Both the position numbers and the translations under genes were made by a program. A stretch of 64,000 bases of DNA, from IMG/VR virus record IMGVR_UViG_3300020576_007701. One strand, given 5' to 3'. The stretch is from a virus (lineage: Duplodnaviria > Caudoviricetes). Below are positions 1-64,000 of this stretch, one piece after another. How positions within the stretch are numbered: the stretch's first letter is position 1; each line of letters opens with the position of its first letter. The notes beneath the pieces are model-generated. The model searched no databases and had not been told where the DNA came from. It saw nothing but the letters and a program-made list of their open reading frames with translations.

Positions 1-59
1 TCAAGTAGGTTTTTAGCGTTTCAATTAGAAATTGATTTTTAATAAAAAAATTATATTAA

Positions 60-66
60 TATTTAT
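60..66 (+). promoter_or_regulatory. putative late promoter core TATTTAT
   Basis: TATTTAT 13 nt upstream of the ATG of a structural gene; the motif recurs upstream of more than 20 genes in the window. Confidence 0.6.
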
Positions 67-79
67 AAAAAAATAAACA

Positions 80-652
80 ATGGGAAGAATAGCTTCGGCA
101 TCAACAGTATACGCAACAGCATATTTATCTGAAAAAGGTAGATCGTATCTTTTTAATAAGGGTAATATTCGTTTCGATGCCAACGGAAATGATTTATTTG
201 AAATCTTGGCATTTGGCCTGGGAGACCCAGATACGAATTACGCTACAAATGTAAGATTAGAGTCTGGAGATATTCCAGATATTACTGGAAAATCAGAAGA
301 CTGTATTAAATCAACAGCAGACTACATCCAATCTACATTAGTTTATTACGCAGTTGACGCAATGGCCTTCGTAGATCCGCAATATTCAACAAATATTGTT
401 GGTAATATTTTGTATTTAAACACTGATGCTGGAATGCCAGCAAATGCTGCTACGGATACTCCACCAGTACCACCTCCAGTAGTTGTAGTTACTAATACTC
501 CTACTTCGGCGGCAGCAGCAGCGTCTGCATTCGGTGTACCAGGAGGAGATGACGTTTCATCACACACTGTACTTGTAACTTCTACTTCAGCAGTCGCTGG
601 TACTTTATTAGGTGGTGGTATTACAGGTATTCGTAAATCTCTTAGACAATAA
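80..652 (+). CDS. putative virion structural (baseplate/tail) protein
   Basis: N-terminal AYLSEKGR...FGLGDPDTNY pattern resembles large-phage structural proteins; late motif upstream; Thr/Ala/Pro-rich tail. Confidence 0.5.
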   Translation: MGRIASASTVYATAYLSEKGRSYLFNKGNIRFDANGNDLFEILAFGLGDPDTNYATNVRLESGDIPDITGKSEDCIKSTADYIQSTLVYYAVDAMAFVDPQYSTNIVGNILYLNTDAGMPANAATDTPPVPPPVVVVTNTPTSAAAAASAFGVPGGDDVSSHTVLVTSTSAVAGTLLGGGITGIRKSLRQ

Positions 653-685
653 TAAATTTTAATAAGCGACAAATAAATAAAAAAA

Positions 686-1273
686 ATGGCAGCAGCAACC
701 AATACAACATCAGCAGCAATAATCCCGTCAACTCCAAATACGGCACCAAGTGCAATTGCTTTTAAGCAAGAAATCATATTTTCAACAGTTGACAAAAACA
801 ATAATAACGCCCCTTTAACAGAGGCTTTTATTGTAAGCGGACCTACTTCTCCAGGAGTTACTCAAATAAATCTTGGAGGTGGCGGTGGAACAAAATGTGT
901 AATACCACTTACTACAACCTCTGGAAATGGAGCGCCATTTTTAAAAGTGCACTTTCCAACAGTTGGAAATATAATGTATGTAACATTTTGTGTATCTAAT
1001 AATTTAATGCAAGATGGTTATTATGATTATAAAACTGGTGTTCCAGCTTCTTTTGTAACAGCTCTTAGAGCTTGGATAAATACAAATCCAGCAACTGGTC
1101 AACCATATATAAACTCAAATGGTACACCAATAGTTAGAGCAAGAAATTTAAAATTTATTGCTTACGGCGCAGGTACAAATAAACCTGGAAACGCTGTAAC
1201 TTTCTTTTTAAAATATCAAGGAACTTTTGGTGGTCAAGCAGTTACGGCAGCAACAACAGCATCTACAGCATAA
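686..1273 (+). CDS. putative virion structural protein
   Basis: Thr/Gly/Asn-rich, beta-type composition; co-oriented between two structural ORFs. Confidence 0.4.
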   Translation: MAAATNTTSAAIIPSTPNTAPSAIAFKQEIIFSTVDKNNNNAPLTEAFIVSGPTSPGVTQINLGGGGGTKCVIPLTTTSGNGAPFLKVHFPTVGNIMYVTFCVSNNLMQDGYYDYKTGVPASFVTALRAWINTNPATGQPYINSNGTPIVRARNLKFIAYGAGTNKPGNAVTFFLKYQGTFGGQAVTAATTASTA

Positions 1274-1308
1274 GCTTAAATAAATTATATAATTAAAAAA
1301 ACAAAAAC

Positions 1309-2421
1309 ATGGCATCACAAATTTTTAAAGCTGTAGCAAGTACAATATCAAATAGACAAGAAACGTCAACAAACGTTACGTTAAATGGAAGTGGTATTAC
1401 TTATACATTATGCGACAGAACAGATACAACAAATAAAAAAGCAAATTATTTTACTTCTTTTAATTTGCCAAATATTTATTCTGATCTAGCAAGTGGAAGT
1501 ACTTTGGCTTTAGCTAACCCAGAGATACTTCAAATAAATGTTGATAGAATTGTAATAATGCCTATTGATAAATCAAGTTACAATGAAATAATTGATGGTC
1601 GTAGCTTGACAATTAAAGTTCCTCAAACATTAGTGTTTAACTCAACAATGAGTTCGAAAACAATTGTTTCAAGCACATACTCTTCTTTAATGAAAAAAGA
1701 AAGCAATGTATTTTTAGGAAATAATATTGCTTTCTTATTTTGTGATGAACTCAATTTACCATACACTGGAACTACAAACGCTGGAACAAATACAAAAAGT
1801 TCAGTTACCACATGGAATACAACATCTTACGCTTTAAGACCAGCAGCTATACCGTATTCAGATCTTGATATCACTAGTGATATTAACACAGATAAAAGAC
1901 CATCAAATTCAATTAAATATGCAACGCCTGTAACGGCTGCATATCCAAATAACACAAACCAAGGTTATAATTACGATATACCTTGTGGAATTGTTTGTTT
2001 AGATAAAGGATTTATAGTTTTAACACACCCGTCAATTGTTGATAGTATGCCATGGACTCAAGGTATTAAAGCATATTCAAATGCTGCAAATACTGGTGGA
2101 TCGTCTGGTACAACAGATATTTACTTTAGTGATACATCAAAATCTCAAACTACTTTTACCGATATAAGTATTAGCTTTAAAACCTCTGTAATTTGTATGG
2201 GATTACCTGGAGAATTTTACTTTACAAACAATCCAACTTGGGATGCCGCAAAAAATGCGCAAGAATTTAATGCACAAACTCATAATTATGACTCTTTATA
2301 TATAACTGAAATAGCTTTGTATAACAGAAAAAGTGAATTGATTGCGGTTGCTAAATTAAGCGAGCCAGTAGAAAAAAACTTCACGAACTTGATCACGTTC
2401 AACATTGATATTGAAGTTTAG
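1309..2421 (+). CDS. putative baseplate/tail-associated structural protein
   Basis: C-terminal YITEIALYN...LIAVAKLSEPVEK motif resembles tail-collar/baseplate domains; Ser/Thr/Asn-rich. Confidence 0.55.
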   Translation: MASQIFKAVASTISNRQETSTNVTLNGSGITYTLCDRTDTTNKKANYFTSFNLPNIYSDLASGSTLALANPEILQINVDRIVIMPIDKSSYNEIIDGRSLTIKVPQTLVFNSTMSSKTIVSSTYSSLMKKESNVFLGNNIAFLFCDELNLPYTGTTNAGTNTKSSVTTWNTTSYALRPAAIPYSDLDITSDINTDKRPSNSIKYATPVTAAYPNNTNQGYNYDIPCGIVCLDKGFIVLTHPSIVDSMPWTQGIKAYSNAANTGGSSGTTDIYFSDTSKSQTTFTDISISFKTSVICMGLPGEFYFTNNPTWDAAKNAQEFNAQTHNYDSLYITEIALYNRKSELIAVAKLSEPVEKNFTNLITFNIDIEV

Positions 2422-2427
2422 TGGAAT

Positions 2428-2452
2428 TAATTGACTGATTATCAGTAAGTTA
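2428..2452. promoter_or_regulatory. imperfect palindrome matching the IHF consensus on both strands
   Basis: TAATTGACTGATTATCAGTAAGTTA: + strand TATCAG-TAAG-TTA and - strand AATCAG-TCAA-TTA both fit WATCAR-N4-TTR. Confidence 0.35.
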
Positions 2453-2458
2453 CATTTT

Positions 2459-2487
2459 AACTCTTGGGTTTTACTCAAGAGTTTTTT
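2459..2487 (+). terminator. intrinsic terminator
   Basis: AACTCTTGGG/CTCAAGAGTT stem followed by a T-run, downstream of the structural genes. Confidence 0.7.
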
Positions 2488-2509
2488 ATTTTATTGAAAA
2501 CCTAAATTT

Positions 2510-3181
2510 ATGCCAGGAATATATCAAATAAAAAACAAAATTAACAACAATATCTATGTTGGATCAGCAAAAGATTTCTCACGACGCATAGGTGAACACA
2601 CAAAATTGTTGAAAAAAAACAAACACCACTCTTCTTATTTACAACATGCTTGGAATAAGTATGGAGAAGATAATTTTATTTTTGGATTACTTGAAGTGGT
2701 TGAAGATTTGTCTCAATTGATTAAGCGTGAACAGCATTACATAGACACTTTAAATCCTGAATATAACATGTGTCCTACAGCTGGCTCTAGGCTTGGGTCT
2801 AAAACCACAAAAGAAACAAGAGAAAAAAATCGTCAAAACGCCACCAAATTTTGGCTTGGTAAAAACCTATCAGAAGAAACTAAGAAGAAGATTGGTGATG
2901 CCAACAGAGGTAATCAACACACTCAGGAAGCAAAAGATAAGATCAGCGCAAATCATAGCAGACATAATCTTGGAAAAAAATTTTCTGAAGAGTCTAAATC
3001 AAAAATGGCAAAGGCTAAAGCAATGCCAATCTCACAATACACATTAGATGGTCAATTTATTCGCTCCTGGGACTCTGGCAAGCATGTTCAGAATGAAACT
3101 GATATGAACCAGGGTAACATAAATAAAGTGTGCCTAGGCAAGTATAAACAAGCTTATGGATTTGTTTGGAAGTTTATCTAA
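2510..3181 (+). CDS. free-standing GIY-YIG homing endonuclease with NUMOD3 repeats and NUMOD1-like C-terminus
   Basis: GIYQI...YVGS, R and E/N catalytic pattern, repeated SEETKKKI / TQEAKDKI motifs, C-terminal QYTLDG...AYGFVW. Confidence 0.9.
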   Translation: MPGIYQIKNKINNNIYVGSAKDFSRRIGEHTKLLKKNKHHSSYLQHAWNKYGEDNFIFGLLEVVEDLSQLIKREQHYIDTLNPEYNMCPTAGSRLGSKTTKETREKNRQNATKFWLGKNLSEETKKKIGDANRGNQHTQEAKDKISANHSRHNLGKKFSEESKSKMAKAKAMPISQYTLDGQFIRSWDSGKHVQNETDMNQGNINKVCLGKYKQAYGFVWKFI

Positions 3182-3648
3182 TATCTTAAATGTGGTTTTT
3201 CACTATTAGCAAAAAGCAACACAAGTTTATTGAACATATCTATTTGAATATCGTGATATTCAGTACACGTCATTGTTAAAAGCGGATAATTTTTTAACAC
3301 ATAATTTGGAACATGCGCTACTATGTTAAAAATAAATCTGTTTGGATCATCAGATAATACTCTGATGTGAATATAAATCTCTTTACCAACACTATCAACT
3401 CTAGCGTGAAATCTTTTATCCATTGTAAAAGTGTGTATGGGATCAAATCGACCATAAGAAGGATTAAATTCACCATAAAAATGTAATCCATTGTCGTTTA
3501 ATACAATGTATTCAACATCTTCTTTTTTTATCGGAAAACTTTCAATGAAATCACAAAAAATAAAACTATCTTTATGTATTGTAATACCTGTTTGTTCCTG
3601 CATATCTGATTTTAGTATATGCTTATAATATTCCTCTTTTGTCATCAT
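3178..3648 (-). CDS. hypothetical protein
   Basis: 156 aa ORF, A-rich start context, stop overlaps convergent gene. Confidence 0.6.
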   Translation of the reverse strand: MMTKEEYYKHILKSDMQEQTGITIHKDSFIFCDFIESFPIKKEDVEYIVLNDNGLHFYGEFNPSYGRFDPIHTFTMDKRFHARVDSVGKEIYIHIRVLSDDPNRFIFNIVAHVPNYVLKNYPLLTMTCTEYHDIQIDMFNKLVLLFANSEKPHLRY

Positions 3649-3650
3649 GT

Positions 3651-3797
3651 TTATTTCTGTTTAGGTGTTGGTTCTGGTGCGTTTTCTGTTTGAGAAGGCA
3701 GTTGAGTGGTTATTGGTTTCTCTGTTGAAGTACATTTTTCTTCAGGTTTCATTGGACCACCCTGTGTAGTTTCTGTGAACTTTTCTACTTTTTTCAT
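3651..3797 (-). CDS. small hypothetical protein (48 aa, not in ORF track)
   Basis: MKKVEKFTETTQGGPMKPEEK...EPTPKQK read by hand; stop lies 2 nt before the next ATG. Confidence 0.4.
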   Translation of the reverse strand: MKKVEKFTETTQGGPMKPEEKCTSTEKPITTQLPSQTENAPEPTPKQK

Positions 3798-3893
3798 GTT
3801 TTGTATTTTATAAAATATAATACAGTAATTCTAAAAGATAAATAGATTATTTGATTTTCTCGTTTTGTTTCGATATATTATTGAAAACAAAAC

Positions 3894-4451
3894 ATGGAAA
3901 ATAAAACAAAATATATTTTAGGCTTAGATATTTCAACCAGTTGTATAGGCTACTCTCTTTTTAATGAAGATGGAAAACTTGAAACTGCAAGCTATGTAAA
4001 GTTTGGAGACAAATTAACATTATTTGAAAAACTAGAAGAATTCAAAAAAGCGATTACTTTTATTAAAGAATATAATGTGGCTTTCATCGCAATTGAGGAG
4101 CCTCTTAAAAAATTCATGGGAAAATTTTCATCAGCTACCACAATTGCGTTATTGAATTTTTTTAACGGAATGGTCAGTTCATATTTGTATTTAGAATTTA
4201 AAATTGAGCCAGTTTATTTTAACGTAAACCACGCACGTAAAGAGGCTTTCCCAACTATGAAGGTTGAAAAAGAGGGTTCCATAAAACATGAGGTGTGGAA
4301 TAAAGTAAAAGAATTAGAGCCATTAATTGATTGGAAATACGGACCTAAGTCTAGAAAACTTCTTGACGAAAACTATGATGTTTGCGATAGTTATGTCATA
4401 GCATTGTGCATGCTTATCACAATTGACAAACAAAAGACACCAGTTGTCTAG
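3894..4451 (+). CDS. RuvC-like Holliday junction resolvase
   Basis: ILGLDISTSCIG, IAIEE and DVCDS acidic RNase H-fold motifs. Confidence 0.8.
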   Translation: MENKTKYILGLDISTSCIGYSLFNEDGKLETASYVKFGDKLTLFEKLEEFKKAITFIKEYNVAFIAIEEPLKKFMGKFSSATTIALLNFFNGMVSSYLYLEFKIEPVYFNVNHARKEAFPTMKVEKEGSIKHEVWNKVKELEPLIDWKYGPKSRKLLDENYDVCDSYVIALCMLITIDKQKTPVV

Positions 4452-4481
4452 CTTTTTATTGCTAAGTCAATGATTTTTAGC

Positions 4482-4489
4482 TATATTTG
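4482..4489 (+). promoter_or_regulatory. Bacteroidota sigmaA-type -7 element
   Basis: TATATTTG matches TAnnTTTG, immediately upstream of primase. Confidence 0.55.
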
Positions 4490-4494
4490 CATGT

Positions 4495-5478
4495 ATGTCC
4501 AGCGACAAAAACAATCTTTTAATAATCAATATTGTCCAAGGTTTTCTTGGAACACCCAGACATTCAAGCGGTGCTGAGTCAAGGTTGCAATGGGAATTTA
4601 ATTGTCCTTCTCCAAAATGTAGAGGTGATCATAATAAATTTAATTTAGCATATCGCTCTGATTCTAAGATATTTAAGTGCTGGAAATGTAAATATAGCGG
4701 TTTTGTAACAACTCTTGTTGGTAACCACGGATCAAAAGACGATATAGCCAGGCTAAGGCTGGTTTTGCCAAAGTATGACCAATCTAGCTTTCAAACTTTT
4801 AAACGCCCAGATATTGACTATACGTCTATTGCGTGCGATTTGCCAGTGGGATACATGCCGTTATCCCAAGAAAGAAAAAGCAAGCTCTGGGAGCGTGCTT
4901 GGGAGTACATGACAATAGAACGAAAAGTTAGTCTTCCACAAATTGATAAGTTTAAAATAGGTTATACAGAAAACGGACCAAGAAAATATAGAATTATAAT
5001 GCCTTCTTTGAATGCGGCTGGTAGAATTAATTATTATGAAGCAAGAGCTTATTTAAAAGATGCCAAGAGACCGTATTGGAAACCAGACTCACCTCATGTG
5101 CACGATATAATTTATAATGAATATTATATAAATTGGGATTTGCCGATTTACTTGGTAGAGGGTGTTTTTGATTCATACAGAATTCAAAATTCTATACCAC
5201 TACTTGGCAAAACGCCATCTCCTCTTTTGATAAGTAAATTATTAGAGCATAATAGCACTGTAATAATCTGTCTTGACTCAGATGCGTTTAAAGATAGTGT
5301 AGATTTTTACAAAATGCTTTCTTCTCTTGGATTAAATGTTTTTTTTATTGATCTAAAGGGTGAAAAAGATATTTCAAAAATATATGAAGATCATGGGCAA
5401 GAAAGATTAAACGAAATATTAAAGCAGCCAAAAAGAATTGATACTCTTTTTGAAATTAATAAAATACTAAACGAATAA
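4495..5478 (+). CDS. DNA primase (Zn-finger plus TOPRIM)
   Basis: CPSPKC...FKCWKC zinc finger; LVEGVFD and CLDSD TOPRIM motifs; KDI. Confidence 0.85.
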   Translation: MSSDKNNLLIINIVQGFLGTPRHSSGAESRLQWEFNCPSPKCRGDHNKFNLAYRSDSKIFKCWKCKYSGFVTTLVGNHGSKDDIARLRLVLPKYDQSSFQTFKRPDIDYTSIACDLPVGYMPLSQERKSKLWERAWEYMTIERKVSLPQIDKFKIGYTENGPRKYRIIMPSLNAAGRINYYEARAYLKDAKRPYWKPDSPHVHDIIYNEYYINWDLPIYLVEGVFDSYRIQNSIPLLGKTPSPLLISKLLEHNSTVIICLDSDAFKDSVDFYKMLSSLGLNVFFIDLKGEKDISKIYEDHGQERLNEILKQPKRIDTLFEINKILNE

Positions 5479-5510
5479 AATACGGAGTTAAATGTTTTAA
5501 AATATAAAAT

Positions 5511-5813
5511 ATGAAAAGATTAATTAATGCAATAAAAATGGGTTTTTTTACATATAAAAATCCAAAAATTTTTCAGCAATATACTTTTAAAATGCTTGCC
5601 GATTTATTTGAACTAATTTTAAAGGTATCTCATGAGGATAGGCATATGATGACTCATATTGCTTTTATTCATCCAGAAGACGGCACCGAACATCAGATAG
5701 TATCTATTTGGGCTGGAGCTGGTGCCGCTGCAGAACCAACAAAAAGAATAAAAGAATTATTAGAAGAAAACTCTAGGTTAAAAGCATTGTTAAACCAACA
5801 AATTAAAAATTAA
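5511..5813 (+). CDS. hypothetical protein
   Basis: 100 aa ORF in operon context. Confidence 0.6.
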   Translation: MKRLINAIKMGFFTYKNPKIFQQYTFKMLADLFELILKVSHEDRHMMTHIAFIHPEDGTEHQIVSIWAGAGAAAEPTKRIKELLEENSRLKALLNQQIKN

Positions 5814-5834
5814 CAACCATTCATGAAAATTGCA

Positions 5835-5852
5835 CATTTAGCGGATATACAA
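5835..5852 (+). repeat. 18-bp direct repeat, copy 1 (CATTTAGCGGATATACAA)
   Basis: Identical to 6797-6814; the two copies flank the endonuclease ORF. Confidence 0.9.
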
Positions 5853-5893
5853 TTATTTATTTGTGAATGTCAAATATCTATGCTTTTTTATCA

Positions 5894-5900
5894 TATTTAT
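5894..5900 (+). promoter_or_regulatory. putative late promoter TATTTAT of the inserted endonuclease
   Basis: 15 nt upstream of ATG 5916. Confidence 0.5.
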
Positions 5901-5915
5901 CAATAAAAACAAATT

Positions 5916-6788
5916 ATGATAAAATGTGAAATATGCAAACAAGAGTTTAAACAAATTAGTAATACCCATTTAATTGAACACAATATAGATAAAAATGAAT
6001 ATAGAAGACTTTTTCCAGAAGCAAAATTGAAAAGTGTTTGGAATTTAGGCTTAAATAAAGAAAGCGATAAGAGGGTTCTAAAAAACGCCTTGGCGCTTAA
6101 AGCTAATCACTGGGTTAAAGACGAAGAAAAAAAGAAAAACATATCTAATAAAATAAGTCTTAGTAAGACTGGAGGTAAAATAAGTGAGAAAATTAAAGAA
6201 CAATTCAGGCAAAAATATAAAGGTCAAGGCAATCCAAATTTTGGTAACACATGGTCTGATGAACAAAAAAAAGAATCATCTGATAGAATGAAAGAAAAAT
6301 ATAAAGATCCAGAATATGTTGAAAAGTTTAAAAATTCTCATTGGAGTAACAATGAAGAAAAAAAACAAATAGTCACAAAAAAAGCTTCAGAGTATATAGC
6401 AAATGCAATTAGTTTAGGGATAATTAAAATTAATACTGGATATAAATGCGGCTGGATTTATTCTGAAAAAATGAAACAAGAATTTTATTACATGTCTTCT
6501 TACGAACTTAGAAGAATGATTTTATTAGAAAAATCAGAATTGGTAAAAGAGTATACAAACAAACATGGAATAAAATTGCAATACAATAATAAAAAAGGTG
6601 GTTTATCTTATTATATACCAGATATTTTAATTACATTTTACAATGGGGATGTACGTTTAGAAGAGGTAAAGGGCTATGTAAGAGATAAAGATGTTTTTAC
6701 ATTAAAAAATGAAGTTGCAAAATCATATTGTAAAGAAAATAATATAGAGTATAAAATAATATTTAAAAAAGATATAGAAAATTTATGA
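5916..6788 (+). mobile_element. free-standing homing endonuclease (Zn finger, NUMOD3-like, TnsA-like PD-(D/E)XK)
   Basis: CEICKQEF...HLIEH finger; KGQGNPNFG...SDEQKK; SSYE...YIPDIL...EEVKG nuclease motif; flanked by a duplicated gene start. Confidence 0.75.
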
Positions 6789-9700
6789 GAATTTGTCATT
6801 TAGCGGATATACAAGTAAGATTTGGATCTAGACACGACGAGTACAGAGCTGTGTTTAAAAGCCTTATTGAAGATCTTGAAAAAGTAAAACCAGACAGAAT
6901 CGTGGTTGCTGGAGATATTAGCCATCATAAAATAAATATGTCTCCTGGTTCTTTTAATTTAATTTCAGAACTATTAATAGGTTTATCAAGGGTTGCACCA
7001 ACTGATGTGATTTTAGGAAACCACGACATGAACTTGCAACAGTTAGAACAAGGTGATGCAATCAGCCCAATATTCAATCTTTCAAATTTAATTGAAAAAC
7101 ATGCAGATAAAACAGCTTACATTGTAACCGCTGAAAACAAAGATGCATTAGACTATCAAAAGAAAGCTATTTATTATTATCCAGATAGCGGGTTTTACAA
7201 AATTTCTAAAGATTTTGTATATGGCGTTTATTCGATGAAAGACAACAAAATATTAACGCTTGAAAAAAAGGAACCTGGCGTTAATTATGTTGCTCTTTTT
7301 CACGGTCAAATTTTTGGAGCTAGAGGCGATAATGGCCTTATCATTCATGGAGATACCCATTGGAAGCCAACAGTATTTAACAATTTCGACATTGTCATGA
7401 TGGGAGATATCCACGAATATCAAACATTTCGTGAAGATGAATCAATGGCTTATTGTGGTTCTCTTGTACAGCAGAACTATGGCGAGGGCGTTGACAAAGG
7501 ATATCTTCTTTGGAATGTTGAAAACAAAACTCACGAAAGAAAATTTGTGCCAAATGATTTTGGTTTTGCAAAGATAACAATTGCAAAAGGGGAAAAATTT
7601 GAGGAGCGTGTTGAGCACATAAAATTTAGTAGCAATAAAAAGAAAACAAAGGTTTATATTGTTTGGGAAGATTATGAGGAAAATTTTTCTCAGGAAAAAG
7701 AAAATCAAATTGTACGCCTTGTAAAAGATAAGTATGGATGTGAGGTTGTAAAGGTTCAGTTTGAAGCAATGATAAAAGAAATTGTTGTTGACGAAGAAGA
7801 ACAACATGGAGAGTTAAAAGAAGTTGAAGAATATTTAAAAGAATTTATAGTTGCTGGAAATTATAATTGCACTTCAGATGAACTTGTTGAGTTGTTAAAA
7901 TTTCACCAAGAAACAACTGTAGAACTTGGGCTTAATGAAATACAATTAGAAAGTGCAAGGTGGGAATTAAATAAAATTGAAGTGAGCAATATTTTTTCTC
8001 TACCAATAACCCCAACAACCATTGATCTTGATTTATTGGGCGGACTTACTGGAATTTTTGGAAGAAACTACAATGGCAAATCCAATGTTGTAAAAGTTTT
8101 GGTGTGGGGTTTATTTAAAGAAATTCTAGGCGGAGATTCTAATTCTGCTAAATATATCGTTAATATATACACAGATTCAAATAAGGGATATGTAAAACTT
8201 TGGATAACAATTGATGGTAAGAAATATTTAATTGAGAGAAGTGTAAGAACCACACAAAAGAAAGACGGCAGCACATCAAATAGCTACGGTATATCTTATA
8301 AAACACTTGAGTTTGAATATGATGAAGAGGGAAACCTTGATAATGAAAAGTGGGAAAATGAAAAATCCGACTCTGCAACTGCTGAAAAAAACGAAGTTGG
8401 AAAACTTATAGAAAAAGCAATTGGAACATTTGATGATTTCACAAAAACATCTTTACAAACACAGGGTGGAAAAGATGATTATTTAAACATGACTCAACAG
8501 CCAAAAAATAATTTGGTTAGTAAGTATATGGGTTTAGAAACGTATAAAGATAGATACGAATATAGAAATGAAAATTTTAAAGAAATAAAGAAAAAACAAA
8601 AAGAGCTTGGAGATAGACCAGCGCTTGAAGATAAAATACACACGCTTCAAATTGAAAGAGATGCAAAGAAAAAAAATTACGATGACTGCGTTTCAGAAAA
8701 AGAAAAAGCTTTGCAAAGTAAAGAGGGAGTTGATGTTGAAATTCTAAATTTAACTAAAAAATTAGAAAAGGTAGAGTTTGTTGAAATAAATGATATTGGA
8801 AAAATAACTTATAGTTTAAATCAAAAGGATTTAGATTTAAAAAATAAAACCAAAGAAGCTTCTGATTTAACAGAATGGTTAGCTAATAATTTTAAAAAAG
8901 AATTACCATTTGACAACACGTTATCCGAAGACCAATTAAAATCTCAGCTTTCAGCAGAACAATCGGCGTTAACAAGAGAAGAAAACTCTAAAAAAACAGT
9001 GTTAGAATGGCTTGCTTTAAATGATGTTAAGACCATTGAGTCTGATGCAACAGTTGAGCAATATGCAAAAAGCATAGAGGAAATAACAAAAAAAATATCA
9101 ACCCTAGAAGGTCAATTATTAACTTTTAAGGGCAAGAGCTGCCCTACTTGTGGAACTATACACCAGCAAGCAAATCCACACAAAGAAGAAGAGTGTATTG
9201 AGGAAATTAAAATGTGTAAAGAATTATTGGCGCATAAAAGAAAATTAATTAATTCAAATAACGAAGCTAAGGAACATAACAATTTACATCAGACAAATAT
9301 TGATAAACTTAGCAATATCAAACAAAGTCTATTAAACAGATTAGATAAAATTTCTTCTATAAAAGAAAAAATAGATTTATTTTCGAGATCTTCAGATATA
9401 ATAAAACACAACGACTTGGTTGAATCTAACTATAAAAAATTAACAGCTGCAAAAAAAGAAGTAGATTTTTTTAATAGTGAAATTAAAAAGTTAAACGAGA
9501 TGCTTGTTAAAATAAAAAACAATGAATCTAAAATAGAAACAAACGCAGGTATCCAACTGCAAATAGATGATAAAAACGAATTGTCAAGAGCTTATAAGAT
9601 TACAATTTACAACATGGATAAACAAGCTACAATTTTATTTGGAGAACTTAAAATTGTAGAAAACAATATAGAAAATTATAAGCAAAAACTTATTGATATA

Positions 9701-10252
9701 AGCGAGTACGAAAAGGAGTATAGAAAGTATTCAATATATTTGCAAGCAATGCATAGAGATGGAATACCAGCTCTTATTATACGAAAAAAACTACCGCTTA
9801 TCAACCATAGAATAAATACCATTTTGCAACAAGCAGTAGATTTTCAAATACAACTTTCTATACTTGAAAACGGAGATATTGTGGAAACCTTTTATTTTAA
9901 TGAAGACAAATCAGATACTCTTCCACTTTCTTTTGCTTCTGGCGCTCAAAAATTTGTATCTACAATAGCTATAAAAGATTCTTTGCATTATATTAGCAGT
10001 CTAACAAAGCCATCTCTTTGTATTATTGATGAAGGTTTTGGCACCTTGGATGATGAGCTTACCTTTGAAATTATGAATATTTTGAATTATTTAAAGAATA
10101 AACATAAGAACGTGATTGTTATAACACACAGAAGTGAAATTAAAGATTTTGCAGATAACATTATTGAAGTAACAAAAGTGCAAACTGGCTTAACTCAAGA
10201 AATGTTAGATAAAAATCCTAAGGCTGGAATAACAACGCTAAGAATAATATAA
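6785..10252 (+). CDS. fused SbcD/Mre11 nuclease - SbcC/Rad50 ATPase (T4 gp47/gp46-like)
   Basis: Metallophosphoesterase motifs (ADIQ, AGD, GNHD, FHG, GDIH); Walker A GRNYNGKS; coiled coil with CPTCG zinc hook; SGAQ signature; IIDEGFGTLD Walker B; ITH. Confidence 0.92.
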   Translation: MRICHLADIQVRFGSRHDEYRAVFKSLIEDLEKVKPDRIVVAGDISHHKINMSPGSFNLISELLIGLSRVAPTDVILGNHDMNLQQLEQGDAISPIFNLSNLIEKHADKTAYIVTAENKDALDYQKKAIYYYPDSGFYKISKDFVYGVYSMKDNKILTLEKKEPGVNYVALFHGQIFGARGDNGLIIHGDTHWKPTVFNNFDIVMMGDIHEYQTFREDESMAYCGSLVQQNYGEGVDKGYLLWNVENKTHERKFVPNDFGFAKITIAKGEKFEERVEHIKFSSNKKKTKVYIVWEDYEENFSQEKENQIVRLVKDKYGCEVVKVQFEAMIKEIVVDEEEQHGELKEVEEYLKEFIVAGNYNCTSDELVELLKFHQETTVELGLNEIQLESARWELNKIEVSNIFSLPITPTTIDLDLLGGLTGIFGRNYNGKSNVVKVLVWGLFKEILGGDSNSAKYIVNIYTDSNKGYVKLWITIDGKKYLIERSVRTTQKKDGSTSNSYGISYKTLEFEYDEEGNLDNEKWENEKSDSATAEKNEVGKLIEKAIGTFDDFTKTSLQTQGGKDDYLNMTQQPKNNLVSKYMGLETYKDRYEYRNENFKEIKKKQKELGDRPALEDKIHTLQIERDAKKKNYDDCVSEKEKALQSKEGVDVEILNLTKKLEKVEFVEINDIGKITYSLNQKDLDLKNKTKEASDLTEWLANNFKKELPFDNTLSEDQLKSQLSAEQSALTREENSKKTVLEWLALNDVKTIESDATVEQYAKSIEEITKKISTLEGQLLTFKGKSCPTCGTIHQQANPHKEEECIEEIKMCKELLAHKRKLINSNNEAKEHNNLHQTNIDKLSNIKQSLLNRLDKISSIKEKIDLFSRSSDIIKHNDLVESNYKKLTAAKKEVDFFNSEIKKLNEMLVKIKNNESKIETNAGIQLQIDDKNELSRAYKITIYNMDKQATILFGELKIVENNIENYKQKLIDISEYEKEYRKYSIYLQAMHRDGIPALIIRKKLPLINHRINTILQQAVDFQIQLSILENGDIVETFYFNEDKSDTLPLSFASGAQKFVSTIAIKDSLHYISSLTKPSLCIIDEGFGTLDDELTFEIMNILNYLKNKHKNVIVITHRSEIKDFADNIIEVTKVQTGLTQEMLDKNPKAGITTLRII
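6797..6814 (+). repeat. 18-bp direct repeat, copy 2
   Basis: Identical to 5835-5852. Confidence 0.9.
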
Positions 10253-10260
10253 AACATTCT

Positions 10261-10806
10261 ATGAGCAATATAATACCAACCATACCATCAACTCCACAAA
10301 GTGGTCCACAGCCAGCTGAAACGCCAAAAAGAAAGCGTGGGAGGCCACCTGTAAATGCAGAAGCTCAAAATGCAATGCAAACTATAGCAAAAATACAAGA
10401 AGAAAAAGACAGGGAGAATCTTGAAAAAGAAAAAGAAAGGCTTGAGTTAGAAGCCAAACAAAAAATGGCCATCCTTAATCAGGTTAAGATAAATGAAGCT
10501 CAGGAAAAAATTAAGCGTAAAATACGTGAAGCCGAACAAAAAAGATTAGAAAAAGAAAAACAAGAAAATATAAAAAGTGAACTTGAAAAAAGCTTCGGAA
10601 AAATAGAGTGGAAATCAACTAAATCTGGTTATTTAATTCAAGGATTTTATAAGAAAAAATTAATTTTTGAAATAAAAAGAACACTTTTTTTTAATTTATA
10701 CATTAAAGATAAAACTCTAATGGAAAAGCATAAAGTAAATAAATCTTATGCTGGTTGTTCAATGTTTCTTAAATCTTTGAAGGAGAGATCTGAAAAGCTT
10801 CTTTAA
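10261..10806 (+). CDS. hypothetical protein with AT-hook-like motif
   Basis: KRKRGRPP followed by a charged coiled coil. Confidence 0.55.
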   Translation: MSNIIPTIPSTPQSGPQPAETPKRKRGRPPVNAEAQNAMQTIAKIQEEKDRENLEKEKERLELEAKQKMAILNQVKINEAQEKIKRKIREAEQKRLEKEKQENIKSELEKSFGKIEWKSTKSGYLIQGFYKKKLIFEIKRTLFFNLYIKDKTLMEKHKVNKSYAGCSMFLKSLKERSEKLL

Positions 10807-11548
10807 GCTGCTTTGTAATTTTATCAATTTTATCTTTAAGTTTTCTTCTATCAGCTTTTGCTTTAAGCTCCTGTGGCGTTTGAGGCTTTACAGGTTCTAT
10901 TTTCGGTATAGGTTTAACAGCGGGTTTTATTGCAGGTTTAATTACTGGTTTAGCTTTGACAACAGGTTTTTTTACATCAACTGGTGTAGGAGACACTGGC
11001 GTAGCCATTTTAAGAGCTTTTTGTTTGGCAATAGCCACATTTCTATCAAAAGCAACAATTATTTTTGACATTGCAGAATCATTTGGATTATATGCTCCAT
11101 TAATTCCAGAGGGAGGGCCTTGAAAAAACGCTCCAGTTGGGAACATTGATTTTAAGTTCGAAACCTTTAATAAGCGCCACTCATTTTTTGCTTGAGCACT
11201 ACCTTGTCTGGGATTCGTTTCTAAAGCCTTTTTTTCAGATTGTCCCTCTACGTGAACGCCCCTAATAATCAATTGACCGTTTTTATCATACCCCATAGCA
11301 AAAGGCCAAAAAATACGTTGTTTCCAAATTGGCATCTTATATTTTTCATTATTGCTTTGATATGTAACGCCTATTTCGGCACCTTGCTCAATCCATGTTT
11401 TCATAAGGTTCATGTCAAAAGGAATTCTATTTTTGGAAAAAGCATATGGGTTTGCCACAGCAGAATCTTCCACAATGATCTCAACATTGTCTGGGATTAA
11501 TCCACATAACTCTGCTAATCTTCTTTTATAATCTTCTGATAAAACCAT
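10769..11548 (-). CDS. WYL-like domain protein with putative capsid-targeting leader
   Basis: RIFWPFAMG...IIRG...WRLLKVSNL resembles the WYL pattern; N-terminal LSEDYKRRLAELCGL; VKP/IKP repeats; TATTTAT at 11554-11560 (-). Confidence 0.55.
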   Translation of the reverse strand: MVLSEDYKRRLAELCGLIPDNVEIIVEDSAVANPYAFSKNRIPFDMNLMKTWIEQGAEIGVTYQSNNEKYKMPIWKQRIFWPFAMGYDKNGQLIIRGVHVEGQSEKKALETNPRQGSAQAKNEWRLLKVSNLKSMFPTGAFFQGPPSGINGAYNPNDSAMSKIIVAFDRNVAIAKQKALKMATPVSPTPVDVKKPVVKAKPVIKPAIKPAVKPIPKIEPVKPQTPQELKAKADRRKLKDKIDKITKQLKEAFQISPSKI

Positions 11549-11613
11549 TTTACATAAATATTAAACAAAAAGCTTTTATTTGTCGCAATTTTATATTAAA
11601 TTTATATACAAAT

Positions 11614-12531
11614 ATGCTACTGCCAGTAAACACCGAAGAGACAAAGATACCAGACTTAATAGTTGAAGGTAAAAAAATTCACATTAGCTATAGTGAATTT
11701 TCCTTATTTTACCAGTGTGGCCATAGACACCTTCTTGAAAAACATCTAGCTATTTTAGCACAACCACCATCAATTCATCTATATTTTGGTAATGCAATTC
11801 ACGCTTCTATTGAAACTGTTTTAAAAGAACATTTAGACATTGAGAGTCGTGTGTCTTTTTTTAGAAATACCTTCACTAAATCAATGAAGGAAAATATGAA
11901 GGATACCATTGATTATAAAAACAATTTTGAAGATTTTTTAGATCAAGGTGAAAATATACTTAGAATACTTGATTTTGAAAGCATATTTAAAGATTACGAA
12001 ATTATAGCTATCGAAGAGGCTTTGTATGAAAACTTGCATTCTCACTTTTATTTTAAGGGTTTTATTGACTTAGTTGTTCGTAATAAGATTACAAAAAAAT
12101 ATAAAATATTTGATTGGAAAACATCTGGGTCAGACTGGGATGTTCCTAAAAAAATTAAAGATGAAATATTTCTTGCTCAAATGAGATTCTATAAATTCTT
12201 TTGGGGAAGAAAAAACAATATTCCACTTGAAGATATTGAGTGTGGATACGTTGTTCTTAATAGACTTAGAAATAAAAAAGACCCAAAATCTTATCCAGGA
12301 AATATTCAAAGAGTAGATGTAAATTCTACAAACTCAGAAATAAAAAGTTCTCTTAACAAGCTCGCTCTTGCAGTAAAGTCAATACACATTGACAAATATT
12401 TTCCAAAAATAAAACAAACAGCTGGTACAAATGGCTGCTTCTTTTGCCCACTGAAAGGTGGCAATCACCCACATTGCGATTCTACAAAAAGACAAGACAA
12501 GCTTTTCTTAAAAGAGTATAAGAAAAACTAA
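11614..12531 (+). CDS. PD-(D/E)XK exonuclease, RecB/Cas4-like
   Basis: SYS...C, GNAIH, E, GFIDL, DWKT, Q..FY motifs and C-terminal CFFCP...C (Fe-S type cysteines). Confidence 0.8.
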   Translation: MLLPVNTEETKIPDLIVEGKKIHISYSEFSLFYQCGHRHLLEKHLAILAQPPSIHLYFGNAIHASIETVLKEHLDIESRVSFFRNTFTKSMKENMKDTIDYKNNFEDFLDQGENILRILDFESIFKDYEIIAIEEALYENLHSHFYFKGFIDLVVRNKITKKYKIFDWKTSGSDWDVPKKIKDEIFLAQMRFYKFFWGRKNNIPLEDIECGYVVLNRLRNKKDPKSYPGNIQRVDVNSTNSEIKSSLNKLALAVKSIHIDKYFPKIKQTAGTNGCFFCPLKGGNHPHCDSTKRQDKLFLKEYKKN

Positions 12532-12587
12532 TAGCTACCCTTGTTTTTCTCGCTCAGTATGTTTATATTTTATAAAAATAAAACATC

Positions 12588-12983
12588 ATGGCATACTATA
12601 AAAAAGAAGAGATTGTAGACTATATTAATGTTTCTTGTCAAAGAATTCAAGAAGAAAAACACCATACCGTTACAGATCCAAAAAAAGCACTGCAAGAACT
12701 AACAGATGAACAAGATCTTGTTGGTTTTTTCTGGCTTGAAGTTAATGGCTCTTTAGAAAATGGCGTTGGAATAAAAATGGAGGGTAAAATTTTTGTTAGA
12801 TTAAATTCTGAAATTTATACTGATGATAGATTTGCAATAGATTCATACCACGCAGCCAAAGCTGGCCTACCAGTTACAGATATAATCAAAAAAAGAGAAC
12901 AAGAACAAAAAGAAGCTTCTACAAAAGTGACCCCAGAAATACTTGAATCTTTAAAAGGTTACATTACTGATCCTAAAAAATAA
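12588..12983 (+). CDS. hypothetical protein
   Basis: 131 aa ORF, A-rich leader. Confidence 0.6.
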   Translation: MAYYKKEEIVDYINVSCQRIQEEKHHTVTDPKKALQELTDEQDLVGFFWLEVNGSLENGVGIKMEGKIFVRLNSEIYTDDRFAIDSYHAAKAGLPVTDIIKKREQEQKEASTKVTPEILESLKGYITDPKK

Positions 12984-12985
12984 TT

Positions 12986-13306
12986 ATGACATTAAAAGAA
13001 TTAGAAGAGCTCAAAGATTGCAATGAGCTTGATATGCTTTTAAAAATTATTCAAAAAGCAGAATCGGTTAAAAAAAGAGTTGAAAATCTTGTTGTAGGCG
13101 TTAAAGCAGCTGGCATAGATGTTAGAAAAGTAATGCAAGACATAAGATTGTTATCTGAAATAATTCGTGATGAAACCCAAAGAAGAAAAATTGATTTTCC
13201 GATAGAGGATTCTAAATTATTTAAAGCAATTAAATTAGAAAAAATTAGACTTGAAAAAGAAGAAATAAGAATAAAAAAATTAGAAGAAAAAAGGGCAACA
13301 CGATAA
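12986..13306 (+). CDS. Hc1-like (histone H1-like) small protein
   Basis: GVKAAGIDVRKVMQDIR resembles the G-N-KAAG-x-R-x-RK core of Hc1-family proteins. Confidence 0.45.
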   Translation: MTLKELEELKDCNELDMLLKIIQKAESVKKRVENLVVGVKAAGIDVRKVMQDIRLLSEIIRDETQRRKIDFPIEDSKLFKAIKLEKIRLEKEEIRIKKLEEKRATR

Positions 13307-15252
13307 TGGCTAAAAAGACTGGCGAAATAAAAGAAAAGAAAGAAAAAAAGGAACTTGAAGTAGAAGTAACTAAGCTTAAAACAAATTATGAGTTAAGGTA
13401 TGATTATAGCCCAATGTTAACAGAGTATATAAAAACTCTTCCAAAAGAACATAGAGGTGTAAGGGTTGATAACGTAATCGACATGAATACTGGCAAGGCA
13501 AAAGATGTGTGGGTTAGATTAATTCGTGAAGTTGCTATGGGTCAAATTATTTCTTTTTTTTTAGATAACGCAATAAAGTTTAATTTTAAAAATGTTCCAG
13601 AAGAAGATATAAATAAATTAAGAAAAGAATATCTCGATAGACAACAAAGGCTAGCTCAGGTTTTAAAATTAAAAGCTGAACAAATACAGGTAAGTGACGA
13701 ACCGCTTCCGTTTATGAAAAGACAGCCACACTCTTATCAAAGACAAGCAGTTGCTTTTTTTGAAATTAATAATGGCGTGGCTATACTTGGAGACCAGCCA
13801 GGTGTTGGTAAAACATTGTCCGCTTTAGTTTATGCCGCAAAGCATAGGCATAAAACATTAATTATATGTCCGTCGTCTTTAAAGTTTGGTTGGAAAAATG
13901 AAACTTTAGAATTTACAAAAGATAAGGCTTTTATTTACAAGTACAAACCAAAAAAAGGTAGTCCACACGTAGCATTCACAAAAAATGAATCTTTATTTCA
14001 TATCGTAAATTATGAATCTCTTGAGACCTATGTGGATATTCAATATAAACATGTGTGTAAGGGAAAGCTACTTGTTGGCGGAAAGGGAATGACCGTTTGT
14101 AATCACGAAATGGTTGACAATATAAAAAAACACAAAGAGTGCCCAGTTTGCAAAAACTCAAATTCATTTAAAAGTAGAATTAATGGACATGTTTTTTCCA
14201 AAGACAAATTTGATCAAGAATTAAAACCAGAAGATTACGATTTAATTGTTATTGATGAATTTCACAGAATAAAAGAAAAAAATACTGGATGGACAAAAAT
14301 AATTAGAGAAGCATTTAAAGACGTACCAAGAAAATTGTTATTATCTGGAACGGCAATTAAAAGTAGACCAAAAGAATTTTTTGTTGGCTTAAATTTTTTA
14401 TATCCGCAAGAATGGAATAATCAGCATGAGTTTGGCGTAAGATACTGCGCAGGTTTTCAAGATACATTTGGTTGGAAGTATGATGGCGCTTCTAATTTAG
14501 AAGAATTGTACGAAAGAATGTCTAGATTCTTTTTAAGGAGATTGAAAAAAGATGTTTTAAAAGATCTTCCGCCAAAGACTCATACAAGTATACCTATAGA
14601 ACTTGAAGATGTCGAATTTAAAGAGTACGCAAAAATTTTAGAAGGCTGTATCAAAATGATTGATGGCGAAGAGGTGAAGGATTCTTACCTTGTTCAAGTT
14701 AATAAACTAAAAATGTTCACCGCTCAATGTAGGCTTAAAAGAGTTGTCGAGTTCATCCAAGAAATTATAGACTCAGGTGAAAAAGTGGTTATTATGTCAG
14801 ACTTTCAAGATATAGCCAATAAAATTTACGAACACTTCAAAGATGTTGCAGTGCTCCACACAGGTTCAATGAACGAGGTGGAAAAACAAGAGTCTGTTGA
14901 TAAATTTCAAAAAGATAAAAATATAAAAGTTTTTTCTGGGATGATTATAGCTTCTGGTGTTGGAATTACTTTAACGGCTGCCTCCAGGTTTATTTTTATG
15001 GGTTTTGCTTGGACACCAAGTGATATGGAACAAGCTGAGGATAGAATTCATAGAGCTTCTACAACACATGATAATATTCAAATTTTGACCCCTTATTGTA
15101 TGGATACTCTAGATGAAGACATTTTAGAGCTTCTTGATGAAAAATCAAAAGTTGTTGGACGTGTGTTGGACGGCCAAGTGGTAAAAAAAGATGTTAGAAA
15201 AGCAGATGAAAGTATTATGCAGAGTTTGTTTAAGAGATTAAAGGCTAAATAA
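13306..15252 (+). CDS. SNF2-family (SMARCAL1/HARP-like) helicase/translocase
   Basis: GDQPGVGKT, ICPSSLK, DEFH, LSGT, LRRLKKDV, GITLT, QAEDRIHR. Confidence 0.9.
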   Translation: MAKKTGEIKEKKEKKELEVEVTKLKTNYELRYDYSPMLTEYIKTLPKEHRGVRVDNVIDMNTGKAKDVWVRLIREVAMGQIISFFLDNAIKFNFKNVPEEDINKLRKEYLDRQQRLAQVLKLKAEQIQVSDEPLPFMKRQPHSYQRQAVAFFEINNGVAILGDQPGVGKTLSALVYAAKHRHKTLIICPSSLKFGWKNETLEFTKDKAFIYKYKPKKGSPHVAFTKNESLFHIVNYESLETYVDIQYKHVCKGKLLVGGKGMTVCNHEMVDNIKKHKECPVCKNSNSFKSRINGHVFSKDKFDQELKPEDYDLIVIDEFHRIKEKNTGWTKIIREAFKDVPRKLLLSGTAIKSRPKEFFVGLNFLYPQEWNNQHEFGVRYCAGFQDTFGWKYDGASNLEELYERMSRFFLRRLKKDVLKDLPPKTHTSIPIELEDVEFKEYAKILEGCIKMIDGEEVKDSYLVQVNKLKMFTAQCRLKRVVEFIQEIIDSGEKVVIMSDFQDIANKIYEHFKDVAVLHTGSMNEVEKQESVDKFQKDKNIKVFSGMIIASGVGITLTAASRFIFMGFAWTPSDMEQAEDRIHRASTTHDNIQILTPYCMDTLDEDILELLDEKSKVVGRVLDGQVVKKDVRKADESIMQSLFKRLKAK

Positions 15253-15276
15253 TTTGTAAAAAATGTTTTTTTCCTA

Positions 15277-15283
15277 TATTTAT
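15277..15283 (+). promoter_or_regulatory. putative late promoter TATTTAT
   Basis: 25 nt upstream of ATG 15309. Confidence 0.55.
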
Positions 15284-15308
15284 TATAAAACCTTTAAATC
15301 CTAAAATA

Positions 15309-15812
15309 ATGAAAATAGAAGAATCAGAATTACAACAAATCATCAAGGAAGAAGCTATTCGTCTTAGAAAGAGAATGATGCTTGAGTCTGAAAAAGAAAA
15401 GATCTTAAAAGAACTTCAAGAAATGGAAGCTTATGAAATGAGTGAGGGAGAAATGGAAGAAGGTTTATTTGACAAGTTTAAAAAAGACTGGCCTGCAGAA
15501 GCAGAAAAATGGATGAATCAACCAAATTTAAGAGCCGCTATGAAAGCAAAAGCTGACTCTATATGGACAAAAGCAATTCAAAATCCAAATTTAGCATGGT
15601 TTCAAAAATTATCAGCTGGTAAAAATTTACAAGATCAAGCTCAACGTGCTGAAGTTTACAAAGCGTGGCTTACTTATTACAGAGACATGTGGAAACAAGC
15701 TTATATTTCTGGACAAGGAACTCCAATTGGTTATGAATTCGACATGGAAAAAGGTGTTTTATTTAAAAACCCTAGTGCTACTGGCGGAAACAACTTTATG
15801 CCTGGTACATAA
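15309..15812 (+). CDS. putative internal head/cargo protein
   Basis: Leader ESELQQIIKEEAIRL...MLESE; Glu-rich N-terminal half; late motif upstream. Confidence 0.5.
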   Translation: MKIEESELQQIIKEEAIRLRKRMMLESEKEKILKELQEMEAYEMSEGEMEEGLFDKFKKDWPAEAEKWMNQPNLRAAMKAKADSIWTKAIQNPNLAWFQKLSAGKNLQDQAQRAEVYKAWLTYYRDMWKQAYISGQGTPIGYEFDMEKGVLFKNPSATGGNNFMPGT

Positions 15813-15814
15813 TA

Positions 15815-16246
15815 TTAAAAGTTATCTCCATAAAACCCTGGTTCTCTCATTTGATAATCAGGGTTTTTTGCTTTCTCTAATTCAACAGACATGCTGATAT
15901 CGAATTGAACATAAGAATATTTTATTTTTTGAAAAATAAATCTGTTTACATATAGCTTAGAAAATAACAAAGAAATTACACCGCAAGAAATTGATGCAAT
16001 TGTGTTTGAAAAAATAAATGCAAACAAAAAAGAAGCTAATAAAGCAATAAAAGTTAGTACTAAAAAAATGTTTTTTACAACAACAGTGTTTTCATAATCT
16101 TTAACCAAAAAAATTGTTGCGTTTTCGCTAGCAATTTCTAGTTCTTTTTCTGTTTTTTCCGATTCTTCTAAAACGTGCTCGATTGGCTTTTTATAAAAAA
16201 AGGTAAAGACAATAGCTTCCCAAATGTTTAATACAATATTTTTCAT
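15815..16246 (-). CDS. membrane protein
   Basis: Two hydrophobic segments; ECF-like promoter upstream. Confidence 0.6.
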   Translation of the reverse strand: MKNIVLNIWEAIVFTFFYKKPIEHVLEESEKTEKELEIASENATIFLVKDYENTVVVKNIFLVLTFIALLASFLFAFIFSNTIASISCGVISLLFSKLYVNRFIFQKIKYSYVQFDISMSVELEKAKNPDYQMREPGFYGDNF

Positions 16247-16264
16247 AGTAAAACTTTTATATAA

Positions 16265-16293
16265 TTATACGAATAATAAAGAAAAAGGTTTCA
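16265..16293 (-). promoter_or_regulatory. ECF-sigma-like promoter TGAAAC-N16-CGTATAA
   Basis: Reverse complement of TTATACG-N16-GTTTCA; same motif at four other intergenic sites. Confidence 0.65.
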
Positions 16294-16312
16294 GTTTTTA
16301 ACAAAATAAACC

Positions 16313-16319
16313 TATTTAT
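16313..16319 (+). promoter_or_regulatory. putative late promoter TATTTAT (endolysin operon)
   Basis: 11 nt upstream of the endolysin ATG, consistent with late timing. Confidence 0.6.
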
Positions 16320-16330
16320 TCTAAAAAGAC

Positions 16331-17224
16331 ATGGTAAAATTAGGAGATACTGGTTTAGAGGCGACAGAGGTTCAAAAACTTCTTTCTATGCTTGGTTATG
16401 ATTTAATTGTAGATGGAAGCTTTGGGGCAAAGTCGGTTAGATCTTTACAAGCCTTTCAAAAAAAAATGGGCCTTACAGTAGATGGTGAGTGCGGCCCCAA
16501 AACCCTAGAAGCCCTTAAAGCTTCGCAAAAAAGAACAGCAAAAGAAGAAAAATCGCCAGCAAATCCAAAAGATTATGGCGAACTCGTTATAAATAGAACT
16601 GTTCTTTTAGATTCAACACAGTATTTAAGACAAAGCACTCCAAAAGATAAAATATTTATTCACTTTACAGCTGGTGGCCCAAATGCTACTAATGTCATTA
16701 GAGGGTGGGCCGCTGATGAAACAAGGGTTTCTACTGCCTATCTTATAGATGGTGAATCTGGACAGATATTTGAATGTTTTAGCCCAGATTATTGGAGCTT
16801 TCACCTTGGTGTAAAAGGTACGAATGGTGCACTTGATAAAGCATCTATTGGTATAGAAATGTGTAACTGGGGTCCTATCACAAAAAAAGGAGATAAATTT
16901 TTTAATTACGTTAATAGAGAAGTTCCTTCAGATCAAGTACTTACATTAGAAAAACCTTTTAGAGGCTTTAGTTATTTTCATAAAATGACAACCGCACAAT
17001 GGGAGTCTCTTGAAAAATTATTGGAATATTTAATCACTCATTACAACGTATCGGTTCAAAAAATGTTTGACAACAACTGGTTTGAATTTAATCAAGAGCT
17101 TATAGATAAAAAAACACCTGGACTTTGGACGCACACTAATGTTAGAAAAGATAAGACAGATTTTCCACCAACGCCAGAGTTGTTGGATATTTTAAATAGA
17201 CTTGCTAAAAAATTTAACCCTTAA
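16331..17224 (+). CDS. endolysin: peptidoglycan-binding domain plus N-acetylmuramoyl-L-alanine amidase (Amidase_2)
   Basis: VQKLL...VDGSFG...FQKKMGLTVDGECGPKT binding domain; IHFTAG, STAYLID, FHLG, SIGIE, TH...KTD Zn-amidase motifs. Confidence 0.85.
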   Translation: MVKLGDTGLEATEVQKLLSMLGYDLIVDGSFGAKSVRSLQAFQKKMGLTVDGECGPKTLEALKASQKRTAKEEKSPANPKDYGELVINRTVLLDSTQYLRQSTPKDKIFIHFTAGGPNATNVIRGWAADETRVSTAYLIDGESGQIFECFSPDYWSFHLGVKGTNGALDKASIGIEMCNWGPITKKGDKFFNYVNREVPSDQVLTLEKPFRGFSYFHKMTTAQWESLEKLLEYLITHYNVSVQKMFDNNWFEFNQELIDKKTPGLWTHTNVRKDKTDFPPTPELLDILNRLAKKFNP

Positions 17225-17228
17225 TAAT

Positions 17229-17447
17229 ATGGCAGCAGAGGAGTGGAATGAAACCAGGCTAAAATCACTTATAAAAGATACCATGAAACAAGAGTTAAAA
17301 GATCTTAGATATGATATCGAAAAGTTAAGAGAAAAGCAAAATAAAAAAACTGACGAAGAGCAAGTTAGAGAATTGGTTCGTTCTATGATCGTAAACCTTC
17401 ACAAGTTTATGTGGCAAAAATCAAGTACATATATAAAACAAATATAA
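17229..17447 (+). CDS. small protein with putative capsid-targeting leader
   Basis: ATG at 17229 preferred over track start; NETRLKSLIKDTMKQE. Confidence 0.5.
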   Translation: MAAEEWNETRLKSLIKDTMKQELKDLRYDIEKLREKQNKKTDEEQVRELVRSMIVNLHKFMWQKSSTYIKQI

Positions 17448-17448
17448 A

Positions 17449-18159
17449 ATGACACATTCAGATTTACAAAAATTAATAAGAAAAACAATACAATCCACAG
17501 CTTTCGAGAGCTTAAAGGAATTGAAAAACAAATCTGCTGTTAACAACGCAAATGCCAGCTTAAACTCTTCAAGTTTGGCTGAAGACGATATTGACATGGT
17601 TTTGTTTCATGGTGGACATAAAAAACAAGAACCTCAAAAAAGATCACAAATAAAAATTCAAGAAGGAGTTTCTAGTACTTTAAAAATAACAACATCAGAA
17701 ATAAAACAATTTGAAAACAGTTTTCAAAAAATACTTGAAAACATCCCTGGTGCATCTATTGTATTTGATAAGCAGCCAAATGGGTTTTCGATTTCTGCAG
17801 TAAAAAGACCAGACGGCGTAGAGGCAAAATCTTCAGGGACTATTAATCTTGGCGAAAATGGTAAAATTATTTGGTCTTATTCTCTTTTAAATGGTTTTAC
17901 ATTAAATGCTCAAAATTTAAAATTAGCTGATGATAATAAATTAATGTTCGAAGCAATGGCTAATCACTATAATGATTGGCAAAAAAAATGGAGAGAAATG
18001 CTAAATCTTCCTAGCGCACCTGAAGAAAACGGCGATCAAGAGCAGGGTCCAATGCCAAATCAATCAACACCACCTGGTGGTGGCGCTGGTACAATGTCAA
18101 ATGGCGCTGGTGGAGCTGGTCAAGGTGGGGCAGTAGATTCTGGAACAATGGGAATGTAA
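17449..18159 (+). CDS. putative internal head protein
   Basis: Leader SDLQKLIRKTIQS; Gly-rich tail. Confidence 0.5.
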   Translation: MTHSDLQKLIRKTIQSTAFESLKELKNKSAVNNANASLNSSSLAEDDIDMVLFHGGHKKQEPQKRSQIKIQEGVSSTLKITTSEIKQFENSFQKILENIPGASIVFDKQPNGFSISAVKRPDGVEAKSSGTINLGENGKIIWSYSLLNGFTLNAQNLKLADDNKLMFEAMANHYNDWQKKWREMLNLPSAPEENGDQEQGPMPNQSTPPGGGAGTMSNGAGGAGQGGAVDSGTMGM

Positions 18160-18209
18160 ACTTTTTAAAATAACATTTATTTTAATAAAACCTTATAGTA
18201 TATTTCTTT

Positions 18210-18494
18210 ATGTACACCAACAAGCAAATAGTTGATAATCAAAAAATGTTTAAAGAAGAAATTATTTCTTTTTTAACAAAAGAGAATCAAAAAATTGCTA
18301 AAGATGTTTTAGAAATTGATTCAGAGGATGAATTTATTTTAAAGGAAAAAGAAAAGATGATTAACAGGTTAAAGAATACAAATATTAACGAGGTAGTCAA
18401 AAAATATTTTTTCTCTCATCCGAATAGGGATGAAACTTTTTATGCTTGGTGGGATGTACATTCACAAGAAGCAAGAATTTTAAAATATGTCTAA
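18210..18494 (+). CDS. hypothetical protein
   Basis: 94 aa ORF. Confidence 0.55.
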   Translation: MYTNKQIVDNQKMFKEEIISFLTKENQKIAKDVLEIDSEDEFILKEKEKMINRLKNTNINEVVKKYFFSHPNRDETFYAWWDVHSQEARILKYV

Positions 18495-18990
18495 AAACAG
18501 AAAACACACAATCCCAATTCTAATAGATATCAAGTTTAATGGATCTATGAATAAGTTCGAAGAAGTATATGGAGACCATGTTACCTATGCTGAAATAGAA
18601 CAAGAAAGCTATATAGATTTAAAAACTATGATGTTTGAAAAAATAAGCGACAGCATTAAGTTTAGAAAATTTAATAGAGAAAAACATATATTAACTTTAA
18701 GGGCCGACATGTTTGAAAAAGAATTTCAAATATTGCAAGATATTTTGCTAAACAAAGTTGTTGACACTTTAGCGACAAAAGATAAAAAAAATGTAAGTGG
18801 AGAACCTATCATGCAAAGATTTAACTTCCTTCATGATTTCATAATTTCTAATGTAAAAATTATGACAGAAGAAGACTTGGTACGTGTTAAAAAAAATGCC
18901 ACGCTTGAAGATGAAATTTTCTTTGACGAAAGAACAACAAAGGTTTCTTTAGACGAAATAGAAAATTTTAGCGAAGAAGAATTTGATTAA
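18487..18990 (+). CDS. hypothetical protein
   Basis: 167 aa ORF, acidic C-terminus. Confidence 0.6.
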   Translation: MSKNRKHTIPILIDIKFNGSMNKFEEVYGDHVTYAEIEQESYIDLKTMMFEKISDSIKFRKFNREKHILTLRADMFEKEFQILQDILLNKVVDTLATKDKKNVSGEPIMQRFNFLHDFIISNVKIMTEEDLVRVKKNATLEDEIFFDERTTKVSLDEIENFSEEEFD

Positions 18991-18997
18991 TATTTAT
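18991..18997 (+). promoter_or_regulatory. putative late promoter TATTTAT
   Basis: 12 nt upstream of ATG 19010. Confidence 0.55.
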
Positions 18998-19009
18998 AAA
19001 AAAAACAAT

Positions 19010-19846
19010 ATGGAAGAATATATATCAGAAGAGCAAAGAAATGCAATTCTAAGAAAAAGAAAAGAAATGATGGCTAAAATGGGTGTGCCAAATGCTGGCA
19101 CCATGATTAGCGAATCTGCAGTAAACGGAAGTCACGGTTCGGCAATGGCTCAAAAGTTGGCAGCAATTAAAAATGGCGCTGCAAAAGCAGAGCTAAACAA
19201 ATATATCCAAGCAACTGGAAAGAGTGCGCCAGGTCAGTTTCAGGGCATACCAGAACCAAGTTCAAAAAGACCAGGAGTTAGGCCTAGAAAAGAAGAAGTT
19301 AAGGCTGAATATAAACAAGAAGTTGCAAACTTCTCGGCACCGCAATCTGATTCAAGCGAATTAGATGCTCTTGAAAGAATGTTTACTGGTGGTGATTCTG
19401 GTCCAGCTAGAATGGTTCCAGGTGGGAGACCATCAGAGATAAATTTAGATGTGGATGTAAATACTGGAGAAATGTCTGGAATGAAATTTATGCCAACATT
19501 TGATCCTCAAGCCGCACTACAAAATAAAGCTAGAAAAACAGCTCAACAACAAAGTGAATATTTAAAATTTGCTCAAGAAGGTGTTCCGCAGACAAATGAA
19601 GAATTTGTAAACGTAGCTCAGCCAGGCATGCAACTTGGCGGTTTAAACATGCAAGGTATACAAATTATGATGGAAACTATTGCAAAAGGAATTGCTGAAA
19701 AAACAATTAGAAACGTTCTTAACGAGTATTCAGAACAACAAAAAGGAAAAATGTTTTATGAATATTACAATAAAGATAAAGGTGTTATAAAAACAGCGGA
19801 CGGAAAACTTTATAGATTAACACCAGTTACAATTGTAAAAAAATAA
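19010..19846 (+). CDS. putative late/virion protein
   Basis: ATG 19010 preferred over track start; contains IRNVLNE; late motif upstream. Confidence 0.55.
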   Translation: MEEYISEEQRNAILRKRKEMMAKMGVPNAGTMISESAVNGSHGSAMAQKLAAIKNGAAKAELNKYIQATGKSAPGQFQGIPEPSSKRPGVRPRKEEVKAEYKQEVANFSAPQSDSSELDALERMFTGGDSGPARMVPGGRPSEINLDVDVNTGEMSGMKFMPTFDPQAALQNKARKTAQQQSEYLKFAQEGVPQTNEEFVNVAQPGMQLGGLNMQGIQIMMETIAKGIAEKTIRNVLNEYSEQQKGKMFYEYYNKDKGVIKTADGKLYRLTPVTIVKK

Positions 19847-19852
19847 AACTTA

Positions 19853-20338
19853 TTATAGATCACCCCATTCAAAGGCTGAAGTAAAAATTACTTTGGCCTT
19901 TGTGTCTTTATGTACGGTACCATCTATGATTGATTGCAAATAATCTAACTTGCTTTTTTTTAATGGCCTTATATTGTCGTGTGTTGTAGCGTTTTGAAGA
20001 TTTTGAATTCTACATTCATATATAAGTCTTCTTTGAGAAAAAGAAGAATTTACTAATTCTACCCAGCCATTTTTTATAGAAACATCTAAATGCTGAGTTG
20101 CATGACAAGCTTTGCAAAGCATTGAAAATTCTGAGTTAATAGGATCAGCTTCATTTAACACCTCAAGGTGCATCAATAAAGCTTTTGGATTCATAGGTGA
20201 GTAATCGCAACCGCAACACATGTGTTTGTCACGCTCTGAGATTTCTTGCCTTTTTTTCTCATAAGCCTCATCTCCAATTAGTTTTTTAAACTCTCTATCT
20301 GAAGGAGAAATTTTTAATTTTAAATCATACTCTTTCAT
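19853..20338 (-). CDS. HNH-like zinc-binding nuclease domain protein
   Basis: RD..CCGC...H...N...LCKACH...H pattern. Confidence 0.55.
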   Translation of the reverse strand: MKEYDLKLKISPSDREFKKLIGDEAYEKKRQEISERDKHMCCGCDYSPMNPKALLMHLEVLNEADPINSEFSMLCKACHATQHLDVSIKNGWVELVNSSFSQRRLIYECRIQNLQNATTHDNIRPLKKSKLDYLQSIIDGTVHKDTKAKVIFTSAFEWGDL

Positions 20339-20913
20339 TATTTTTTTGGTTTAATTATAAAATGCATTTGTTTACCCTCAAGTTTTGGCAAGCTTTCTGG
20401 AACACCAGCTTCTTCAACCATTTCTGCAAATTTAAGCAAAACTATCTCTCCTTGAACTTTAAAAGCGATTCCTCTTCCTTTAAAAAAAAGCACAGCCTTA
20501 ACTTTATCACCCCTTTTTAAAAAATCAACACTTTGTTTGGCCTTGGTTTTCATGTCATTTTCACCAATATTTTGGCTAAGCCTAATTTCTTTTGTAGTAG
20601 AAACCTTTTGGTTTTTTTGTTTTTCTTTTTCTTTTTTAGCTTGATCAAACTTGAACTTAGAGAAATCCGTTATTTTACAAACTGATGGTACTACTTGACC
20701 CGATATCTCTATGAGATCTAGTTCTAATTTTTTAGCCAACGCCAAAGCGTCTTGTAAGGAATAAACCCCGTCCGTTTGACCCTCTGGCAACTCTACAAGT
20801 CTTACTTGAGTTGAAGTTATTTGGTTGTTTATTTTATTGCTAAACTTACCCTTTTGAGGATTACCATATCTAGCTTGATTTGGTTTACCTTGATAGTTTT
20901 TCTTGTTGTCCAA
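20338..20913 (-). CDS. infC: translation initiation factor IF-3 (non-AUG start, probably TTG)
   Basis: INNQI...VRLV, ALALA...LDLIEI, VCKITDFSKFKF, KEIRL, FLKRGDKVK...FKGR, PKLEG; no in-frame ATG before the N-domain. Confidence 0.92.
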   Translation of the reverse strand: MDNKKNYQGKPNQARYGNPQKGKFSNKINNQITSTQVRLVELPEGQTDGVYSLQDALALAKKLELDLIEISGQVVPSVCKITDFSKFKFDQAKKEKEKQKNQKVSTTKEIRLSQNIGENDMKTKAKQSVDFLKRGDKVKAVLFFKGRGIAFKVQGEIVLLKFAEMVEEAGVPESLPKLEGKQMHFIIKPKK

Positions 20914-20949
20914 TTTTAAAATTATTTTGTTAATAATATTGTCTAGGAT

Positions 20950-20957
20950 CAAATTTA
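20950..20957 (-). promoter_or_regulatory. Bacteroidota sigmaA-type -7 element upstream of infC
   Basis: Minus strand reads TAAATTTG (TAnnTTTG). Confidence 0.45.
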
Positions 20958-20970
20958 AGAAATTTTTGAG

Positions 20971-20982
20971 TATTTATAAATA
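20971..20982. promoter_or_regulatory. palindromic TATTTATAAATA (late motif on both strands)
   Basis: Lies between divergent infC and the 20996 ORF. Confidence 0.55.
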
Positions 20983-20995
20983 AAAATCAGAGATT

Positions 20996-21658
20996 ATGGA
21001 AAAAAAAGTTCAAAAAATGTCCTTGAATGACTTTAAACAATATATCATTTCCGAAGCAATGAAGATGCTTAACGCTGGAGATCCAATGGAAGTAACCATG
21101 AACAGCATGGATAAATTGGTTGGAAACGACGGTGCTAAAGTAGCAGCAAAGGAAAATGGCGGGTTTGAATCAAAAACCAAAGCACCTGAAGCTGGTTCTG
21201 ACAATATCGAAAAAACAGAAGATACTGTTGATGTTAAAATGAACCAAGCCCCATCTAAGGGTGGAAGTGATGAAAAAGTCGCTGCTGCCGTTGAGGTTGA
21301 AGCTGCTGGTTCTACTAAAAAAGGCGGTTCTGTTGAAGGAATGCACAACGCAGACTTTACTAGTCTAGACAAACAACCTTCCACAAAAGCATCAACCCCG
21401 TTTGAAGAAAAAAAGGGCGAAGTGGATATGAAAGAAATGGACAAAGCTGTTGATGAAGGAACTAAAACTTTTGTTGAAGCTGGCGCTAAAGATAGTACTG
21501 GACAACCAAATTCTAAGTTTTCAGAAGAAGCTAAAAACGAAAAAGAAAAAGAAGAAAGAATTGCAAAAGCAATACAATTGCCAGAATCTTTCAAAAATAA
21601 AAACGAAATGTTAAAATTTATTCAAGAAGAAGCTAAAAAAATAGCAAAACTTCTTTAA
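20996..21658 (+). CDS. putative internal head protein (charged, low complexity)
   Basis: N-terminal NDFKQYIISEAMK and similar C-terminal EMLKFIQEEAKK; late motif upstream. Confidence 0.55.
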   Translation: MEKKVQKMSLNDFKQYIISEAMKMLNAGDPMEVTMNSMDKLVGNDGAKVAAKENGGFESKTKAPEAGSDNIEKTEDTVDVKMNQAPSKGGSDEKVAAAVEVEAAGSTKKGGSVEGMHNADFTSLDKQPSTKASTPFEEKKGEVDMKEMDKAVDEGTKTFVEAGAKDSTGQPNSKFSEEAKNEKEKEERIAKAIQLPESFKNKNEMLKFIQEEAKKIAKLL

Positions 21659-21679
21659 TTATAACAACAAAATATAATT

Positions 21680-21710
21680 AAAACCAAGGCCTTAAAAGTC
21701 TTGGTTTTTT
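21680..21710 (+). terminator. intrinsic terminator
   Basis: AAAACCAAGGC/GTCTTGGTTTT stem plus T-run. Confidence 0.7.
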
Positions 21711-21745
21711 CGTTTAATAGAACTATATTTTACAAAACAATTATT

Positions 21746-23743
21746 ATGATTTTAAACATAGACAAATATATATCCAAATATTCATTTGTAAACTTTGGTA
21801 CCAAAAAGGGCGACGTTTACTTTTGTAGTTGTGGCGAGGTATTCTGCAAGAGTACTCAAGATAATGAAATAAAAAATGAGATGGCCGAAACCAACAAAAA
21901 ATTAGCTGGTATAGAAGTTGATTCAGATATGGCATCCGAATTACAAAATATTTTTAAAGATGTTAAAATAGGATTTGGAGAAAATATCACATGTCCAAAT
22001 TGTGAAAAAAATTTGCAGACAATTAATAATAAGGAAACCTTAATATTAGATAATGAAAATTTTATTTCTGGTTACAACTTTATAGAGGACGAAAGTTCTT
22101 TGTTACTTGCCTACTCTGTCGTAAAAGCTGATCTAAGCTCTTTAGAAAAAGTGGAATTTTTAAACGAAATGAAGACATTAAGATTTGAAAAAGAAACGAG
22201 GAAGTTGTTTTACAAAGATTTTGAATCTTCAGAAGTAGAATTTGACTTAGATGAAATTATTAATGTGGTTAATAAATTTTTTGTATTCCAAACAAATAAA
22301 GTTGTTAATCTTTTTGATATGCACTCTTTTGTAAACAGGTTATCAAACTTTACAATTGACTCTCAAAACATCAACATAATACAAGAATTACTTAGCACAT
22401 TACATGGCAAGGTTAGCGACTCTGGAATAGATGTAATTAAAAAAATAATTTCTATATTTTTTGGAATAATAAAATATTCAAATCTTTCAACTGTAGCAAT
22501 GACAAAGAGTTCAATTTTTCTTTATGACTTAATGTTGGAGTGTAGCATTCCAAACTCAGCCGTACTTGAGGAAAACAAAGTTACTTCTCCAATAAAAATT
22601 TTCAATTTTTTAGTTCAAAATTATGTTTCTAAATTAAATGAAGAGGTAAATGCAGACAATAAGAATGTGCATAATTTCAAATTTAAATCAAAAACAAGAA
22701 TCCAATATGATGATCAAGGAGAAAATGTTGAAGTAAAAGATTTAGCCGACGAGTTTGTAAAAGATCTTAAATTCGCCTCTCAAAAAGGTTACAAAGAGGG
22801 AAAGGTTTCAAGAGATAAGGGTCAATATCAAGTACAAGATGCAATTGCAGATGGTACTGTTTCTAAATTTATTTTTAAACAAATAAAAAATTTTTCTGAT
22901 TATAAAAAAATAATCAAGTTTTTCAAGCACGTAGATAAAAACGGGCTTATACAATTGCTACAAGAATACAAGCTTGAATTTCTTGTAAGCGTTATAGATC
23001 CTATTTATTTTAGAAAAAAAACAGATATAAAAGACTTGAAAAGGTTGCTTGATATAATTCTTGATTTTACAGCTCAAGAATCTAAAAAGAACTGTGTTTA
23101 CTTAGATGGTGTAATTAGAATGGATTATTCGCATGTGAGAAAATTTGATTTTATCACATATGACGACGCACTTATGATGATGGTTGTTTTAAACTTTGAT
23201 CCCAAGGTGCATTTTAATAAAATAAAAACTTTTTCTGAATTAACACAATACCACAATAATCTTGTAAAATATTTTGCAGTACTTAAAGATGAAGAAAAAA
23301 ATGGTTCTATTATGGAGTTTGTTTCTAAGTTTAGATTTATAGAAGACAAAAATGGATACGATGGCCCATTAGAATTTAAGCTTTTATCTACGCCAGGTAT
23401 GATAATTAACGAAGGTATTGAAATGAAACATAGTGGTGCTGCTTATGCGAGCAATGTGGCTCAAGGTTTTTATTTAATGGCTCAGGTATATGATAAATTT
23501 ATTGAAAGAGGGGATGACGAACCGCCAAGATACACAATTGGTTTTAATTATGATAAATTGACTGGGCTAGAATTCGACCAAGTTAAAGGTTTCGCTAACG
23601 AACTTGGCGAGGGTATGCCAAAAAAGAAGGACAGGTTCAAAAAAGAACTCATGAGATGGCTAGCAATTAAAGATATTTCTTATAGACCAATAGGTGATAT
23701 TAAACTTTCTGGAGATGATTTGACGCATGAATCAAAATTGTAA
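21746..23743 (+). CDS. PcfJ-like domain protein with N-terminal Zn ribbon
   Basis: CSCG...CPNC; C-terminal EGIEMKH...YTI...QVKGFAN; ATG 21746 preferred over track start. Confidence 0.6.
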   Translation: MILNIDKYISKYSFVNFGTKKGDVYFCSCGEVFCKSTQDNEIKNEMAETNKKLAGIEVDSDMASELQNIFKDVKIGFGENITCPNCEKNLQTINNKETLILDNENFISGYNFIEDESSLLLAYSVVKADLSSLEKVEFLNEMKTLRFEKETRKLFYKDFESSEVEFDLDEIINVVNKFFVFQTNKVVNLFDMHSFVNRLSNFTIDSQNINIIQELLSTLHGKVSDSGIDVIKKIISIFFGIIKYSNLSTVAMTKSSIFLYDLMLECSIPNSAVLEENKVTSPIKIFNFLVQNYVSKLNEEVNADNKNVHNFKFKSKTRIQYDDQGENVEVKDLADEFVKDLKFASQKGYKEGKVSRDKGQYQVQDAIADGTVSKFIFKQIKNFSDYKKIIKFFKHVDKNGLIQLLQEYKLEFLVSVIDPIYFRKKTDIKDLKRLLDIILDFTAQESKKNCVYLDGVIRMDYSHVRKFDFITYDDALMMMVVLNFDPKVHFNKIKTFSELTQYHNNLVKYFAVLKDEEKNGSIMEFVSKFRFIEDKNGYDGPLEFKLLSTPGMIINEGIEMKHSGAAYASNVAQGFYLMAQVYDKFIERGDDEPPRYTIGFNYDKLTGLEFDQVKGFANELGEGMPKKKDRFKKELMRWLAIKDISYRPIGDIKLSGDDLTHESKL

Positions 23744-24107
23744 GAGTATATTTTTGTACAACAAAGATAATGAGTTAATAACTTTTTCTGATATTTCTGA
23801 ATGTGGAGAAGTCGTTAATTTTTATGATCTTAGAGATAAGAAACTGACGAAAATTAACGTTGAGCACTATAAAGAAAGAGGCAAAATCGGCGTTGAAAGA
23901 AATAGGGCTATAATTACCTTTAAAGAAGAATGCTCATTGTTTCACACATTTATAGACTCTGATTCAAGAGTGGTAGCTCAAAAAAGAGGCTCATTCCAAA
24001 GAGAGTCGCCAACGCCAATATCTAAAATTTACAGTACAAACGAAGAAGATATAGAAAGTTTTACTATTGACAGCAACCTAGTGCAGAACTGGATTAAAAA
24101 GCTATAA
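23727..24107 (+). CDS. hypothetical protein
   Basis: 126 aa ORF overlapping the upstream stop. Confidence 0.55.
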   Translation: MNQNCKSIFLYNKDNELITFSDISECGEVVNFYDLRDKKLTKINVEHYKERGKIGVERNRAIITFKEECSLFHTFIDSDSRVVAQKRGSFQRESPTPISKIYSTNEEDIESFTIDSNLVQNWIKKL

Positions 24108-24124
24108 TCTTAATTTTTATAAGC

Positions 24125-24131
24125 TATTTAT
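24125..24131 (+). promoter_or_regulatory. putative late promoter TATTTAT
   Basis: 15 nt upstream of ATG 24147, heading three genes that carry leader motifs. Confidence 0.55.
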
Positions 24132-24146
24132 TATAAAATAGTTAAG

Positions 24147-24617
24147 ATGAAATTAAAAGATTTTTATTTGGGTATATTAAGTGAAACAGAAAACCATTTA
24201 CATTTGGATGCCGATACTATTTCTAAAGTTAATGATGTTGACATCAATAAATCTGAAGATAAAATAAAAATAAATTTTCAAACCACCTACGATAAAAGCG
24301 TTACACTCACAGTAGATTATTCTCAATTTAAAAAATGGTTTCTTGACAATTTAAATAAGCACACCGATATGTTCAAGGGTTTCATACAAGATTTTGTATT
24401 GAATTCCAAAGAATCTGAAGCCCCAACGCCAGTTGTAAACGAAATCATTGATGATGATGGAAATATAATGCCAAGCACAGACATGCCAAATAACACTACA
24501 AATCAAATGGTTGGAGCAAACAATAATTGGGATTTAGAAAAGTTAGGAAAATCTCAAGCCTTTAAATCTAATAAATTTTTTACTGGCGGATATGGTGGTG
24601 GATTTATAACCTGGTAA
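24147..24617 (+). CDS. putative internal head protein
   Basis: Leader MKLKDFYLGILSE. Confidence 0.5.
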   Translation: MKLKDFYLGILSETENHLHLDADTISKVNDVDINKSEDKIKINFQTTYDKSVTLTVDYSQFKKWFLDNLNKHTDMFKGFIQDFVLNSKESEAPTPVVNEIIDDDGNIMPSTDMPNNTTNQMVGANNNWDLEKLGKSQAFKSNKFFTGGYGGGFITW

Positions 24618-24632
24618 TAATTAAAAAAAATC

Positions 24633-25091
24633 ATGAAAGAAAACGATAGAATGAAAGACCTTGTAGAATTCTACAAAAAGAAAGACGAAATCTTCAAAAA
24701 AGATGTCAAAGAAACAGTTGAAAAAGATCTTTCAAGTGAATACAAGCGTTTAAGCGAATTGGCTGGAGGCAAATTAAATGCCGACTTTAAAGAGGGTTTT
24801 GTTCAAAATTCTACGCCATTTGAAATGGGCGCAGGAAACGTTAGAACGGTAAATACAATAGCCAATGATATGTATGGTAATCCAACAATGGCTTATCAAC
24901 CTATTAGACAGCCTTTACAACCAGATGAAGCTGTAGAGTTAGCAATTACCAGATCTTTAAAATCGGGAGCCCCTGTTAAAGATATGGGCTTTTATGACGA
25001 AGTTAATTGGCATTTACAAACCTTGGGCTTTCCAGCTAAGAATGCTCTAGACATTAAAAACATTATTTTAAAAATGATGTCAAAATCATAA
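24633..25091 (+). CDS. putative internal head protein
   Basis: Contains LSSEYKRLSELAGG motif. Confidence 0.5.
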   Translation: MKENDRMKDLVEFYKKKDEIFKKDVKETVEKDLSSEYKRLSELAGGKLNADFKEGFVQNSTPFEMGAGNVRTVNTIANDMYGNPTMAYQPIRQPLQPDEAVELAITRSLKSGAPVKDMGFYDEVNWHLQTLGFPAKNALDIKNIILKMMSKS

Positions 25092-25615
25092 TGGAAAAAA
25101 AGTTTCTAAATGAAGAGATTGTAGAGAAGCTAAAAAGCATTATCTCAGAAGTAGGTGAATACAACTATAATAAAAGTTTTTCGCCACCAGATAATGTTGC
25201 CAAAAAATCAAGAGAGGCGTTATCTCAAATTTCTTCTATAGATCATACAATTGAAAATACCGAGCAGGGATCTGGAAAAGAAAAAGCCTTGGAGTTAGCT
25301 GAAAAAAAGACTCAAAATGTAGAGCAAATGAAAAAGCTTGCTTCTTTCTTTAGTACCAATGCTGCAATCATAACAAGGATAAAACAGCAAGGTGGTCCAA
25401 AAACAGATGAGGAAAGACATGCTCTGCAAGGGTGGAATTTGCGTGGCGCAGAAGCTGGTAATCAATGGGTAAAAAATGAACTTGAAAGATTTCATCGTGA
25501 AAACCAAAGCACAAAAGACAATCTTAGAAAAGCTGGCGGTGCAGGAACAAATAAAGGGATGGGTGTTTTTGCTAAAAATGTACTTGATACAAATAAACAA
25601 AGAATTCATAGATAA
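25091..25615 (+). CDS. putative head-associated protein
   Basis: Leader FLNEEIVEKLKSIISE, then a PP..V...AL / KKLASFF / W.L.G...G..W domain I recognise from phage head-region proteins. Confidence 0.45.
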   Translation: MEKKFLNEEIVEKLKSIISEVGEYNYNKSFSPPDNVAKKSREALSQISSIDHTIENTEQGSGKEKALELAEKKTQNVEQMKKLASFFSTNAAIITRIKQQGGPKTDEERHALQGWNLRGAEAGNQWVKNELERFHRENQSTKDNLRKAGGAGTNKGMGVFAKNVLDTNKQRIHR

Positions 25616-25677
25616 AATTTGCTTTTTATCAGTCTGATCTTTATCTTTACAAAAACAAATTAAAAATCTAGACAAAA

Positions 25678-26271
25678 ATGAGCACAACATTTAACGATTC
25701 AGCATTTTCAGAATTAGGAAAAATAAGCACACCAAATTTTGATGGTGCAGCAAAATGGGAACGTCAACCAGCGGACGAAGAATTAAAGCCATACGCAGAC
25801 TTTATTAAAAAACACACGCCACACAACGCAGAAATAGAGCCAGAAAGAATTAAGTTTTATTATTTGCCAAAACTTTTAAAAGAAGGCGGAAATTACATTA
25901 TCGGCAAATTACAAGATAGAGATCCCCTTGAAGCTGACAACGATAATAGTTTTGATTATTTTGTTTGTATAAGCTATCCAGTTTGGAGAAACCTAGACAC
26001 TAAAACAAAGGCAATTCAACTAGACAAGGTTTTATGTGGAATTAAACTTGCTCCTGGAAAAGATGCCGCTGAAATTGAGGCTAAAAAGCGTCCAACAGAC
26101 GTTAGAGAATATCAAGATAGTTTAGATTGTTTTGGAGCTCTTGAGGTGTTGAGAACATCACAGGTTGTTTCTAAAGGGGCTGAACAATTAGCTGAAGCTG
26201 CAGCTGAAGAGAAAAAACAAAAAAAAGAAGACGCTAAAGCAAAAAGAGAAGCTAAAAAACAAAATGCTTAA
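25678..26271 (+). CDS. phage metallopeptidase-like protein, apparently catalytically degenerate
   Basis: DYFVCI...W..L....K...LDKVLCGI...DVREY matches the family layout but lacks HExxH. Confidence 0.4.
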   Translation: MSTTFNDSAFSELGKISTPNFDGAAKWERQPADEELKPYADFIKKHTPHNAEIEPERIKFYYLPKLLKEGGNYIIGKLQDRDPLEADNDNSFDYFVCISYPVWRNLDTKTKAIQLDKVLCGIKLAPGKDAAEIEAKKRPTDVREYQDSLDCFGALEVLRTSQVVSKGAEQLAEAAAEEKKQKKEDAKAKREAKKQNA

Positions 26272-26273
26272 TT

Positions 26274-26537
26274 ATGAATGAAGATCTTTTAGAGGCCGCT
26301 TTATCAGTACTTAAAAGCAAGATAGATGTAATTATGCTAGATGTCAACAATATGATGTCTAATGCTTATATTGAAGATAAAGCGGCCAAAAAAATGGCAA
26401 ACAAAATTTCGAAATTAGCAAAAGCAAATCGTAATTATCAACAAGGTTTGAGTTTAAAAGCTCAAATGTTAGCTTTAAAAATTACATCTTCCGCACAAGA
26501 AACAAATACTGATTCCAACAAAAATGAGGAAGAATAA
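26274..26537 (+). CDS. hypothetical protein
   Basis: 87 aa ORF in operon. Confidence 0.55.
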   Translation: MNEDLLEAALSVLKSKIDVIMLDVNNMMSNAYIEDKAAKKMANKISKLAKANRNYQQGLSLKAQMLALKITSSAQETNTDSNKNEEE

Positions 26538-26540
26538 ATC

Positions 26541-26780
26541 ATGATAATAGTTTTAAAAATAATTTTGCTTTTCTTAGCAGTTGTATCTGGAATAACCTTT
26601 AGGGGTATTTTGAAAGATTTTATTCAGGTCAAAAAAACAGATGGCTTTGACACAATAACCATTTGGGAAAGAACAAAGTTTAATGTGAAATTTTACTTAA
26701 TAGAACTTTCTATAATTAGTTTAATTGTCTTTTTGCTTTATTTTATTGTTATGCCATTGACAATTGGTTCTTATGCTTAA
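26541..26780 (+). CDS. small membrane protein (2 TM)
   Basis: Two hydrophobic segments. Confidence 0.55.
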   Translation: MIIVLKIILLFLAVVSGITFRGILKDFIQVKKTDGFDTITIWERTKFNVKFYLIELSIISLIVFLLYFIVMPLTIGSYA

Positions 26781-27072
26781 AAATTTTTGGAAACATTCTC
26801 GTTTAAGGTTCTATTATTTAAATACAATATGGAACTATAAGTTTTGGCTTTTTTCCATAAAAATTTATAGACACGAAAATCATGAAGTCATAAACAAGGA
26901 AGAGTTAACAATGGATTATACAACCATGTTAAAGCCAACAAAAAAAATAATAAGCAGCAAAAGATTCTCTGGTTATATGTATGAAAACAAGATTTACCAT
27001 GACAATCCAGGAATTCAAGGCATAGATTCGGAGACTTGGCAAATTTGGAGAAAAAAAGGACTAATAGATTAA
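26773..27072 (+). CDS. hypothetical protein
   Basis: ATG 26773 overlaps upstream stop; start uncertain. Confidence 0.45.
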   Translation: MLKNFWKHSRLRFYYLNTIWNYKFWLFSIKIYRHENHEVINKEELTMDYTTMLKPTKKIISSKRFSGYMYENKIYHDNPGIQGIDSETWQIWRKKGLID

Positions 27073-27076
27073 AATT

Positions 27077-27103
27077 AAATCTCGCCCACAAGCGAGATTT
27101 TTT
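27077..27103 (+). terminator. intrinsic terminator
   Basis: AAATCTCGC/GCGAGATTT stem plus T-run. Confidence 0.75.
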
Positions 27104-27125
27104 GCTATTATAACTTTTTTTTTGA

Positions 27126-27132
27126 TATTTAT
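27126..27132 (+). promoter_or_regulatory. putative late promoter TATTTAT
   Basis: Just after a terminator and 15 nt before ATG 27148. Confidence 0.6.
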
Positions 27133-27147
27133 TAGAAAACTCCACGT

Positions 27148-28797
27148 ATGGCCGAGAAAGATAAAATATATCCAGAAGGATACCCACGTCAAACAGAAGG
27201 TTTTAGTGAACAACAAAAATTCAAATTAGATACGTTTACTTTGATACAAAAGGTTGCTCTAGAAACCACTGAAAAAGCGTTTGAAAAATTAGGCTATAAA
27301 AAGTCTGACAAAGTTGCTGGCGAGTATGCAGATGGTAAAACAATGGGCGCTGGAACAGAAATAAATCACTTTAATGTGAGATTAACTTCAAATGCTCTAA
27401 CTAACACTTATTTTCAAAAAATTATTTATTTTGGCGGAAAAAGAACCGCATCAGAAATTAATATTGAGTGGGATGTTAAAAATAAATCACTAGAAATGAC
27501 TTATAAAACCTCTGAGGCTGGATCTTTTAGAGGATACGGTTCTGCAGAAGGAGCTCATATGCTTAATCAAAAAATGGCATTTGTAGTTAAATCTGAATCT
27601 GAATTTAAAACAGAGCTTACAAAATTATTTGCAACTTGCGCAGAAAAAGAAGTAGCTCATATCACAAAAACAAAACTAGGTATCGAGGACGGTACTGAAA
27701 AAAGTACAAACTCAATGGTTGAAAACTCTATGAAAAACTATAACTTAAAAAATTTAATGTCAGCTTCCGATGAAGACTTGGCAAGCGCTGTTGATAATTA
27801 TCTTAACGAAGGAAAAGTTGAAGATAAAACAACAAAAAATAGCCCAGAAATAATTGCTGCTAATAGCCCAGGAAAACTTCTTTTTGATGACCTTGAAGAA
27901 TTGGAAGATGGCGCTGTTAAAACTGCAGCAAAAAACAAACTTAAAAAATTTGGTTGTGTAGCAGTTAACGAATTAAAGCCTTCTGAAAAGAAAACTTTTT
28001 TCGAAGAACTTGAAAAAGAAATGGCAATTGATGAAGTTACAGCTTCTGGTGGAAACGCTGCTGGCGGTGCTTATACTGGCCCATCTTGTTTTAAACCAGG
28101 CGGAGATTTTGACCTTGGAAACGAAAAGGATGTAAATAAGAAAAAGTTTGAAGAAACTAATTATGCTAAAAATAAACAAAGCAAACCTTATGTTCAAAAA
28201 ACAATGAAAGAAGGTGATACATTCTGGACAACAGTAGAGGTTATACCTGGATCTGGTTATGTACCAAAAGGTATGGATAAAAATTTTGTTATGGGTCAAC
28301 ATGCTGAAAACATTAAAAAAACAAACGAAAGCGTTTCTAAGGGTACTGAAGAATCAATGCTTACTGAGTCATTAGTAAAAAAGAAATTTGTTACTTTAAG
28401 TGAAAACGAAGAAAAAGGTATCAACAAAAGATACATCATTACTGAAAAAAGGACTAAAGAACAAGAAGAAAACAGATGGAAAAAGCTTGCCATGTTTGAA
28501 TCTAACGAAACAATTAAGCGTGCAGAAAGAGTAACTGAAGATGAAGAGTTTGTAGAAGCTCCTAAGGTTATAAAAGAAAACGTTCACAAAGAAGAAGAAG
28601 AATTCAGAAGCAGAGTTGACGTGAATATCGACGAACAAGTAGATGGCAAAAAAGTAATTATGGTTGCAAAACCAAACTCTATGTCAAATGCAATGTTTAA
28701 AGTATTTGAAGAAGATTACTTAAACGAAAGCAGATCTTATATAAAAGACCTAAATTCTGGCCAATTAATACTTAACCCAAACTATAAATTCAAATAA
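27148..28797 (+). CDS. large Glu/Lys-rich putative internal head protein
   Basis: Own late motif and terminator; many LNE/LTE/IDE/MKE sites. Confidence 0.55.
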   Translation: MAEKDKIYPEGYPRQTEGFSEQQKFKLDTFTLIQKVALETTEKAFEKLGYKKSDKVAGEYADGKTMGAGTEINHFNVRLTSNALTNTYFQKIIYFGGKRTASEINIEWDVKNKSLEMTYKTSEAGSFRGYGSAEGAHMLNQKMAFVVKSESEFKTELTKLFATCAEKEVAHITKTKLGIEDGTEKSTNSMVENSMKNYNLKNLMSASDEDLASAVDNYLNEGKVEDKTTKNSPEIIAANSPGKLLFDDLEELEDGAVKTAAKNKLKKFGCVAVNELKPSEKKTFFEELEKEMAIDEVTASGGNAAGGAYTGPSCFKPGGDFDLGNEKDVNKKKFEETNYAKNKQSKPYVQKTMKEGDTFWTTVEVIPGSGYVPKGMDKNFVMGQHAENIKKTNESVSKGTEESMLTESLVKKKFVTLSENEEKGINKRYIITEKRTKEQEENRWKKLAMFESNETIKRAERVTEDEEFVEAPKVIKENVHKEEEEFRSRVDVNIDEQVDGKKVIMVAKPNSMSNAMFKVFEEDYLNESRSYIKDLNSGQLILNPNYKFK

Positions 28798-28811
28798 TTT
28801 ATAAAAACATT

Positions 28812-28841
28812 AAAAATCCGCCCCAAAAAGGCGGATTTTTT
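28812..28841 (+). terminator. intrinsic terminator
   Basis: AAAAATCCGCC/GGCGGATTTTT stem. Confidence 0.8.
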
Positions 28842-28888
28842 ATTTTGTTTTATTTAATATAATAACTATATTTTATAAACAAATTGAC

Positions 28889-29464
28889 ATGAATAAATTA
28901 AAGGTTGAAAATATTTCAAACATAAAACTCGATTTTTTTTTAAAACAAAACAACCAGGATGTTCGTGTTGTTTTAGAAGCGGACGAATCGACTTGGTGCG
29001 ATAAAGACAGCAATACAAAGTCAATGATACTTTATGAGAGAAAAGGGTTGATTAAATTATCCTATGAAGAGGAAACAAACAAAGATACATCCACTTCAAT
29101 GTCTCAAAAAAATATCGAACCTAATGGTCACATCAACGTAAAATACGAACCACTTGATTTAGATGAAGATTATATTCTGGTATCTACCACTAATCCAAAC
29201 GCCAATATTCAAGAGATCATTGAAAAAATAAAAGAAAATATAAAAAAAGAACCTCTACCTCCACCTCTAACAAAAACTATTGAAAAGGTAGAAGATAAGC
29301 CAACCGAAGCTCCAAAAGAAAAAACCTATAAAGGTAAAAAGCGTGGACCCAAAAAGAAACGTGGCCCAAAACCAGGAATGGCCAAGAAAAAGAAAAAACT
29401 AGCAGAAAAAATAGCTAAAGAAAGCAACGAAGATGATAGCAAGGACATTCAAGATAAATCTTAA
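28889..29464 (+). CDS. hypothetical protein with basic KKRGPK repeats
   Basis: KKRGPKKKRGPKPG AT-hook-like tail. Confidence 0.55.
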   Translation: MNKLKVENISNIKLDFFLKQNNQDVRVVLEADESTWCDKDSNTKSMILYERKGLIKLSYEEETNKDTSTSMSQKNIEPNGHINVKYEPLDLDEDYILVSTTNPNANIQEIIEKIKENIKKEPLPPPLTKTIEKVEDKPTEAPKEKTYKGKKRGPKKKRGPKPGMAKKKKKLAEKIAKESNEDDSKDIQDKS

Positions 29465-29696
29465 AACATTTAGGCGAAGAAAATTAACCTTCCTTCAACA
29501 AAAGTTAAAGACTGTAATGAAGTGCTATACTATTAACGGATTTGTATTGAATGATGCAGAAAGCACATTTAGTTTTTCTAAAACATATAAAAAAATGGGT
29601 GTTGTTATAAATGTAGACACAGTTAATACTGGTGGTTTTTATACTTTTGAAATTCCAGACACTGAAGATATAATGGTAAAAATTTATGTTGACTAA
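29433..29696 (+). CDS. hypothetical protein
   Basis: 87 aa ORF overlapping both neighbours. Confidence 0.45.
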   Translation: MIARTFKINLKTFRRRKLTFLQQKLKTVMKCYTINGFVLNDAESTFSFSKTYKKMGVVINVDTVNTGGFYTFEIPDTEDIMVKIYVD

Positions 29697-30423
29697 AAGA
29701 GAAGAATATATAAAAACTTTTTTTAGTAATTATGAAGATAATGAATCTACAAAAATTGTCAAAAAAATATCAGAAATAGGCAATACCATAGGTTTTATTG
29801 GCGTTAACGTTAATCAAAATGAAAATAAATCTGAAAAAAGAAAACACAAATATGATGTGTGGATTGCTAAGGAAACAAAAAAAGACATCAACATTCTTGA
29901 TATGTCTTTTGATCTTAGGTTAATAATTGATTGGGCCGTATCTACAAAAGCAGATTTGTTCTCTTATAATTTTGAAGATGCAAACATGGCGCAAGCAACA
30001 TGGCATCAAGAAATGATGAATAAGTACGACATTGAAGAGTTAAATATTCCTGATGTTGACCTAGAAAGAGTGATTTTTAGATTTAGCGATAAAAACCATT
30101 TTATGTATTTATTAAACCCTAATGATCTTAAATATGAAGGTAAATCAATGGGGCATTGTGTCGGATCAAATTCAAGCTATGCTACAAGAATTAAAAACGG
30201 TCTCTCTTTAATTGTATCAATAAGGGATTCAAAAAATTTACCTCACGTAACAATGGAGTTAGATGTGAAAAGCTCTCAAGTTGTACAACAATATGGAAAA
30301 GGTAATGCGAGACCAGCGTTAAAGTATAAAAAATTAATAAAGGAATTTGTATTGTTTGCAACAAATTTTAAAGACATTGAAAATCCAGAAACTTTAAAAT
30401 TTCTAAATACACAGTTTTTATAA
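29686..30423 (+). CDS. PcfJ-like domain protein
   Basis: LKYEGKSMGHCVG...SIRD..N.PHVTME...Q.YGKGN. Confidence 0.7.
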   Translation: MLTKREEYIKTFFSNYEDNESTKIVKKISEIGNTIGFIGVNVNQNENKSEKRKHKYDVWIAKETKKDINILDMSFDLRLIIDWAVSTKADLFSYNFEDANMAQATWHQEMMNKYDIEELNIPDVDLERVIFRFSDKNHFMYLLNPNDLKYEGKSMGHCVGSNSSYATRIKNGLSLIVSIRDSKNLPHVTMELDVKSSQVVQQYGKGNARPALKYKKLIKEFVLFATNFKDIENPETLKFLNTQFL

Positions 30424-31254
30424 CTACTTTATTTTATAAAGCACATCATCATCTTCACCAGGTTCAACTTCCTCTTGGTCAAATTCCATTACGATAAATT
30501 GTTTTTGATCAGCTTCATTTAAGTTGGCGCTCTCAACTTTATCAGTATCCATGTTTTTTAAAAAGCTTTTTTCGCCTTCTTGTATACCAGCAAGGGCCTT
30601 CATTCTCTTAACAGACTCACTAAGCGCTTTCTTATCCTGATTATCAACTCTTTTTTCAGCTTCTTTTTCTTTTGATAAAAGTCCAGTCTTAGGATCTGAA
30701 TAATATTTAGGGTCTTCAACAAGATGATCCATAACAATTTCTTTTTGTTTGTCTTTTGAGTTGCTATGCTCATTTTCAACTCCAATACCTATTTTTATCT
30801 CCTTTTCAATTTCGGCTATGCCAATGCCATGTTTTTTAGCAATATCTTCCATAGACATTTTATCTGCTTTTCCACCCTTTATTATATTTTCTCCTAAATT
30901 TGTGTGCATAATTTCAATTTTTTTTAATTTACTTGGTTCGTTTACTATAAACTCAGCTTCTCCAATATTACAAATATCTCCTTCTGGATAATAGTCAGTT
31001 GAAAATGGGTCAGCATTTCCAAAATTTGTGTTCTGATCAACGCTAATTCCTAAAACTACACCATGTGGTCCAGCATGTGTTTCAGCAAGGCCAAAGTCAT
31101 CAGTGATAGAAAAATCTCCGCCAAAAGCTTGTTGTGCGTTTGGTATTAATCCATTTTTTAAAAAACTTTTCAGTCTTTCACCTGAAATTCCGTGATAATA
31201 ATACCTTTTGTTATAAGGTTTATTTTCTTGTTCTAAAGCAGATAATTGTTTCAT
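30424..31254 (-). CDS. ADP-ribosyltransferase-like domain plus DUF5661-like domain
   Basis: YYHGIS...LKNGL...FSIT....A...VVL...EFIV ART-fold pattern; KGGKAD...GIGVENEH...DHLVEDPKYY; C-terminal LSESVKRMKALAGI. Confidence 0.55.
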   Translation of the reverse strand: MKQLSALEQENKPYNKRYYYHGISGERLKSFLKNGLIPNAQQAFGGDFSITDDFGLAETHAGPHGVVLGISVDQNTNFGNADPFSTDYYPEGDICNIGEAEFIVNEPSKLKKIEIMHTNLGENIIKGGKADKMSMEDIAKKHGIGIAEIEKEIKIGIGVENEHSNSKDKQKEIVMDHLVEDPKYYSDPKTGLLSKEKEAEKRVDNQDKKALSESVKRMKALAGIQEGEKSFLKNMDTDKVESANLNEADQKQFIVMEFDQEEVEPGEDDDVLYKIK

Positions 31255-31451
31255 TATGATGTAAAAAATGTTTTAGAAGCCTCAATTTTACTCATGGCTT
31301 GTTTGTAGTTGCTTTCTCTTCTAAGTTCAGTCATTATCTTATACCAATTTTCCTGTTGTTCAGCAGTCCAAACAACCACCCTCTGTTTCCCTTCGGCTTT
31401 TAATTTAGCAATTATATCTTCCGATTTTGATATTCTCTTTATTTCCCCCAT
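31254..31451 (-). CDS. hypothetical protein
   Basis: 65 aa ORF coupled to neighbours. Confidence 0.5.
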   Translation of the reverse strand: MGEIKRISKSEDIIAKLKAEGKQRVVVWTAEQQENWYKIMTELRRESNYKQAMSKIEASKTFFTS

Positions 31452-32314
31452 TGTAATAGCTTTGGCGTATAATTAATACTAACACCTACTTGTGGACCGA
31501 AATACGTCCTATTGTCCTTTAAATTGACCGTAGCACCATATCCTAAGTGAAGTCCAACACCCCAAGTCTTTCTTAATTTTTTAGCAGCCTTTTTTGAAAT
31601 AGGGTCATCCATTATGCTGGCTCCATCTAATTGACTAAATGTAATTCCTGGGTAACTTGTAGTAGCGCCTATAGTTACCTTTTTTGTTTTAGGATCTTCA
31701 AATAAACCAACTTTTAATTTTATTCTTTGTTCCAACTGAAAACTTCCAGGCCCAGTTGCCACTTTTGAGTATAAACCAAATTTGTTAATATCTGCTTGGG
31801 TAGAATCTTTTTTATAATAATGTGTGTTTGCAAAAGGTACCAAACCAGATATTTTTCTAAAATTACCATCTGGCATGTTAAGGCTATCGGAAAAAGTAAA
31901 AGTCCCATTCCCAAGAGAGTCCATTTTTACATACACTGGAACTTTAACTATTGTTTCGTTATTATTAACTGTTATTTTTTCTATAACTTTTGGATTTTGC
32001 TTTCTAAACTTTTCAAAACCAATCAATAAATCTGAATAACCATTTTTCAATTCATCAACAGTTAACTTAAGGGCTAATTTTTCGGCCAACAATGTCGAGT
32101 CATTTATTTTATTTTGAGTTAAAATTGAGTTTTTAGCCTCTACATTGTTTAGCTGTCTTTGGGTTTCGTCTTTTTGAGCCTCTAATTCACTTTTTAAACC
32201 AGCAGCTTGATTACATTGAAACAAAATTATAGCCACCAAAATAACAATACCAATAAGTTTTTGAACCCCTCTATTTTTTGGATCTGTTATCCACGATATT
32301 ATTGATGTAAACAT
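31439..32314 (-). CDS. membrane-anchored coiled-coil protein, possible spanin-like lysis protein
   Basis: N-terminal TM helix ending FQC, coiled coil, C-terminal amphipathic beta-hairpin WGVGLHLGYG...GVSINY; TATTTAT at 32328-32334 (-). Confidence 0.4.
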   Translation of the reverse strand: MFTSIISWITDPKNRGVQKLIGIVILVAIILFQCNQAAGLKSELEAQKDETQRQLNNVEAKNSILTQNKINDSTLLAEKLALKLTVDELKNGYSDLLIGFEKFRKQNPKVIEKITVNNNETIVKVPVYVKMDSLGNGTFTFSDSLNMPDGNFRKISGLVPFANTHYYKKDSTQADINKFGLYSKVATGPGSFQLEQRIKLKVGLFEDPKTKKVTIGATTSYPGITFSQLDGASIMDDPISKKAAKKLRKTWGVGLHLGYGATVNLKDNRTYFGPQVGVSINYTPKLLQWGK

Positions 32315-32344
32315 GATGTATTTTTCTATAAATATGTTGCAATT

Positions 32345-32656
32345 TTATTCCTTATCTTCAAAAAGCTTGTCGATAATAGACCTTTCGTCTACATTTTTAA
32401 AAGACTCAGGATCCTTGGAATTGTCTATAATGCCAATTTCCTTATCTCCTCTAAACACACTTACCTTAGAACTAACATCAATACCTTGAAGTAGTGTTTC
32501 TAAAGCTCTTTGTACAATATCTTGACTAACCACCTTAAGAGCGTCGGATTTGTGTTTGTCATTCCTATCAAAATCATTGTTGTGCCACATTGCTATTTGA
32601 TTATAAACTTCTATTACAAGTTTGGTTGTGTCAAATTCTATTTTTTTATTATCCAT
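32345..32656 (-). CDS. hypothetical protein
   Basis: 103 aa ORF. Confidence 0.55.
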   Translation of the reverse strand: MDNKKIEFDTTKLVIEVYNQIAMWHNNDFDRNDKHKSDALKVVSQDIVQRALETLLQGIDVSSKVSVFRGDKEIGIIDNSKDPESFKNVDERSIIDKLFEDKE

Positions 32657-32722
32657 TTTCTATGTTTTTTATTATATTTAATTATCTATGTAAAATATAT
32701 GCTTTAAGAATTGCAAAACCAA

Positions 32723-33607
32723 ATGATAAGGGATATTAATATAATTATTGCTTCTATAACAAGTAAGTTCTTCTGTACTGATTGGGAAACTCTCAGTCAG
32801 AAAGAGCTTGAGCATATTGGAAATGTATTGGATTACCCAAATATAGAGGATAGGTTTTTGTGTGACCACGAAGAAATACATCCATATATAAAATGGGATA
32901 GGCTTGAAAAAATGCAGGCTATAAGGGTTGCAACTAGACACCCAAATTTAATAGATAAAATAAATTTAAGCAAATATGAATATAAGATAAAAGAAATATG
33001 GTATTTTATACAAGCAGATTATACAAGACTGTTTAAGTATTTTACTTTTGATTTAAAAAAATTACCCAAAGAAGATGCATATTTTTTATTGTGTATTGGG
33101 CAAGATATTTTTTTTGATATTATAAAAATTGAAAATTATGAATTTAACCACATAGAGTGCTTTAACATCTTAAAAGCTTATGATTTTAAAAGGAAAGTTA
33201 TTTGCAGTTTAAATACATCGCTATTTAATAGTCAACAAATTTCACACATTTTCAAAGCTACAAATGAAGAATATTTAGATATTTTTTCTGTCAAACAATT
33301 AAACACAATAGATTGGTTAGATCTTTTGTGTTATCAACCAGGCTTTATTAAACATTGTGATTTAGAAAAATTTGTAGATGGCGACCCGTTTAATTTAATA
33401 CAATTAATTACTCTTTTTAAAAACCCTGACTTGTCGTATCTGCTAGATGAGATAGACAAAGATGAAATTACAGCTCTTGGCTGGGAAAAATTATTAATTT
33501 ATAATTCAGAAAAGTTTTCTAAAATTTGCAATTTTTCAAAAATTAAAGAAAATAATTGGGTCGAAATATTGAAATATCGTCCAGAATTAGAGGCGCACAA
33601 AAATTAA
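32723..33607 (+). CDS. hypothetical helical-repeat protein
   Basis: Repeated W..LL..QP / W..IL...P units; ATG 32723 preferred over track start. Confidence 0.55.
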   Translation: MIRDINIIIASITSKFFCTDWETLSQKELEHIGNVLDYPNIEDRFLCDHEEIHPYIKWDRLEKMQAIRVATRHPNLIDKINLSKYEYKIKEIWYFIQADYTRLFKYFTFDLKKLPKEDAYFLLCIGQDIFFDIIKIENYEFNHIECFNILKAYDFKRKVICSLNTSLFNSQQISHIFKATNEEYLDIFSVKQLNTIDWLDLLCYQPGFIKHCDLEKFVDGDPFNLIQLITLFKNPDLSYLLDEIDKDEITALGWEKLLIYNSEKFSKICNFSKIKENNWVEILKYRPELEAHKN

Positions 33608-33792
33608 TTTTTGCACTGACACGATCCGCCTCCGCAAACACATTTTGCCTTTGAACAAACGTCGCACTCACAGGTGCTACAATCGCAACCCTGAATACAA
33701 TTACAGTTGTTTCCACAGCCACAATTTGTTTTAACTATTTCGGCGTGCTCAAGCGGGTGATCGCCATGAAAATCTGGATATTCTTCTGTCAT
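33604..33792 (-). CDS. metallothionein-like Cys-rich peptide
   Basis: 13 Cys in the last 39 aa, mostly CxC pairs; His-containing N-terminus; coupled to the upstream ORF. Confidence 0.55.
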   Translation of the reverse strand: MTEEYPDFHGDHPLEHAEIVKTNCGCGNNCNCIQGCDCSTCECDVCSKAKCVCGGGSCQCKN

Positions 33793-33793
33793 T

Positions 33794-34054
33794 TTATAAA
33801 AGTTTTTCTATTTTAGATTTCCAAGTGCTAAGAAGTTTTATAGCACTATCAATTTTTTTAACACCATCGGCAAAATCATCGCTTTCGATATTTTTCATCA
33901 AATCCACAAGCATGGTTCTTAAGCTAGATGCCTCATCTTTCCATTGAGAATTAGATTTTGGAAGTAAAACATCCAATTCTTTTAAATCTAAGGAGTTTTT
34001 TAGAACCTCTTTTACAAAATCCCTTAATTCTTTTTCGCTTAATTCTTTTTTCAT
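33794..34054 (-). CDS. small protein with putative capsid-targeting leader
   Basis: MKKELSEKELRDFVKEVLK. Confidence 0.5.
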   Translation of the reverse strand: MKKELSEKELRDFVKEVLKNSLDLKELDVLLPKSNSQWKDEASSLRTMLVDLMKNIESDDFADGVKKIDSAIKLLSTWKSKIEKLL

Positions 34055-34683
34055 TCTATTGTTGCTAGTTTTTTCATGTAAAGCTTTGTATCAATAGTTG
34101 CTTGATTTTTACCACCAAGTCTTGGATACAACTTGTATATAAATATGCTAAATAAAGTGTAAAATGACAGCGAGCTGCCTTTTTGAATAGAAGTTATACT
34201 AATTTTTCCATTATGGGTCATTACTTTAAAAACATACTTTCTACGTTTATTTTCTATGTGTAAAAATACCCAAGATTGAGTTTTACATCTCAACATGTGT
34301 TTTTCTACAAACTCTCCATTTACATAGCAATTTGCCAATATGTCTATGGTTCCATTTTCATTTCCTTTCCAACATATAGAAGCTGAATTCCATTTTCTAT
34401 ATCCACAAGCAAACCCATAAATTGTATTCGCCACCTCTGTGTTTTTCATGATTTGAGCACATGAAGGAAATAAATAGACCCTCATGGATTGCGAATACAT
34501 AGCGCCGTTTAGCGTTATATTAAAAAAAAGGAAAGCTAAAAGTGTTATGAATCCAGCTGTCATGCTTTGAAGCTCTATCGACAAAAATAAACCAGCTACA
34601 AGACAAAAAAGTTGATAGTAAATTGGCTGTTCTTTTTGGCCGACAGATGCAGATTTGCCTTTTGGTATACTATAAAGATTCAT
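34051..34683 (-). CDS. membrane protein
   Basis: Two N-terminal hydrophobic segments, then a beta-rich domain. Confidence 0.55.
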   Translation of the reverse strand: MNLYSIPKGKSASVGQKEQPIYYQLFCLVAGLFLSIELQSMTAGFITLLAFLFFNITLNGAMYSQSMRVYLFPSCAQIMKNTEVANTIYGFACGYRKWNSASICWKGNENGTIDILANCYVNGEFVEKHMLRCKTQSWVFLHIENKRRKYVFKVMTHNGKISITSIQKGSSLSFYTLFSIFIYKLYPRLGGKNQATIDTKLYMKKLATIE

Positions 34684-34728
34684 GTTATTGTTTATTTTAT
34701 AGATTAGGTTTTATATATTTTAGAAATA

Positions 34729-34740
34729 TATTTATAAATA
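34729..34740. promoter_or_regulatory. palindromic TATTTATAAATA (late motif on both strands)
   Basis: Lies between divergent 34683(-) and 34752(+) genes. Confidence 0.55.
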
Positions 34741-34751
34741 AACAAATAAAA

Positions 34752-35855
34752 ATGATTTTTAACAATAAGCTAGATTTTTGTGTAATACCAAGTCCACAAG
34801 GAAACACATACAAATATTTAATATTTGTCGCTATTAGAGGCACAAATAAAGTTGATGATGTTTTGTGTTCAGACCCAGATTATGAAATTTTGGTGCAATC
34901 CATGTTTAATAAAGGTTTGGAAGAAATTGACTCATGCACATTTGAATCTAAAAATCCAATAACTACCAAGCAAGATCTAGATAGATTAATGAAAAGTGTG
35001 GTTTCTCTTGGTATAAAATATAGCAAACCATTAGAGTTTAATATTTTATCTGAATTTAATGCTTTGCGACATGAACTTGGATATATACCTGGTTTTGAAA
35101 TACCTGATGACAACAATATTATTTTTTCTACATCTATAGAAAAAATGGAAGATAATTATTCTTTAAAAAATAAGGTTCCAAACGTCGGAGAAAAGATAAG
35201 GTTAAATTTTTATATATTTTTACAATGCGTTTTTCAAAACGAAAATGATGTGTTCTTAGAATTGGTCGGTGATTTATATTCAAAAGACAATTCAAATATT
35301 AGGAATTTTCTTCAGATAGCTTCTTCTGATTTTATTAGATTGGAGTCAAACTCTCCAAACATGATTGTTCTTCAAAGCACAAAGACATACAAGGATTTTT
35401 TAAAAGAAATTCATTTTTTATACAACGGTAGTTTTAAATACATTAAACATTTAATTGACAGAAACGGAAATACAATTGTAAGAACAAAAGAATATCTATA
35501 CAACATACTTGAAATGAAGAAAAATGTTAACCCAAACCATAGAATTGTGGTCGAGGTAAATTTAAATAAATATTTTGATGACATGATAAAAATGTCAAAA
35601 AAAATAAGAAAAGAACAATTAGCTGAAAATAAAAAGACTTGCGATTTAAACAACATCAAAATAAACATTGTTGAGCTAAAAGATAAGTTAAGCGGTAAAA
35701 TGTTAAATTATGCAGAAACTGACGAATTTGAAAAAGCTAACAATGTTAAAAAAGACATTCATTTTATAGAAAACAAGCTAGAACTCATTGAAAACCTAGA
35801 CGAAAAAGTAATTACTCACGAAGAATATATCAAAAATTTTTGTCTAAACTATTAA
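34752..35855 (+). CDS. hypothetical protein with UVR-like C-terminal motif
   Basis: ATG 34752 preferred over track start; AETDEFEKANNVKKDI. Confidence 0.55.
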   Translation: MIFNNKLDFCVIPSPQGNTYKYLIFVAIRGTNKVDDVLCSDPDYEILVQSMFNKGLEEIDSCTFESKNPITTKQDLDRLMKSVVSLGIKYSKPLEFNILSEFNALRHELGYIPGFEIPDDNNIIFSTSIEKMEDNYSLKNKVPNVGEKIRLNFYIFLQCVFQNENDVFLELVGDLYSKDNSNIRNFLQIASSDFIRLESNSPNMIVLQSTKTYKDFLKEIHFLYNGSFKYIKHLIDRNGNTIVRTKEYLYNILEMKKNVNPNHRIVVEVNLNKYFDDMIKMSKKIRKEQLAENKKTCDLNNIKINIVELKDKLSGKMLNYAETDEFEKANNVKKDIHFIENKLELIENLDEKVITHEEYIKNFCLNY

Positions 35856-35862
35856 TTTTTAT

Positions 35863-35870
35863 TATATTTG
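35863..35870 (+). promoter_or_regulatory. Bacteroidota sigmaA-type promoter
   Basis: TATATTTG with TTTG 20 nt upstream (35839-35842). Confidence 0.65.
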
Positions 35871-35886
35871 CTGTAAATTATAGATT

Positions 35887-37071
35887 ATGGCAGCAAAAAG
35901 TGAAAACAGTGAAATAAGAGAAGCTCTAGAGGTAGCTCTTAATGCGTTAAATAAAAAAGAATTACAAACCGAAGACGTTAAATTAAAAAACTATTTAAAC
36001 GATAGCGCCAAAACTTTGTCTGGAATTTTTTACTACGATGAAAAAAACGATTCTGAACCAGACATTGTATTTTTTACAGATAAAGTTATAAAAGCATGCA
36101 GATCTCTTGATGTTGTTAAAAAGAAAAAGTTTTACAACAAAAAAGTTGACATTTCTTCTAGCGCACCAGGAAATTTAAAATTTAAAAAAGATTACAAGGG
36201 CGAAAATATTTTGCATGCAGCTATTGGATTAGCAACAGAGTGCGGAGAAATATTGGAAGAAGTTGTTAGAAGCAAATACGAAAGCGCCCCACTTGATGTA
36301 GCAAACATAAAAGAAGAAATCGGAGACATCACCTGGTATTTAGCAATACTTTTAAGAGATTTAGACATTGATCTTTTTGACGCAATGGCTACAAACATTG
36401 AAAAACTTAAAAAAAGATACCCAGGAGAAAAATTTTCCACAGAAAGAGCTAACAATAGAGATTTAGCATCAGAGAGAAGTGTTATAGAGGGTAATACAAT
36501 ACCACCAGAGTTTGATCAAACTTCTCATTTACCAAAAGACAAAAGAGTTTTACCTAATGGTGGTTTAGCGCCAACAAATATTTGGGACGCAAAACAAATA
36601 GACGAATACAACAAACTTAGTTTGGTAGAACAAATGAGAAGGCTTTATAATAGCGGTGCCAAAGTAAATGTGACACAAAAAATACACACACACACTTTGC
36701 CAATAAACGAATTTTCAAAACCATTTTCTTATTTAGCAAACAATAAAGATAGCGGTTCTTTTATTATTAACCTGGCCGCCTCTGAACATGATTTCAAAAG
36801 AATAGCTACAGAATTTAAAGTAAACCTTGATAAAGAATTAAAGGCTTGTGAAAACAACAACATGATAATGGTCACTGTTTATGATATTACTGGCTCTTCG
36901 TTGCAAAATGAAGAAAAAAGATTTATTCTAACATTTGATTTTAATGCATTATCTGGAATTATTAAATTATCTGGAATTCTTTTTGAAGGTGGTTTAAATA
37001 AAAATTTGAGTCAAAGACAATTTGGAGAACTAGAAGATTTTTGTAGAGCTAAAAAAATAAACATTTTTTAA
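35887..37071 (+). CDS. MazG-like nucleotide pyrophosphohydrolase with N- and C-terminal extensions
   Basis: GLATECGEILE...EEIGDITWY...NIEKLKKRYP. Confidence 0.8.
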   Translation: MAAKSENSEIREALEVALNALNKKELQTEDVKLKNYLNDSAKTLSGIFYYDEKNDSEPDIVFFTDKVIKACRSLDVVKKKKFYNKKVDISSSAPGNLKFKKDYKGENILHAAIGLATECGEILEEVVRSKYESAPLDVANIKEEIGDITWYLAILLRDLDIDLFDAMATNIEKLKKRYPGEKFSTERANNRDLASERSVIEGNTIPPEFDQTSHLPKDKRVLPNGGLAPTNIWDAKQIDEYNKLSLVEQMRRLYNSGAKVNVTQKIHTHTLPINEFSKPFSYLANNKDSGSFIINLAASEHDFKRIATEFKVNLDKELKACENNNMIMVTVYDITGSSLQNEEKRFILTFDFNALSGIIKLSGILFEGGLNKNLSQRQFGELEDFCRAKKINIF

Positions 37072-37073
37072 AT

Positions 37074-38204
37074 ATGAAACAATACTTAGATTTATTAAAA
37101 AAAATAAAAGAAGAAGGCACATACAAACCTGCCGCTAGATCTGGAATGCCAGGGACACAAAGCTTATTTGATGACTTTGGTTTTAAGCACAATTTAACCG
37201 ATGGTTTCCCACTTCTTACAACAAAGAAAATGTTTTTTAAAGGCGTGGTTGTTGAACTTCTTTGGTTTCTTCGTGGAGATACGAATGTAAAATATTTAAT
37301 TGATAATGGCGTTAACATCTGGAATGAAGATGCTTATAATTTTTATTTAAAAGAGTGCAAAAAATGCAACATTGTTTCTGAATACATATACACTTTTGAT
37401 GAATTTGTGAACCATATTAAATTGGGTAACCAACATAGCATTGGAGGTTTATCAAATGACTATATTTTGGGCGACTGTGGGTATCAATATGGTAGAGTGT
37501 GGAGAAAGTGGGCAACAGAATTCGATTTAATGGAACAAGATGGTAGTAATAAACGCCCTATGTACTGTGATCAAATTGCAGGTGTAATAAACTCGCTTAA
37601 AAAAAACCCAGAATCAAGAAGACACTTGGTTACAGCTATTGATCCTGGCCACGACCAAGAACTTGCTCTATATTGGTGCCACGCACTATTCCAATTCAAC
37701 TGTAGGCCTTTAACGGCTATTGAAAGAGAGAAGAATTATGGCATTATTAAAAACTACACAGATGACCAAGTATCTCAAGAGCATTTCCATTTTTCCGATG
37801 AAGATGTACACAAAGCAATGGACAAAGAAAACGTTCCAAAATATTATTTAGATTGCAAATTATATCAAAGGTCGGCTGATGTTTTTTTGGGTGTTCCTTT
37901 TAATATTGCCTCTTATGCTTTGCTCACTATTTTCTTCTCAAAAATTTGCAATATGATTCCAGGAAAATTCATTCATGATTTTGGCGATGTTCACATTTAC
38001 GATAATCACAAAGAGGCGGTTGAAACACAATTATCAAGAGAACCAATGCCATTGCCAAAGTTAGTAGAAACGAGAGAAATAGATTGGAAATTAATTGGTG
38101 ATACAGCAGATTTTTCTTCTTTATCTTATACTGATTTTAAATTAGAAAATTACAACTCTCATCCTAGCATTAAAGCCGAATTATCAACTGGTTTAATAAA
38201 ATAA
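37074..38204 (+). CDS. thyA: thymidylate synthase
   Basis: FPLLTTKK, ELLWFLRG, PESRR, WCH, YQRSADVFLGVPFNIASY, GDVHIYDNH. Confidence 0.95.
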   Translation: MKQYLDLLKKIKEEGTYKPAARSGMPGTQSLFDDFGFKHNLTDGFPLLTTKKMFFKGVVVELLWFLRGDTNVKYLIDNGVNIWNEDAYNFYLKECKKCNIVSEYIYTFDEFVNHIKLGNQHSIGGLSNDYILGDCGYQYGRVWRKWATEFDLMEQDGSNKRPMYCDQIAGVINSLKKNPESRRHLVTAIDPGHDQELALYWCHALFQFNCRPLTAIEREKNYGIIKNYTDDQVSQEHFHFSDEDVHKAMDKENVPKYYLDCKLYQRSADVFLGVPFNIASYALLTIFFSKICNMIPGKFIHDFGDVHIYDNHKEAVETQLSREPMPLPKLVETREIDWKLIGDTADFSSLSYTDFKLENYNSHPSIKAELSTGLIK

Positions 38205-38206
38205 AA

Positions 38207-39010
38207 ATGTCCGAAATCAACATAGAAATACCTGCGCATTTATTGCACCCTGGAAAATATAATCAAATTAATTTTGATGCCATGGAAAATAAAAGCATTA
38301 TTGCACTTATGGGATATGCTAAATCTGGAAAAGATTTTATTGCCAAAAAATTTGTTGAGGAATATGGTTATAAAAAAATTGGCTTTGCAGACAACGTAAA
38401 AAGAGATATGAATTCTTTTTTAAAAGACCAAGTTGTAAAAGACGTGTTTGAAAAAACTGGTGTTATTTTAAAAGATTTAGATTTTTTTTCTGAAATTATT
38501 GAAATAAAAAAGACAATTAGACCATACATTATTTGGTATGCTGAAAAACTAAGAGAAATAAATGGGATTTTTTATTGGATAAACAAAGCATTTGAATTTG
38601 ATGGTAAGGACGCTGAAAAAATAATTATTTCAGATCTTAGAAGACTTCCTGAATTAAACATATTCAAGGATTCAATGGAGTTTAATAAGCGTACTATAAC
38701 TTCTTTTACAGAAGCTGGCGTTTATAAAGACAATGTGCCATACAAAAATTTTAGCACACTTTTATTTGAAGTCAATCAATTCGGTCTTAAAGACTCAGAT
38801 CAACTTACAATTGATACTATTTTAGAAGCACGTGAGCAGTGGTTAATTGATGACACTTTTTATGTAGACTCAAGATTGCCTCAAGATGGTGGTTTTAGAA
38901 AAAAAGCAATCGACATTCAAATAAAAAAAATTGTAAAAAAATTTGGAATTGAAAAGCCAGATAAGACAAAACATGTGCAAACAACAATTTTTCAAAAAAC
39001 TGAAAATTAA
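38207..39010 (+). CDS. deoxynucleoside monophosphate kinase (T4 gp1-like)
   Basis: IALMGYAKSGKD P-loop, FAD.VK, W, IISDLR; follows thyA. Confidence 0.7.
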   Translation: MSEINIEIPAHLLHPGKYNQINFDAMENKSIIALMGYAKSGKDFIAKKFVEEYGYKKIGFADNVKRDMNSFLKDQVVKDVFEKTGVILKDLDFFSEIIEIKKTIRPYIIWYAEKLREINGIFYWINKAFEFDGKDAEKIIISDLRRLPELNIFKDSMEFNKRTITSFTEAGVYKDNVPYKNFSTLLFEVNQFGLKDSDQLTIDTILEAREQWLIDDTFYVDSRLPQDGGFRKKAIDIQIKKIVKKFGIEKPDKTKHVQTTIFQKTEN

Positions 39011-39037
39011 TTATTTGTATTTATAAAAAAAACAACC

Positions 39038-39319
39038 ATGCTTCAAATAAATGAACAAACCCACGAAGAGAAAGTTAAAATGTATAACAAACTTTCTAAA
39101 AAAGAATTGATCAACATGTTAATAGCTTGTAATGCAGTAATTGATTTTCATTCTAAAAGTTCTATGCAACAACCATTGTTATACGCTGGGTGCCAACATG
39201 AATGGTATACTGACTATAGTCTATCTGCATGTCAAACTAGATGTAAAAAATGTGGAGAGGTTAATTATCCACCAAGTACATTGACATACCCCGCAGTTAT
39301 ATCAACCGCTCATTGTTAG
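39038..39319 (+). CDS. hypothetical protein with Zn ribbon
   Basis: CQHEW...CKKCG. Confidence 0.55.
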   Translation: MLQINEQTHEEKVKMYNKLSKKELINMLIACNAVIDFHSKSSMQQPLLYAGCQHEWYTDYSLSACQTRCKKCGEVNYPPSTLTYPAVISTAHC

Positions 39320-39720
39320 CGATTTGGTGGTCTTGATCCAGGTGTATTTGAGTCTATTGTAGGAACGCCATCATGGTCCTGATTTGATCTTACATTTTGA
39401 GTTCTATCCAATAAAAGTCTTATGTTACCACGTATTTCTTCTATTGATTTAATAAATTCTTCGTCTTTATCTCTTTGTTTATCTAGTTTTGTAGAAATAC
39501 TTTCTTCTACCTGTTTTACAAATACCTGTTTTTCATCGTCTATTTTTCTTTTATAATCAGAAACATCTGATTTAACATCGAAATACATCATCGAAAAAAT
39601 GGTTGTGCACAGTGTAATGGCTCCACCTATAATCCAAAGCGCCGTCTTTACAGAAAGCGTTATACTGGTACCCTCACCAATAACTTTGCCATTTACACCT
39701 ATTTCTTTATCACCTGCCAT
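39316..39720 (-). CDS. single-TM coiled-coil membrane protein
   Basis: ALWIIGGAITLCTTIFSMMYF followed by a coiled coil. Confidence 0.55.
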   Translation of the reverse strand: MAGDKEIGVNGKVIGEGTSITLSVKTALWIIGGAITLCTTIFSMMYFDVKSDVSDYKRKIDDEKQVFVKQVEESISTKLDKQRDKDEEFIKSIEEIRGNIRLLLDRTQNVRSNQDHDGVPTIDSNTPGSRPPNR

Positions 39721-39721
39721 A

Positions 39722-40162
39722 TTACCAAGCGTTTACCTCGCTCCACTTTATTTTGATTGTTTGATTTGGCGATACGCTATACAGATATGCTAATTGAAAC
39801 CATCCGTCAAAGTCATTTGATTTTGGTGGAACCAAGGCGTAATTAAAATTTATTATTGGAATATCTCTTCCTAAATTATCTACAAAAAAAACTTCTATAT
39901 TTTTTATATAAGAACTTGACGCATAAGAATTGGGAAAATAACTATTACTCCACAAATAAATGTAAGAATAATAATATCCATTTTTTGCTTGGTATTTTTC
40001 ATTAACAACCATCACAAAAAACGACCCACAACCAGCACAGGTTGGATTTGATTGTATCCAATTATTGTAGTTGTTAGAATGTATTGTCATTTGACGCTGA
40101 GCGCTTACGTTCAACGAAAAAGTTAAAGCAATTATAGCAAATATTTTTTTAATCAAATTCAT
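39722..40162 (-). CDS. secreted protein (signal peptide)
   Basis: MNLIKKIFAIIALTFSLNVSA-Q, a Bacteroidota-style signal with Gln at +1; ATG 40162 preferred. Confidence 0.55.
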   Translation of the reverse strand: MNLIKKIFAIIALTFSLNVSAQRQMTIHSNNYNNWIQSNPTCAGCGSFFVMVVNEKYQAKNGYYYSYIYLWSNSYFPNSYASSSYIKNIEVFFVDNLGRDIPIINFNYALVPPKSNDFDGWFQLAYLYSVSPNQTIKIKWSEVNAW

Positions 40163-41840
40163 ATAAATTGTCATAACCATAGTTGTGTGTGAAATCTTTA
40201 ATTAAAACACCAGCTATAGAATTAGCCTGGTCCTCTATTTTTCCACCAATATTTTGAACTTCTTCACCATTTTTAAACACCCCAAGTTCACGTTGACGAT
40301 TGTGAACAAGTTCATGTCCAATGGATCTACAAACATCAACAAGAGCTCTTCCGCCAGATCTAATGTGGTTTTCATTCTCCGTAGGAAGGTAAGCTGCAGT
40401 TGTTGAAATATATTCATCTCTTCCGCTCTTTATAACCACTGTAACTGGTTCTTTCATTTTTAGTTTAGCACAAGTAAAATTTATAAAGTCTTTAAGAATA
40501 TCAATTTTTTCACTTGTCATTCCTGAAATTCCTTTTTCTATTTTAAGAGTGTTTTTTTTAATTAAACCCCAAGATTCCTTTGTTTTATCTGCACGAGAAA
40601 AGACAACTTTATCACCAGAAATTTTAAAAGGCTTTTCAAATTGTTTTTTATATTTAGCTCCTTCTCCCTTTTTTACATAGGCAATTGTCATGTGCGGTTC
40701 ATATTTTGGAAAAGAAGAAGTGTGAGGCAATTTTTTTGCCCAATTATTAAGCCTTTCTAATTCCTTAGAATGTATGTTGAATTTTACAACATCATATGGC
40801 ATACCTTCGTTTTCAAAAATATCAACACCCTCAACCTCAACAGTAATAGGACCCTTGGCAACTTTTTTTACAACATTTTTAACATCTTCTACTTCTACTT
40901 CTTCATGAAACCCATATAATATTGTAACGTGAGGTTCTTTCTCAATTCCAAATCCTGGTTTATCATATATGTCTTGAGGTAATATTTTACCAATAACACT
41001 TTCCCAATTTGGTATATTAAAATACACCATTAAACATCCAAATTTTGGACTACCATCTTTGTTTCTGCTTGTAGAAACCCCCTCATTTAAACTCATAGTT
41101 TTATCAAAAGAATTTGTTTTTATAGAATCTATTTTTTCTAAATAACCATTATTTCTTAGTGTTTTAAAAACTAAGTTTTCTGTAGAATATTCCCCTCCAG
41201 ACTCTAAAGAGGCACCTCTCATTTGTTTTATTTTTTTCTTTAAAGAATCAGCCGCAGAAAGTTTTTTTTCTTCGTCAGAAATTTTTTCAATATCATCAAT
41301 TTTATTCATGATACCAGCCGCTTTGTATTGTATGGCTTCAGCGTCTATTGAGATATTTTTTTTGGTTGGCTTTTTAACCCAGTTATTTTGAAGTAAACTA
41401 TATATTGCTTTAGATCCATGAGCGTCTTCTTTTTCTTTAGCGAACAATTCGGTTGGAAACCCATAAATATCAATATTGTGTTTATTTGACCAGACCTCTT
41501 TTTTTGCATCTATGTAATCAGAAATAAGCTCGCCAGGCTCGCCATCTCCATTCTCGAAAATAACATGTATGTCAATATCGCTATGACTGGTCCAATTGTA
41601 ATTTGCTAAGCTTCCAGTGAAATAAATATCTTTTATTGGATATTCTAGCTTTAGAGAATTGTAAAATTCTTTACCAAGCTCAATCATTTTGGCTCTTACT
41701 TCTGGTTTTAAAACGCCGCCAGGGTTCCAAATTTTACCGCTTAAACCATTTTTTAGTTTAGATACATCATTTACATCAACATCGCTAGGAACGACAATTT
41801 CTTTAAGACGTTTTTTTATACGGTTAGGTGTGTAATTCAT
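40149..41840 (-). CDS. multidomain protein: Pol-beta-type nucleotidyltransferase, 2H phosphoesterase (Acb1/gp57B-like) and HExxH metallopeptidase
   Basis: TGSLANYNW...SDIDIH; EPHVTILYG and EPHMTIAY (two HxT); GHELVH...EDQAN; TATTTAT at 41855-41861 (-). Confidence 0.75.
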   Translation of the reverse strand: MNYTPNRIKKRLKEIVVPSDVDVNDVSKLKNGLSGKIWNPGGVLKPEVRAKMIELGKEFYNSLKLEYPIKDIYFTGSLANYNWTSHSDIDIHVIFENGDGEPGELISDYIDAKKEVWSNKHNIDIYGFPTELFAKEKEDAHGSKAIYSLLQNNWVKKPTKKNISIDAEAIQYKAAGIMNKIDDIEKISDEEKKLSAADSLKKKIKQMRGASLESGGEYSTENLVFKTLRNNGYLEKIDSIKTNSFDKTMSLNEGVSTSRNKDGSPKFGCLMVYFNIPNWESVIGKILPQDIYDKPGFGIEKEPHVTILYGFHEEVEVEDVKNVVKKVAKGPITVEVEGVDIFENEGMPYDVVKFNIHSKELERLNNWAKKLPHTSSFPKYEPHMTIAYVKKGEGAKYKKQFEKPFKISGDKVVFSRADKTKESWGLIKKNTLKIEKGISGMTSEKIDILKDFINFTCAKLKMKEPVTVVIKSGRDEYISTTAAYLPTENENHIRSGGRALVDVCRSIGHELVHNRQRELGVFKNGEEVQNIGGKIEDQANSIAGVLIKDFTHNYGYDNLYEFD

Positions 41841-41865
41841 GATAATTTATACCTATAAATAGCAC

Positions 41866-41890
41866 AAAAAAAGCCAGCTTAAAAACTGGC
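41866..41890 (-). terminator. intrinsic terminator
   Basis: GCCAG/CTGGC stem, with the A-run on + giving a T-run on -. Confidence 0.55.
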
Positions 41891-41912
41891 CTTCTTCGTT
41901 TATTTGACGTTT

Positions 41913-42314
41913 TTATTTTTTAATGTCTTCATCATCACTTTTTAAAGTGCTGTAATTAAGTAATCTACCCCACTTATCTTTTTCACCTTCGTTTTGTAAA
42001 CCAAGATGTTTTTCTTTATTTATCCCATTTACATCCACATTTCTCTCTCTGGTAGTTTTGCTTAAAATAGTTTCTACAAAACTTTCTTCGCTTTCCGATA
42101 TCAAAGGGTTTCTAAGATCAATTGATTTGTTGATTTTTTTAATCTCTTCCGCCAACCTATCAATTTCTGAAGGTGTTATTGATAATGAAGTTTCAATTGA
42201 TTCATTAATGGCATCTACAGGAGCTTCGCTAATTGAAGAAAACAAATATTTTGTTGCCTCACTAATTACATACTTCCTAAATTCTTCAGGACTTTTAAAT
42301 TCTCTTTGGTTCAT
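41913..42314 (-). CDS. putative internal head protein
   Basis: Leader EEFRKYVISEATKY, INE and ISE sites; TATTTAT at 42335-42341 (-). Confidence 0.55.
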   Translation of the reverse strand: MNQREFKSPEEFRKYVISEATKYLFSSISEAPVDAINESIETSLSITPSEIDRLAEEIKKINKSIDLRNPLISESEESFVETILSKTTRERNVDVNGINKEKHLGLQNEGEKDKWGRLLNYSTLKSDDEDIKK

Positions 42315-42405
42315 AAAAGCTTAACTGTTTGATAATAAATATAGTAAAATTTTGTAATTATCAATAGCTTTTGTGTAATTCTCAATATTTATGACGTTTT
42401 TAAAT

Positions 42406-42441
42406 AAAAAACCCAGATGTTTTAATAGTTCTGGGTTTTTT
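42406..42441. terminator. hairpin, possible bidirectional terminator
   Basis: AAAAAACCCAGA/TCTGGGTTTTTT. Confidence 0.55.
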
Positions 42442-42444
42442 TGC

Positions 42445-42452
42445 TAAATTTG
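42445..42452 (+). promoter_or_regulatory. Bacteroidota sigmaA-type -7 element
   Basis: TAAATTTG 3 nt before ATG 42456. Confidence 0.5.
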
Positions 42453-42455
42453 CAT

Positions 42456-42902
42456 ATGAATAAAATTGAAAAACAAATTAGAAATGACGTTTCAGATCTT
42501 GATGATAACGCATTCGACAAATTACACATCAGTAAATTAGTTGGTTATGCTGAGATGTTTGGAAATGATTTTATCCCCTTGTACAAAGGAGTTAATTACA
42601 CGCCATTTAAAACCCCTGGAAAGGCTATTGAGGCTATAGAGTCAATTAATCTAAAGGCAATGTACACGACTGGCGACTTGGAAACTGTCATAGGTCATTT
42701 AAAGCTTGATGATGGCACCACAATTCTTTTACAAGATAAAGAGCAATATCTACAAAAGCTAGCAAAACAATATGCAGATGATGGTGTTGAACTTGAAGAA
42801 GATGAAAGTTATGATGGTATGGCTCTAGAATGGTACTACTATAACACCATTGGTGGTTATATGGAAGGTATACCAGCTTTTGCGGTTTTATATTCCAAAT
42901 AA
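42456..42902 (+). CDS. hypothetical protein
   Basis: ATG 42456 preferred; C-terminal ALEWYYYNTIGGYM..P pattern. Confidence 0.55.
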   Translation: MNKIEKQIRNDVSDLDDNAFDKLHISKLVGYAEMFGNDFIPLYKGVNYTPFKTPGKAIEAIESINLKAMYTTGDLETVIGHLKLDDGTTILLQDKEQYLQKLAKQYADDGVELEEDESYDGMALEWYYYNTIGGYMEGIPAFAVLYSK

Positions 42903-43252
42903 TATTTTTTAATAAGATCTGGAAATTTATTGCTAAACATTTCTTGCGAATTTATAAAAAACTCTTTTTCGCCTTTGTTTATAATTATGTTGGCATAGGC
43001 TGGGTTAGAATTTCTTAATGCATAAATTATATCCCCATTAGATAGAGTAACTATAAATTTACTTACATCATCTAAACTGAGCTTGCCTTCAATTTTTATA
43101 GGTTTTAATTCTTTTAAGGATTCTTTGTATTGTTCGCCAATAGCCTGGGCAAAACCCCTTTTCTTCTCGTCGTCAATAGAAATTTTTATCTCACACAATA
43201 AAGCACTACCCTCAATTGTTTCTCTTATTAAATTTCTAATGTATCCTTTCAT
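42857..43252 (-). CDS. putative internal head protein
   Basis: Leader MKGYIRNLIRETIE; TATTTAT at 43257-43263 (-). Confidence 0.55.
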   Translation of the reverse strand: MKGYIRNLIRETIEGSALLCEIKISIDDEKKRGFAQAIGEQYKESLKELKPIKIEGKLSLDDVSKFIVTLSNGDIIYALRNSNPAYANIIINKGEKEFFINSQEMFSNKFPDLIKKYYLEYKTAKAGIPSI

Positions 43253-43273
43253 AATAATAAATATGCCGATATT

Positions 43274-44656
43274 TTAGTTCATCCACAAATTTTTGTGATC
43301 AGATAAAAACCTTTTTATATCTTCGGCTCTATTTTTTATTTCGCCCCTGTAAATAGCTTGCAAGGCTTCTTTTTTAGCCTTGCCCATTTTTTGAAAATCT
43401 CTTTTTTCGTTAAAATCTAAACCAGATTGTTCAACCGAATCAATCACAAAATCAATGAATTCCTGTTTCCTTAAATCAATATCATTTACAGTTTTTGGCA
43501 ATTCCCCATTTGCAAATTTTCTTGCCAATTCTTTATCTTTTGTTTCAACGTATGAAGATTCCAACAACATAATTGGAGATAGATTAAACAGTGAAGCGAT
43601 AGCATTTATGTGAGAAATAGCATCCACGCTTCTACCTTTTACTTCTAACACATATTTGCACAGTGCTTGAATATATTTTACATCTTCTGTTTTAGTGGTA
43701 ATATTCTTTGTGGAAAGTTGTAAAATTTTCTCAGGAGCCTCTGATTCAAATAGCATATAGCAAAACTCTGGAATGTTTCCAACCAAATCAAATTTTTTAT
43801 AATCTGAAATTTTAGAATCTAAACCAAACATTGCTTTGTAAGCACCCAAGTCAACCAATAACTTAACAGCTCTACCTAAATCAGTCTTTCCAATCATCTT
43901 TTCGAATTCCATTAAAAATCTTTCTCTTGGAAGCTCGTTTTTATCGGCAAGCATTTGAACATTATTTCTTATTAAATTAAGAGTTTCTTCATCCCACTGA
44001 TAATTAAATCTTGCTGCAAATCTAATTGCTCTAACAATTCTAAGAGGATCTTCAATAAATGCGTCTGCACTTACAGCACGTATAACACCACCCAATATGT
44101 CTTTAAGAGCGTGACCATTATCAATAAAGTTTCCATTTAAATCAAGAGCAATGGCGTTGATTGTAATGTCACGTCTAGCCAAATCATCTTGAATGGTGTA
44201 CATTGGATTTACATCGCTTTTTATAGCACGATGCCCTTTTTCATTTGGATCTTTACTATCTTTTCTTGGCAACATTACATCAATGTCTCTTTTTAATCCA
44301 ACATTTTTCATCATTTGGTTAAAAACGGAATTGTGAGAAACAAATTTGGTAGCACCAAAATCTTTTTTACCTTGTTCGTCAACCACAGATGTGTCAGTGG
44401 CTTTTCCATATTTGGACAAAATTTGAAATAATTGTTCGTATGGAATGCCACGAACAACAATGTCTAGGTCATCGCTTGGTTTGCCCATTACTGCATCTCT
44501 GACAATTCCGCCAACAGCATAAATTTCTCCGCCAGCTGCCAAAATATCACTTTTAAATTCTAACATGTTTAGAATTTTTACCAGCTTGTTTTTTTGACCT
44601 TCAGTGGATTCAGATAAAATCTTTCTTACTTCCAGTCTTAATTTATTCTCCTTCAT
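43274..44656 (-). CDS. cca: class II tRNA nucleotidyltransferase (CCA-adding / poly(A) polymerase family) with extra N-terminal leader
   Basis: VGGIVRD...DLDIVV, DLARRDITINA, EDPLRIVRAIRFAARF, ERFLMEF; leader KLRLEVRKILSES. Confidence 0.85.
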   Translation of the reverse strand: MKENKLRLEVRKILSESTEGQKNKLVKILNMLEFKSDILAAGGEIYAVGGIVRDAVMGKPSDDLDIVVRGIPYEQLFQILSKYGKATDTSVVDEQGKKDFGATKFVSHNSVFNQMMKNVGLKRDIDVMLPRKDSKDPNEKGHRAIKSDVNPMYTIQDDLARRDITINAIALDLNGNFIDNGHALKDILGGVIRAVSADAFIEDPLRIVRAIRFAARFNYQWDEETLNLIRNNVQMLADKNELPRERFLMEFEKMIGKTDLGRAVKLLVDLGAYKAMFGLDSKISDYKKFDLVGNIPEFCYMLFESEAPEKILQLSTKNITTKTEDVKYIQALCKYVLEVKGRSVDAISHINAIASLFNLSPIMLLESSYVETKDKELARKFANGELPKTVNDIDLRKQEFIDFVIDSVEQSGLDFNEKRDFQKMGKAKKEALQAIYRGEIKNRAEDIKRFLSDHKNLWMN

Positions 44657-44658
44657 CT

Positions 44659-45519
44659 TTACGATTTTTTTATAATTAAAAATTTTTCATATTTTCTTTT
44701 TAACCCTATTCGATCATTTTCAAAATTTTTATAAATAAAATTTCCAAGTTTTTTAATTCCTTCTTTATTACTAATTATAATTCTTGAAAACTTATGTCCG
44801 TTTTTTTGAATTAATCTTTGAATGTGATAATTTATGTTTAATTTATTAAATATTTCTTCTATAAAATTCCAATTTTGTTCATATCCGCTTACTATATTAA
44901 AAGTGTATATTTTATTTTTAATTGAAAAAAAATTACCATCTCCATCTATCAGACCCAATAAAAAATAAGAGTGCAAATCTTCTTTTATATATTTTAAAAT
45001 TGAGGTCCCTTTTATTTTGTTAGAAAAATTATTTTTATTTAAAAAATCACACAAAAAGCTATTAGAAACATGCATTCCAATTTGTGGCTTACCAAGTTTT
45101 TGTTGTCTTGAATAATAATTCCAATCCCCAATTCTATTAAAAACAGTCTTCAAATCACTCATGTCATTTTCAATCAAATACATCCATACATCTCTATCCA
45201 CACCTTCTTTGTTAGCTCCTATATAGCCGTCAGCCCATAAAAAACCTAAAAAATAGGCAACTTCTTTTTTATCAACATATTCAAATTGCTTATGATTAAC
45301 TTTAAATTTCGAATCATTTGTTTTTTTATTTATACCTTTAAGCGCTACTTTTTTTATTTCTCTTAAAGAATCTTTATCTACTTTTAAACTTAACTCCCTA
45401 GCTTTATCTGAAACTGAACTTTTAGGTCTATTAATTAATGTTAAACAATATTGGAGTCCATTTTTAGGATAATTCTTTATTAATATTTCTATTTCTTCTT
45501 TAGTCCATTTTGTTTTCAT
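44659..45519 (-). mobile_element. free-standing double-motif LAGLIDADG homing endonuclease
   Basis: AYFLGFLWADG and FLLGLIDGDG, LKRK; N-terminal WTKEE HTH; TATTTAT at 45531-45537 (-). Confidence 0.85.
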
Positions 45520-45549
45520 ATTTTTTTAAAATAAATATGTATAAAACAA

Positions 45550-45897
45550 CTAAATCAGGTATTTTTTTTGAAATTTTTTAAAATTATTTAAAATACTATT
45601 TATATTTTCATATCCGCAAGGGTTTGCTGAATGCACATTAAAGTCATTAAAAACAATATTGTTATCCATACAAAAATCAATTAAAAATTTAGCACAAGTC
45701 ATACCAGTATTTTCTTCACCAGTTTCAATGTTTATATCGCTCAAATCATGATCGAAAGAAATAAAAGATGGGACACCATATTGATTTATGGTATCTTTGA
45801 AGTCGGTTAAGTTTCTCACAATAAACCAATCTTCATTTTTATCTTTTGGATAAATGTCTCCAGGGACTCTAATATCGTCTAAAAATATTTTGTACAT
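45550..45897 (-). CDS. cyclic-phosphate-processing receiver domain protein
   Basis: IFLDDIR.P...VRN...ISFDHDL...TG..CAKFL...HSANP.G..NI; ATG 45897 preferred over track start. Confidence 0.75.
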   Translation of the reverse strand: MYKIFLDDIRVPGDIYPKDKNEDWFIVRNLTDFKDTINQYGVPSFISFDHDLSDINIETGEENTGMTCAKFLIDFCMDNNIVFNDFNVHSANPCGYENINSILNNFKKFQKKYLI

Positions 45898-45925
45898 TTT
45901 TTTAATAAATATAGCTATTTTAACC

Positions 45926-45955
45926 TTATACGCCAAAAAGCTAAAAAAGGTTTCA
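45926..45955 (-). promoter_or_regulatory. ECF-sigma-like promoter TGAAAC-N17-CGTATAA
   Basis: Upstream of the receiver gene; a TATTTAT also lies at 45905-45911 (-). Confidence 0.6.
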
Positions 45956-46019
45956 AGGATATTAACTTATACAAGTTTAGATATTGATTTTTATAAGTTT
46001 TTTGTTTATATTATAGATT

Positions 46020-46706
46020 ATGGAAAGAACACATTTAATTTACGCATTTGTTGACGAAAAGCAACAACCATTTTACATAGGTAGAACTTATGATTTGAAA
46101 AAACGAAAAAGAAATCACTTATCAGAAGTTAAAAAAGGAAATAATCTCCCGAAATATAATAAACTTAGAAAATTATTAAAACAACAATTAAGTTACAACG
46201 ATTTAGTAATTGTTTTAGAAGACAATATACCATCGGATCAAGTAGATAATAGAGAAATTTATTTTATTGCTAAATTTAGAGAAGAAGGTTGCAAGTTAAA
46301 AAATTTAACAGATGGAGGTGAAGGTGGAATTGACACAATACCTGGTTTAAGTGAAAAATTAAGCAAATTACACAAAGGCACAAAAAGAAGTGAAGAGACA
46401 AAAGGTAAAATAAGTGAATCAAGACTTGGAATGAAATTTACTGATGAACATAAAAAAAACTTAAGTATTGCTAGGAAGAAACGAATAACAAAATTAGAAA
46501 CTAGGGAAAAAGCTAGCAAAACATCTAAAGGTAAAATTAATATAAAACAATATATTCTAACTGACCCAAATGGATTAAAACACATAACTGTCAATGGCTT
46601 AACATTATTTTGTGAACAAAACAATTTGTCCGCACCAAATTTGTTTAAAGTTTTATCTGGGAAAAGAAAACACCATAAAGATTGGACAATAAAATTGCCT
46701 AATTAA
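46020..46706 (+). mobile_element. free-standing GIY-YIG-type homing endonuclease with NUMOD3 repeats
   Basis: IYAF...FYIGRT...R...H...E...NLTDGGEG; HKGTKRSEETKGKIS, FTDEHKKNLS. Confidence 0.8.
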
Positions 46707-46735
46707 TGAAACCTTTTTCGTATATTTGCGTATAA
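46707..46735 (+). promoter_or_regulatory. overlapping ECF-like (TGAAAC-N16-CGTATAA) and sigmaA-like (TATATTTG, 46721-46728) promoters of the NAD operon
   Basis: Both motifs lie in the 50 nt before the pncB ATG. Confidence 0.65.
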
Positions 46736-46756
46736 GATAATAAATTAATACAAGAA

Positions 46757-47995
46757 ATGGAAAATCAAGAAATTGGAATAATTAGAAGTATATTAGACAC
46801 CGATCAATACAAATTGTCAATGCAACAAGCTATTTGCCAGCTGTTTCCAAAAGCAAAGGTTCGCTACAAATTCATTAATCGTGGAACTACTATCTTCCCC
46901 AGAGGTTTCGATGTGAAACTTAGACAAGAAATTGCAAAAATGGCCAACCTAACCCTTCAAAAAATTGAAAAAGAACATCTCCAAAAAGAATGCAAATTTT
47001 TAACGCCAGTATATCTTGATTTCTTATCTGGATATCGTTTCGACCCATCAGAAGTTGGCGTAATATTACATAGTGATGGCACCCTTGAAGTTACAATGGA
47101 AGGCTTTTGGTATCGCACAGTATTATGGGAAGTTCCAATCATGGCAATTATTTGTGAGCTTTATTACAAAGAAACTGGTCAATTACCAACCTTAGATAGA
47201 CAAGATCGTCAAAAAAACAACCAAAACAAAATGAAGTTTTTTGTAGAAAATTCTATGATGCTCATGGAGTTTGGTACAAGAAGAAGATATAGCTTTGAAA
47301 ACCAATTAGAGGTTTGCAAAGATTTCAAAGATGTTTACGACAGTAAACGTGTATTCAGAGGAACTTCAAACGTTTACATTTCAATGTTGCTTGGTTTAAA
47401 GCCACTTGGCACACATGCACACGAATGGTTTATGTTTATGGCTGCACGTTATGGCTATAGAATGGCAAATGTTAAAGGTTTAGAACATTGGGTTGACGTT
47501 TACAAGGGCGACCTTGGAATTGCTCTAACAGACACATATACATCAGATGAGTTTTTTAAAACTTTAGATGTAAAATATGCAAAATTATTTGATGGCCAAC
47601 GAAATGATTCTGGCGACCCAGAAGAATTTGTTAAAAAATCAATCGCAAAATATCTTTCATTAAATATTGACCCAAGCACAAAAACATTAGCGTTTACAAA
47701 TGCTCTTAATTTAGAAACCGCACTTGCCATTAACAAAGTTTGCGACAAGATCGGCAATGGAGTAAGAAGGACTTATGGCATCGGAACCTTTTGTTCAAAC
47801 GATGTTGGTGTTAAACCACTTAATATTGTAATAAAACTTGCAGAAGCTCAAGCAATTCCTGATTGCGAAGATTGGATTCCTACTGTTAAATTAAGCGACG
47901 ATGTTGGAAAACATACTGGCGATACAGAAGAAGTAAGAAAGTGCGCTGAGGCACTTAGAATTGAACTTAAAACTAAAGAAACAGCAACTGCATAA
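46757..47995 (+). CDS. pncB: nicotinate phosphoribosyltransferase
   Basis: LDTDQYKLSM, EFGTRRR, GTSNV, GTHAHEW (phospho-His), TDTY, RNDSGD, GIGT, KLSD..GK; these are PncB rather than NadV signatures. Confidence 0.92.
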   Translation: MENQEIGIIRSILDTDQYKLSMQQAICQLFPKAKVRYKFINRGTTIFPRGFDVKLRQEIAKMANLTLQKIEKEHLQKECKFLTPVYLDFLSGYRFDPSEVGVILHSDGTLEVTMEGFWYRTVLWEVPIMAIICELYYKETGQLPTLDRQDRQKNNQNKMKFFVENSMMLMEFGTRRRYSFENQLEVCKDFKDVYDSKRVFRGTSNVYISMLLGLKPLGTHAHEWFMFMAARYGYRMANVKGLEHWVDVYKGDLGIALTDTYTSDEFFKTLDVKYAKLFDGQRNDSGDPEEFVKKSIAKYLSLNIDPSTKTLAFTNALNLETALAINKVCDKIGNGVRRTYGIGTFCSNDVGVKPLNIVIKLAEAQAIPDCEDWIPTVKLSDDVGKHTGDTEEVRKCAEALRIELKTKETATA

Positions 47996-47998
47996 TTT

Positions 47999-48424
47999 AT
48001 GGAATTAATCACACAACAAATTTGTAAAACTTCTGACTTGGGTGTTCATGGGAACTTGTTCGGAGGAACAATGCTTAGCTGGTTAGATTTATCTGCAGCA
48101 ATCATGGCAACCAAGATTTGCAAAACCAAAGACATGGTTACCGTAAAAATGGATTGCGTTGAATTTAAGGCACCCGTAAAAGAAAACCATACCATCGCTA
48201 TATATGGAGAGGTATACTTCATGGGAACGTCTTCCATAGGTCTTAAACTAGTAGCTAAACGTCACGAGATTTATAGCGAAGACGAAACTGAAGTGTGTTC
48301 TGTAAAAACCACATTTGTTAGAATCACAGATGAAGGAAAATCAAGACCTATTGATCTTGAAGTAAGAAACAAATATTCAAATTTACCAAAAAAACCAATC
48401 GCAGATGCCGTTACCAAATATTAA
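47999..48424 (+). CDS. acyl-CoA thioesterase (hotdog fold, YciA-like)
   Basis: HGNLFGGTMLSWLD, VTVKMD.VEF..PV, GTSSI, TFVRI...G.SRP. Confidence 0.85.
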   Translation: MELITQQICKTSDLGVHGNLFGGTMLSWLDLSAAIMATKICKTKDMVTVKMDCVEFKAPVKENHTIAIYGEVYFMGTSSIGLKLVAKRHEIYSEDETEVCSVKTTFVRITDEGKSRPIDLEVRNKYSNLPKKPIADAVTKY

Positions 48425-48971
48425 AATAGGAAAAGAAGAAAGAGCTTATGATGGCTATTTCAAAATTGACCAAGCTGAAATGCAAGAAATTCATGAAAGC
48501 GGAGAAATAAAAACATTCAAGCGTTTTAAGGTTACACGACCTGATGCTGTTGGAATACTTGTTTACAATGAAAGTAGCAGAAAAATTATTTTAGTTCGCC
48601 AACAAAGATATCCAATTGCTCACAAAGTAGAAGAAAACATACTTGAAATTGTTGCTGGCAAAATTGACGCTGGCGAAACACCAGCGCAAGCCGCAGTAAG
48701 AGAAATGGAAGAAGAAATAGGTTACAAAATTACCGAAGACATGTTGCATTGTCACATGGAAACTTTCCCTTCCCCAGGATACTCAAGTGAGACGGTCCAC
48801 ATTTACATTGTAGTAGTTGGAGATAAACACAAAGTATCAAATGGCGGCGGAGTTCTAGGAGAGCATGAAAACATTGAAATTGTAGAATTAGATCGTGTTG
48901 AATTTTTAAGTCTAATTAAAGACGGAAAAATTAAAGATGGCAAAACAATTCTGGCCTCAACAATTTTGTAA
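48405..48971 (+). CDS. nudF: Nudix hydrolase, ADP-ribose pyrophosphatase type
   Basis: Nudix box GKIDAGETPAQAAVREMEEEIGY; QQRYP, SPGYSSE, EHENIE, IKDGKT. Confidence 0.8.
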   Translation: MPLPNIKIGKEERAYDGYFKIDQAEMQEIHESGEIKTFKRFKVTRPDAVGILVYNESSRKIILVRQQRYPIAHKVEENILEIVAGKIDAGETPAQAAVREMEEEIGYKITEDMLHCHMETFPSPGYSSETVHIYIVVVGDKHKVSNGGGVLGEHENIEIVELDRVEFLSLIKDGKIKDGKTILASTIL

Positions 48972-49159
48972 TGTCAAAAACAAATCCAAGAATACATATA
49001 ATTTGCGGAATGTGCGGCAACAAAAATGAAATGAAATTTAAAATTGTTGAGGACATAGAAAGTGAAACAAATAAAAAGTATTTAAGAATACATTTGATTT
49101 GTGATAATTGTAGTTCTTTAACTGATTTGAGCGAAATAATTAAAGAGGAAACAAAATAA
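48971..49159 (+). CDS. small Zn-ribbon protein
   Basis: CGMCG...CDNC; coupled within the NAD operon. Confidence 0.55.
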   Translation: MSKTNPRIHIICGMCGNKNEMKFKIVEDIESETNKKYLRIHLICDNCSSLTDLSEIIKEETK

Positions 49160-49160
49160 A

Positions 49161-49775
49161 ATGTCTGATACAGCGGAAAATAAACAACAACATATTGGAT
49201 TGCTTCTTGGTTCATTTAATCCGATACACATAGGACATCTTGTTCTAGCTGAAATGGCATTAGAACAATGTAAGCTAGACGCTGTGTGGTTTATTGTTTC
49301 CCCAATGAATCCCGCTAAAGCAAATAGTGGAACATTAATAAACGAAGATGAAAGATTGTATATGACAAAAATTGCCGCAGAATACAATGAAAAATTTTAT
49401 GTTTCCAACATAGAATTTTCAATGCCAAGGCCATCATATACAAACAACACTCTTAAACATTTAAGAGAAATAAGACCAAATAAAAAGTTTTCTATTATTT
49501 GTGGAACAGATACTCACTTTAAAATTCCACGCTGGAAAAATGCTCAAGATGTAGTTGATAACCATGACTTTATTCTTTATGAACGTGGTGGCAATGACAA
49601 AGGAGTTTGCACAGAAAAAGGTATTGATAAAAAAACAACCATTTTAAAAGATGTACCAGTTCTAGAAATTTCATCAACTTTCATAAGAAATCAAATAAAA
49701 AACAATTTAACATTAAAGCATCTATTACCAGAAGAAGTAATACAACACATTAAAGCAAATAATTTATATAAATAA
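49161..49775 (+). CDS. nadD: nicotinate-mononucleotide adenylyltransferase
   Basis: GSFNPIHIGH, SPMNP, PRPSYT..TL, ICGTD, W, ISSTFIR. Confidence 0.93.
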   Translation: MSDTAENKQQHIGLLLGSFNPIHIGHLVLAEMALEQCKLDAVWFIVSPMNPAKANSGTLINEDERLYMTKIAAEYNEKFYVSNIEFSMPRPSYTNNTLKHLREIRPNKKFSIICGTDTHFKIPRWKNAQDVVDNHDFILYERGGNDKGVCTEKGIDKKTTILKDVPVLEISSTFIRNQIKNNLTLKHLLPEEVIQHIKANNLYK

Positions 49776-49777
49776 AC

Positions 49778-50653
49778 ATGGAAACAACAATTCAAAAAAC
49801 AACCCGTAACTTCCAAGAAGTTAAAAACAGAATCACAAATTGGTTGCAAAACTATTCAGAAAATTCCAACACAAATGGATACATTATAGGCGTTTCTGGT
49901 GGAATTGATTCAGCCGTTTGTTCTACACTTTGCGCTCTAACTGGTCTGCCACTTATTGTTGTAAAGATGTCTATTCATCAAGCTGCTGATCAGGCTGATC
50001 GTGGAACAAAACACATTGAATGGCTTAAATCACGCTTTCCAAATGTCAAATCTTTGGATATTGATTTAACTGATGCATACGACAAAGAAATTGAGTTGCT
50101 TACAAAATCTGGCGCACTTGATGGTGTTAGTGATGACAACATTTTTCTTACATCCGCCAATATAAGATCTCGCTTAAGAATGATTACACTTTACGGCATA
50201 GCTGGAGCTCACAAACTTCTTGTGTGTGGGACTGGAAACAAAGTCGAAGATTATGGTGTTGGATTCTTTACGAAATATGGAGATGGCGGAATTGATTTAT
50301 CTCCGATTGGAGAACTTCTTAAATCTGAGGTATATGCTCTTGGCGCAGAACTTGGAGTAATTGATGAAATTTTACAAGCTCGCCCTACAGATGGATTGTG
50401 GGACGACGGACGCACTGACGAAGATCAAATTGGGGCCACATACGACGAATTAGAGTGGGCCTTGGTTTTTTGTGATACTATACCAGTGCCAGTTTTAAAC
50501 AATTTTCTAAAAGGCGGAAGCATTCCAGCTCTTTATCAACCAATGTTAAGCGCTTTAACCGAGCGTCAATCTGAAGTGGTAAAAATTTATTGGAAACGTC
50601 ACCAGGCCAATGCTCACAAAATGATCATGCCTCCAATTTGTCCTTTAAATTAA
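49778..50653 (+). CDS. nadE: NH3-dependent NAD+ synthetase
   Basis: GVSGGIDSA, NIRSRLRM, GTGNKVE, TKYGDGG, PTDGLW, DEDQIGATY; no glutaminase domain. Confidence 0.93.
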   Translation: METTIQKTTRNFQEVKNRITNWLQNYSENSNTNGYIIGVSGGIDSAVCSTLCALTGLPLIVVKMSIHQAADQADRGTKHIEWLKSRFPNVKSLDIDLTDAYDKEIELLTKSGALDGVSDDNIFLTSANIRSRLRMITLYGIAGAHKLLVCGTGNKVEDYGVGFFTKYGDGGIDLSPIGELLKSEVYALGAELGVIDEILQARPTDGLWDDGRTDEDQIGATYDELEWALVFCDTIPVPVLNNFLKGGSIPALYQPMLSALTERQSEVVKIYWKRHQANAHKMIMPPICPLN

Positions 50654-50658
50654 TCACC

Positions 50659-50871
50659 ATGGAAAAATTGGTTTTATTTTTAACAGTTCTAGCTTGGATA
50701 TTTGGAATATTATCTACAGTTATATTTTTAGGTGCCGTTTATTTAAATGTAACATATATTGGATCTTTACAAGAATCGCTTGATGCACTTCGTGGTAAAA
50801 CACGAACATATAGAGCAGGTGTGTGGCTTTTAATAGCCATTATATGTTGGACTTTTATAATTGTGTTTTAA
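50659..50871 (+). CDS. small membrane protein (2 TM)
   Basis: ATG 50659 preferred; last gene before the terminator. Confidence 0.55.
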   Translation: MEKLVLFLTVLAWIFGILSTVIFLGAVYLNVTYIGSLQESLDALRGKTRTYRAGVWLLIAIICWTFIIVF

Positions 50872-50874
50872 ATA

Positions 50875-50900
50875 AAAAGGCCTCAAATAGAGGCCTTTTT
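50875..50900. terminator. bidirectional intrinsic terminator
   Basis: AAAAGGCCTC/GAGGCCTTTT between convergent genes. Confidence 0.8.
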
Positions 50901-51162
50901 ATTTAAATTTTCTTATTATTCTTAAGTAATAATATTTTAATTTTTCATACAGAGTTCTCAGCTTTCTTTTTTTAGATAAAAACTCATTTACTGTTTTTAT
51001 CTTTTCTTTTTTTATTGCAGCAGCCATTTCGTATTCCTCATTTTTTGTACAAATATCAATCCAAACATTCGCCAAGGCGACTTGTTTTGAGAATGGATAT
51101 TTGACTTTTTCAAGGTTATACCAACTAACTATAAATTTTATTTTTTCTTCTACCTCTGACAT
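50899..51162 (-). CDS. hypothetical protein
   Basis: 87 aa ORF; EEYEMAAAIK UVR-like motif. Confidence 0.5.
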   Translation of the reverse strand: MSEVEEKIKFIVSWYNLEKVKYPFSKQVALANVWIDICTKNEEYEMAAAIKKEKIKTVNEFLSKKRKLRTLYEKLKYYYLRIIRKFK

Positions 51163-51295
51163 TTTAAATGTTCTTTGTATATAATTAGTTTAATAAATTG
51201 GGAAAAAAGCATGCAAATAGCTATAAAATCAAGAAGTTTTACACATTTTACTTTATTATATTGTTAGTTATTTTTATGTTTAAAAAAAACATAAT

Positions 51296-51649
51296 ATGAA
51301 CGAAAATAATATTAGCGGAAGCGCCAATTTAACTTATGAAGGTTATGGGGCTGCAGGAATTAATGGTGCAACCACAACCACAACTGGTGCGTTTTTTGTC
51401 AATTCATACAAAAAAGAGTTGTATGACACAAAAATAATAAATGACACAGAAGGAATGTTTATTGAAATAATTTACAAAATGATCCCAAATCAAAATTATT
51501 CTTATGGTTATGGTTTGACTGATAACAGAACCAAAATAAAAAAAGAAGTATACGGTGTTTTAAATGGCTCTTTACAACTTATTAAAGAGATTGATGGTTT
51601 TGAAAACCCTGGATACTATGTTGATCCTGAAATAGAGTGGCAAGAATAA
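51296..51649 (+). CDS. hypothetical protein
   Basis: 117 aa ORF. Confidence 0.55.
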   Translation: MNENNISGSANLTYEGYGAAGINGATTTTTGAFFVNSYKKELYDTKIINDTEGMFIEIIYKMIPNQNYSYGYGLTDNRTKIKKEVYGVLNGSLQLIKEIDGFENPGYYVDPEIEWQE

Positions 51650-51736
51650 TTTTTTTATCAATCACAGTTTGACTTAGCGGACTTTCTCTATTCAAACATT
51701 GCATATTTTAAAAATTGAAATATATTTATAAAAAAT

Positions 51737-52126
51737 ATGACAATGTCGAGAGGAGAAATACTTATGAAGGCTTTAGCTATCGCTAAAAGAAATGGCTTTG
51801 AAATAAGTGACGATATATTTACAGAAACACCAGCTGAAATATGGCTTAAAGAGGGACAAGATCTTTATTTTAGCCTTATTTTTGATCATAATTTTGCCAA
51901 ATCTTTTTTTTCAGAAGACTTTTTAACTTTCGATGGCTTTGATGAAAATTCAGACAACATATCTTTGTCTGATTGTGAAAAGCCAATGACTGGTCTAATA
52001 ACAAATAGGGCTAATATTAATGTTCCACTTTGGGAATATCACCTTATTCAAATGGTCTTATCAAAAGATCCACTTATTTATATTTACGACTTTGTACTAG
52101 AACATGAGCAATCGAATCTTAATTGA
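51737..52126 (+). CDS. hypothetical protein
   Basis: IFDHNFAKSF...WEYHLIQMV; TATTTAT at 51723-51729. Confidence 0.6.
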   Translation: MTMSRGEILMKALAIAKRNGFEISDDIFTETPAEIWLKEGQDLYFSLIFDHNFAKSFFSEDFLTFDGFDENSDNISLSDCEKPMTGLITNRANINVPLWEYHLIQMVLSKDPLIYIYDFVLEHEQSNLN

Positions 52127-52286
52127 AAATATTGACTACTACTACGAAGAAAAGAACGGTGTAAAATATCGAGTCTTTACTGAACACTATTTATTAAATC
52201 GTGGTTTCTGCTGTTCAAATTCATGCCGCCATTGTCCTTATTCTATAAATTCTAAAAACAAAAAAAATGGCACAGACAAATCTTGA
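52104..52286 (+). CDS. DUF5522-like Cys-rich small protein
   Basis: DYYY...VFTEHYLLNRGFCCSNSCRHCPY. Confidence 0.7.
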   Translation: MSNRILIENIDYYYEEKNGVKYRVFTEHYLLNRGFCCSNSCRHCPYSINSKNKKNGTDKS

Positions 52287-52518
52287 AAAACTAGAAGGTA
52301 TTATTGATTCTAAATTTCCCAGCATAAAAGAATTTATAAGTTCTAAAGAAGAACACAAAATAGAAATTGAGGTTCCTTACAATACTGGGTATAATTGGAA
52401 AAACTTAAATGACTCTTGCTCTCATTTATTTTCTGGAAGCTTCATAGATGTCATTAAAAATAGAACAGTTACATTTAACGAAAAACATTCCTACTTTAAG
52501 GTGACGCTACATTTGTAA
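52267..52518 (+). CDS. hypothetical protein
   Basis: 83 aa ORF. Confidence 0.5.
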   Translation: MAQTNLEKLEGIIDSKFPSIKEFISSKEEHKIEIEVPYNTGYNWKNLNDSCSHLFSGSFIDVIKNRTVTFNEKHSYFKVTLHL

Positions 52519-52550
52519 CGATTATAGTTTGTTTTTTGACTAACATTCTT

Positions 52551-52558
52551 TACATTTG
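52551..52558 (+). promoter_or_regulatory. Bacteroidota sigmaA-type promoter
   Basis: TACATTTG with TTTG 19 nt upstream (52528-52531). Confidence 0.6.
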
Positions 52559-52561
52559 TAA

Positions 52562-53110
52562 ATGGTTTTACCAATTTACATATACGGAGAAAAAATCCTA
52601 AATAATTCAGGCGAGAATATAACTTCTGAATACCCAGATTTAAATATTCTAATAGAAAACATGTTTGAGACAATGTTAAAAGCAAAAGGCATTGGTTTAG
52701 CAGCACAGCAAATTGGTTTGGCAATAAATTTATTTGTCATTAATATCACCCACTATAAAGAGGGTGATGAACTACTTAAAGATTTTAAAAAAGTTTTTAT
52801 AAATTCAGAAATTTTAGAAACAAGTGACGATGAGCAAAGTTTTGTCGAAGGTTGTTTAAGTATACCAGACATACATCTTTCTGTAAAAAGACCAACCAAA
52901 ATTAAATTAAAATATTTTGACGAAAACTTTGTTGAACATATTGAGTGGTTTGATGGTTTGGCTGCACGATGCATACAACACGAATATGACCACACTCAAG
53001 GAAATCTTTTTTTATTAAAAGCTTCGCCATTTGAAAGAAAGATGGCGAGCGGCAAATTGAAAGATATATTAAAAGGAAATTTTGTAACTAATTATAAATG
53101 TAAAATTTAA
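52562..53110 (+). CDS. def: peptide deformylase
   Basis: GIGLAAQQIG, EGCLSIP, QHEYDH. Confidence 0.95.
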   Translation: MVLPIYIYGEKILNNSGENITSEYPDLNILIENMFETMLKAKGIGLAAQQIGLAINLFVINITHYKEGDELLKDFKKVFINSEILETSDDEQSFVEGCLSIPDIHLSVKRPTKIKLKYFDENFVEHIEWFDGLAARCIQHEYDHTQGNLFLLKASPFERKMASGKLKDILKGNFVTNYKCKI

Positions 53111-53113
53111 ACT

Positions 53114-53266
53114 ATGACCGAAGAAATGAAAAAAATATTGCAACAATCTGTAAAGTTGCTAAGATCAAATGGTGGAATAAAAAACAAAGAAATAAAACCA
53201 TTGATATTTAGTATGGAGAAAGCAATTAAACAACGTAGATCTACACAAAGAGTTAAACGTGCATAA
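53114..53266 (+). CDS. small basic protein (50 aa, not in ORF track)
   Basis: MTEEMKKILQQSVKLLRS...RVKRA fills the def-adk gap with 3-4 nt spacers. Confidence 0.5.
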   Translation: MTEEMKKILQQSVKLLRSNGGIKNKEIKPLIFSMEKAIKQRRSTQRVKRA

Positions 53267-53270
53267 AAAT

Positions 53271-53849
53271 ATGAAGAATATAATTTTAATAGGACCTCCT
53301 GGAGCTGGTAAAGGAACTCAAGCAAAAATATTAGCTCAAAAATATGGTTATGTTCACATATCCACTGGAGACCTAATCAGAGAAGAACAAGTAAAAGACA
53401 CAGCTATTGGAAAATTAGCTAAAAGATTAATTGATCAAGGTAATTTTTTGCCAGATGAAATAACAATACAAATTGTTAAACAAAAAATACTTGACAACAT
53501 TAATGTTCCTGGATTTATATTTGATGGATTCCCAAGAACCGTAGAACAAGCTAAGGCTTTGGATTTTTTTCTCATCAATAGAAAGACACCAATAAATAAT
53601 GTTTTGTTTTTCGAACTCGCAGATGAAGTTATCAAGAGCAGAATAGAAGAAAGATCAAAGACAGAAAATAGAGCGGACGACAACTCTTCTGTTATAGAAA
53701 CTAGAATTCACAACTATAAAACTAAAACAGTGCCAATAAAAGATTATTATCAAGATAGTCGCTTATTTGGAAATAAAATGCTTAATACCATAAATGGAAA
53801 CAATTCACTAGAAATGGTTACTCTTGAAATAGAAGAAGTTATTTCTTAG
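53271..53849 (+). CDS. adk: adenylate kinase (short form, lid-less)
   Basis: GPPGAGKGTQA, HISTGDLIR, FDGFPRTVEQA, RADD; ATG 53271 preferred. Confidence 0.92.
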   Translation: MKNIILIGPPGAGKGTQAKILAQKYGYVHISTGDLIREEQVKDTAIGKLAKRLIDQGNFLPDEITIQIVKQKILDNINVPGFIFDGFPRTVEQAKALDFFLINRKTPINNVLFFELADEVIKSRIEERSKTENRADDNSSVIETRIHNYKTKTVPIKDYYQDSRLFGNKMLNTINGNNSLEMVTLEIEEVIS

Positions 53850-54304
53850 TATTTTGAAGGGTCTATTTTTGAAGAATATTTGTTATTAATCAAACTAACA
53901 AATTTATCATAACCATTAACATTATTTAAATCAGCTATCAAAACAGGTAGCTGATTTTTTTCTCCCCTAAGTATTTGTCCTATTTTAAGCGACCAATAAC
54001 TGGCACCATCTTCTCCGATTGTTCTATATATGTCAATTAACATCATAGAGTCATGAACTGTCTCAAATTCAAATTGCCACAATTCTTCGTTTTCGCTTTT
54101 TGGTAAGTAGTCAGTTAACCTGTATCTGTTTAGGTTTATTATATCAGTGGCCAATGTATTTTCGCCAAAAGATCTACCATTCTGATAATTGTGTATTATT
54201 TGAGTCTTATAATCTGGCGCTGTAGCAACAAACACATTTTCATTTAAAGCGTCCAGAACAACGGATAGTTGATCTCTTATTATTTTTTTTAATATAAAAC
54301 TCAT
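53846..54304 (-). CDS. putative internal head protein
   Basis: Leader ILKKIIRDQL...LNE; TATTTAT at 54320-54326 (-). Confidence 0.5.
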   Translation of the reverse strand: MSFILKKIIRDQLSVVLDALNENVFVATAPDYKTQIIHNYQNGRSFGENTLATDIINLNRYRLTDYLPKSENEELWQFEFETVHDSMMLIDIYRTIGEDGASYWSLKIGQILRGEKNQLPVLIADLNNVNGYDKFVSLINNKYSSKIDPSKY

Positions 54305-54352
54305 ACCTTATATTTTATTATAAATATAAAGCAATTTTCGCAATGTCTGGGT

Positions 54353-54931
54353 TTATTTTCTTAAAATTTCATTTGTAATTGATAAAATCTCCTCAATTGC
54401 GCCTAGAGCTACATCTCTATTTGAGGCCCAGGCCTCTTTTAATTTTTTTAGTTCCTCTGGGTTGTCAGTTGATCTGATATCATCTTCTATTTTAAACTGA
54501 AATCTTATAACCCTAACAGCTTCATTGATAGATTCAAATGGATTAAAACCCTTGTGGTGATAAAAAAATCTTTCTAATTCTCTTGTAAATTCCCTAGACC
54601 ACAAATACTCTTTATCTATCTCTGCACCCTCTGGGGCCATTTGATTATAGTACTTATAATAAATTTTTTCTACCTGCTCTGCGTTACCAGCCCTATCAAA
54701 CTCTTTAGCAATAGTCCTCTTTTCATTGTTTGTTAAGTAGGTCTCCGCAAATAACCTTGTTGAATAACCAAGTTTTACATTATACTCTTTTGTTGACATA
54801 AGTAGAGCGCCAAGATTTTTTACACTTTCATTTATGTTGTGTATTTGAGAGCTTAATTGCTCGTTTTCTTTCCTTAGTTTATCTAATTCAGCAATTAATT
54901 CTTCTTGGTTTTTTATTTGAGCACTTTCCAT
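54353..54931 (-). CDS. protein resembling the C-terminal domain of large-phage prohead scaffold proteins
   Basis: Coiled coil, then NVKLGYSTRLF...LT..EK..I...FDRA....V..IY; recognised from memory only. Confidence 0.4.
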   Translation of the reverse strand: MESAQIKNQEELIAELDKLRKENEQLSSQIHNINESVKNLGALLMSTKEYNVKLGYSTRLFAETYLTNNEKRTIAKEFDRAGNAEQVEKIYYKYYNQMAPEGAEIDKEYLWSREFTRELERFFYHHKGFNPFESINEAVRVIRFQFKIEDDIRSTDNPEELKKLKEAWASNRDVALGAIEEILSITNEILRK

Positions 54932-55001
54932 AATGTCTAGTTTTTTTAGAAATATACGTATTTTGTTTTGAAAAATAAAATTTATTGTTTATATTTTTAT
55001 T

Positions 55002-55379
55002 ATGAAAGAAAGAGAATATATCATACCTTCGAATTTAAATGAATGCATTATGATTCTTGAATCTATTATGGCCGATTCAGAACAAAAAGATTCAGATGAT
55101 TTTAAGAATTCTTCTGAGTTTGATTGTGTAGCATTAACGCACCATGGTCTAGGCAGATGGTTAAGAAATAATTGGGGACTATGGAAAAAGGAAAGTGCAT
55201 TATACAAATATTTTAATAAAATGGGCCTTTGGCACGCCGATGATATGTCTAGTTTAATTATCAGATCTTATCACAGACATATAAATGATAAAAAAATAAA
55301 TCTTAAATTGCAGATAAATAAAACAATAAAATACTGGACTAAATACCAAAAAGAAAACGGACCAATTTCTCATGAATAA
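55002..55379 (+). CDS. DUF6794-like protein
   Basis: HHGLGRWLRNNWGLW...HADDMS. Confidence 0.6.
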   Translation: MKEREYIIPSNLNECIMILESIMADSEQKDSDDFKNSSEFDCVALTHHGLGRWLRNNWGLWKKESALYKYFNKMGLWHADDMSSLIIRSYHRHINDKKINLKLQINKTIKYWTKYQKENGPISHE

Positions 55380-55572
55380 AAAAGTAAAACTATATTTAAT
55401 ATTTATGACCATTATAGCGTTTGCTATAGGGGTATTAGGAACTTCAATGTTTTTTTTATTTATTACACCAATTAAAGGTCTGTTCTTAGCTACAGCTGGC
55501 TTCCTGGTTTCTTGGATAATAAACGAAGAAGTCATGAAATACGAAACTTTCGAAGAAGACTATGAGTACTAA
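55372..55572 (+). CDS. small membrane protein
   Basis: Two hydrophobic segments. Confidence 0.55.
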   Translation: MNKKVKLYLIFMTIIAFAIGVLGTSMFFLFITPIKGLFLATAGFLVSWIINEEVMKYETFEEDYEY

Positions 55573-55741
55573 AGTTTTGCTTGTCAACGAGTGGTTAGAA
55601 CTTAAAAAGCTTGAAGTTTTGAAAAACCAACTTTTGGCAGCATCAGAAAAAATAGGACCTACTAGCATGCCCTACTTTAATGGTACCTGGGTAATAAAAA
55701 ATCTATTTGGTTTTTCAAATTTAATCAAAAAAAAGTCGTAA
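55562..55741 (+). CDS. small hypothetical protein (59 aa, not in ORF track)
   Basis: MSTKVLLVNEWLELKK... overlaps the upstream stop and fills the gap. Confidence 0.4.
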   Translation: MSTKVLLVNEWLELKKLEVLKNQLLAASEKIGPTSMPYFNGTWVIKNLFGFSNLIKKKS

Positions 55742-55764
55742 TTTTGTAATATAAAAATAAACAA

Positions 55765-55959
55765 ATGGCAGATTTAACTACAATCAAAACACAAATTTCA
55801 GCTTTAAGCTACGAAGACAAAATCGCTCTTAGCTCTTGGATTCACACAGAAATTCAAGCTGGTATGGCTGAAAATACAAAAAAGTCTATGGAAAAACTAG
55901 ATACTAAAACAGAAGGTTTTTTAAACAAAGCAAGAAGCATTTTTAAAATTAATTCCTAG
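55765..55959 (+). CDS. hypothetical protein
   Basis: 64 aa ORF with A-rich leader. Confidence 0.55.
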   Translation: MADLTTIKTQISALSYEDKIALSSWIHTEIQAGMAENTKKSMEKLDTKTEGFLNKARSIFKINS

Positions 55960-56549
55960 CGATTGTTATATTTGTTTTTAAAAAATTCTTTTGATAGAAT
56001 TGATATTTGTTGTGGTGTAACATTGTATTTCTCTTGAAATATTATTCCCTTATCCATTAATTTTTTATAAAACACAGAAGGTTTTCTGTAATATAAACAA
56101 TTCAATACCGCTGGCATTGAATCTTCTCCAGTAATGTACCTTTCAGAGTATTCAACATCCCCTGGTACAATTTGTTTTTTTGTTATATCTGATCTTAAAT
56201 CGTGGAAAATTTTCCAAACCCCGTAAGCTTTAGGGGTTATATTTCCAGTTCTATCTGGTGTAAGTCCCATTGGAAAAATATCCATCATTCCAAGTTCATA
56301 TATTGTTGGACCAATACCATTTTCTGCAGCAACATTTACGACCACACATTGTCTTGGCGATGATTGTTTCATTGAAATAACAGCCAAGCATTTAACCTCA
56401 TTAAAATCAAATAAAGTAAGTTGTCTTTCCTGACCAACCATTTCATCCACCAAACCAACATGTGGACCAAGCGACATTAAACTAGGTGCTATCTCGCTTA
56501 TGATTGATTCCTCAAGTGTTTTTTTGATTATATCTCTTACGTTAATCAT
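55956..56549 (-). CDS. GNAT-like acetyltransferase with putative capsid-targeting leader
   Basis: VVNVAAENGIGPTIYE...LTPDR...ITPKAYGVW; leader VRDIIKKTLEESIISE; TATTTAC at 56555-56561 (-). Confidence 0.45.
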   Translation of the reverse strand: MINVRDIIKKTLEESIISEIAPSLMSLGPHVGLVDEMVGQERQLTLFDFNEVKCLAVISMKQSSPRQCVVVNVAAENGIGPTIYELGMMDIFPMGLTPDRTGNITPKAYGVWKIFHDLRSDITKKQIVPGDVEYSERYITGEDSMPAVLNCLYYRKPSVFYKKLMDKGIIFQEKYNVTPQQISILSKEFFKNKYNNR

Positions 56550-56617
56550 CTATAGTAAATATTGCCAAAACTTTAAAAACAGGTTTTTAAACCTATTTAT
56601 AGTTAAACATTTTAAAC

Positions 56618-57496
56618 ATGAAAGAATTTTTCCCAATAGAAACTCCATATTCTAGCGAAGAGTATAAAATAATGGATGCTGCTTGTAAAAACAGGAGCGC
56701 TTATCCATTAAGTCAATTTACTAAAAGTCCTCATTTTGTAAACAAATTTTTATGGAATATCAATATCAACGAACTTCCAACTTTATATTCAAAACTTGAA
56801 AAAATGTATGATGAAACTGGAAGCGAGGATGTTTTAAGTTGGTTAGAAGATATCCAAAGGACCGCCACAAAATATGAACCAGGACCAAAGGAGCCAGAAG
56901 AGTTAGATTATTCAATGAACGAAGAGGCTGCAGACGATGATATGACAGACGAAATGGAAGAATCTGTAGAACTTGAAGCAACTTATGCTCTTGAAGAAGT
57001 GGCACCAAATAATCCAAAATCAGCAGTTGAAAGATTTGTAGATATGATTTCTGGAGGCAATGATTTAGAAGAAAGTGGTTCTGAAAATCTTACAAACATT
57101 CATGGAACAAATTTAAAGCCATCAAACCTAGATGAGGTTACTGATACAGAAAGATATGAAGATGTTGTTTTTTTACAAGGCCACGAAGCTGATGAAGCTT
57201 TAGAAGTATTAAATACATTTGGTAGAGATGCAGCACTTAAATTTTTACAGCAATGGCACGATCCAGGTCATGGAATGGGTCGAAATGAAGAATCACAAAG
57301 CCCAAATGATAAAGTTTATAGAAAAGATGGCTATATCATGAGTTGGAATGCTCCTCTAAATTACATCGGCCTTCAATATGATACCGAAAGCGAAGTAAAC
57401 GAAGATAGCTTTATGGTGAGAAAAACAGCAGGGCAAAGAGGAAAAAGTGCTCCAATTGGAAAACACGCCCCTCACTCTCAAAGAGCAAAAAAATAA
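56618..57496 (+). CDS. acidic putative internal head protein
   Basis: TATTTAT at 56594-56600; many MNE/LEE/LDE/VNE sites. Confidence 0.5.
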   Translation: MKEFFPIETPYSSEEYKIMDAACKNRSAYPLSQFTKSPHFVNKFLWNININELPTLYSKLEKMYDETGSEDVLSWLEDIQRTATKYEPGPKEPEELDYSMNEEAADDDMTDEMEESVELEATYALEEVAPNNPKSAVERFVDMISGGNDLEESGSENLTNIHGTNLKPSNLDEVTDTERYEDVVFLQGHEADEALEVLNTFGRDAALKFLQQWHDPGHGMGRNEESQSPNDKVYRKDGYIMSWNAPLNYIGLQYDTESEVNEDSFMVRKTAGQRGKSAPIGKHAPHSQRAKK

Positions 57497-57499
57497 TTT

Positions 57500-59350
57500 T
57501 TAAACCGTTACAATAGTAACCGTATTATTCGCTTGGAGATACTGAATATCTCCGTCTGGACTTCCAGCATTTGCTGTCATTCTACTACTAGGAACAACAA
57601 GTGTGATCACTTTTCCAGTGATTCCAAGAAACACTCCATTGTCGGCCACAGAACTTCCAATAGATGTACAAGCACTTAAATTTATATAAGTCAAATTTCG
57701 ACAATTTTTAAACGCATGATTAGATACCGTTGTTGCACTTGGTAATGTTATTGATGCAAGTGAAACACAATTTGTGAAAGCAGACGTTCCAATGTTTGTA
57801 GCTCTATATAATCCTACATTAGTTAAAGCAGAACAATTATAAAAAATTCTACTTTGAACTGTGGTTGCAGAAGCTGTAACACCAGTTAGCGACCAACAAT
57901 CTTCAAATGCGTTATTTGAAGAAGTAAAAGTTGTTGCTCCGATATTTCCAATACCAATCAAAGATGTACACCCAGAAAAAACTGCACCTGCCACAAATCC
58001 ATTTAGCGATGGGAAATTCAAAAAAGTTAAACCTGTACAATTTCTAAACGAAGTTGTTCCTATACTTGTTAATGATGGCAACGACACATTCGTTAAACGC
58101 ACACAATTATCAAAGTCACTATTTATAGATATTACATTATTTAATGTAACACTTGTCAAAAATGTACAACGAGCAAAAGAACCTGTTGAAGTAGTAACAG
58201 AAGATAAATTCACACTTCTTAAATTAGTATAACCAGAAAAGGTATTTGTTAGTGCACGCCCATAACCAACGTTTAACAAACTATCATTAAGCGTTGGCGT
58301 AAACATAGATAAATTTATGTCAAATATATCACCAACAACAACAGCTTTTGGTATATTTAAACTCGTTAAACCTGAACATTGTGAAAAAATTTTAGTTCCA
58401 AGATATAAAACATCTGGTAAATCAACGGTTGTTAATGAATTACAATTAAGAAAATTATATCCAATACCACCAACGCTATTATATCCAAAATCTTCTGTGT
58501 TTGTAATTGTTACACTTGTAAGAGCAGAGCAGTTTAAAAAAGTATAATCTTCCATGGTTGTTGGGCCAACTATATTTACAGATTTTAAACTTGTATTATT
58601 TGAAAAACAAGCCTCTCCTATGGATATTAAATTTGGAAATGCACTAGATGTTAAAGTCGAACCAAATAAATTAGAACTCGTAAATGCTGATGTAGATGCG
58701 TCAGTTAAAGATGAAAATACCGTAGGAGTTGTTGTGTTAATTCCAGAAAAAGCAGTGGAACCTATTGTTGTAACGCCACCCAATTCAATATTTATCAAAG
58801 AGCTTTGCCCCTTAAAAGCATTATTTGGAATAGTTGTCAATCCAGGCAAACTAACACTTTTCACATCTCTCATGTTTAAAGTTGAACCTATAGATGTAAT
58901 AGCACTTAAATTATCATTAATACCAATCATGTTAGCTGGAAATGTTGTTGCGTTTAAATTTATTGCGCTTCCTCCAGTTAAATATAATCCATCGCCATCC
59001 ACATTTAAAGTGGTGAAAGGAGAACCATTTGTCGGTAGATTAAATAATGTATTCCACCCAGAAACAGTTGTGGCTGTGCTTGGCCAGCTTTGTTGAGGAA
59101 ATGAAAATATGGTTGCAGGTCCATAATTTGGACTTGGCCCATCCAAATCGACATCCTCAACCAAGTTTCTTGACAAAGAGGTGTTTGCTTTGCGCACCTT
59201 TAAGCCAAACAAATTTCTAAAAACCTGACTTTCAGATGTTAAATCATGAAGATTTATTGTCTGAAGAGGACCAATGTTTACTTTCTTAAGTTGACCATTT
59301 ACCTTATAGGCTATTTGTCTAATTACGCTATCGTTGTTAGTTACTAGCAT
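57500..59350 (-). CDS. BspA-type leucine-rich repeat (LRR_5) protein
   Basis: Many ~22 aa repeats of type IG..AF.NC..L..V.LP; TATTTAT at 59358-59364 (-). Confidence 0.85.
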   Translation of the reverse strand: MLVTNNDSVIRQIAYKVNGQLKKVNIGPLQTINLHDLTSESQVFRNLFGLKVRKANTSLSRNLVEDVDLDGPSPNYGPATIFSFPQQSWPSTATTVSGWNTLFNLPTNGSPFTTLNVDGDGLYLTGGSAINLNATTFPANMIGINDNLSAITSIGSTLNMRDVKSVSLPGLTTIPNNAFKGQSSLINIELGGVTTIGSTAFSGINTTTPTVFSSLTDASTSAFTSSNLFGSTLTSSAFPNLISIGEACFSNNTSLKSVNIVGPTTMEDYTFLNCSALTSVTITNTEDFGYNSVGGIGYNFLNCNSLTTVDLPDVLYLGTKIFSQCSGLTSLNIPKAVVVGDIFDINLSMFTPTLNDSLLNVGYGRALTNTFSGYTNLRSVNLSSVTTSTGSFARCTFLTSVTLNNVISINSDFDNCVRLTNVSLPSLTSIGTTSFRNCTGLTFLNFPSLNGFVAGAVFSGCTSLIGIGNIGATTFTSSNNAFEDCWSLTGVTASATTVQSRIFYNCSALTNVGLYRATNIGTSAFTNCVSLASITLPSATTVSNHAFKNCRNLTYINLSACTSIGSSVADNGVFLGITGKVITLVVPSSRMTANAGSPDGDIQYLQANNTVTIVTV

Positions 59351-59383
59351 TGCTTAAATAAATAGGTTTATAAAGTTGTTTTA

Positions 59384-59412
59384 TGCAACTTTTTTAAACA
59401 TTTTACGTATAA
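59384..59412 (+). promoter_or_regulatory. ECF-sigma-like promoter TGCAAC-N16-CGTATAA
   Basis: One mismatch to the motif at the other four sites. Confidence 0.55.
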
Positions 59413-59432
59413 CACATTAAAATACAACCTTT

Positions 59433-59810
59433 ATGTGGGATGAATTAATTATAAAAACAAGAAATGGTTTCCAAGAAACTGGGGTTACAACCATCAAAAC
59501 ATTTGAGATTCCTGGTGATCATAGCATTTCTGACAACGCCAGGTGTTTTAGAATAGATTTAGATAGCCCATTTGCTATAAGCATCACAATATTCAAAGAT
59601 ACCAAAGAGGGAATTCGATTAACAAAAATGATTGAAGAAAAAGAAACTCTGGAGTACATCGAAGATCAAATTGCAAGGTGGTATTTAAAAAGAGCCAACC
59701 CAAAAGATATCTGTGAAAAAATTAAAGGTATTTCAGAAGAAAAATTCAACGAAGGCAGAGAAAGCAAAGCTGCCGAGCTTAGATCTGTGTTGGGAGTATT
59801 AGAATATTAA
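59433..59810 (+). CDS. hypothetical protein
   Basis: 125 aa ORF. Confidence 0.6.
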   Translation: MWDELIIKTRNGFQETGVTTIKTFEIPGDHSISDNARCFRIDLDSPFAISITIFKDTKEGIRLTKMIEEKETLEYIEDQIARWYLKRANPKDICEKIKGISEEKFNEGRESKAAELRSVLGVLEY

Positions 59811-59812
59811 TC

Positions 59813-59941
59813 ATGGACAATAAAACAGCCAAAAAAATGGGCGAACTTAGAGGTCGCAAAAAAGATAAATCAGCCAAAAAATTATCAAAACGAAAAGTGA
59901 GATATTCTTCAAAAAAAGAAACATGTTTGATAAAAAACTAG
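59813..59941 (+). CDS. small very basic protein (42 aa, not in ORF track)
   Basis: MDNKTAKKMGELRGRKKDKSAKKLSKRKVR...; starts 2 nt after the upstream stop. Confidence 0.4.
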   Translation: MDNKTAKKMGELRGRKKDKSAKKLSKRKVRYSSKKETCLIKN

Positions 59942-60561
59942 CCGAAACCCATCTTAAAAAATTGCTCAAACATTATAAAATTCATGTGTATGAATGGAGC
60001 AAATCATCTTGTGGAGTCGCATATTATGATCAAAAAAGAATCAAAATACCACGCCCCACAAACACAGATAGATTTGGCGTTTGCATGCATGAGATAAAAC
60101 ACGTGATTGATGGCGTTGGGAAGTTTAGTTTTGAAGATGAATACAATTGTGATAAATACGCTTTAGAACAAATTCGCCTTCTTGGCTTTGGAGGTGAAGA
60201 AGAGTGGATATCAAGAATGAAATGGCATGTTCTTTCCAGAATTGCTATGGCCCACAACAGACGTTTGGACCACAAAAATATAAATGCTGAAATAAGAAAT
60301 TTTTTTAGTGATGTTGATTTTACCTTGTGGGAAAAAAATAAAATATTTGTTCGACGTGACAAAGAAGACCCACGTGGCTACAAAATACAAATTACAAAAA
60401 CTTTTACAAAAGAGGAATTGGGAAGGTTTTTAGACAACCGAGATCTCGTATTGGAAAACTCAGACATTTATGAGGGCTGGCTTGTTAGAGAAAGAGATAA
60501 AACATTTGGAGAGTATTTTCCCAGCTTATCCCATGTGGCAGATCATTATAATTATAGATAA
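59923..60561 (+). CDS. putative zincin metallopeptidase
   Basis: G.AYY....I.IP, MHEIKH, E..CD.YA. Confidence 0.6.
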   Translation: MFDKKLAETHLKKLLKHYKIHVYEWSKSSCGVAYYDQKRIKIPRPTNTDRFGVCMHEIKHVIDGVGKFSFEDEYNCDKYALEQIRLLGFGGEEEWISRMKWHVLSRIAMAHNRRLDHKNINAEIRNFFSDVDFTLWEKNKIFVRRDKEDPRGYKIQITKTFTKEELGRFLDNRDLVLENSDIYEGWLVRERDKTFGEYFPSLSHVADHYNYR

Positions 60562-60606
60562 TATTTTCTATTTATTTTTATAAATCATTATAATACATTT
60601 TTAAAG

Positions 60607-61305
60607 ATGAAAAAAGAAGTTTATACGCTTATAGGCCCAGCCGCAATCGGAAAAACCACATATATAAAAAATGCAGGTTTTCCAACAGAAAAATTAAAAG
60701 TAATTTCAAGGGACGACATTGTTTCTCAAATGTGCAAAAAATACAAATTAACCTGGGATGAGCTTTATCTTTTTCCGCCACATGATTCTAAAATAGGTGA
60801 CAGAATTCCAGGATTTGAAAAATATGGCACAGTGGTTGAATCCCCAGAATTGGTAATCCATCTTCACCCGTTTAGCTACGACTTTATAAATAAAATCAAT
60901 ATTGAAATCCATAATTCTTATTATTTTCAATTTGACTCAGCAATAAAAGAAGCTTCAATTGATTATGTTGTTCTAGATAGGGTCCACATGCGCAAGGAGG
61001 AACGCACCATCTATTTACCATATCTTGAGTCGGATAGAAAAAACTTCTTCCTCACAGCCGTCCTATTCAATTTTAAAGACGAAGATACTTTGGACATTAT
61101 TGAACAATCTTCTGAAATTAGAAAACAAAAAATGCTAGAAACATCTGGCTTTTTTAGAACGGTACCAAGAATAGTGCAAGAAAACATGATAAAGTTTTAT
61201 GAAGAGCCGACCTTAGAAGAAGGGTACGATTCTATAATTCACATAGATACACTTCCAGATCTTAGAAAATTCGTTGCAGAAAATTCTAAAAAAATAAACG
61301 CATAA
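60607..61305 (+). CDS. P-loop kinase, polynucleotide-kinase-like (AAA_33)
   Basis: LIGPAAIGKTT, ISRDDI, R....RTVP..V...M...YEEP..EEGYD. Confidence 0.65.
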   Translation: MKKEVYTLIGPAAIGKTTYIKNAGFPTEKLKVISRDDIVSQMCKKYKLTWDELYLFPPHDSKIGDRIPGFEKYGTVVESPELVIHLHPFSYDFINKINIEIHNSYYFQFDSAIKEASIDYVVLDRVHMRKEERTIYLPYLESDRKNFFLTAVLFNFKDEDTLDIIEQSSEIRKQKMLETSGFFRTVPRIVQENMIKFYEEPTLEEGYDSIIHIDTLPDLRKFVAENSKKINA

Positions 61306-61308
61306 TTT

Positions 61309-61337
61309 TGAAACCTTTTATTGTTTGTTTCGTATAA
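61309..61337 (+). promoter_or_regulatory. ECF-sigma-like promoter TGAAAC-N16-CGTATAA
   Basis: Exact motif 14 nt before ATG 61352. Confidence 0.65.
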
Positions 61338-61351
61338 AATAAGAAAAAACA

Positions 61352-62269
61352 ATGATTGATACAAAAAAACCTGTCCGTTTCTATGATGGCAAATTGCCAG
61401 TAAAAGATAGAGTTTATTTTACAATGGATTCTGTTTTAACAGAAAACGATCATGTGTGCACATGCAACATCAAAGGAGAACCAAAAACTTTTTTCTTATT
61501 CAATAAGATAAATAAAAATTGTCTTGACGCAGTTCGTAGAGGTTGGGTTGCAGAAAATTACGAAATCCCAAATTACCCAGAGCCAGAATTAAAATTCACA
61601 AATTCATTAACGCCTATTAATGTGGATTATGGAATTCTTGCTGAATGGCAAGGTGGAAATAAATCCTCACAAATTCAGGCTTGGGCGCAATTAAATGATC
61701 CTGCTAGAATTAGTAAAATCACAAAAGAAAAAAGAGGATTTTTTAAAAAAATATTAAATCACTATTCTTTAGAAAACATTGTTGTTGATAAAAATGATAA
61801 AAAAATTCCAGAACAACACCTCCCATACCTTCAAGAATATTGGAAACAATTTATTTTTATAAGAGATTCTTTTACAATTGTTGCACCGCCACTTAACCTT
61901 AGCAACTTCGTCCAATCAATAAATGTTGTGTCCACCATCGACGTGATTCAAGGCTACATCACCGTCCCTGTATATCACATCAAATTTGATGGCGATATGG
62001 AAATGATGATATACGGCGATTTTAACAATTGGTTTATTTCGGTTATTTCAAAAAATAAAATTGACATAAACCCAGAATTGCTTAACAACCCAGCTGATAA
62101 ACTTTTTTATGTAGATTGTCCAGGTTTTAAAGAAGAGTGGATTTTTGGCCCATACATAGAAAATAAAAATCAATTTACTGTGTGTGTAAATTATTCAGAA
62201 AATATACTTTTCACATTATTTTTTATGTTATATTTACAACTTAAAGCCAATCATGACAGACAGAATTAA
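61352..62269 (+). CDS. hypothetical protein
   Basis: 305 aa ORF. Confidence 0.6.
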   Translation: MIDTKKPVRFYDGKLPVKDRVYFTMDSVLTENDHVCTCNIKGEPKTFFLFNKINKNCLDAVRRGWVAENYEIPNYPEPELKFTNSLTPINVDYGILAEWQGGNKSSQIQAWAQLNDPARISKITKEKRGFFKKILNHYSLENIVVDKNDKKIPEQHLPYLQEYWKQFIFIRDSFTIVAPPLNLSNFVQSINVVSTIDVIQGYITVPVYHIKFDGDMEMMIYGDFNNWFISVISKNKIDINPELLNNPADKLFYVDCPGFKEEWIFGPYIENKNQFTVCVNYSENILFTLFFMLYLQLKANHDRQN

Positions 62270-62462
62270 AGGATTTACAATTGTCCTAGACAAAAACTAT
62301 AGAGACGACGACGTGGAAACAATTAAAAACGCCATCGAAATGATCAGAGGTGTTTCAAGTGTTGAACCAGTTGTTGCAAACATGGACGACTTCATTGTTG
62401 AACAGCGTGTAAAAAGTGAGTTAAGAGCTAAGTTTTATGAATTCTTAAAAAAAGAATTATAA
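62253..62462 (+). CDS. conserved-looking small phage protein
   Basis: MTDRIKGFTIVLDKNYRDDD...AIEMIRGV. Confidence 0.55.
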   Translation: MTDRIKGFTIVLDKNYRDDDVETIKNAIEMIRGVSSVEPVVANMDDFIVEQRVKSELRAKFYEFLKKEL

Positions 62463-62953
62463 TGGAACAAGCTGAAGAACCAAGATTAACAATAGAACAT
62501 TTTAAATCAGACACATTTAAGGGATTTTTTGTAGAGGTTATTAAAGATGCCACAAATTTTCACATTTCTTCAAGCAAAGAACTAAATTACACAGAAGTAG
62601 TTTTTGACGATCCAACAAATTATTGCATACATATTGATGCTCCAATGTTTGAAGGAGTTTACGAAATAAATGGGCGTATAATAAAAGAAGGCATCGAGTA
62701 TGTTGTTATTACCAAAACACATTTCCCTGGCGAAGAATTATCTTATGAAGAAAGAATTTATTGGTATCACAAATATTGCGTTTTAAATAGAAAAAAACTA
62801 GAAAACAAGCCAACTCTACAAGAGTTGTTAGAACAATATAAAGATCAAAAAGATATTGATTATCTTCCAATTATAGGCACCAAATTCGTTGAATATATTC
62901 CAAGATATGTACACGAGGATCGCATGAACAGAAATAGACCAAGAATAAAATAA
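62462..62953 (+). CDS. hypothetical protein
   Basis: 163 aa ORF. Confidence 0.55.
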   Translation: MEQAEEPRLTIEHFKSDTFKGFFVEVIKDATNFHISSSKELNYTEVVFDDPTNYCIHIDAPMFEGVYEINGRIIKEGIEYVVITKTHFPGEELSYEERIYWYHKYCVLNRKKLENKPTLQELLEQYKDQKDIDYLPIIGTKFVEYIPRYVHEDRMNRNRPRIK

Positions 62954-62971
62954 ACCCACGCTTTTCTCGCC

Positions 62972-62978
62972 TATTTAT
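62972..62978 (+). promoter_or_regulatory. putative late promoter TATTTAT
   Basis: 7 nt upstream of ATG 62986. Confidence 0.55.
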
Positions 62979-62985
62979 ATCTTAG

Positions 62986-64000
62986 ATGGACAGTCTAAGA
63001 AATATCATACGTCAAACGCTCAGCGAAGCTTTTAAAAGAAAACACTATACACGCTGGAAAACAATAGAAGAAGATGAAGAAATATTCGCTTCTGTTGAAC
63101 GTGACATTGCTACGAAAATAGCAGATAAACTCAATCTTAACAGACTGTCTTTTCTTGATAGTGGTACATCTGGTTTCGCATATCATATACCCAACAATAG
63201 GGTTCTTAAAATTACAAAAGATAAATCTGAAGTCGTAAACTCAAAAAAAATTCAAGGCAAATCAATGAAGCATCTTGCTAATATTTACGAGACCTACTCA
63301 CTTCAGGGCAAATACAATGGCACCTATGTTGTTATTTCAGAATTTCTTTCATATGACGAAAAAATAGAAGACGGTGAATATAAATTTGCCAGATTTTGTA
63401 AATCTGAATTACAAGCAACAGCACATCAAGTATTTACATATTACTACAAAGGACAATCAGGAGATGACTACATAGATCTTCTTATTGAAAAAATTAAACG
63501 AACACACGAACAAGAAGACTCAGAGCTTATAGTTTGGTACTTAAAACAAATGTGTGGAATAATAAAAGATCTAAAAAACAACGATATTATTACTCAAGAT
63601 TGGGGAGCTCAAAATCTCGGCCTTAAACGCAATGGTAATATTGCCATGTTTGATCTTGGATATGGTGAAAATAAAAAAGTCCACACAAATCAACTTCAAA
63701 TCAACGAAGAAGCCGAAAATATGACCCGTATGGATTACCCAGACTTCCTGGATACACAATATAACCCAAACATGGAAAACTCTCCATACCCTCCAATGAC
63801 AAACCCAAACAGGGCTCCAATGAGAGAAGTACAATTATCCCCAGAGGAAGTAAACAAAAAAAATCTTCCTTTGCAATACCATAATCTTTGGAGTGAATTC
63901 TTACAAGCAAATCAAGCTGCGCTTGGCGACATACTTCCAACTCTTAGAAGACAATACTCTAACCTGGAAACACTTCAAACAGTAAAAGATGTTGAAAAAG
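62986..64000 (+). CDS. protein-kinase-like fold protein with putative capsid-targeting leader (runs off the window end; not in ORF track)
   Basis: Translated by hand: MDSLRNIIRQTLSEAF..., Gly loop LDSGTSGFAY, VLKIT...E, catalytic QDWGAQN, FDLG; no stop to 64000. Confidence 0.7.
   Translation, partial: MDSLRNIIRQTLSEAFKRKHYTRWKTIEEDEEIFASVERDIATKIADKLNLNRLSFLDSGTSGFAYHIPNNRVLKITKDKSEVVNSKKIQGKSMKHLANIYETYSLQGKYNGTYVVISEFLSYDEKIEDGEYKFARFCKSELQATAHQVFTYYYKGQSGDDYIDLLIEKIKRTHEQEDSELIVWYLKQMCGIIKDLKNNDIITQDWGAQNLGLKRNGNIAMFDLGYGENKKVHTNQLQINEEAENMTRMDYPDFLDTQYNPNMENSPYPPMTNPNRAPMREVQLSPEEVNKKNLPLQYHNLWSEFLQANQAALGDILPTLRRQYSNLETLQTVKDVEK

Follow-up and report, generated by a model that had tools for sequence, protein, structure and literature searches.

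Replacement of the 5′ end of a phage Mre11-Rad50 gene by a putative free-standing homing endonuclease cassette

Introduction

Some homing endonuclease genes (HEGs) of phages interrupt other genes without supplying a duplicate, as in the case of mobE in nrdA of Aeh1 and mobA between genes 39 and 60 of T4. Phage HEGs that adjoin essential genes have also been described (Barth et al. 2023, PMC10448857). Duplicated gene ends are known from fungi. In yeast, WHO elements are found at FBA1, where the displaced gene fragment has been argued to be a recombination site (Coughlan et al. 2020, eLife; PMC7282813). In fungal mitochondria, mORFs form gene hybrids with atp6 of Allomyces macrogynus and with atp6, atp9, cox2 and nad3 of Glomus (Beaudet et al. 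2013, PMC3630166). In the literature searched, we met no published phage precedent for a cassette that replaces a gene start. TnsA, whose fold is relevant here, is given only as a transposase in the 2012 survey of PD-(D/E)XK enzymes.

Here we describe a locus in a stretch of phage DNA of 64,000 nucleotides (“the window”, numbered from its first base). A 962-bp cassette, composed of a putative homing endonuclease gene with its leader and a replacement gene start, lies after codon 10 of a Mre11-Rad50 gene, and we consider it probable that it homes as in the WHO model.

Results

All features given below are on the + strand. The left flank of the insertion is a gene of 100 aa with no assigned function (5511..5813), which has no match in Pfam or PHROG and is collinear with the gene before the empty site in the relatives L007 and L031 (∼85% nucleotide identity to the L007 counterpart, judged by eye). 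It is followed by an orphan start, MKIAHLADIQ (5823..5852, ATGAAAATTGCACATTTAGCGGATATACAA), which aligns with the real start of the L007 gene and represents the original first 10 codons of Mre11-Rad50, now displaced. The orphan reading frame runs from 5823 through to a TAA at 5904-5906 (27 codons), leaving the native start as a short dead ORF upstream of the cassette. The cassette leader (5853..5915) starts where homology to the empty site stops. Next is the nuclease gene (5916..6788, 290 aa), whose TGA stop lies inside the ATG of a 1155-aa ORF (6785..10252), giving an ATGA overlap. This ORF opens with MRICHLADIQ (6785..6814, ATGAGAATTTGTCATTTAGCGGATATACAA), the replacement start borne by the cassette. 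Because the replacement ATG overlaps the nuclease stop, full-length Mre11-Rad50 would be made without splicing.

A preliminary description had reported two near-identical starts at this locus, and both coordinates and sequence bear this out: 26 of 30 bases are identical, and CATTTAGCGGATATACAA is an exact 18-bp direct repeat with its left copy at 5835..5852 and its right copy at 6797..6814. To place this value, both strands of the 152,940-bp contig were scanned, and the first 30 nt of each ATG ORF of at least 100 aa were compared with the 1.6 kb upstream. A score of ≥22/30 was reached only twice, by the Mre11-Rad50 start and by an unrelated ORF at contig position 12311. Given this exceptional strength, a chance repeat was rejected. 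An assembly artefact, which had been named as a possible source of the repeat, is ruled out by four contigs from four sequencing runs, independent assemblies that are identical to the window over the 1.2 kb from 5700 to 6900. The phage is present in the runs SRR32380198, SRR32380203, SRR32380193 and SRR10761721.

The interrupted gene had been called sbcD. The SbcD/Mre11 part is indeed present, but it does not stand alone: Pfam assigns Metallophos (aa 1-212) and AAA_23 to the protein, which is a fused Mre11(SbcD)-Rad50(SbcC) nuclease-ATPase. Its PDB matches include the Mre11 proteins of T. maritima and P. furiosus, and the alignment with the P. furiosus protein begins at residue 1; the ORF from 6785 is likewise collinear with empty-site genes from residue 1. 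The Metallophos and Mre11 matches agree with a calcineurin-like phosphoesterase fold. The cassette is inserted directly behind codon 10, where metal-binding motif I (D8-x-Q10) ends. This motif is of the D-x-H type in Mre11/SbcD; D8 is present, and position 10 is Gln in most of the clade and His in L006, L009 and L017. Downstream of codon 10 the gene matches that of L007 (VRFG; about 91% at the amino acid level). Primase, small ORFs and Mre11-Rad50 are the neighbours at every related locus.

Relatives that lack the nuclease ORF had been predicted to carry an empty site, and they do. In the nearest relatives, L007 and L008 (about 91% protein identity to the window) and L031 (83%), the same upstream gene is followed by uninterrupted MKIAHLADIQVRFG, and the breakpoints fall exactly at CAA|GT. 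Eleven occupied loci from ten distinct genomes, window included, were inspected. All 11 have the same layout of orphan start, ∼60-nt leader, nuclease ORF, ATGA and replacement start, with the orphan about 60-65 nt upstream of the nuclease ATG. The condition of the orphan ranges from intact to decayed, and its ATG or codons have been lost in L010, L013 and L014, where the host gene is still intact. Two further loci, L005 and L042, are remnants that have lost the orphan and kept an intact host gene, together with the last 13-17 nuclease codons, a cassette-type start and the same ATGA overlap seen at all 11 occupied loci. Note also that relatives carry HEGs at a second site, after the GDIH motif, where they split the host gene; an Rfam search with the mid-gene insert of L007 gave nothing credible.

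A Mre11 tree was examined for 11 occupied loci, 12 empty loci and 2 remnants. At least four changes of occupancy state are needed on well-supported branches. The window falls inside a clade (support 100/99) with two empty genomes, and another clade (99/99) comprises four occupied genomes, two empty genomes and one remnant. Nuclease proteins are 43-100% identical in pairwise comparisons across occupied loci and 47-68% identical to that of the window, whose nearest known relatives reach only 64-68%. Because nuclease and Mre11 distances are broadly congruent, and because divergent backgrounds yielded no nuclease that was nearly identical to another, long vertical descent with losses could explain much of this distribution.

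The window orphan is identical to the real L007 start at 28 of 30 positions, in an alignment that includes the short spacer after the upstream stop, and the replacement start at 25 of 30 (counted from the alignment). The same difference is seen across loci, where identity to empty-site starts is 85% for orphans and 74% for replacement starts. The two starts of other occupied genomes match each other at 14-22 of 30 positions. Conservation begins exactly at the orphan ATG: the preceding 14 nt show 33% nucleotide identity, the orphan itself reaches 78-86% and the leader 75% (the last being the mean among 9 cassettes). Intact orphans are conserved at 86%, compared with 46-59% for silent sites, and differ among loci mainly at synonymous positions. 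This conservation, and the closeness of orphans to empty-site starts, are as expected if homing renews the orphan or if it is retained to serve as a homology arm. Fusion of the orphan to the nuclease was considered and rejected: the two ATGs are in frame in the window (93 nt apart) and out of frame in the other loci.

In 7 of 10 loci the consensus left end of the leader, TAACTAAT, places an in-frame stop directly behind codon 10 of the orphan; the window has TTA at this place. The leader also contains a late-promoter-like TATCAATA (5898-5905), and most loci have TATAAATA or a near match 10-15 nt before the nuclease ATG. TATAAATA is enriched twofold in the window (23 observed versus 11 expected). 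No conserved RNA structure was found in the leader, for which the consensus fold is −0.5 kcal/mol and lacks covariation; a hairpin masking the start, considered on the same data, finds no evidence.

The replacement start carries ATT TGT (Cys4) in 8 of the 11 occupied loci (the window and seven others) and in the remnant L042, and no empty site has it. Ala4 is kept in two occupied loci, L011 and L021. Of the two changes that had been put forward as a possible source of immunity, AAA to AGA and GCA to TGT, the first is represented in only two loci. Deliberate recoding is unsupported by codon choice, which is not unusual: GC3 over codons 2-13 is 0.33 in occupied versus 0.32 in empty alleles, and neither value differs significantly from that for the rest of the gene. 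It is plausible that Cys4 and the synonymous changes make the cassette's own start resistant to cleavage. The replacement start resembles other cassettes over its first 12 nt, and the remainder of the gene is L007-like. Nucleotides 91-180 are nearer to L013 or L003 than to L007, a weak and patchy signal of co-conversion to the right of the cassette, seen only in short 60-nt windows.

The 290-aa ORF is predicted, from sequence and a structural model, to encode a site-specific DNA endonuclease with intact catalytic residues. A CxxC...HxxxH finger and NUMOD3-like repeats precede a C-terminal TnsA-like PD-(D/E)XK domain. Pfam PF08722 matches aa 210-282 with 29.4 bits (cut-off 26.5), and E197, D236 and E250-x-K252 are invariant in 15 homologues. 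A profile search against PDB sequences gave no useful match, and a fold search was needed: with an AlphaFold model (pLDDT 78, and >84 over most of the nuclease domain), the top Foldseek matches were the TnsA structures 1t0f and 1f1z (E 4e-5). These results confirm the TnsA-like PD-(D/E)XK assignment made at the outset. Third codon positions diverge most (59% identity versus 76% and 83%), which indicates purifying selection on the nuclease.

Searches of GenBank phages gave no match at the DNA level and distant matches only at the protein level. Start duplication is not a property of the whole nuclease family, a possibility that was rejected on two homologues: that of Bacillus phage Moonbeam is an ordinary free-standing gene before RNase H with neither orphan nor repeat, and that of LR756508 splits its gene rather than duplicating the start. 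An unrelated LAGLIDADG+NUMOD3 gene before gmd, in the same genome as the window, has the same layout, with a frameshifted orphan.

Discussion

Sequence comparison identifies this locus as a free-standing cassette in which a homing endonuclease gene brings along a new 5′ end for the host gene, and for which we infer cleavage, immunity by recoding and current mobility. Its parts are a leader with a promoter-like motif, the gene for the 290-aa TnsA-like nuclease and a replacement copy of the first 10 host codons. The mechanism that we propose is modelled on that of the yeast WHO elements, which has been tested experimentally. During mixed infection, the nuclease would cut cassette-free alleles in or near the motif-I codons, and the break would be repaired with the occupied genome as template. 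The right homology arm would be the gene body; the left arm would be the orphan and, in close relatives, the upstream gene as well. Repair would copy both the nuclease gene and the substitute start into the recipient, whose own start would become a new orphan. Recombination between the direct repeats could remove the cassette precisely, and sloppier deletions may leave remnants such as those in L005 and L042. Note that recombination in T4 needs roughly 50 bp, and that a left arm of 30 bp is short by comparison.

A domesticated relic is the alternative that we weigh most seriously, and we consider it unlikely. The element would have entered once, long ago, and would now be inherited with occasional deletions and without homing, its nuclease being kept for another job or for translation of Mre11-Rad50. 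The broadly congruent identity matrices, and the distance of even the nearest nucleases from that of the window, are in its favour. So is the universal ATGA overlap, and so are the last 13-17 nuclease codons that both remnants have kept, as if these were required for expression of the host gene. Against it, orphans would be useless to a relic, yet they are far better conserved than silent sites and differ mainly at synonymous positions. The tree also forces at least four changes of state, with empty sites nested among occupied ones, and the catalytic residues are invariant in 15 of 15 homologues.

Far less probable than a relic is an origin by a transposition-like event, in which TnsA-like staggered cuts 18 bp apart would have produced an 18-bp target-site duplication around a 944-bp element ending in ATGAGAATTTGT. 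The exact repeat in the window and the Tn7 TnsA type of the nuclease domain fit such an event, but neither a TnsB/TnsC-like gene nor the TnsA C-terminal domain is found here or at any related locus, and the element is always at the same site of the same gene. The repeat is moreover inexact elsewhere (14-22/30), the homologous duplicated stretch being the 30 nt from the ATG and not 18, and the free-standing homologue of Moonbeam has no repeat at all. We give still less credence to a spliced element (a group I or II intron with an ORF, or an intein) or to an artefact or chance repeat, the latter two being opposed by the identical assemblies and the genome-wide scan. A nuclease ORF that interrupts a conserved catalytic motif typically belongs to an intron or an intein. 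The preliminary description had nevertheless seen neither an intron core nor an intein, correctly as far as sequence can show: Rfam has no match at E≤1 in positions 5000-8000, the nuclease ORF leaves just 63 and 26 nt of the element non-coding, with no conserved RNA fold, and this ORF is bounded by stops rather than fused in frame. The would-be exon 1 is also destroyed in L010, L013 and L014 and absent from L005 and L042.

A broader reading can be put forward tentatively, at slightly less than an even chance. The cassette would be an active member of an undescribed phage class that replaces gene starts. Its nuclease would cut motif-I codons of cassette-free Mre11-Rad50 genes, the 30-nt orphan would act as a portable left arm with which the cassette can invade genomes whose upstream genes are unrelated, and Ala4-to-Cys (GCA to TGT) would confer immunity. 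The design, shared by two unrelated nuclease families in this one genome, would be general in large phages, and TnsA-like PD-(D/E)XK enzymes would be added to the homing endonuclease families.

By means of a spare gene start, a homing endonuclease could settle inside an essential phage gene, within its coding sequence, without an intron or intein. The family includes sites that are empty, occupied, decaying and deleted, which makes a cycle of invasion, decay and loss directly testable. The locus also suggests that past invasions of phage genes can be marked by short “mini-ORFs” left stranded and by unusual N-termini, such as those with Cys4, a point of importance for annotation. Enzymes with the TnsA-type fold may form an additional family of homing endonucleases, with a long and conserved coding target. 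Intron homing in T4 needs gp46/47, the counterpart of the Mre11-Rad50 host gene; the target here may thus be the very nuclease on which homing relies for the processing of double-strand breaks.

Like other free-standing phage HEGs, the cassette has modular NUMOD-type DNA-binding repeats, and its putative target is a conserved site in a gene essential to DNA metabolism. Those HEGs, however, lie between genes or split a gene into two polypeptides, whereas here the gene is kept whole by the duplicated start. With Tn7 TnsA (PDB 1f1z, 1t0f) the nuclease shares its catalytic fold and the same acidic and lysine residues; it differs in that only the N-terminal catalytic domain of TnsA is matched, the TnsA C-terminal domain, the TnsB/C/D partners and transposon ends being absent. 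As in phage HEGs, the domain is instead combined with NUMOD3-type repeats and a motif that resembles a zinc finger.

The analogy first drawn, to gene-end duplications in fungi, is apt (PMC3630166, PMC7282813). As in the mORF hybrids, an endonuclease ORF lies inside a coding region together with a foreign duplicate gene end, and the native end is closer to relatives (PMC3630166). mORFs differ in having a C-terminal duplicate, LAGLIDADG or GIY-YIG enzymes, organelle genomes and, in some cases, in-phase fusion to the host gene (PMC3630166); the phage cassette has an N-terminal duplicate, and its separate ORFs are joined only by the ATGA overlap. WHO elements likewise home without splicing, carry a substitute host-gene end and leave the native end as a nearby fragment, the unit being an endonuclease gene plus a gene end that confers resistance (PMC7282813). 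They act on the 3′ end of a nuclear eukaryotic gene with an intein-derived LAGLIDADG-type nuclease and form tandem clusters (PMC7282813), whereas the phage cassette has a single orphan and a TnsA-like PD-(D/E)XK nuclease with putative cleavage activity, and it supplies a phage gene with 10 codons at the 5′ end. Since the 5′ rather than the 3′ end is replaced, the cassette can be viewed as a mirror-image variant of the mORF gene hybrids and WHO elements.

Start duplication at the Mre11-Rad50 gene

Directly after a gene of 100 aa (5511–5813), ten codons reading MKIAHLADIQ (ATGAAAATTGCACATTTAGCGGATATACAA, 5823–5852; the "orphan" start) enter unrelated sequence, in which their frame reaches a stop at 5904–5906. 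A nuclease ORF of 290 aa (5916–6788) follows, and its TGA sits within the ATG of an ORF of 1155 aa (6785–10252) that begins with ATGAGAATTTGTCATTTAGCGGATATACAA (MRICHLADIQ; the "replacement" start, 6785–6814). Both starts were found again as the preliminary description had them, with 26/30 identical positions and an exact 18-bp direct repeat (5835–5852 in the orphan and 6797–6814 in the replacement start). The first 30 nt of each ATG-initiated ORF of at least 100 aa were compared with the 1.6 kb upstream throughout the 152,940-bp contig containing the window, and only two start copies matched at 22/30 positions or more: this one and one unrelated case. Over 5700–6900, the window agrees at every base with contigs assembled from four independent sequencing runs. 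Given the scan and these contigs, the repeat is due neither to chance nor to the mis-assembly that the preliminary description had allowed for.

The 1155-aa ORF carries a Metallophos domain (aa 1–212) and, farther along, AAA_23. Its top PDB matches are Mre11 structures, and the alignment with P. furiosus Mre11 begins at residue 1. By these matches it is a fused Mre11(SbcD)-Rad50(SbcC) gene; the earlier name, sbcD, holds for the Mre11 part and misses the Rad50 to which it is joined. Metal-binding motif I corresponds to residues 5–10 (HLADIQ), so homology breaks right after the last codon of the motif. Canonical motif I is D-x-H, and Gln at this Mre11 metal-ligand position is unusual; codons 8–10 (6806–6814) read D-I-Q in the window and most relatives, His being kept in L006, L009, L017, L037 and L038 (L numbers denote loci from related phage genomes). 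The coiled-coil region contains a CPTC zinc-hook-like motif. Fusion of Mre11 and Rad50 into a single polypeptide, of 1155 aa in the window, is common to all relatives found, unlike in T4, where gp47 and gp46 are separate.

The gene has a RuvC-like resolvase (3894–4451) and a primase (4495–5478) as neighbors, and a free-standing GIY-YIG+NUMOD3 endonuclease gene (2510–3181) lies in the same replication/recombination module. GIY-YIG or NUMOD genes also occur nearby in L014, L018, L022 and L023, in varying position and orientation. Together these genes mark the region as a hotspot for homing endonuclease genes.

Empty, occupied and remnant loci

Twenty-five informative loci were drawn from IMG/VR, a protein-cluster collection and JGI metagenomes. 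The nearest relatives, L007/L008 (∼91% Mre11 identity) and L031 (83%), have the same upstream gene as the window followed by unbroken MKIAHLADIQVRFG, which is the uninterrupted gene predicted for genomes lacking the nuclease ORF. The left flank of the window aligns base for base with these empty sites through the orphan (28/30), and homology picks up again at GTAAGA, after the replacement start. Another nine, more distant genomes are likewise empty.

A homologous nuclease occupies 11 loci (the window, L004/L010, L011, L013, L014, L017, L018, L019, L021, L022 and L023), representing ten distinct genomes since the L022 and L023 proteins are the same; identity to the nuclease of the window is 47–68%. 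In 11/11, the stop codon of the nuclease ORF and the Mre11 ATG overlap, and a copy of the gene start is present 60–65 nt upstream of the nuclease ATG. The orphan is intact in L018, L021, L022 and L023 (MKIAHLADIQ, then directly TAA or TAG), has a stop at codon 10 in L011 and L019, lacks its ATG in L013, has lost two codons in L014 and bears many mutations in L010. In the distant L017 it reads MKIAHLADIH and the working start is MNNFRIAHLADVH. A small upstream ORF in L014 (2671–2940) reads through the decayed orphan and stops at the cassette junction (...YIMAHIADIQ*), such that the stranded gene start is now the C-terminus of another ORF.

Cys (TGT or TGC) stands at codon 4 of the working start in 8/11 occupied loci and in remnant L042; all empty sites lack it, and two cassettes keep Ala. 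The carried start may be immune to cleavage, as the preliminary description suggests, but its codon usage gave no sign of deliberate recoding. In the window, the first 12 nt of the replacement start are cassette-like (ATGAGAATTTGT), the next 18 nt equal the orphan, and L007-like sequence follows. This start therefore looks chimeric, which points to crossover or gene conversion within the 30-nt repeat.

Remnants L005 and L042 have lost the orphan, the leader (5853–5915 in the window) and the larger part of the nuclease ORF, and retain its last 13–17 codons, ATGA and a cassette-type start. The architecture and its empty, occupied and remnant states are directly visible in these genomes. Note that the two remnants (L005:3950–4003 and L042:1550–1603) are independent deletions with different upstream genes; that nearly the same nuclease tail is kept in both suggests that this stretch is needed for host-gene expression, as a translation initiation region or for coupling.

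Nuclease and alternative explanations

The TnsA-like character proposed earlier for the 290-aa protein is borne out by a Pfam Tn7_TnsA-like_N match above the curated cut-off and by its AlphaFold model (mean pLDDT 78; >84 across most of the nuclease domain), whose closest structures are TnsA 1t0f/1f1z (E 4e-5). Aligning 15 homologues shows no variation at C4, C7, E197, P235-D236, E249-E250 and K252 and very little at H18 and H22; these proteins also share a conserved GNPN(F/Y) NUMOD3-like motif. As judged from sequence, the nuclease is intact and under purifying selection.

An intron or intein was considered and rejected. Rfam gave no match at E≤1 over 5000–8000, sequence beyond the nuclease ORF amounts to only 63 and 26 nt, the leader has no conserved RNA fold, the ORF is delimited by stops, and five relatives with an intact gene have a disrupted would-be first exon or lack it altogether. 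These observations agree with the earlier view that there is neither room for an intron core nor an intein, and they exclude splicing and protein splicing as far as can be read from the DNA. Tn7-like transposition, in which the 18-bp repeat would be a target duplication, is unlikely: neither a TnsA C-terminal domain nor TnsB/C partners were found in any locus examined, the repeat is inexact in other loci (14–22/30), and the duplicated stretch begins at the ATG.

Element limits and proposed homing

Nucleotide conservation among cassettes begins exactly at the orphan ATG, rising from 33% in the preceding 14 nt to 78% in the orphan (86% among the six orphans that still have ATG); the values for leader and replacement start are 75% and 77%. 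Silent-site identity is 59% at nuclease and 46% at Mre11 third positions. Because orphan conservation exceeds these values, orphans have not drifted neutrally since a single ancient insertion. Most of the differences among them are synonymous, and orphans resemble empty-site starts more (85% identity) than replacement starts do (74%). These patterns fit orphans being former working starts renewed through repeated homing; their maintenance as a homology arm for the element would fit as well.

According to a maximum-likelihood tree built from Mre11 residues 11–215, the occupancy state must have changed at least four times across well-supported branches. Two empty genomes form a clade with the window (100/99), and a second clade (99/99) is mixed, with four occupied genomes, two empty ones and one remnant. 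The nuclease distance matrix broadly agrees with that of Mre11, which counts against very recent spread.

We infer the homing steps by analogy with yeast WHO elements, which have been tested experimentally (PMC7282813), and fungal mitochondrial mORF gene hybrids (PMC3630166). The nuclease would cut alleles that lack the cassette, within or close to the motif-I codons. Break repair would then copy the cassette from an occupied genome, with the gene body as right arm and the orphan, extended by the upstream gene in close relatives, as left arm, and the native start of the recipient would become the next orphan. The 30-nt repeat of the two starts also gives a route by which the cassette may be excised precisely. 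The leader contains TATAAATA or a near match 10–15 nt before the nuclease ATG (TATCAATA in the window), and this octamer is twofold enriched within the window; given this position and enrichment, it may be a T4-type late promoter.

Related insertions and comparison with known systems

A second start-replacing cassette lies ∼30 kb before the window in the same genome, at gmd (G000:C1:58148–60000, on the contig containing the window; L026:2149–4001). Here a LAGLIDADG_2+NUMOD3 endonuclease ORF, unrelated to the TnsA-like nuclease, overlaps the beginning of gmd; a frameshifted orphan of this gene's start (MEIKK.. / ..KTVLITGIPGQ versus MENIKQKKIALCFGITGQDG) lies within the 64 nt preceding the endonuclease ORF.

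In L007:4001–8507, L018:3867–6870 and L012 (LR756508.1):2974–7199, Mre11-Rad50 is broken into a pair of ORFs immediately behind the GDIH metal motif (∼7405–7450 in the window). In L007 and L018 the splitting gene encodes a different, DUF559/Vsr-like nuclease; in LR756508 its product is TnsA-like and homologous to the nuclease of the window. These sites have no duplicated codons, and the L007 site has no Rfam intron match. Despite the differing nucleases, N-ORF tails (..(D/E)E(D/S)EL(D/E)xY..GW..) and C-ORF heads (G(R/K)K(I/V)(K/R)I(K/R)RK) are conserved across lineages and may be peptides that join the two halves.

The start-replacing design is not general to the nuclease family: in huge phage LR756508 the homologue splits the gene instead of replacing its start, and in Bacillus phage Moonbeam it is an ordinary, free-standing gene. 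That a homing cassette can carry a substitute end for its host gene has been established for fungal 3′ ends (PMC7282813, PMC3630166). Among the papers searched, we found no phage description, 5′-end version or TnsA-type homing endonuclease. The comparative data support well a putative homing cassette that applies this known principle in a new setting, namely a phage, a 5′ end and a TnsA-type enzyme: where the fungal WHO and mORF cassettes replace 3′ ends, that of the window replaces the 5′ end of its gene.

Follow-up and report, generated by a model that had tools for sequence, protein, structure and literature searches.

About a dozen otherwise unrelated proteins of an uncultured T4-like phage of Bacteroidota start with similar short amphipathic helices ending in [IL]-x-E, which raises the question of whether these leaders are tags that load the proteins into the phage head. 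The DNA analyzed here (the window) is a stretch of 64,000 nucleotides from the very end of a phage contig of 152,940 bp; positions refer to the window unless they are given as genome coordinates. A sequence-only reading of this DNA had listed twelve ORFs with such leaders, and all twelve are present with the N-termini as quoted. Because about a dozen unrelated late proteins are tagged and the tag ends in a head-protease site, these proteins are probably loaded into the capsid in the manner of the T4 internal proteins.

A tag of this kind requires T4-like processing machinery, which the phage was found to encode. The product of genome 26793-28451 matches PF07068 (Gp23-family capsid protein; Pfam, E 7e-73), and genome 30015-30683 encodes a prohead protease that matches PF03420 (Peptidase_S77, the T4 gp21 family; E 1.9e-32) and phrog_207 (E 4e-52). 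Between the capsid gene and the protease lies the scaffold gene (genome 28537-29940), which codes for an acidic coiled-coil protein, so that protease, scaffold and capsid genes are ordered as in T4. The protease itself carries an N-terminal [IL]-x-E, which is nearly invariant in 11 relatives, down to 39% identity, and is kept from the phage's own clade through to T4 gp21. Small leader-bearing proteins adjoin the protease in the head modules of this genome, of Flavobacterium phage immuto and of 25 metagenomic head loci, and leader-type proteins were found next to the protease in all relatives examined. In the family of the protein encoded at genome 24205, I7 and E9 are invariant and the flanks are variable.

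The main alternative is that for the most part there is no tag: an AT-rich phage would often begin its proteins with amphipathic helices full of K, I, L and E, the grouping would be made by the eye, and only a few of the leaders would be truly paralogous. Three tests did not rest on the earlier reader's selection. A de novo EM search over residues 2-31 of all proteins yielded a K-K-I-I-K-E-A-L-E-type motif with a log-likelihood of 171, whereas composition-preserving shuffles reached 146-150 and interior or C-terminal segments 137-143. The N-terminal 28-mers formed a similarity graph with 56 edges and 6 triangles, in which the largest component numbered 21 and genome 24205 and window 53846, 55956, 42857 and 62986 were the hubs; in the controls (interior, C-terminal, shuffled) there were 23-40 edges, no triangles and components of 4-7. 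A regular expression in the style of the earlier reader matched at 11 of 5,520 N-terminal positions versus 5 of 41,705 interior positions. These results, and the fact that the same motif arises de novo from other genomes, speak against an effect of composition. In favor of such an effect, a matrix trained solely on other genomes (consensus L-L-K-R-L-I-K-E) was only 2.3-2.7-fold enriched (p 0.004-0.01), and with this matrix the natural N-termini of thymidylate synthase (ThyA) and thioredoxin scored as high as real candidates, a Rossmann enzyme also being among the best. The largest graph component contains obvious chance links, for example zinc-finger-like N-termini, and the leaders are conserved no better than the rest of their own proteins. 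[LI]-x-E within residues 6-26 was found in 16 of 18 candidates, a set chosen partly on this feature, versus a background of 27% in the other proteins.

Two tight leader classes are solid. Class A has the form F-[KR]-x-Y-[IV]-I-S-E before A and occurs at window 20996 and 41913, whereas class B, [LIV]-R-x-[IL]-I-[RK]-x-T-[LI]-x-E, occurs at window 42857, 55956, 62986 and 53846 and, more loosely, at 43274. In both classes near-identical 8-10-mers stand on proteins whose mature parts are unrelated: an all-against-all BLAST from residue 26 onward gave nothing below E 0.03. The core set comprises about six window genes, two of them in class A and four or five in class B, and three genes outside the window (genome 24205, genome 30792 and the protease). 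Taking into account that the leader pattern is also kept, with drifting residues, in most of the listed CCA homologues and in 17 of 20 kinase homologues (see below), we consider it unlikely that the leaders are mostly a by-product of composition. The claim of a shared leader holds for classes A and B, the remaining listed cases being looser; in the genome-wide test the N-terminal motif outperformed all controls, but the matrix from other genomes does not separate candidates from proteins such as ThyA and thioredoxin.

The class A gene at 20996..21658 (+ strand) codes for an acidic, low-complexity protein of 220 aa, for which Pfam and PHROG searches gave no family. Its leader (residues 1-20, 20996-21055) ends in I-S-E before A and is identical in the syntenic relative G1; the TATTTAT box is at 20971-20977. 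The other class A protein (41913..42314, - strand, 133 aa; box at 42335-42341) has a leader of residues 1-19 (42258-42314) with the same I-S-E before A, and the motif is kept in the G1 orthologue. The class B protein of 131 aa at 42857..43252 (- strand) has a leader of residues 1-11 (43220-43252), ending in I-R-E before T, and a box at 43257-43263, 11 nt from the ATG; its G1 orthologue carries a variant leader of the same pattern. In the class B-like protein of 152 aa at 53846..54304 (- strand; box at 54320-54326) [LI]-x-E first occurs at residue 22 (54239-54304); profile searches gave no family and the structure atlas no usable match. The protein of 197 aa at 55956..56549 (- strand) shows L-E-E at residue 14 followed by I-S-E at residue 19 (56493-56549). 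Upstream of it there is only a box with one mismatch (TATTTAC). The leader is kept in 4 of 4 homologues, with E14 and E19 invariant. This protein has no Pfam match, and the top Foldseek rows for its AF2 model were mostly GNAT acetyltransferases, all weak (E 0.16-0.5) and from a low-confidence model (mean pLDDT 58.6), which is no more than a hint of a GNAT-like fold.

The protein of 460 aa at 43274..44656 (- strand) belongs, judged by its matches, to the class II CCA-adding enzyme/poly(A) polymerase family (PF01743, PolyA_pol head, E 9e-15; PF12627, RNA-binding, E 4e-5). Its leader (residues 1-16, 44609-44656) ends in L-S-E before S. Upstream of it is the gene of a LAGLIDADG endonuclease (44659-45519), which has a TATTTAT box at 45531-45537. 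On this enzyme the leader is an addition: the Pfam domain begins at residue 45, and in the alignment to PDB 1miv (E 2e-19) query residue 41 corresponds to residue 18, which leaves an N-terminal extension of ~20-23 residues. In G1 the body of the enzyme is just 28% identical and the leader is kept. By inspection, a leader-like N-terminus is present in the large majority of 120 listed CCA homologues, and a loose leader pattern matched 66 of 110. A cREC_REC domain precedes the leader in 8 of these 120, making it internal, a location that would also fit a linker or docking helix of an RNA-repair module.

On the kinase-like protein, too, the leader is modular in its behavior. The gene (62986..64000, + strand; box at 62972-62978) runs off the contig end; the full protein (P0001) has 360 aa, with the leader in residues 1-14 (62986-63027) ending in L-S-E before A. 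Among its 20 homologues the leader is present in 17; two leaderless ones (P0013 and P0020) start directly after the predicted cut, and in P0014 and P0018 an additional domain separates the leader from the kinase. AF2 models the leader as a helix (residues 2-16, pLDDT ~40) detached from the confident core, and it likewise sets the leader of the 55956 protein apart as a low-confidence helix. The protein has no Pfam match. The core is predicted to have a bilobal kinase fold with Gly-rich loop, beta3 Lys, catalytic D-x-x-x-x-N and D-[FL]-G; K75, N210 and D223 are invariant in the family and D205 nearly so. The best 50 Foldseek matches were aminoglycoside phosphotransferases of the APH(2'') type, YtaA and MAP kinases (E ~1e-4, prob 1.0), although TM values were low (0.25-0.3).

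A detached helix and an occasional internal position would also be expected if the leaders were real modules with another job, that is, if they bound late proteins to some shared partner (membrane, chaperonin or each other) instead of the prohead core, or held enzymes inactive until the protease cut, with no packaging or injection. The computed evidence does not separate a cleaved protein from a packaged one. What argues for the prohead is that leader-type proteins sit by the protease inside the head module of all relatives examined, that the end of the leader matches a cut site which the protease itself and the T4 prohead proteins share, and that the leader genes are on the promoter of the structural genes. 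We regard another job as improbable, somewhat more so than the absence of a tag.

The looser members belong to the set with less certainty than the core. The protein of 167 aa at 15309..15812 (+ strand; box at 15277-15283) has I-K-E at residues 12-14 (15309-15353) and the best score with the other-genome matrix. Its first ~58 residues are ~80% identical to those of the G1 protein and the remainder is unalignable; judged by this alignment, the leader region has been kept and the rest swapped. Two ORFs in the region 17202..18159 (+ strand) lie behind an endolysin gene (16331-17224) with a box at 16313-16319: 17229-17447 is without [LI]-x-E, whereas 17449-18159 (236 aa) has L-K-E at residue 24. 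The protein of 174 aa at 25091..25615 (+ strand), with I-S-E at residue 20, is encoded by a gene that is third in the unit behind a box at 24125-24131. The protein of 86 aa at 33794..34054 (- strand) has V-K-E at residue 16; its gene overlaps the end of 34051-34683, and the nearest sense box (34734-34740) is 51 nt before the latter. The looser leaders at 15309, 17449 and 25091 are kept in G1, whereas 17229 and 33794 had no match there. A fusion of a nucleotidyltransferase with an Acb1-like 2H-phosphoesterase (40149..41840, - strand, 563 aa; box at 41855-41861) also has a G1 orthologue; Pfam places PF01909 at residues 59-126 and PF13563, PF02834 and PF23474 at residues 301-406. Its leader-like N-terminus is weak (L-K-E at residue 14, then I). 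The description of the cargo as many enzymes was thus overstated: only the CCA enzyme (by Pfam), the kinase-like fold and this weakly led fusion qualify, and most candidate cargo is small, of unassigned fold, or low-complexity/disordered.

TATTTAT, which had been proposed to head the leader genes, is a real, oriented promoter box. The window contains 63 copies versus 42 +/- 6 expected, and sense copies peak 20-29 nt upstream of the ATG (28 genes), whereas antisense copies are flat; the same peak was found in G1, G2 and immuto. The flanks are T-rich upstream and A-rich downstream, and several boxes are merely 11-14 nt before the ATG. Because the box precedes structural genes (capsid, scaffold, protease and tail genes), the promoter is of late type. 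The leader genes are only modestly associated with the box: of the 12 listed, 10 are in box-headed units versus 32 of 70 others (p 0.016), and 6 of 12 versus 14 of 70 have a box directly upstream (p 0.036). The predicted co-occurrence was therefore seen for the listed genes but not for genes chosen by the other-genome matrix (p 0.4-0.8), and a physically linked promoter-plus-leader cassette is not supported, half of the listed genes being without a box of their own. It is very improbable that the shared coding stretch is constrained as RNA, as the translation-initiation context of late mRNAs that are leaderless or have short leaders, in a host without Shine-Dalgarno pairing: the boxes are 11-29 nt from the ATG, hence 5' UTRs are very short, and the upstream regions are A-rich without SD-like sequence, but codons of conserved residues differ synonymously in the leaders about as often as elsewhere (45/149, 30%, versus 439/1,188, 37%), which indicates that the constraint acts on the protein, and structural late genes on the same promoter (capsid protein, tail genes) have no leader.

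We therefore favor, with moderate confidence, the explanation that the leaders are prohead-targeting propeptides of the T4 kind on dispersed, unrelated late proteins. By analogy with T4, TATTTAT promoters would express these proteins late in infection; the first 9-24 residues of each, an amphipathic helix ending in [IL]-x-E, would dock the protein into the scaffolding core during prohead assembly; the gp21-type serine protease would next cut after the Glu, and the mature protein would remain in the head and may exit with the DNA. A role of the co-injected proteins against host defence, as the sequence-only reading had it, would follow from the same analogy. We found in the literature no virion proteome for this phage or a close relative.

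The closest known system is that of the T4 internal proteins. The T4 capsid-targeting sequence (CTS) is MKTYQEFIAE (PMC8442874); a 10-residue tag is sufficient, and gp21 has an LIE-9 site (PMC9026906). As in the present phage, otherwise unrelated proteins bear an N-terminal tag, about 10 residues long, that finishes with hydrophobic-x-Glu, and the genome encodes a protease of the gp21 family, a scaffold like gp22 and a shell of the gp23 family. Class A shares with the CTS the layout aromatic, two residues, aromatic, I-x-E before A, in segments too short for statistics. In contrast to T4, the phage has at least two leader classes, about a dozen candidates (T4 has three IPs plus Alt), genes dispersed on both strands, and a CCA-adding enzyme and a kinase-like protein among its candidate cargo, where that of T4 consists of small basic proteins; packaging is proposed here by analogy. 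The predicted propeptide lengths (9-24) are more widely spread than those of T4.

In the T4 record, gp22, gp24, gp67 and gp21 have short N-terminal segments ending in hydrophobic-x-Glu before a small residue. When compared with the propeptides of gp22, gp24, gp67, gp68 and gp21, class B is like residues 1-10 of gp24, and the N-terminus of the phage's own protease is similar to that of gp21; the likeness to gp24 and gp21 consists of hydrophobic pairs, then x-E at residues 9-11. The T4 bearers are structural or core proteins, whereas the leaders described here occur on proteins whose genes are remote from the head module.

In the giant phages phiKZ, 201phi2-1 and SPN3US, propeptide-bearing ejection or inner-body proteins are processed by a gp21-related protease (PMC5694885, PMC7411985). 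There too, a homologous protease cuts many of the proteins packaged in the head, enzymes among them, after Glu. The cut motif in these phages is reported as small-x-Glu. Their propeptides are long and mutually dissimilar, in contrast to the short shared tag, and packaging was established by mass spectrometry. T4 Alt, a packaged and injected ADP-ribosyltransferase, differs in its enzyme activity and in being cut also at the C-terminus, and injection of the cargo described here would follow only by analogy, but Alt provides the precedent for an enzyme that is loaded by way of a gp21-cleaved N-terminal propeptide for host take-over.

The DNA studied is part of a single contig of 152,940 bp with about 31% G+C, of which the window represents bases 88,941-152,940. 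Outside the window, the contig carries a T4-type head module in T4 gene order, comprising a Gp23-family capsid protein (genome 26793-28451), an acidic coiled-coil scaffold (genome 28537-29940; L002:8537-9940) and a Peptidase_S77 prohead protease (genome 30015-30683). The closest isolate is Flavobacterium phage immuto, whose capsid protein is 44% identical, followed by Rhodothermus phage RM378. The head module and these nearest isolates indicate that the phage is an uncultured "far-T4" myophage, probably with a Bacteroidota host. Two closer metagenomic relatives were used for comparison: G1 (52.6 kb, syntenic to window 1-45,900) and G2 (96 kb), which covers the structural half.

Two tight classes of N-terminal leaders ending in [IL]-x-E stand firmly in this genome. 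Class A has the motif F-[KR]-x-Y-[IV]-I-S-E|A, where the bar marks the predicted cut, and was found at window 20996 and 41913 and at genome 30792 in the head module; the protease carries a shortened version of it. Class B, [LIV]-R-x-[IL]-I-[RK]-x-T-[LI]-x-E, is carried by the proteins at window 42857, 55956, 62986 and 53846 and genome 24205, and more loosely by the CCA enzyme at window 43274. Looser leaders were seen at window 15309, 17229, 17449, 25091 and 33794; those of 15309, 17449 and 25091 are retained in G1. Past residue 25 the leader proteins are unrelated to one another, and the predicted propeptides are 9-24 residues long. Within the family of the genome-24205 protein I7 and E9 are invariant and the adjacent residues drift. 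Small leader-bearing proteins lie next to the protease in the present genome, in immuto and in the 25 head loci compared. Immuto (host Flavobacterium sp. LMO8) possesses no fewer than two separate leader families, one of them common to five proteins; its leader-bearing proteins start at 81525, 102294, 102880, 113188 and 123355 of its record and further include an F-D-L-K-K-F-L family. Taken together, we consider it rather probable, by analogy with T4, that the core leader set represents propeptides of the type of the T4 capsid targeting sequence (CTS).

A sequence-only reading had listed twelve ORFs with similar N-termini, and all twelve, with the N-termini quoted, were found as described. A pattern in the style of that reading matched 11 of 5,520 N-terminal and 5 of 41,705 interior positions; because this pattern was itself derived from N-termini, unbiased tests were added. 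De novo expectation maximization (EM) on residues 2-31 of all proteins returned the same kind of motif, with a likelihood exceeding that of every shuffle and of every interior or C-terminal control. In a similarity graph of N-terminal 28-mers there were six triangles and a largest component of 21 nodes (controls: no triangles, components of 4-7), the hubs being genome 24205 and window 53846, 55956, 42857 and 62986. EM on other genomes alone (immuto and distant head loci) yielded L-L-K-R-L-I-K-E, the same motif. Applied to the present genome, this independent matrix gave only 2.3-2.7-fold enrichment, and its best matches included thymidylate synthase and thioredoxin at their natural N-termini. 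[LI]-x-E by itself is common in the proteome. As a general pattern the leader motif has low information content and is too weak alone to define the set. The leaders were not better conserved than the rest of their proteins in comparisons with G1 and G2 (identity 0.69 for residues 2-21 and 0.70 for the remainder; other proteins 0.76 and 0.72; p 0.89), a test that does not discriminate. Synonymous sites vary about as much in the leaders as elsewhere, which points to constraint on the peptide.

The leader of the kinase-like protein (window 62986-64000) is present in 17 of 20 homologues, and two homologues start within a few residues past the predicted cut. In the homologues P0014 and P0018 an extra domain of unknown family, roughly 170-200 residues long, lies between leader and kinase, and the leader remains at the extreme N-terminus despite it; P0008 and P0019 have an inserted P-loop kinase domain (PF13671). 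AF2 models the leader as a helix (residues 2-16, pLDDT around 40) that stands apart from the rest, with a coil and then a confidently modelled core after it. The core resembles aminoglycoside phosphotransferases and protein kinases, and the expected Lys, Asn and Asp are invariant. The ORF runs off the contig end, and an identical protein on record has 360 aa. Closure of the ORF at base 1 of a circular contig was rejected: the protein on record is longer than the junction reading, so the contig does not close here as a simple circle.

The CCA enzyme shows that a leader can be an addition, as had been predicted for the tagged enzymes. Its Pfam head domain begins at residue 45, and its residue 41 aligned to residue 18 of PDB 1miv, so the phage enzyme has about 23 extra N-terminal residues. 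By inspection, the large majority of the 120 homologues listed (55-79% identical) start with a leader of the same pattern and variable sequence, followed by a linker of variable length; a loose leader pattern matched 66 of 110. The body of the syntenic CCA enzyme of G1 is just 28% identical, and 11 of the 16 first residues match. In 8 of the 120 homologues listed the leader is internal, behind a cREC_REC domain, an arrangement that would fit a cut-out module and, equally, a linker helix. A scan of viral contigs for close relatives of the CCA gene returned none. The CCA gene makes up an RNA-repair pair with a cREC_REC gene (window 45550-45936), and in 8 of the 120 homologues listed the two are a single fused protein. 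A LAGLIDADG endonuclease gene, which has a TATTTAT box to itself, separates the pair in the window (endonuclease and cREC_REC genes together, 44659-45936); in G1 (L038, 364-2781) it is the CCA gene that a related endonuclease interrupts, leaving it as two ORFs.

The suggestion that many enzymes are tagged was overstated: beyond the CCA enzyme and the kinase-like fold, the one demonstrable case is an NTase-2H fusion, whose tag is weak. Pfam and PHROGs searches with ten leader proteins named the CCA enzyme alone, a permissive Pfam run produced only noise, and one late protein had no tblastn match in the phage collection. The protein at 55956 is GNAT-like at the level of a hint, its model being too poor for a decision, and window 53846 had no usable ESM Atlas match. 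The first ~58 residues of the 15309 protein are ~80% identical to G1 and the remainder is unalignable. Several cargo proteins are acidic or Gly-rich and of low complexity, more akin to internal head proteins. The late-promoter gene at window 40149-41840 (minus strand) codes for a fusion of a nucleotidyltransferase with a 2H phosphoesterase; the phosphoesterase scores 29.8 bits against the anti-CBASS Acb1 family of Pfam, above the cut-off of 27. The fusion could be a candidate for the processing of cyclic nucleotides or RNA ends. Window 57500-59350 (minus strand) encodes a BspA-type leucine-rich-repeat protein of 616 aa (PF13306, E 2e-52), with TATTTAT 14 nt upstream, which may be a host-binding or an internal virion protein. 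An endolysin (PG_binding_1 + Amidase_2) is first in a TATTTAT unit (window 16331-18159, plus strand); the two genes after it carry looser leaders, and by eye no membrane segment is predicted in either.

The window has 63 copies of TATTTAT, more than the 42 +/- 6 expected, and in sense orientation only the box clusters 20-29 nt ahead of start codons, including those of capsid, scaffold, protease, tail and baseplate genes. It is preceded by a T-rich stretch and followed five bases downstream by a nearly invariant A-A, and the positional peak is equally seen in G1, G2 and immuto. Its orientation, spacing and position at structural genes identify it, on sequence grounds, as a structural, late-type promoter box. 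The proposed co-occurrence with leaders was recovered as a modest association: 10 of the 12 listed genes lie in TATTTAT-headed units vs 32 of 70 others (p 0.016), and 6 of 12 have their own box vs 14 of 70 (p 0.036), figures that may reflect a preferential search behind TATTTAT boxes in the original reading. Genes defined by the independent matrix had no promoter association. A fused promoter-plus-leader cassette was not borne out, only six of the twelve having a box of their own. Metabolic or early-looking genes tend, by inspection, to have TAnnTTTG boxes upstream instead (window 4480-4494, 35860-35886, 46730-46756 and 52540-52561; 26 genes in such units by a loose rule), which we take to be a host-like box, the -7 element of Bacteroidota. 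The two boxes suggest a two-promoter programme.

The C-terminal tail of the scaffold, [KR]-R-x-[KR]-x-L-A-G-[ILM], is conserved in the whole clade, from the present phage to immuto-like phages. A second coiled-coil protein (genome 41951-42862) also has the motif at its C-terminus, and a DUF5661 protein (window 30424-31254) has it close to the C-terminus. Degenerate copies were seen N-terminally in window 10769-11548 and at residues 36-46 of window 24633-25091, and two immuto proteins carry the motif N-terminally. The tail may be shell-binding and reused as a second address tag. A third N-terminal class, K-R-R-L-A-E-L-x-G-L, was rejected, being a look-alike of the scaffold tail with just two degenerate cases in the genome.

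By analogy with T4, the leaders would mediate docking and loading, a gp21-type protease would cleave them, and the cargo would be packaged and ejected. More tentatively, and with odds that we put below even, far-T4 phages of Bacteroidota might use modular cargo loading, in which several interchangeable tags (the two N-terminal [IL]-x-E propeptide classes and possibly, as a third, the copy of the scaffold C-terminal R-M-x-x-L-A-G-I tail) load a swappable capsid arsenal delivered with the DNA (including the CCA enzyme for tRNA repair, small proteins of unknown fold and a kinase), the cargo bodies being exchanged between close relatives and the tags kept. If the tags do load the head, abundant environmental phages would have turned the three-protein "internal protein" trick of T4 into a general means of delivery that can be expanded. 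A ready-made kinase or tRNA-repair enzyme that enters with the DNA would then act ahead of phage gene expression, just when defences based on tRNA cutting or abortive infection are triggered. Virion cargo of uncultured T4-like phages could also be predicted from the tags by sequence alone, and the tags could be used as short, portable handles with which foreign proteins are packaged in Bacteroidota phages. Immuto, a cultured relative showing the same leader families, offers a direct test system.

Within limited literature coverage, we found no report of expanded CTS-like leaders in Bacteroidota phages and no virion proteome of a relative. The T4 CTS is the 10-residue N-terminal sequence MKTYQEFIAE (PMC8442874), which suffices for loading a protein into the prohead core (PMC9026906) and is cut off after Glu by the prohead protease gp21. 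In the T4 record gp22, gp24, gp67 and gp21 start with a short segment in which hydrophobic-x-Glu precedes a small residue. In Class A the aromatics are spaced as in the CTS, over segments too short for a statistic, and Class B resembles the N-terminal start of gp24. In the present clade the [IL]-x-E at residues 9-11 of the protease is kept by 10 of 11 relatives, at identities as low as 39%, and corresponds to the LIE-9 site of gp21 (PMC9026906). Where sequence gives a clear answer, the defining features of the T4 system are found here, and the leaders probably work like the CTS. Unlike T4, the present phage has several leader classes and more candidates, its cargo includes enzymes, and its leader genes are dispersed.

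Follow-up and report, generated by a model that had tools for sequence, protein, structure and literature searches.

A large uncultured T4-like phage carries a compact operon, apparently assembled in phages, that is proposed to sustain the NAD+ pool of the infected cell by deamidated (Preiss-Handler) salvage, including under attack by NADase-type defences, a reading given a probability of about 0.6. The operon was analysed in a 64,000-nucleotide window of viral DNA, the whole stretch presented for study, and occupies positions 46757-50871 on the + strand. In this tightly packed unit, PncB, a thioesterase, a Nudix hydrolase, a 62-aa ORF, NadD, NadE and a 70-aa protein follow one another (Table 1). 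As annotated, the set very probably constitutes a self-contained, intact biochemical pathway from nicotinate to NAD+ with ADP-ribose splitting added. The analysis established which genes are present, that their motifs are intact, how the operon is built and conserved, and that it comes from a phage; what the enzymes act on, how much flux the route carries, when it operates and whether it helps against defence systems are predictions. A measurable counter-defence effect of the operon is a more tentative proposition, with odds slightly below even.

Gene content and architecture of the operon

Every gene named in the sequence-only reading was found in its place on the + strand, and family scores together with motif inspection confirmed that these genes, with their signature motifs intact, form one packed unit; the 70-aa gene after nadE had been overlooked. 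Junctions between operon genes range from -20 to +5 nt, pncB, nadD and nadE all fall within 3.9 kb, and the catalytic motifs of PncB, Nudix, NadD and NadE are all preserved. Together with the single terminator and the conserved motif in front of pncB, this spacing indicates a single transcription unit.

Table 1. Features of the NAD+ operon and its surroundings, in window positions
Feature	Position	Strand	Basis
GIY-YIG homing endonuclease	46020-46706	+	PF01541 at cut-off; TIGR01453 1.1e-10
Promoter-like motif GAAACCTTTTT-N10-CGTATAA, ~20 nt 5' of pncB	46708-46735	+	Conservation, rarity
PncB, nicotinate phosphoribosyltransferase, 412 aa	46757-47995	+	TIGR01514, NF003704
Hotdog-fold acyl-CoA thioesterase, YciA/ACOT7 type, 141 aa	47999-48424	+	PF03061
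Nudix hydrolase, predicted ADP-ribose/ADP-sugar pyrophosphatase subfamily, 188 aa	48405-48971	+	TIGR00052
62-aa ORF, two CxxC pairs, Zn-ribbon-like	48971-49159	+	Sub-threshold family matches only
NadD, nicotinate-mononucleotide adenylyltransferase, 204 aa	49161-49775	+	TIGR00482, NF000840
NadE, NH3-dependent NAD+ synthetase, 291 aa	49778-50653	+	TIGR00552, PF02540
70-aa protein, two predicted TM helices, final gene of the unit	50659-50871	+	Position, conservation
Bidirectional intrinsic terminator, common to the operon and a convergent 87-aa ORF	50867-50907	.	18-pair stem
Adk	53259-53849		NF001381 200.9 (cut-off 187)

PncB passes two PncB-specific curated thresholds (TIGR01514, 384.5 bits against a cut-off of 269.55; NF003704, 415.6 against 379) and finds no models or structures other than those of NAPRTases, the best solved relative being the Porphyromonas gingivalis NAPRTase 2IM5 (E 3.6e-99). 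Its FGTRR and GTHAHE motifs are invariant across the clade, and it is the sole PF04095 gene on the 152,940-bp contig from which the window comes. These features point to a NAPRTase, the type of enzyme with which the Preiss-Handler pathway begins, rather than a Nampt. NadD scores 159.8 bits with TIGR00482 (cut-off 112.45) and 160.2 with NF000840 (cut-off 150) and carries the motifs GSFNPIHIGH (HxGH) and STFIR (SxxxR), while NadM and NadR models match it marginally (1.9e-4 to 4.5e-4). NadE is recognised by TIGR00552 (163 bits, cut-off 63.65) and PF02540 (6.8e-42) and has an SGGIDS PP-loop; as it contains no CN-hydrolase (glutaminase) domain, it is of the NH3 type. Its nearest phage homologues belong to T4-like cyanophages and pelagiphage HTVC008M (42-50% identity).

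The Nudix protein exceeds the TIGR00052 YffH/AdpP cut-off (97 bits against 79.55) and retains the box G85-x5-E-x7-REMEEEIGY at residues 85-107, with a proline at +15. Such a downstream proline is reportedly a marker of the ADP-ribose pyrophosphatase Nudix subfamily, a rule ascribed to Dunn et al. 1999. The top PDB matches are the ADP-ribose pyrophosphatases 8WV3/9JAX, followed by NudK, a GDP-mannose pyrophosphatase whose family and structure scores nearly equal those of the NudF type. Box, model and proline thus place the protein in the predicted ADP-ribose pyrophosphatase subfamily (NudF/YffH/AdpP), with a NudK-type specificity also possible. It is kept in every operon-clade locus that reaches its position, L106 stopping short of it. 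The thioesterase, whose gene shares its last 20 nt with the beginning of the Nudix gene, matches PF03061 (5.9e-11), PDB 3D6L (1e-14), ACOT7, HI0827 YciA and phrog_18230. It is present in 11 of the 14 operon-clade loci (absent from L020-L022) and represents an accessory gene of the operon.

Two small ORFs complete the unit. The 62-aa ORF has a homologue in L014 and L015 only (74% identity), and its slot in other relatives is empty or filled by unrelated small ORFs, which makes it a variable filler gene. The 70-aa ORF, whose TM topology was read from sequence, begins 5 nt past the nadE stop and is kept directly after nadE in L016-L021 and L026 (33-73% identity); the protein matches nothing in Pfam or PHROG and nothing informative in the atlas, and its gene belongs to the NAD operon.

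A putative promoter and a terminator flank the unit. The motif before pncB follows the general form GAAACCTTTTT-N8-13-CGTATAA; its mirror image, at 45926-45954, precedes the divergent cREC gene. In eight relatives (L014, L016 and L018-L022 among them) the motif is kept before pncB. The 153-kb contig contains eight raw matches against 1.1 in shuffles, about five of them good copies, and the motif before pncB is inferred to act as a promoter. The terminator stem has a GGCCTC/GAGGCC core flanked by T/A runs, and equivalent hairpins occur in L014, L016, L019, L020 and L021. Of the promoter pair and terminator described earlier, the terminator stands, and the promoter pair has a counterpart in the specific, divergent promoter-like motifs; a generic sigma-70 scan of promoters gave no excess (32 found, 28.8 expected). 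The GIY-YIG endonuclease gene is inserted between the two divergent motifs and lies outside the NAD pathway; it is present in L014-L017 and L028, has a homologue on the opposite strand in L107, and is missing from L018-L022.

Phage origin and distribution of the cluster

The contig is linear, with a CheckV completeness of ~52%, and its length and this estimate imply a genome of ~290 kb, a figure derived from a fragment. The phage probably infects a host of the Bacteroidota. The operon is surrounded by a nucleotide-metabolism region, with ThyA/ThyX, dNMP kinase and MazG upstream and Pdf and Adk downstream; adk sits in a separate unit beyond the operon terminator. PncA and Prs had been reported absent from the window, and family searches extended to the whole contig (~52% of the genome) agreed, turning up neither pncA, prs nor pnuC, nor a further gene of the NAPRTase/Nampt family. 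Specifically, nicotinamidase gave neither a PF00857 match nor a tblastn match with phage PncA on the contig (G000), and none was present on its two nearest IMG/VR relatives (G001, G002). Across these three fragments, 24-65% complete, there was likewise no Prs and no match to PF04973 (PnuC); the TIGR01251 (Prs) search returned just a 20-bit match, to a 177-aa type-I PRTase.

A survey of synteny showed that the operon block recurs, in the same setting, on at least 12 independent contigs from NCBI, JGI, Logan and IMG/VR, representing different samples. The order PncB-Nudix-NadD-NadE and the flanking synteny are kept on independent contigs across PncB identities of 50-85%, and the PncBs of these operons form one clade in the tree (SH-like support 98). 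The earlier concern that host DNA had been misassembled into the viral contig could draw on the nearest cellular PncB homologues, which come from Bacteroidota, the likely host phylum. However, these are at most 54% identical to the phage PncB and stand without operon partners, GC is uniform along the contig (~0.32), and tail sheath, major head (capsid) and baseplate genes lie on the same contig as the operon. Together with the recurrence of the block between the same phage flanks, this effectively refutes misassembly, and the block is phage DNA.

Among viral PncB loci, NadE and/or NadD lie nearby in 77/95 and a PncA-like nicotinamidase adjoins PncB in 56/95, while all partner genes are missing near PncB in 76 of 80 cellular loci, which suggests that the operon was assembled in phages. 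The clade described here is a PncA-less, Nudix-bearing variant of these viral clusters. The frequency of PncA beside PncB suggests nicotinamide as the natural input of this class of phage cluster. Isochorismatase-family genes occur in all five Bacteroidota genomes tested, but in only one of the five is such a gene closely similar to phage PncA, so that supply of nicotinamidase by the host is only plausible.

Proposed pathway and competing explanations

In the proposed pathway, PncB would convert nicotinate and PRPP (with ATP) to NaMN, NadD would adenylylate NaMN to NaAD, and NadE would use ammonia to turn NaAD into NAD+. The co-transcribed Nudix would hydrolyse ADP-ribose, the other NAD+ breakdown product, to AMP and ribose-5-phosphate, thereby clearing it and returning its parts to the nucleotide and PRPP pool; links to adk and PRPP supply are chemically consistent. 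Nicotinamide would first have to be deamidated, presumably by a host nicotinamidase, since the clade encodes none on available DNA, and this reaction would also free the ammonia needed by NadE. In this way the phage could keep or rebuild the NAD+ pool when NAD+ is limiting, including when NADase-type defences fire. The deamidated chemistry predicted by the sequence-only reading, distinct from amidated NARP1 and NARP2, is well supported by the family thresholds and motifs of PncB, NadD and NadE, the constancy of NadE and the failure to find Nampt, Adps/Prs or PnuC on the contig. It is further favoured because NadE lies beside PncB in 74/95 viral loci and would be pointless if the PRTase product were NMN. 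Since it consumes several ATP and depends on PRPP, how much flux the pathway could sustain during abortive NAD+ collapse is uncertain.

The stable, syntenic inheritance of the operon, unlike that of a variable accessory island, means that housekeeping fits at least as well as counter-defence. The main competitor is a pure auxiliary metabolic module that draws on environmental nicotinate to supply NAD+ for redox metabolism and nucleotide synthesis while a slow-growing, nutrient-limited host is infected over a long period, with no meaningful anti-NADase effect. The stable inheritance of the operon within a nucleotide-metabolism region across a deep clade agrees with this, as does the lack of a clade nicotinamidase on available DNA, which would keep NADase-released nicotinamide out of the route unless the host intervened; in Li et al. 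2024 (PMC11662467), too, clusters of this kind are taken to supply what phages need to propagate. This explanation is nevertheless rather unlikely. No NAD+-consuming phage enzyme (LigA, SIR2, KptA or macro domain) was found on the contig and two nearest relatives, all fragments, and the constant ADP-ribose-type Nudix, with PncA in 56/95 other phage loci, speaks for recycling of breakdown products more than for external niacin. Moreover, NARP2 and NARP3 are likewise ordinary salvage routes encoded by phages, yet both were experimentally shown to overcome NAD+ depletion (NARP3: PMC13464706). For clusters of the present kind, no experimental test of such a role was found in the literature.

Other explanations alter the function of individual genes. 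The Nudix might act on NDP-sugars, NAD-capped RNA, CoA derivatives or an ADPr-derived immune signal, with an independent thioesterase in the operon by chance. The near-equal NudK scores fit this, the thioesterase stands alone after thyA in Flavobacterium phage immuto with no NAD gene beside it and is missing from L020-L022, and Iyer et al. 2022 treat phage Nudix domains in ADPr-derivative and RNA-repair contexts, the divergent neighbours here being cREC, a CCA-adding enzyme and an NTase-2H protein. Such a role is improbable, however, given that within the clade the Nudix always lies between PncB and NadD and is translationally coupled, its top solved matches, subfamily model and proline are ADP-ribose-type, and Nudix ADP-ribose pyrophosphatases are known partners of NMN adenylyltransferases, as in the NadM-Nudix of NARP2 phages. 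Far less probable still is a PRTase using nicotinamide or ADPR-PP, in which case the locus would be a form of NARP2 or NARP1. NAPRTase and Nampt/Namat do have a common fold and fall into the same Pfam family (PF04095), but PncB passes two PncB-specific thresholds and resembles NAPRTases alone, no Prs/Adps-like gene was found on the contig, the conserved NadE would be redundant, and NARP1 would lose the ADPR it requires to the Nudix. The Preiss-Handler salvage operon is the preferred reading.

Relation to known NAD+ systems

The novelty first claimed for the full operon does not hold, as jumbo-phage clusters of pncB, nadD and nadE, termed 'Preiss handler pathway' and exemplified by Kuafu_71 and Kuafu_19, were described by Li et al., Microbiome 2024 (PMC11662467), and a related cluster in Phosso is in GenBank. 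Like the NAD-jumbo phages of that study, which are large, uncultured and in many cases assigned to Bacteroidota hosts, the present phage clusters pncB, nadD and nadE on phage DNA into a predicted complete nicotinate-to-NAD+ route known from sequence. Genomes of that class exceed 200 kb; the present phage is represented by a 152,940-bp fragment. Unlike those phages, which come from animal guts, it is T4-like and its lineage has a Baltic Sea Flavobacterium phage as nearest cultured relative. Compared by description, it further differs in that its operon includes genes for an ADP-ribose-type Nudix, a thioesterase and a membrane protein of 70 aa but none for PncA. In Sinorhizobium phage Phosso (PV764938, GenBank annotation), a stretch of ~5 kb holds nadE and pncB together with genes for a MutT-like Nudix and an NMN adenylyltransferase; in Agrobacterium phage Atu_ph07, an ADP-ribose pyrophosphatase gene lies close to pncB; and Xanthomonas phage X1 (2026, PMC13384950) reportedly carries pncB, nadM, nadD, nadE and NAMPT, suggested to counter NAD+ depletion. 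Gene order in all three differs from that of the operon here, none has the thioesterase or 70-aa protein, and the PncBs of Phosso and Atu_ph07 are 28-29% identical to the present one.

The place of a third NAD-reconstitution route, proposed for this operon, has meanwhile been taken by NARP3, a PnuC-like transporter with a NadR-like bifunctional enzyme that restores NAD+ against Sir2-HerA (Sci Adv 2026, PMC13464706). NARP3, too, is a phage-encoded salvage route of an ordinary bacterial kind, but it imports nicotinamide riboside, whereas the present operon is accompanied by no PnuC on the three fragments (G000-G002) and its NadD, on which the NadR model is marginal, is not NadR-type. NARP1 (Adps and Namat; Osterman et al. 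2024) likewise starts from the NADase-defence products ADP-ribose and nicotinamide, but adds pyrophosphate to ADPR and couples the product straight to nicotinamide, whereas the present operon is predicted to hydrolyse ADPR; the contig yielded neither a Prs-like Adps nor a Nampt-like Namat. NARP2 (Nampt and Nmnat; Vibrio phage KVP40 NadV/NatV type) shares the combination of a PRTase and an adenylyltransferase with an associated ADP-ribose-type Nudix. It is amidated (nicotinamide to NMN to NAD+), however, and uses two enzymes, without NadE and with the Nudix fused to NadM, whereas the operon described here, with no Nampt found on the contig, appears to follow deamidated chemistry that takes three enzymes, its adenylyltransferase being of the NadD type and its Nudix encoded by a gene of its own.

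Gene content and predicted transcription signals of the operon

The operon consists of seven closely spaced ORFs, with junctions of -20 to +5 nt, that encode PncB, a thioesterase, a Nudix hydrolase, a Zn-ribbon ORF, NadD, NadE and a small hydrophobic protein. Family scores, gene spacing and a check of the catalytic motifs, which are intact, bear out a sequence-only reading that had described a tightly packed PncB/Nudix/NadD/NadE unit; its gene list is extended slightly by the 70-aa ORF at the 3' end. The best solved relative of PncB is the Porphyromonas gingivalis enzyme, and the best solved matches of the Nudix protein are ADP-ribose pyrophosphatases, with NudK close behind.

Features of the NAD+ operon and its surroundings (window positions; motif denotes GAAACCTTTTT-N8-13-CGTATAA)
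Feature	Position	Strand	Details
Motif copy	16265-16292	-	heads gene 15815-16246
ThyA	37074-38204	+	376 aa
NTP_transf_2-2H protein	40149-41840	-	563 aa
CCA-adding/PolyA_pol enzyme	43274-44656	-	
LAGLIDADG endonuclease	44659-45519	-	
cREC ORF	45550-45936	-	
Motif copy	45926-45954	-	faces cREC gene
GIY-YIG endonuclease	46020-46706	+	
Motif copy	46708-46735	+	~20 nt 5' of pncB
Seven-ORF operon	46757-50871	+	
PncB	46757-47995	+	TIGR01514 384.5 bits (cut-off 269.55); NF003704 415.6 (cut-off 379)
Hotdog-fold thioesterase	47999-48424	+	PF03061; nearest solved structures YciA/ACOT7-type acyl-CoA thioesterases
Nudix hydrolase, YffH/AdpP subfamily	48405-48971	+	TIGR00052 97 (cut-off 79.55)
62-aa ORF (Zn-ribbon)	48971-49159	+	two CxxC pairs
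NadD	49161-49775	+	TIGR00482 159.8 (cut-off 112.45)
Exact TATAAATA	49755-49777		
NadE	49778-50653	+	TIGR00552 163 (cut-off 63.65); no glutaminase domain
70-aa protein	50659-50871	+	two hydrophobic helices
Bidirectional terminator	50867-50907		strong
Peptide deformylase	52562-53110	+	
Adenylate kinase	53259-53849	+	
Motif copy	59385-59412	+	heads gene 59433-59810
Motif copy	61310-61337	+	heads gene 61352-62269

A promoter-like motif precedes pncB and is kept there in eight relatives, and its mirror copy faces the divergent cREC gene. The motif is rare in the contig, where about five good copies stand before five genes or operons (8 raw hits vs 1.1 in shuffles). Because this specific motif is rare and is kept before pncB in relatives, and the terminator that ends the operon is also conserved, the earlier placement of the unit between a promoter pair and a terminator was essentially right. 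Apart from the NAD and cREC operons, the genes headed by GAAAC...CGTATAA lack Pfam matches, and the motif therefore says nothing about timing or the function of a regulon. A generic sigma-70 scan returned no promoter excess and was uninformative, and an Rfam search of the DNA yielded no riboswitch or other family, only sub-threshold terminator look-alikes. The T4-type late promoter TATAAATA lies upstream of just 10 of 148 ORFs; its exact copy just 5' of the nadE start, within the last part of nadD, may be either a promoter internal to the operon or a chance occurrence in AT-rich DNA. The GIY-YIG endonuclease gene is read as an insertion outside the NAD pathway, because it lies between the two divergent motif copies and is missing from several relatives.

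Phage origin, conservation and assembly

The operon-bearing contig is a phage. It is a single IMG/VR record of 152,940 bp, classed as linear, of which the window makes up the right-hand 64 kb; CheckV puts the completeness of the record at 52%, from which a full genome of roughly 290 kb would follow. Phage structural genes on the contig include those for a tail sheath, a T4-type major head protein and a baseplate wedge protein; SbcCD, an SNF2 helicase, MazG, ThyA, the CCA-adding enzyme and homing endonucleases are encoded in the window; GC content is uniform (0.27-0.35 overall, 0.32-0.34 over the operon). tRNA genes were not detected on the contig. A Bacteroidota host is suggested by the cultured phage with the most similar capsid protein, Flavobacterium phage vB_FspM_immuto (44% identity), by the closest cellular PncB homologues, nearly all from Bacteroidota, by the P. 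gingivalis structural match, and by the near-absence of Shine-Dalgarno-like cores, which precede 3% of the contig's 148 ORFs vs 6% at random positions.

The module is conserved across related phages. Where PncB homologues reach 83-85% identity, on NCBI, JGI and Logan contigs 54-190 kb long, the shared order is PncB-thioesterase-Nudix-(small ORF)-NadD-NadE; at 57-61% identity PncB-Nudix-NadD-NadE is retained, with or without the thioesterase, and two IMG/VR contigs at 50-53% identity retain the five-gene form. Two of the longer relatives, of 190 kb and 207 kb, are contig JAOQHZ010000047.1 of GCA_025490995.1 and Ga0504917_0000003 of JGI 3300048647. The flanks are syntenic everywhere, with ThyA or ThyX, a dNMP-kinase-like gene, the nucleotidyltransferase-2H protein and the cREC-CCA-adding enzyme upstream, and an opposite-strand 87-aa ORF, DUF5522, peptide deformylase and adenylate kinase downstream. 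These last two genes, kept in almost all relatives reaching that far, form a separate co-oriented unit past the terminator and the opposite-strand ORF.

Several neighbouring genes have features of their own. The LAGLIDADG endonuclease appears to have split a cREC-PolyA_pol gene in the window, because both parts form one fused protein of 481-587 aa at three related PncB loci (L016, L019 and L020); at another, L014, the same gene is split elsewhere by a different insert. The 563-aa protein has two parts, an NTP_transf_2 nucleotidyltransferase and a 2H phosphoesterase domain (LigT / 2',5' RNA ligase / Acb1-like), is kept beside the cREC-CCA enzyme in all relatives, and is possibly an RNA-repair or cyclic-nucleotide-degrading counter-defence protein. 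The match of ThyA covers the whole 266-position Pfam model, which at its length implies an internal insertion of roughly 100 residues; ThyA of phage immuto is likewise over-long.

PncB-type clusters are widespread among large uncultured phages. In IMG/VR, a single-protein scan found no PncB, and an alignment-based scan was required, which recovered at least 199 contigs with PncB relatives. Among 95 viral PncB loci examined (80 from IMG/VR, 9 from other assemblies and 6 GenBank phage records), NadE is present in 74 within fetched flanks of 8-10 kb, NadD in at least 43 (a lower bound by tblastn), and one or both in 77. In a FastTree phylogeny of 159 PncB sequences, midpoint-rooted and thus silent on the direction of transfer, the 13 PncBs of Nudix-type operons group together in a single clade (SH-like support 98) whose sister is a viral clade of 18 members (88); both adjoin a 70-member cellular group, mostly Bacteroidota, with weak support (70). 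Three contigs placed in bacterial MAGs (L106-L108; "uncultured bacterium" twice and "Deltaproteobacteria") have the operon in its phage layout and probably represent phage DNA that was mis-binned; in one of them, L107, the layout is complete, including Adk and a homologue of the GIY-YIG gene. Because operon partners are absent within 6 kb in 76 of 80 cellular PncB loci, and the three MAG contigs with the operon are probably mis-binned, the conclusion is that phages assembled the operon instead of capturing it whole. The nearest sequenced-phage relatives of its NadE are those of T4-like cyanophages and pelagiphage HTVC008M, a kinship that suggests a mosaic origin.

Predicted function of the operon

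Depleting NAD+ is one of the main ways in which bacteria defend themselves against phages. The reactions of the deamidated route, of nicotinamidase and of ADP-ribose cleavage are established chemistry. This textbook route is the most likely function of the operon. PncB would convert nicotinate and PRPP to NaMN, from which NadD would form NaAD with ATP, and NadE would complete NAD+ using NH3 and ATP. The Nudix enzyme would cleave ADP-ribose to AMP and ribose-5-phosphate, and the latter could be returned to PRPP, with AMP as the second product. Given a nicotinamidase, nicotinamide would supply nicotinate as well as ammonia for NadE; the scheme would then close chemically on both products of NADase defences, and we infer that it may operate in this way in the phage. 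The deamidated chemistry proposed earlier held up, with the family scores of PncB, NadD and NadE in its favour. An amidated, NARP2-like (Nampt/Nmnat) reading is disfavoured by the constant presence of NadE, and a NARP1-like (Adps/Namat) one by the Nudix enzyme, which would destroy the NARP1 substrate.

PncA and Prs, reported as absent from the window, are also lacking on the whole 152,940-bp contig, a fragment, which contains no isochorismatase/PncA-family gene, no ribose-phosphate pyrophosphokinase (a 177-aa type-I PRTase alone gave a weak score), no second NAPRTase/Nampt-family gene and no PnuC. The two nearest IMG/VR relatives, both fragments, have no PncA either. Isochorismatase-family genes occur in all five Bacteroidota genomes with PncB among the closest cellular homologues; only one of the five is close to phage PncA, so that supply of nicotinamidase by the host is no more than plausible. 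Elsewhere a PncA-like nicotinamidase accompanies 56 of the 95 viral PncB loci, often directly 5' of pncB. There, phage PncA, PncB and NadE, with NadD where detected, would make up a full phage-encoded deamidated route from nicotinamide to NAD+. This neighbourhood was first noted in IMG/VR 3300027899_000001, a 405-kb phage genome that is complete and has terminal repeats.

Both general NAD+ supply and escape from NADase immunity are possible benefits to the phage. A counter-defence role is favoured by the close link to an ADP-ribose-type Nudix enzyme and by the position of PncA next to PncB in most other phage clusters. It is also consistent with the lack of detectable NAD+-consuming phage enzymes (LigA, macro, KptA and SIR2) on the contig and its two nearest relatives, all fragments, and it has a precedent in NARP2 and NARP3, ordinary salvage routes that serve as counter-defence. 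In favour of plain supply, the module is stable and syntenic within a nucleotide-metabolism region, and the operon clade encodes no nicotinamidase of its own on the DNA available.

The accessory genes are conserved to different degrees. The thioesterase gene runs 20 nt into the start of the Nudix gene; of 14 operon-clade loci, 11 have it and three lack it. Its closest cultured-phage homologue follows thyA, with no NAD genes nearby, and five Bacteroidota genomes hold no close counterpart, only distant homologues of ~30% identity. A role as a PncA replacement was rejected because neither gene is present in three of the loci (L020-L022). The 70-aa membrane protein directly follows nadE in seven relatives and has no match in Pfam or PHROG and no informative atlas neighbour; homologues of the Zn-ribbon ORF occur in the closest pair of relatives only.

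The most far-reaching reading is tentative, with a probability of about 0.35. It proposes that PncB-NadD-NadE with an ADP-ribose pyrophosphatase may constitute a fourth phage NAD+ pathway, assembled by phages from genes of different origin, that with a host- or phage-encoded nicotinamidase would restore NAD+ and rescue infection under NADase defences. The thioesterase and the 70-aa protein would be functional accessories (e.g. in precursor handling or uptake) and not passengers.

Comparison with known phage NAD+ pathways

Experiments have established three routes by which phages rebuild NAD+, and all three do without deamidated chemistry. NARP1 and NARP2 were described in 2024, and NARP3, a PnuC/NadR pair, followed in August 2026 (PMC13464706); because NARP3 is already published, the place of a third route, for which this operon had been a candidate, is taken. 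The phage NAD routes covered by Iyer et al. 2022 are NadV/NadM/NadR only. Li et al. 2024 (PMC11662467) described 174 "NAD-jumbo phages", including a Kuafu clade with Bacteroidota hosts, and explicitly assigned a pncB, nadD and nadE cluster to the Preiss-Handler pathway. Sinorhizobium phage Phosso has a GenBank-annotated nadE-pncB-Nudix-NMNAT cluster, and a 2026 paper on Xanthomonas phage X1 (PMC13384950) suggests that such genes may counter NAD+ depletion. The sequence-only interpretation thus stands in its chemistry and falls in its novelty, including that of the full operon. The literature search turned up no experiment that tests a deamidated phage route, and no phage pathway goes by the name "NARP4".

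Since these clusters are common in large uncultured phages, a positive result for counter-defence activity would add a widespread fourth route, and would indicate that phages can turn almost any salvage pathway to counter-defence. No new principle comes from this locus; it is of value as a compact, clean example of seven co-transcribed genes, without PncA and with an ADP-ribose-type Nudix, that also offers two conserved accessory genes, the thioesterase and the 70-aa membrane protein. Operons of this kind had been described before; what sets this one apart is its phage lineage and its set of accessory genes.
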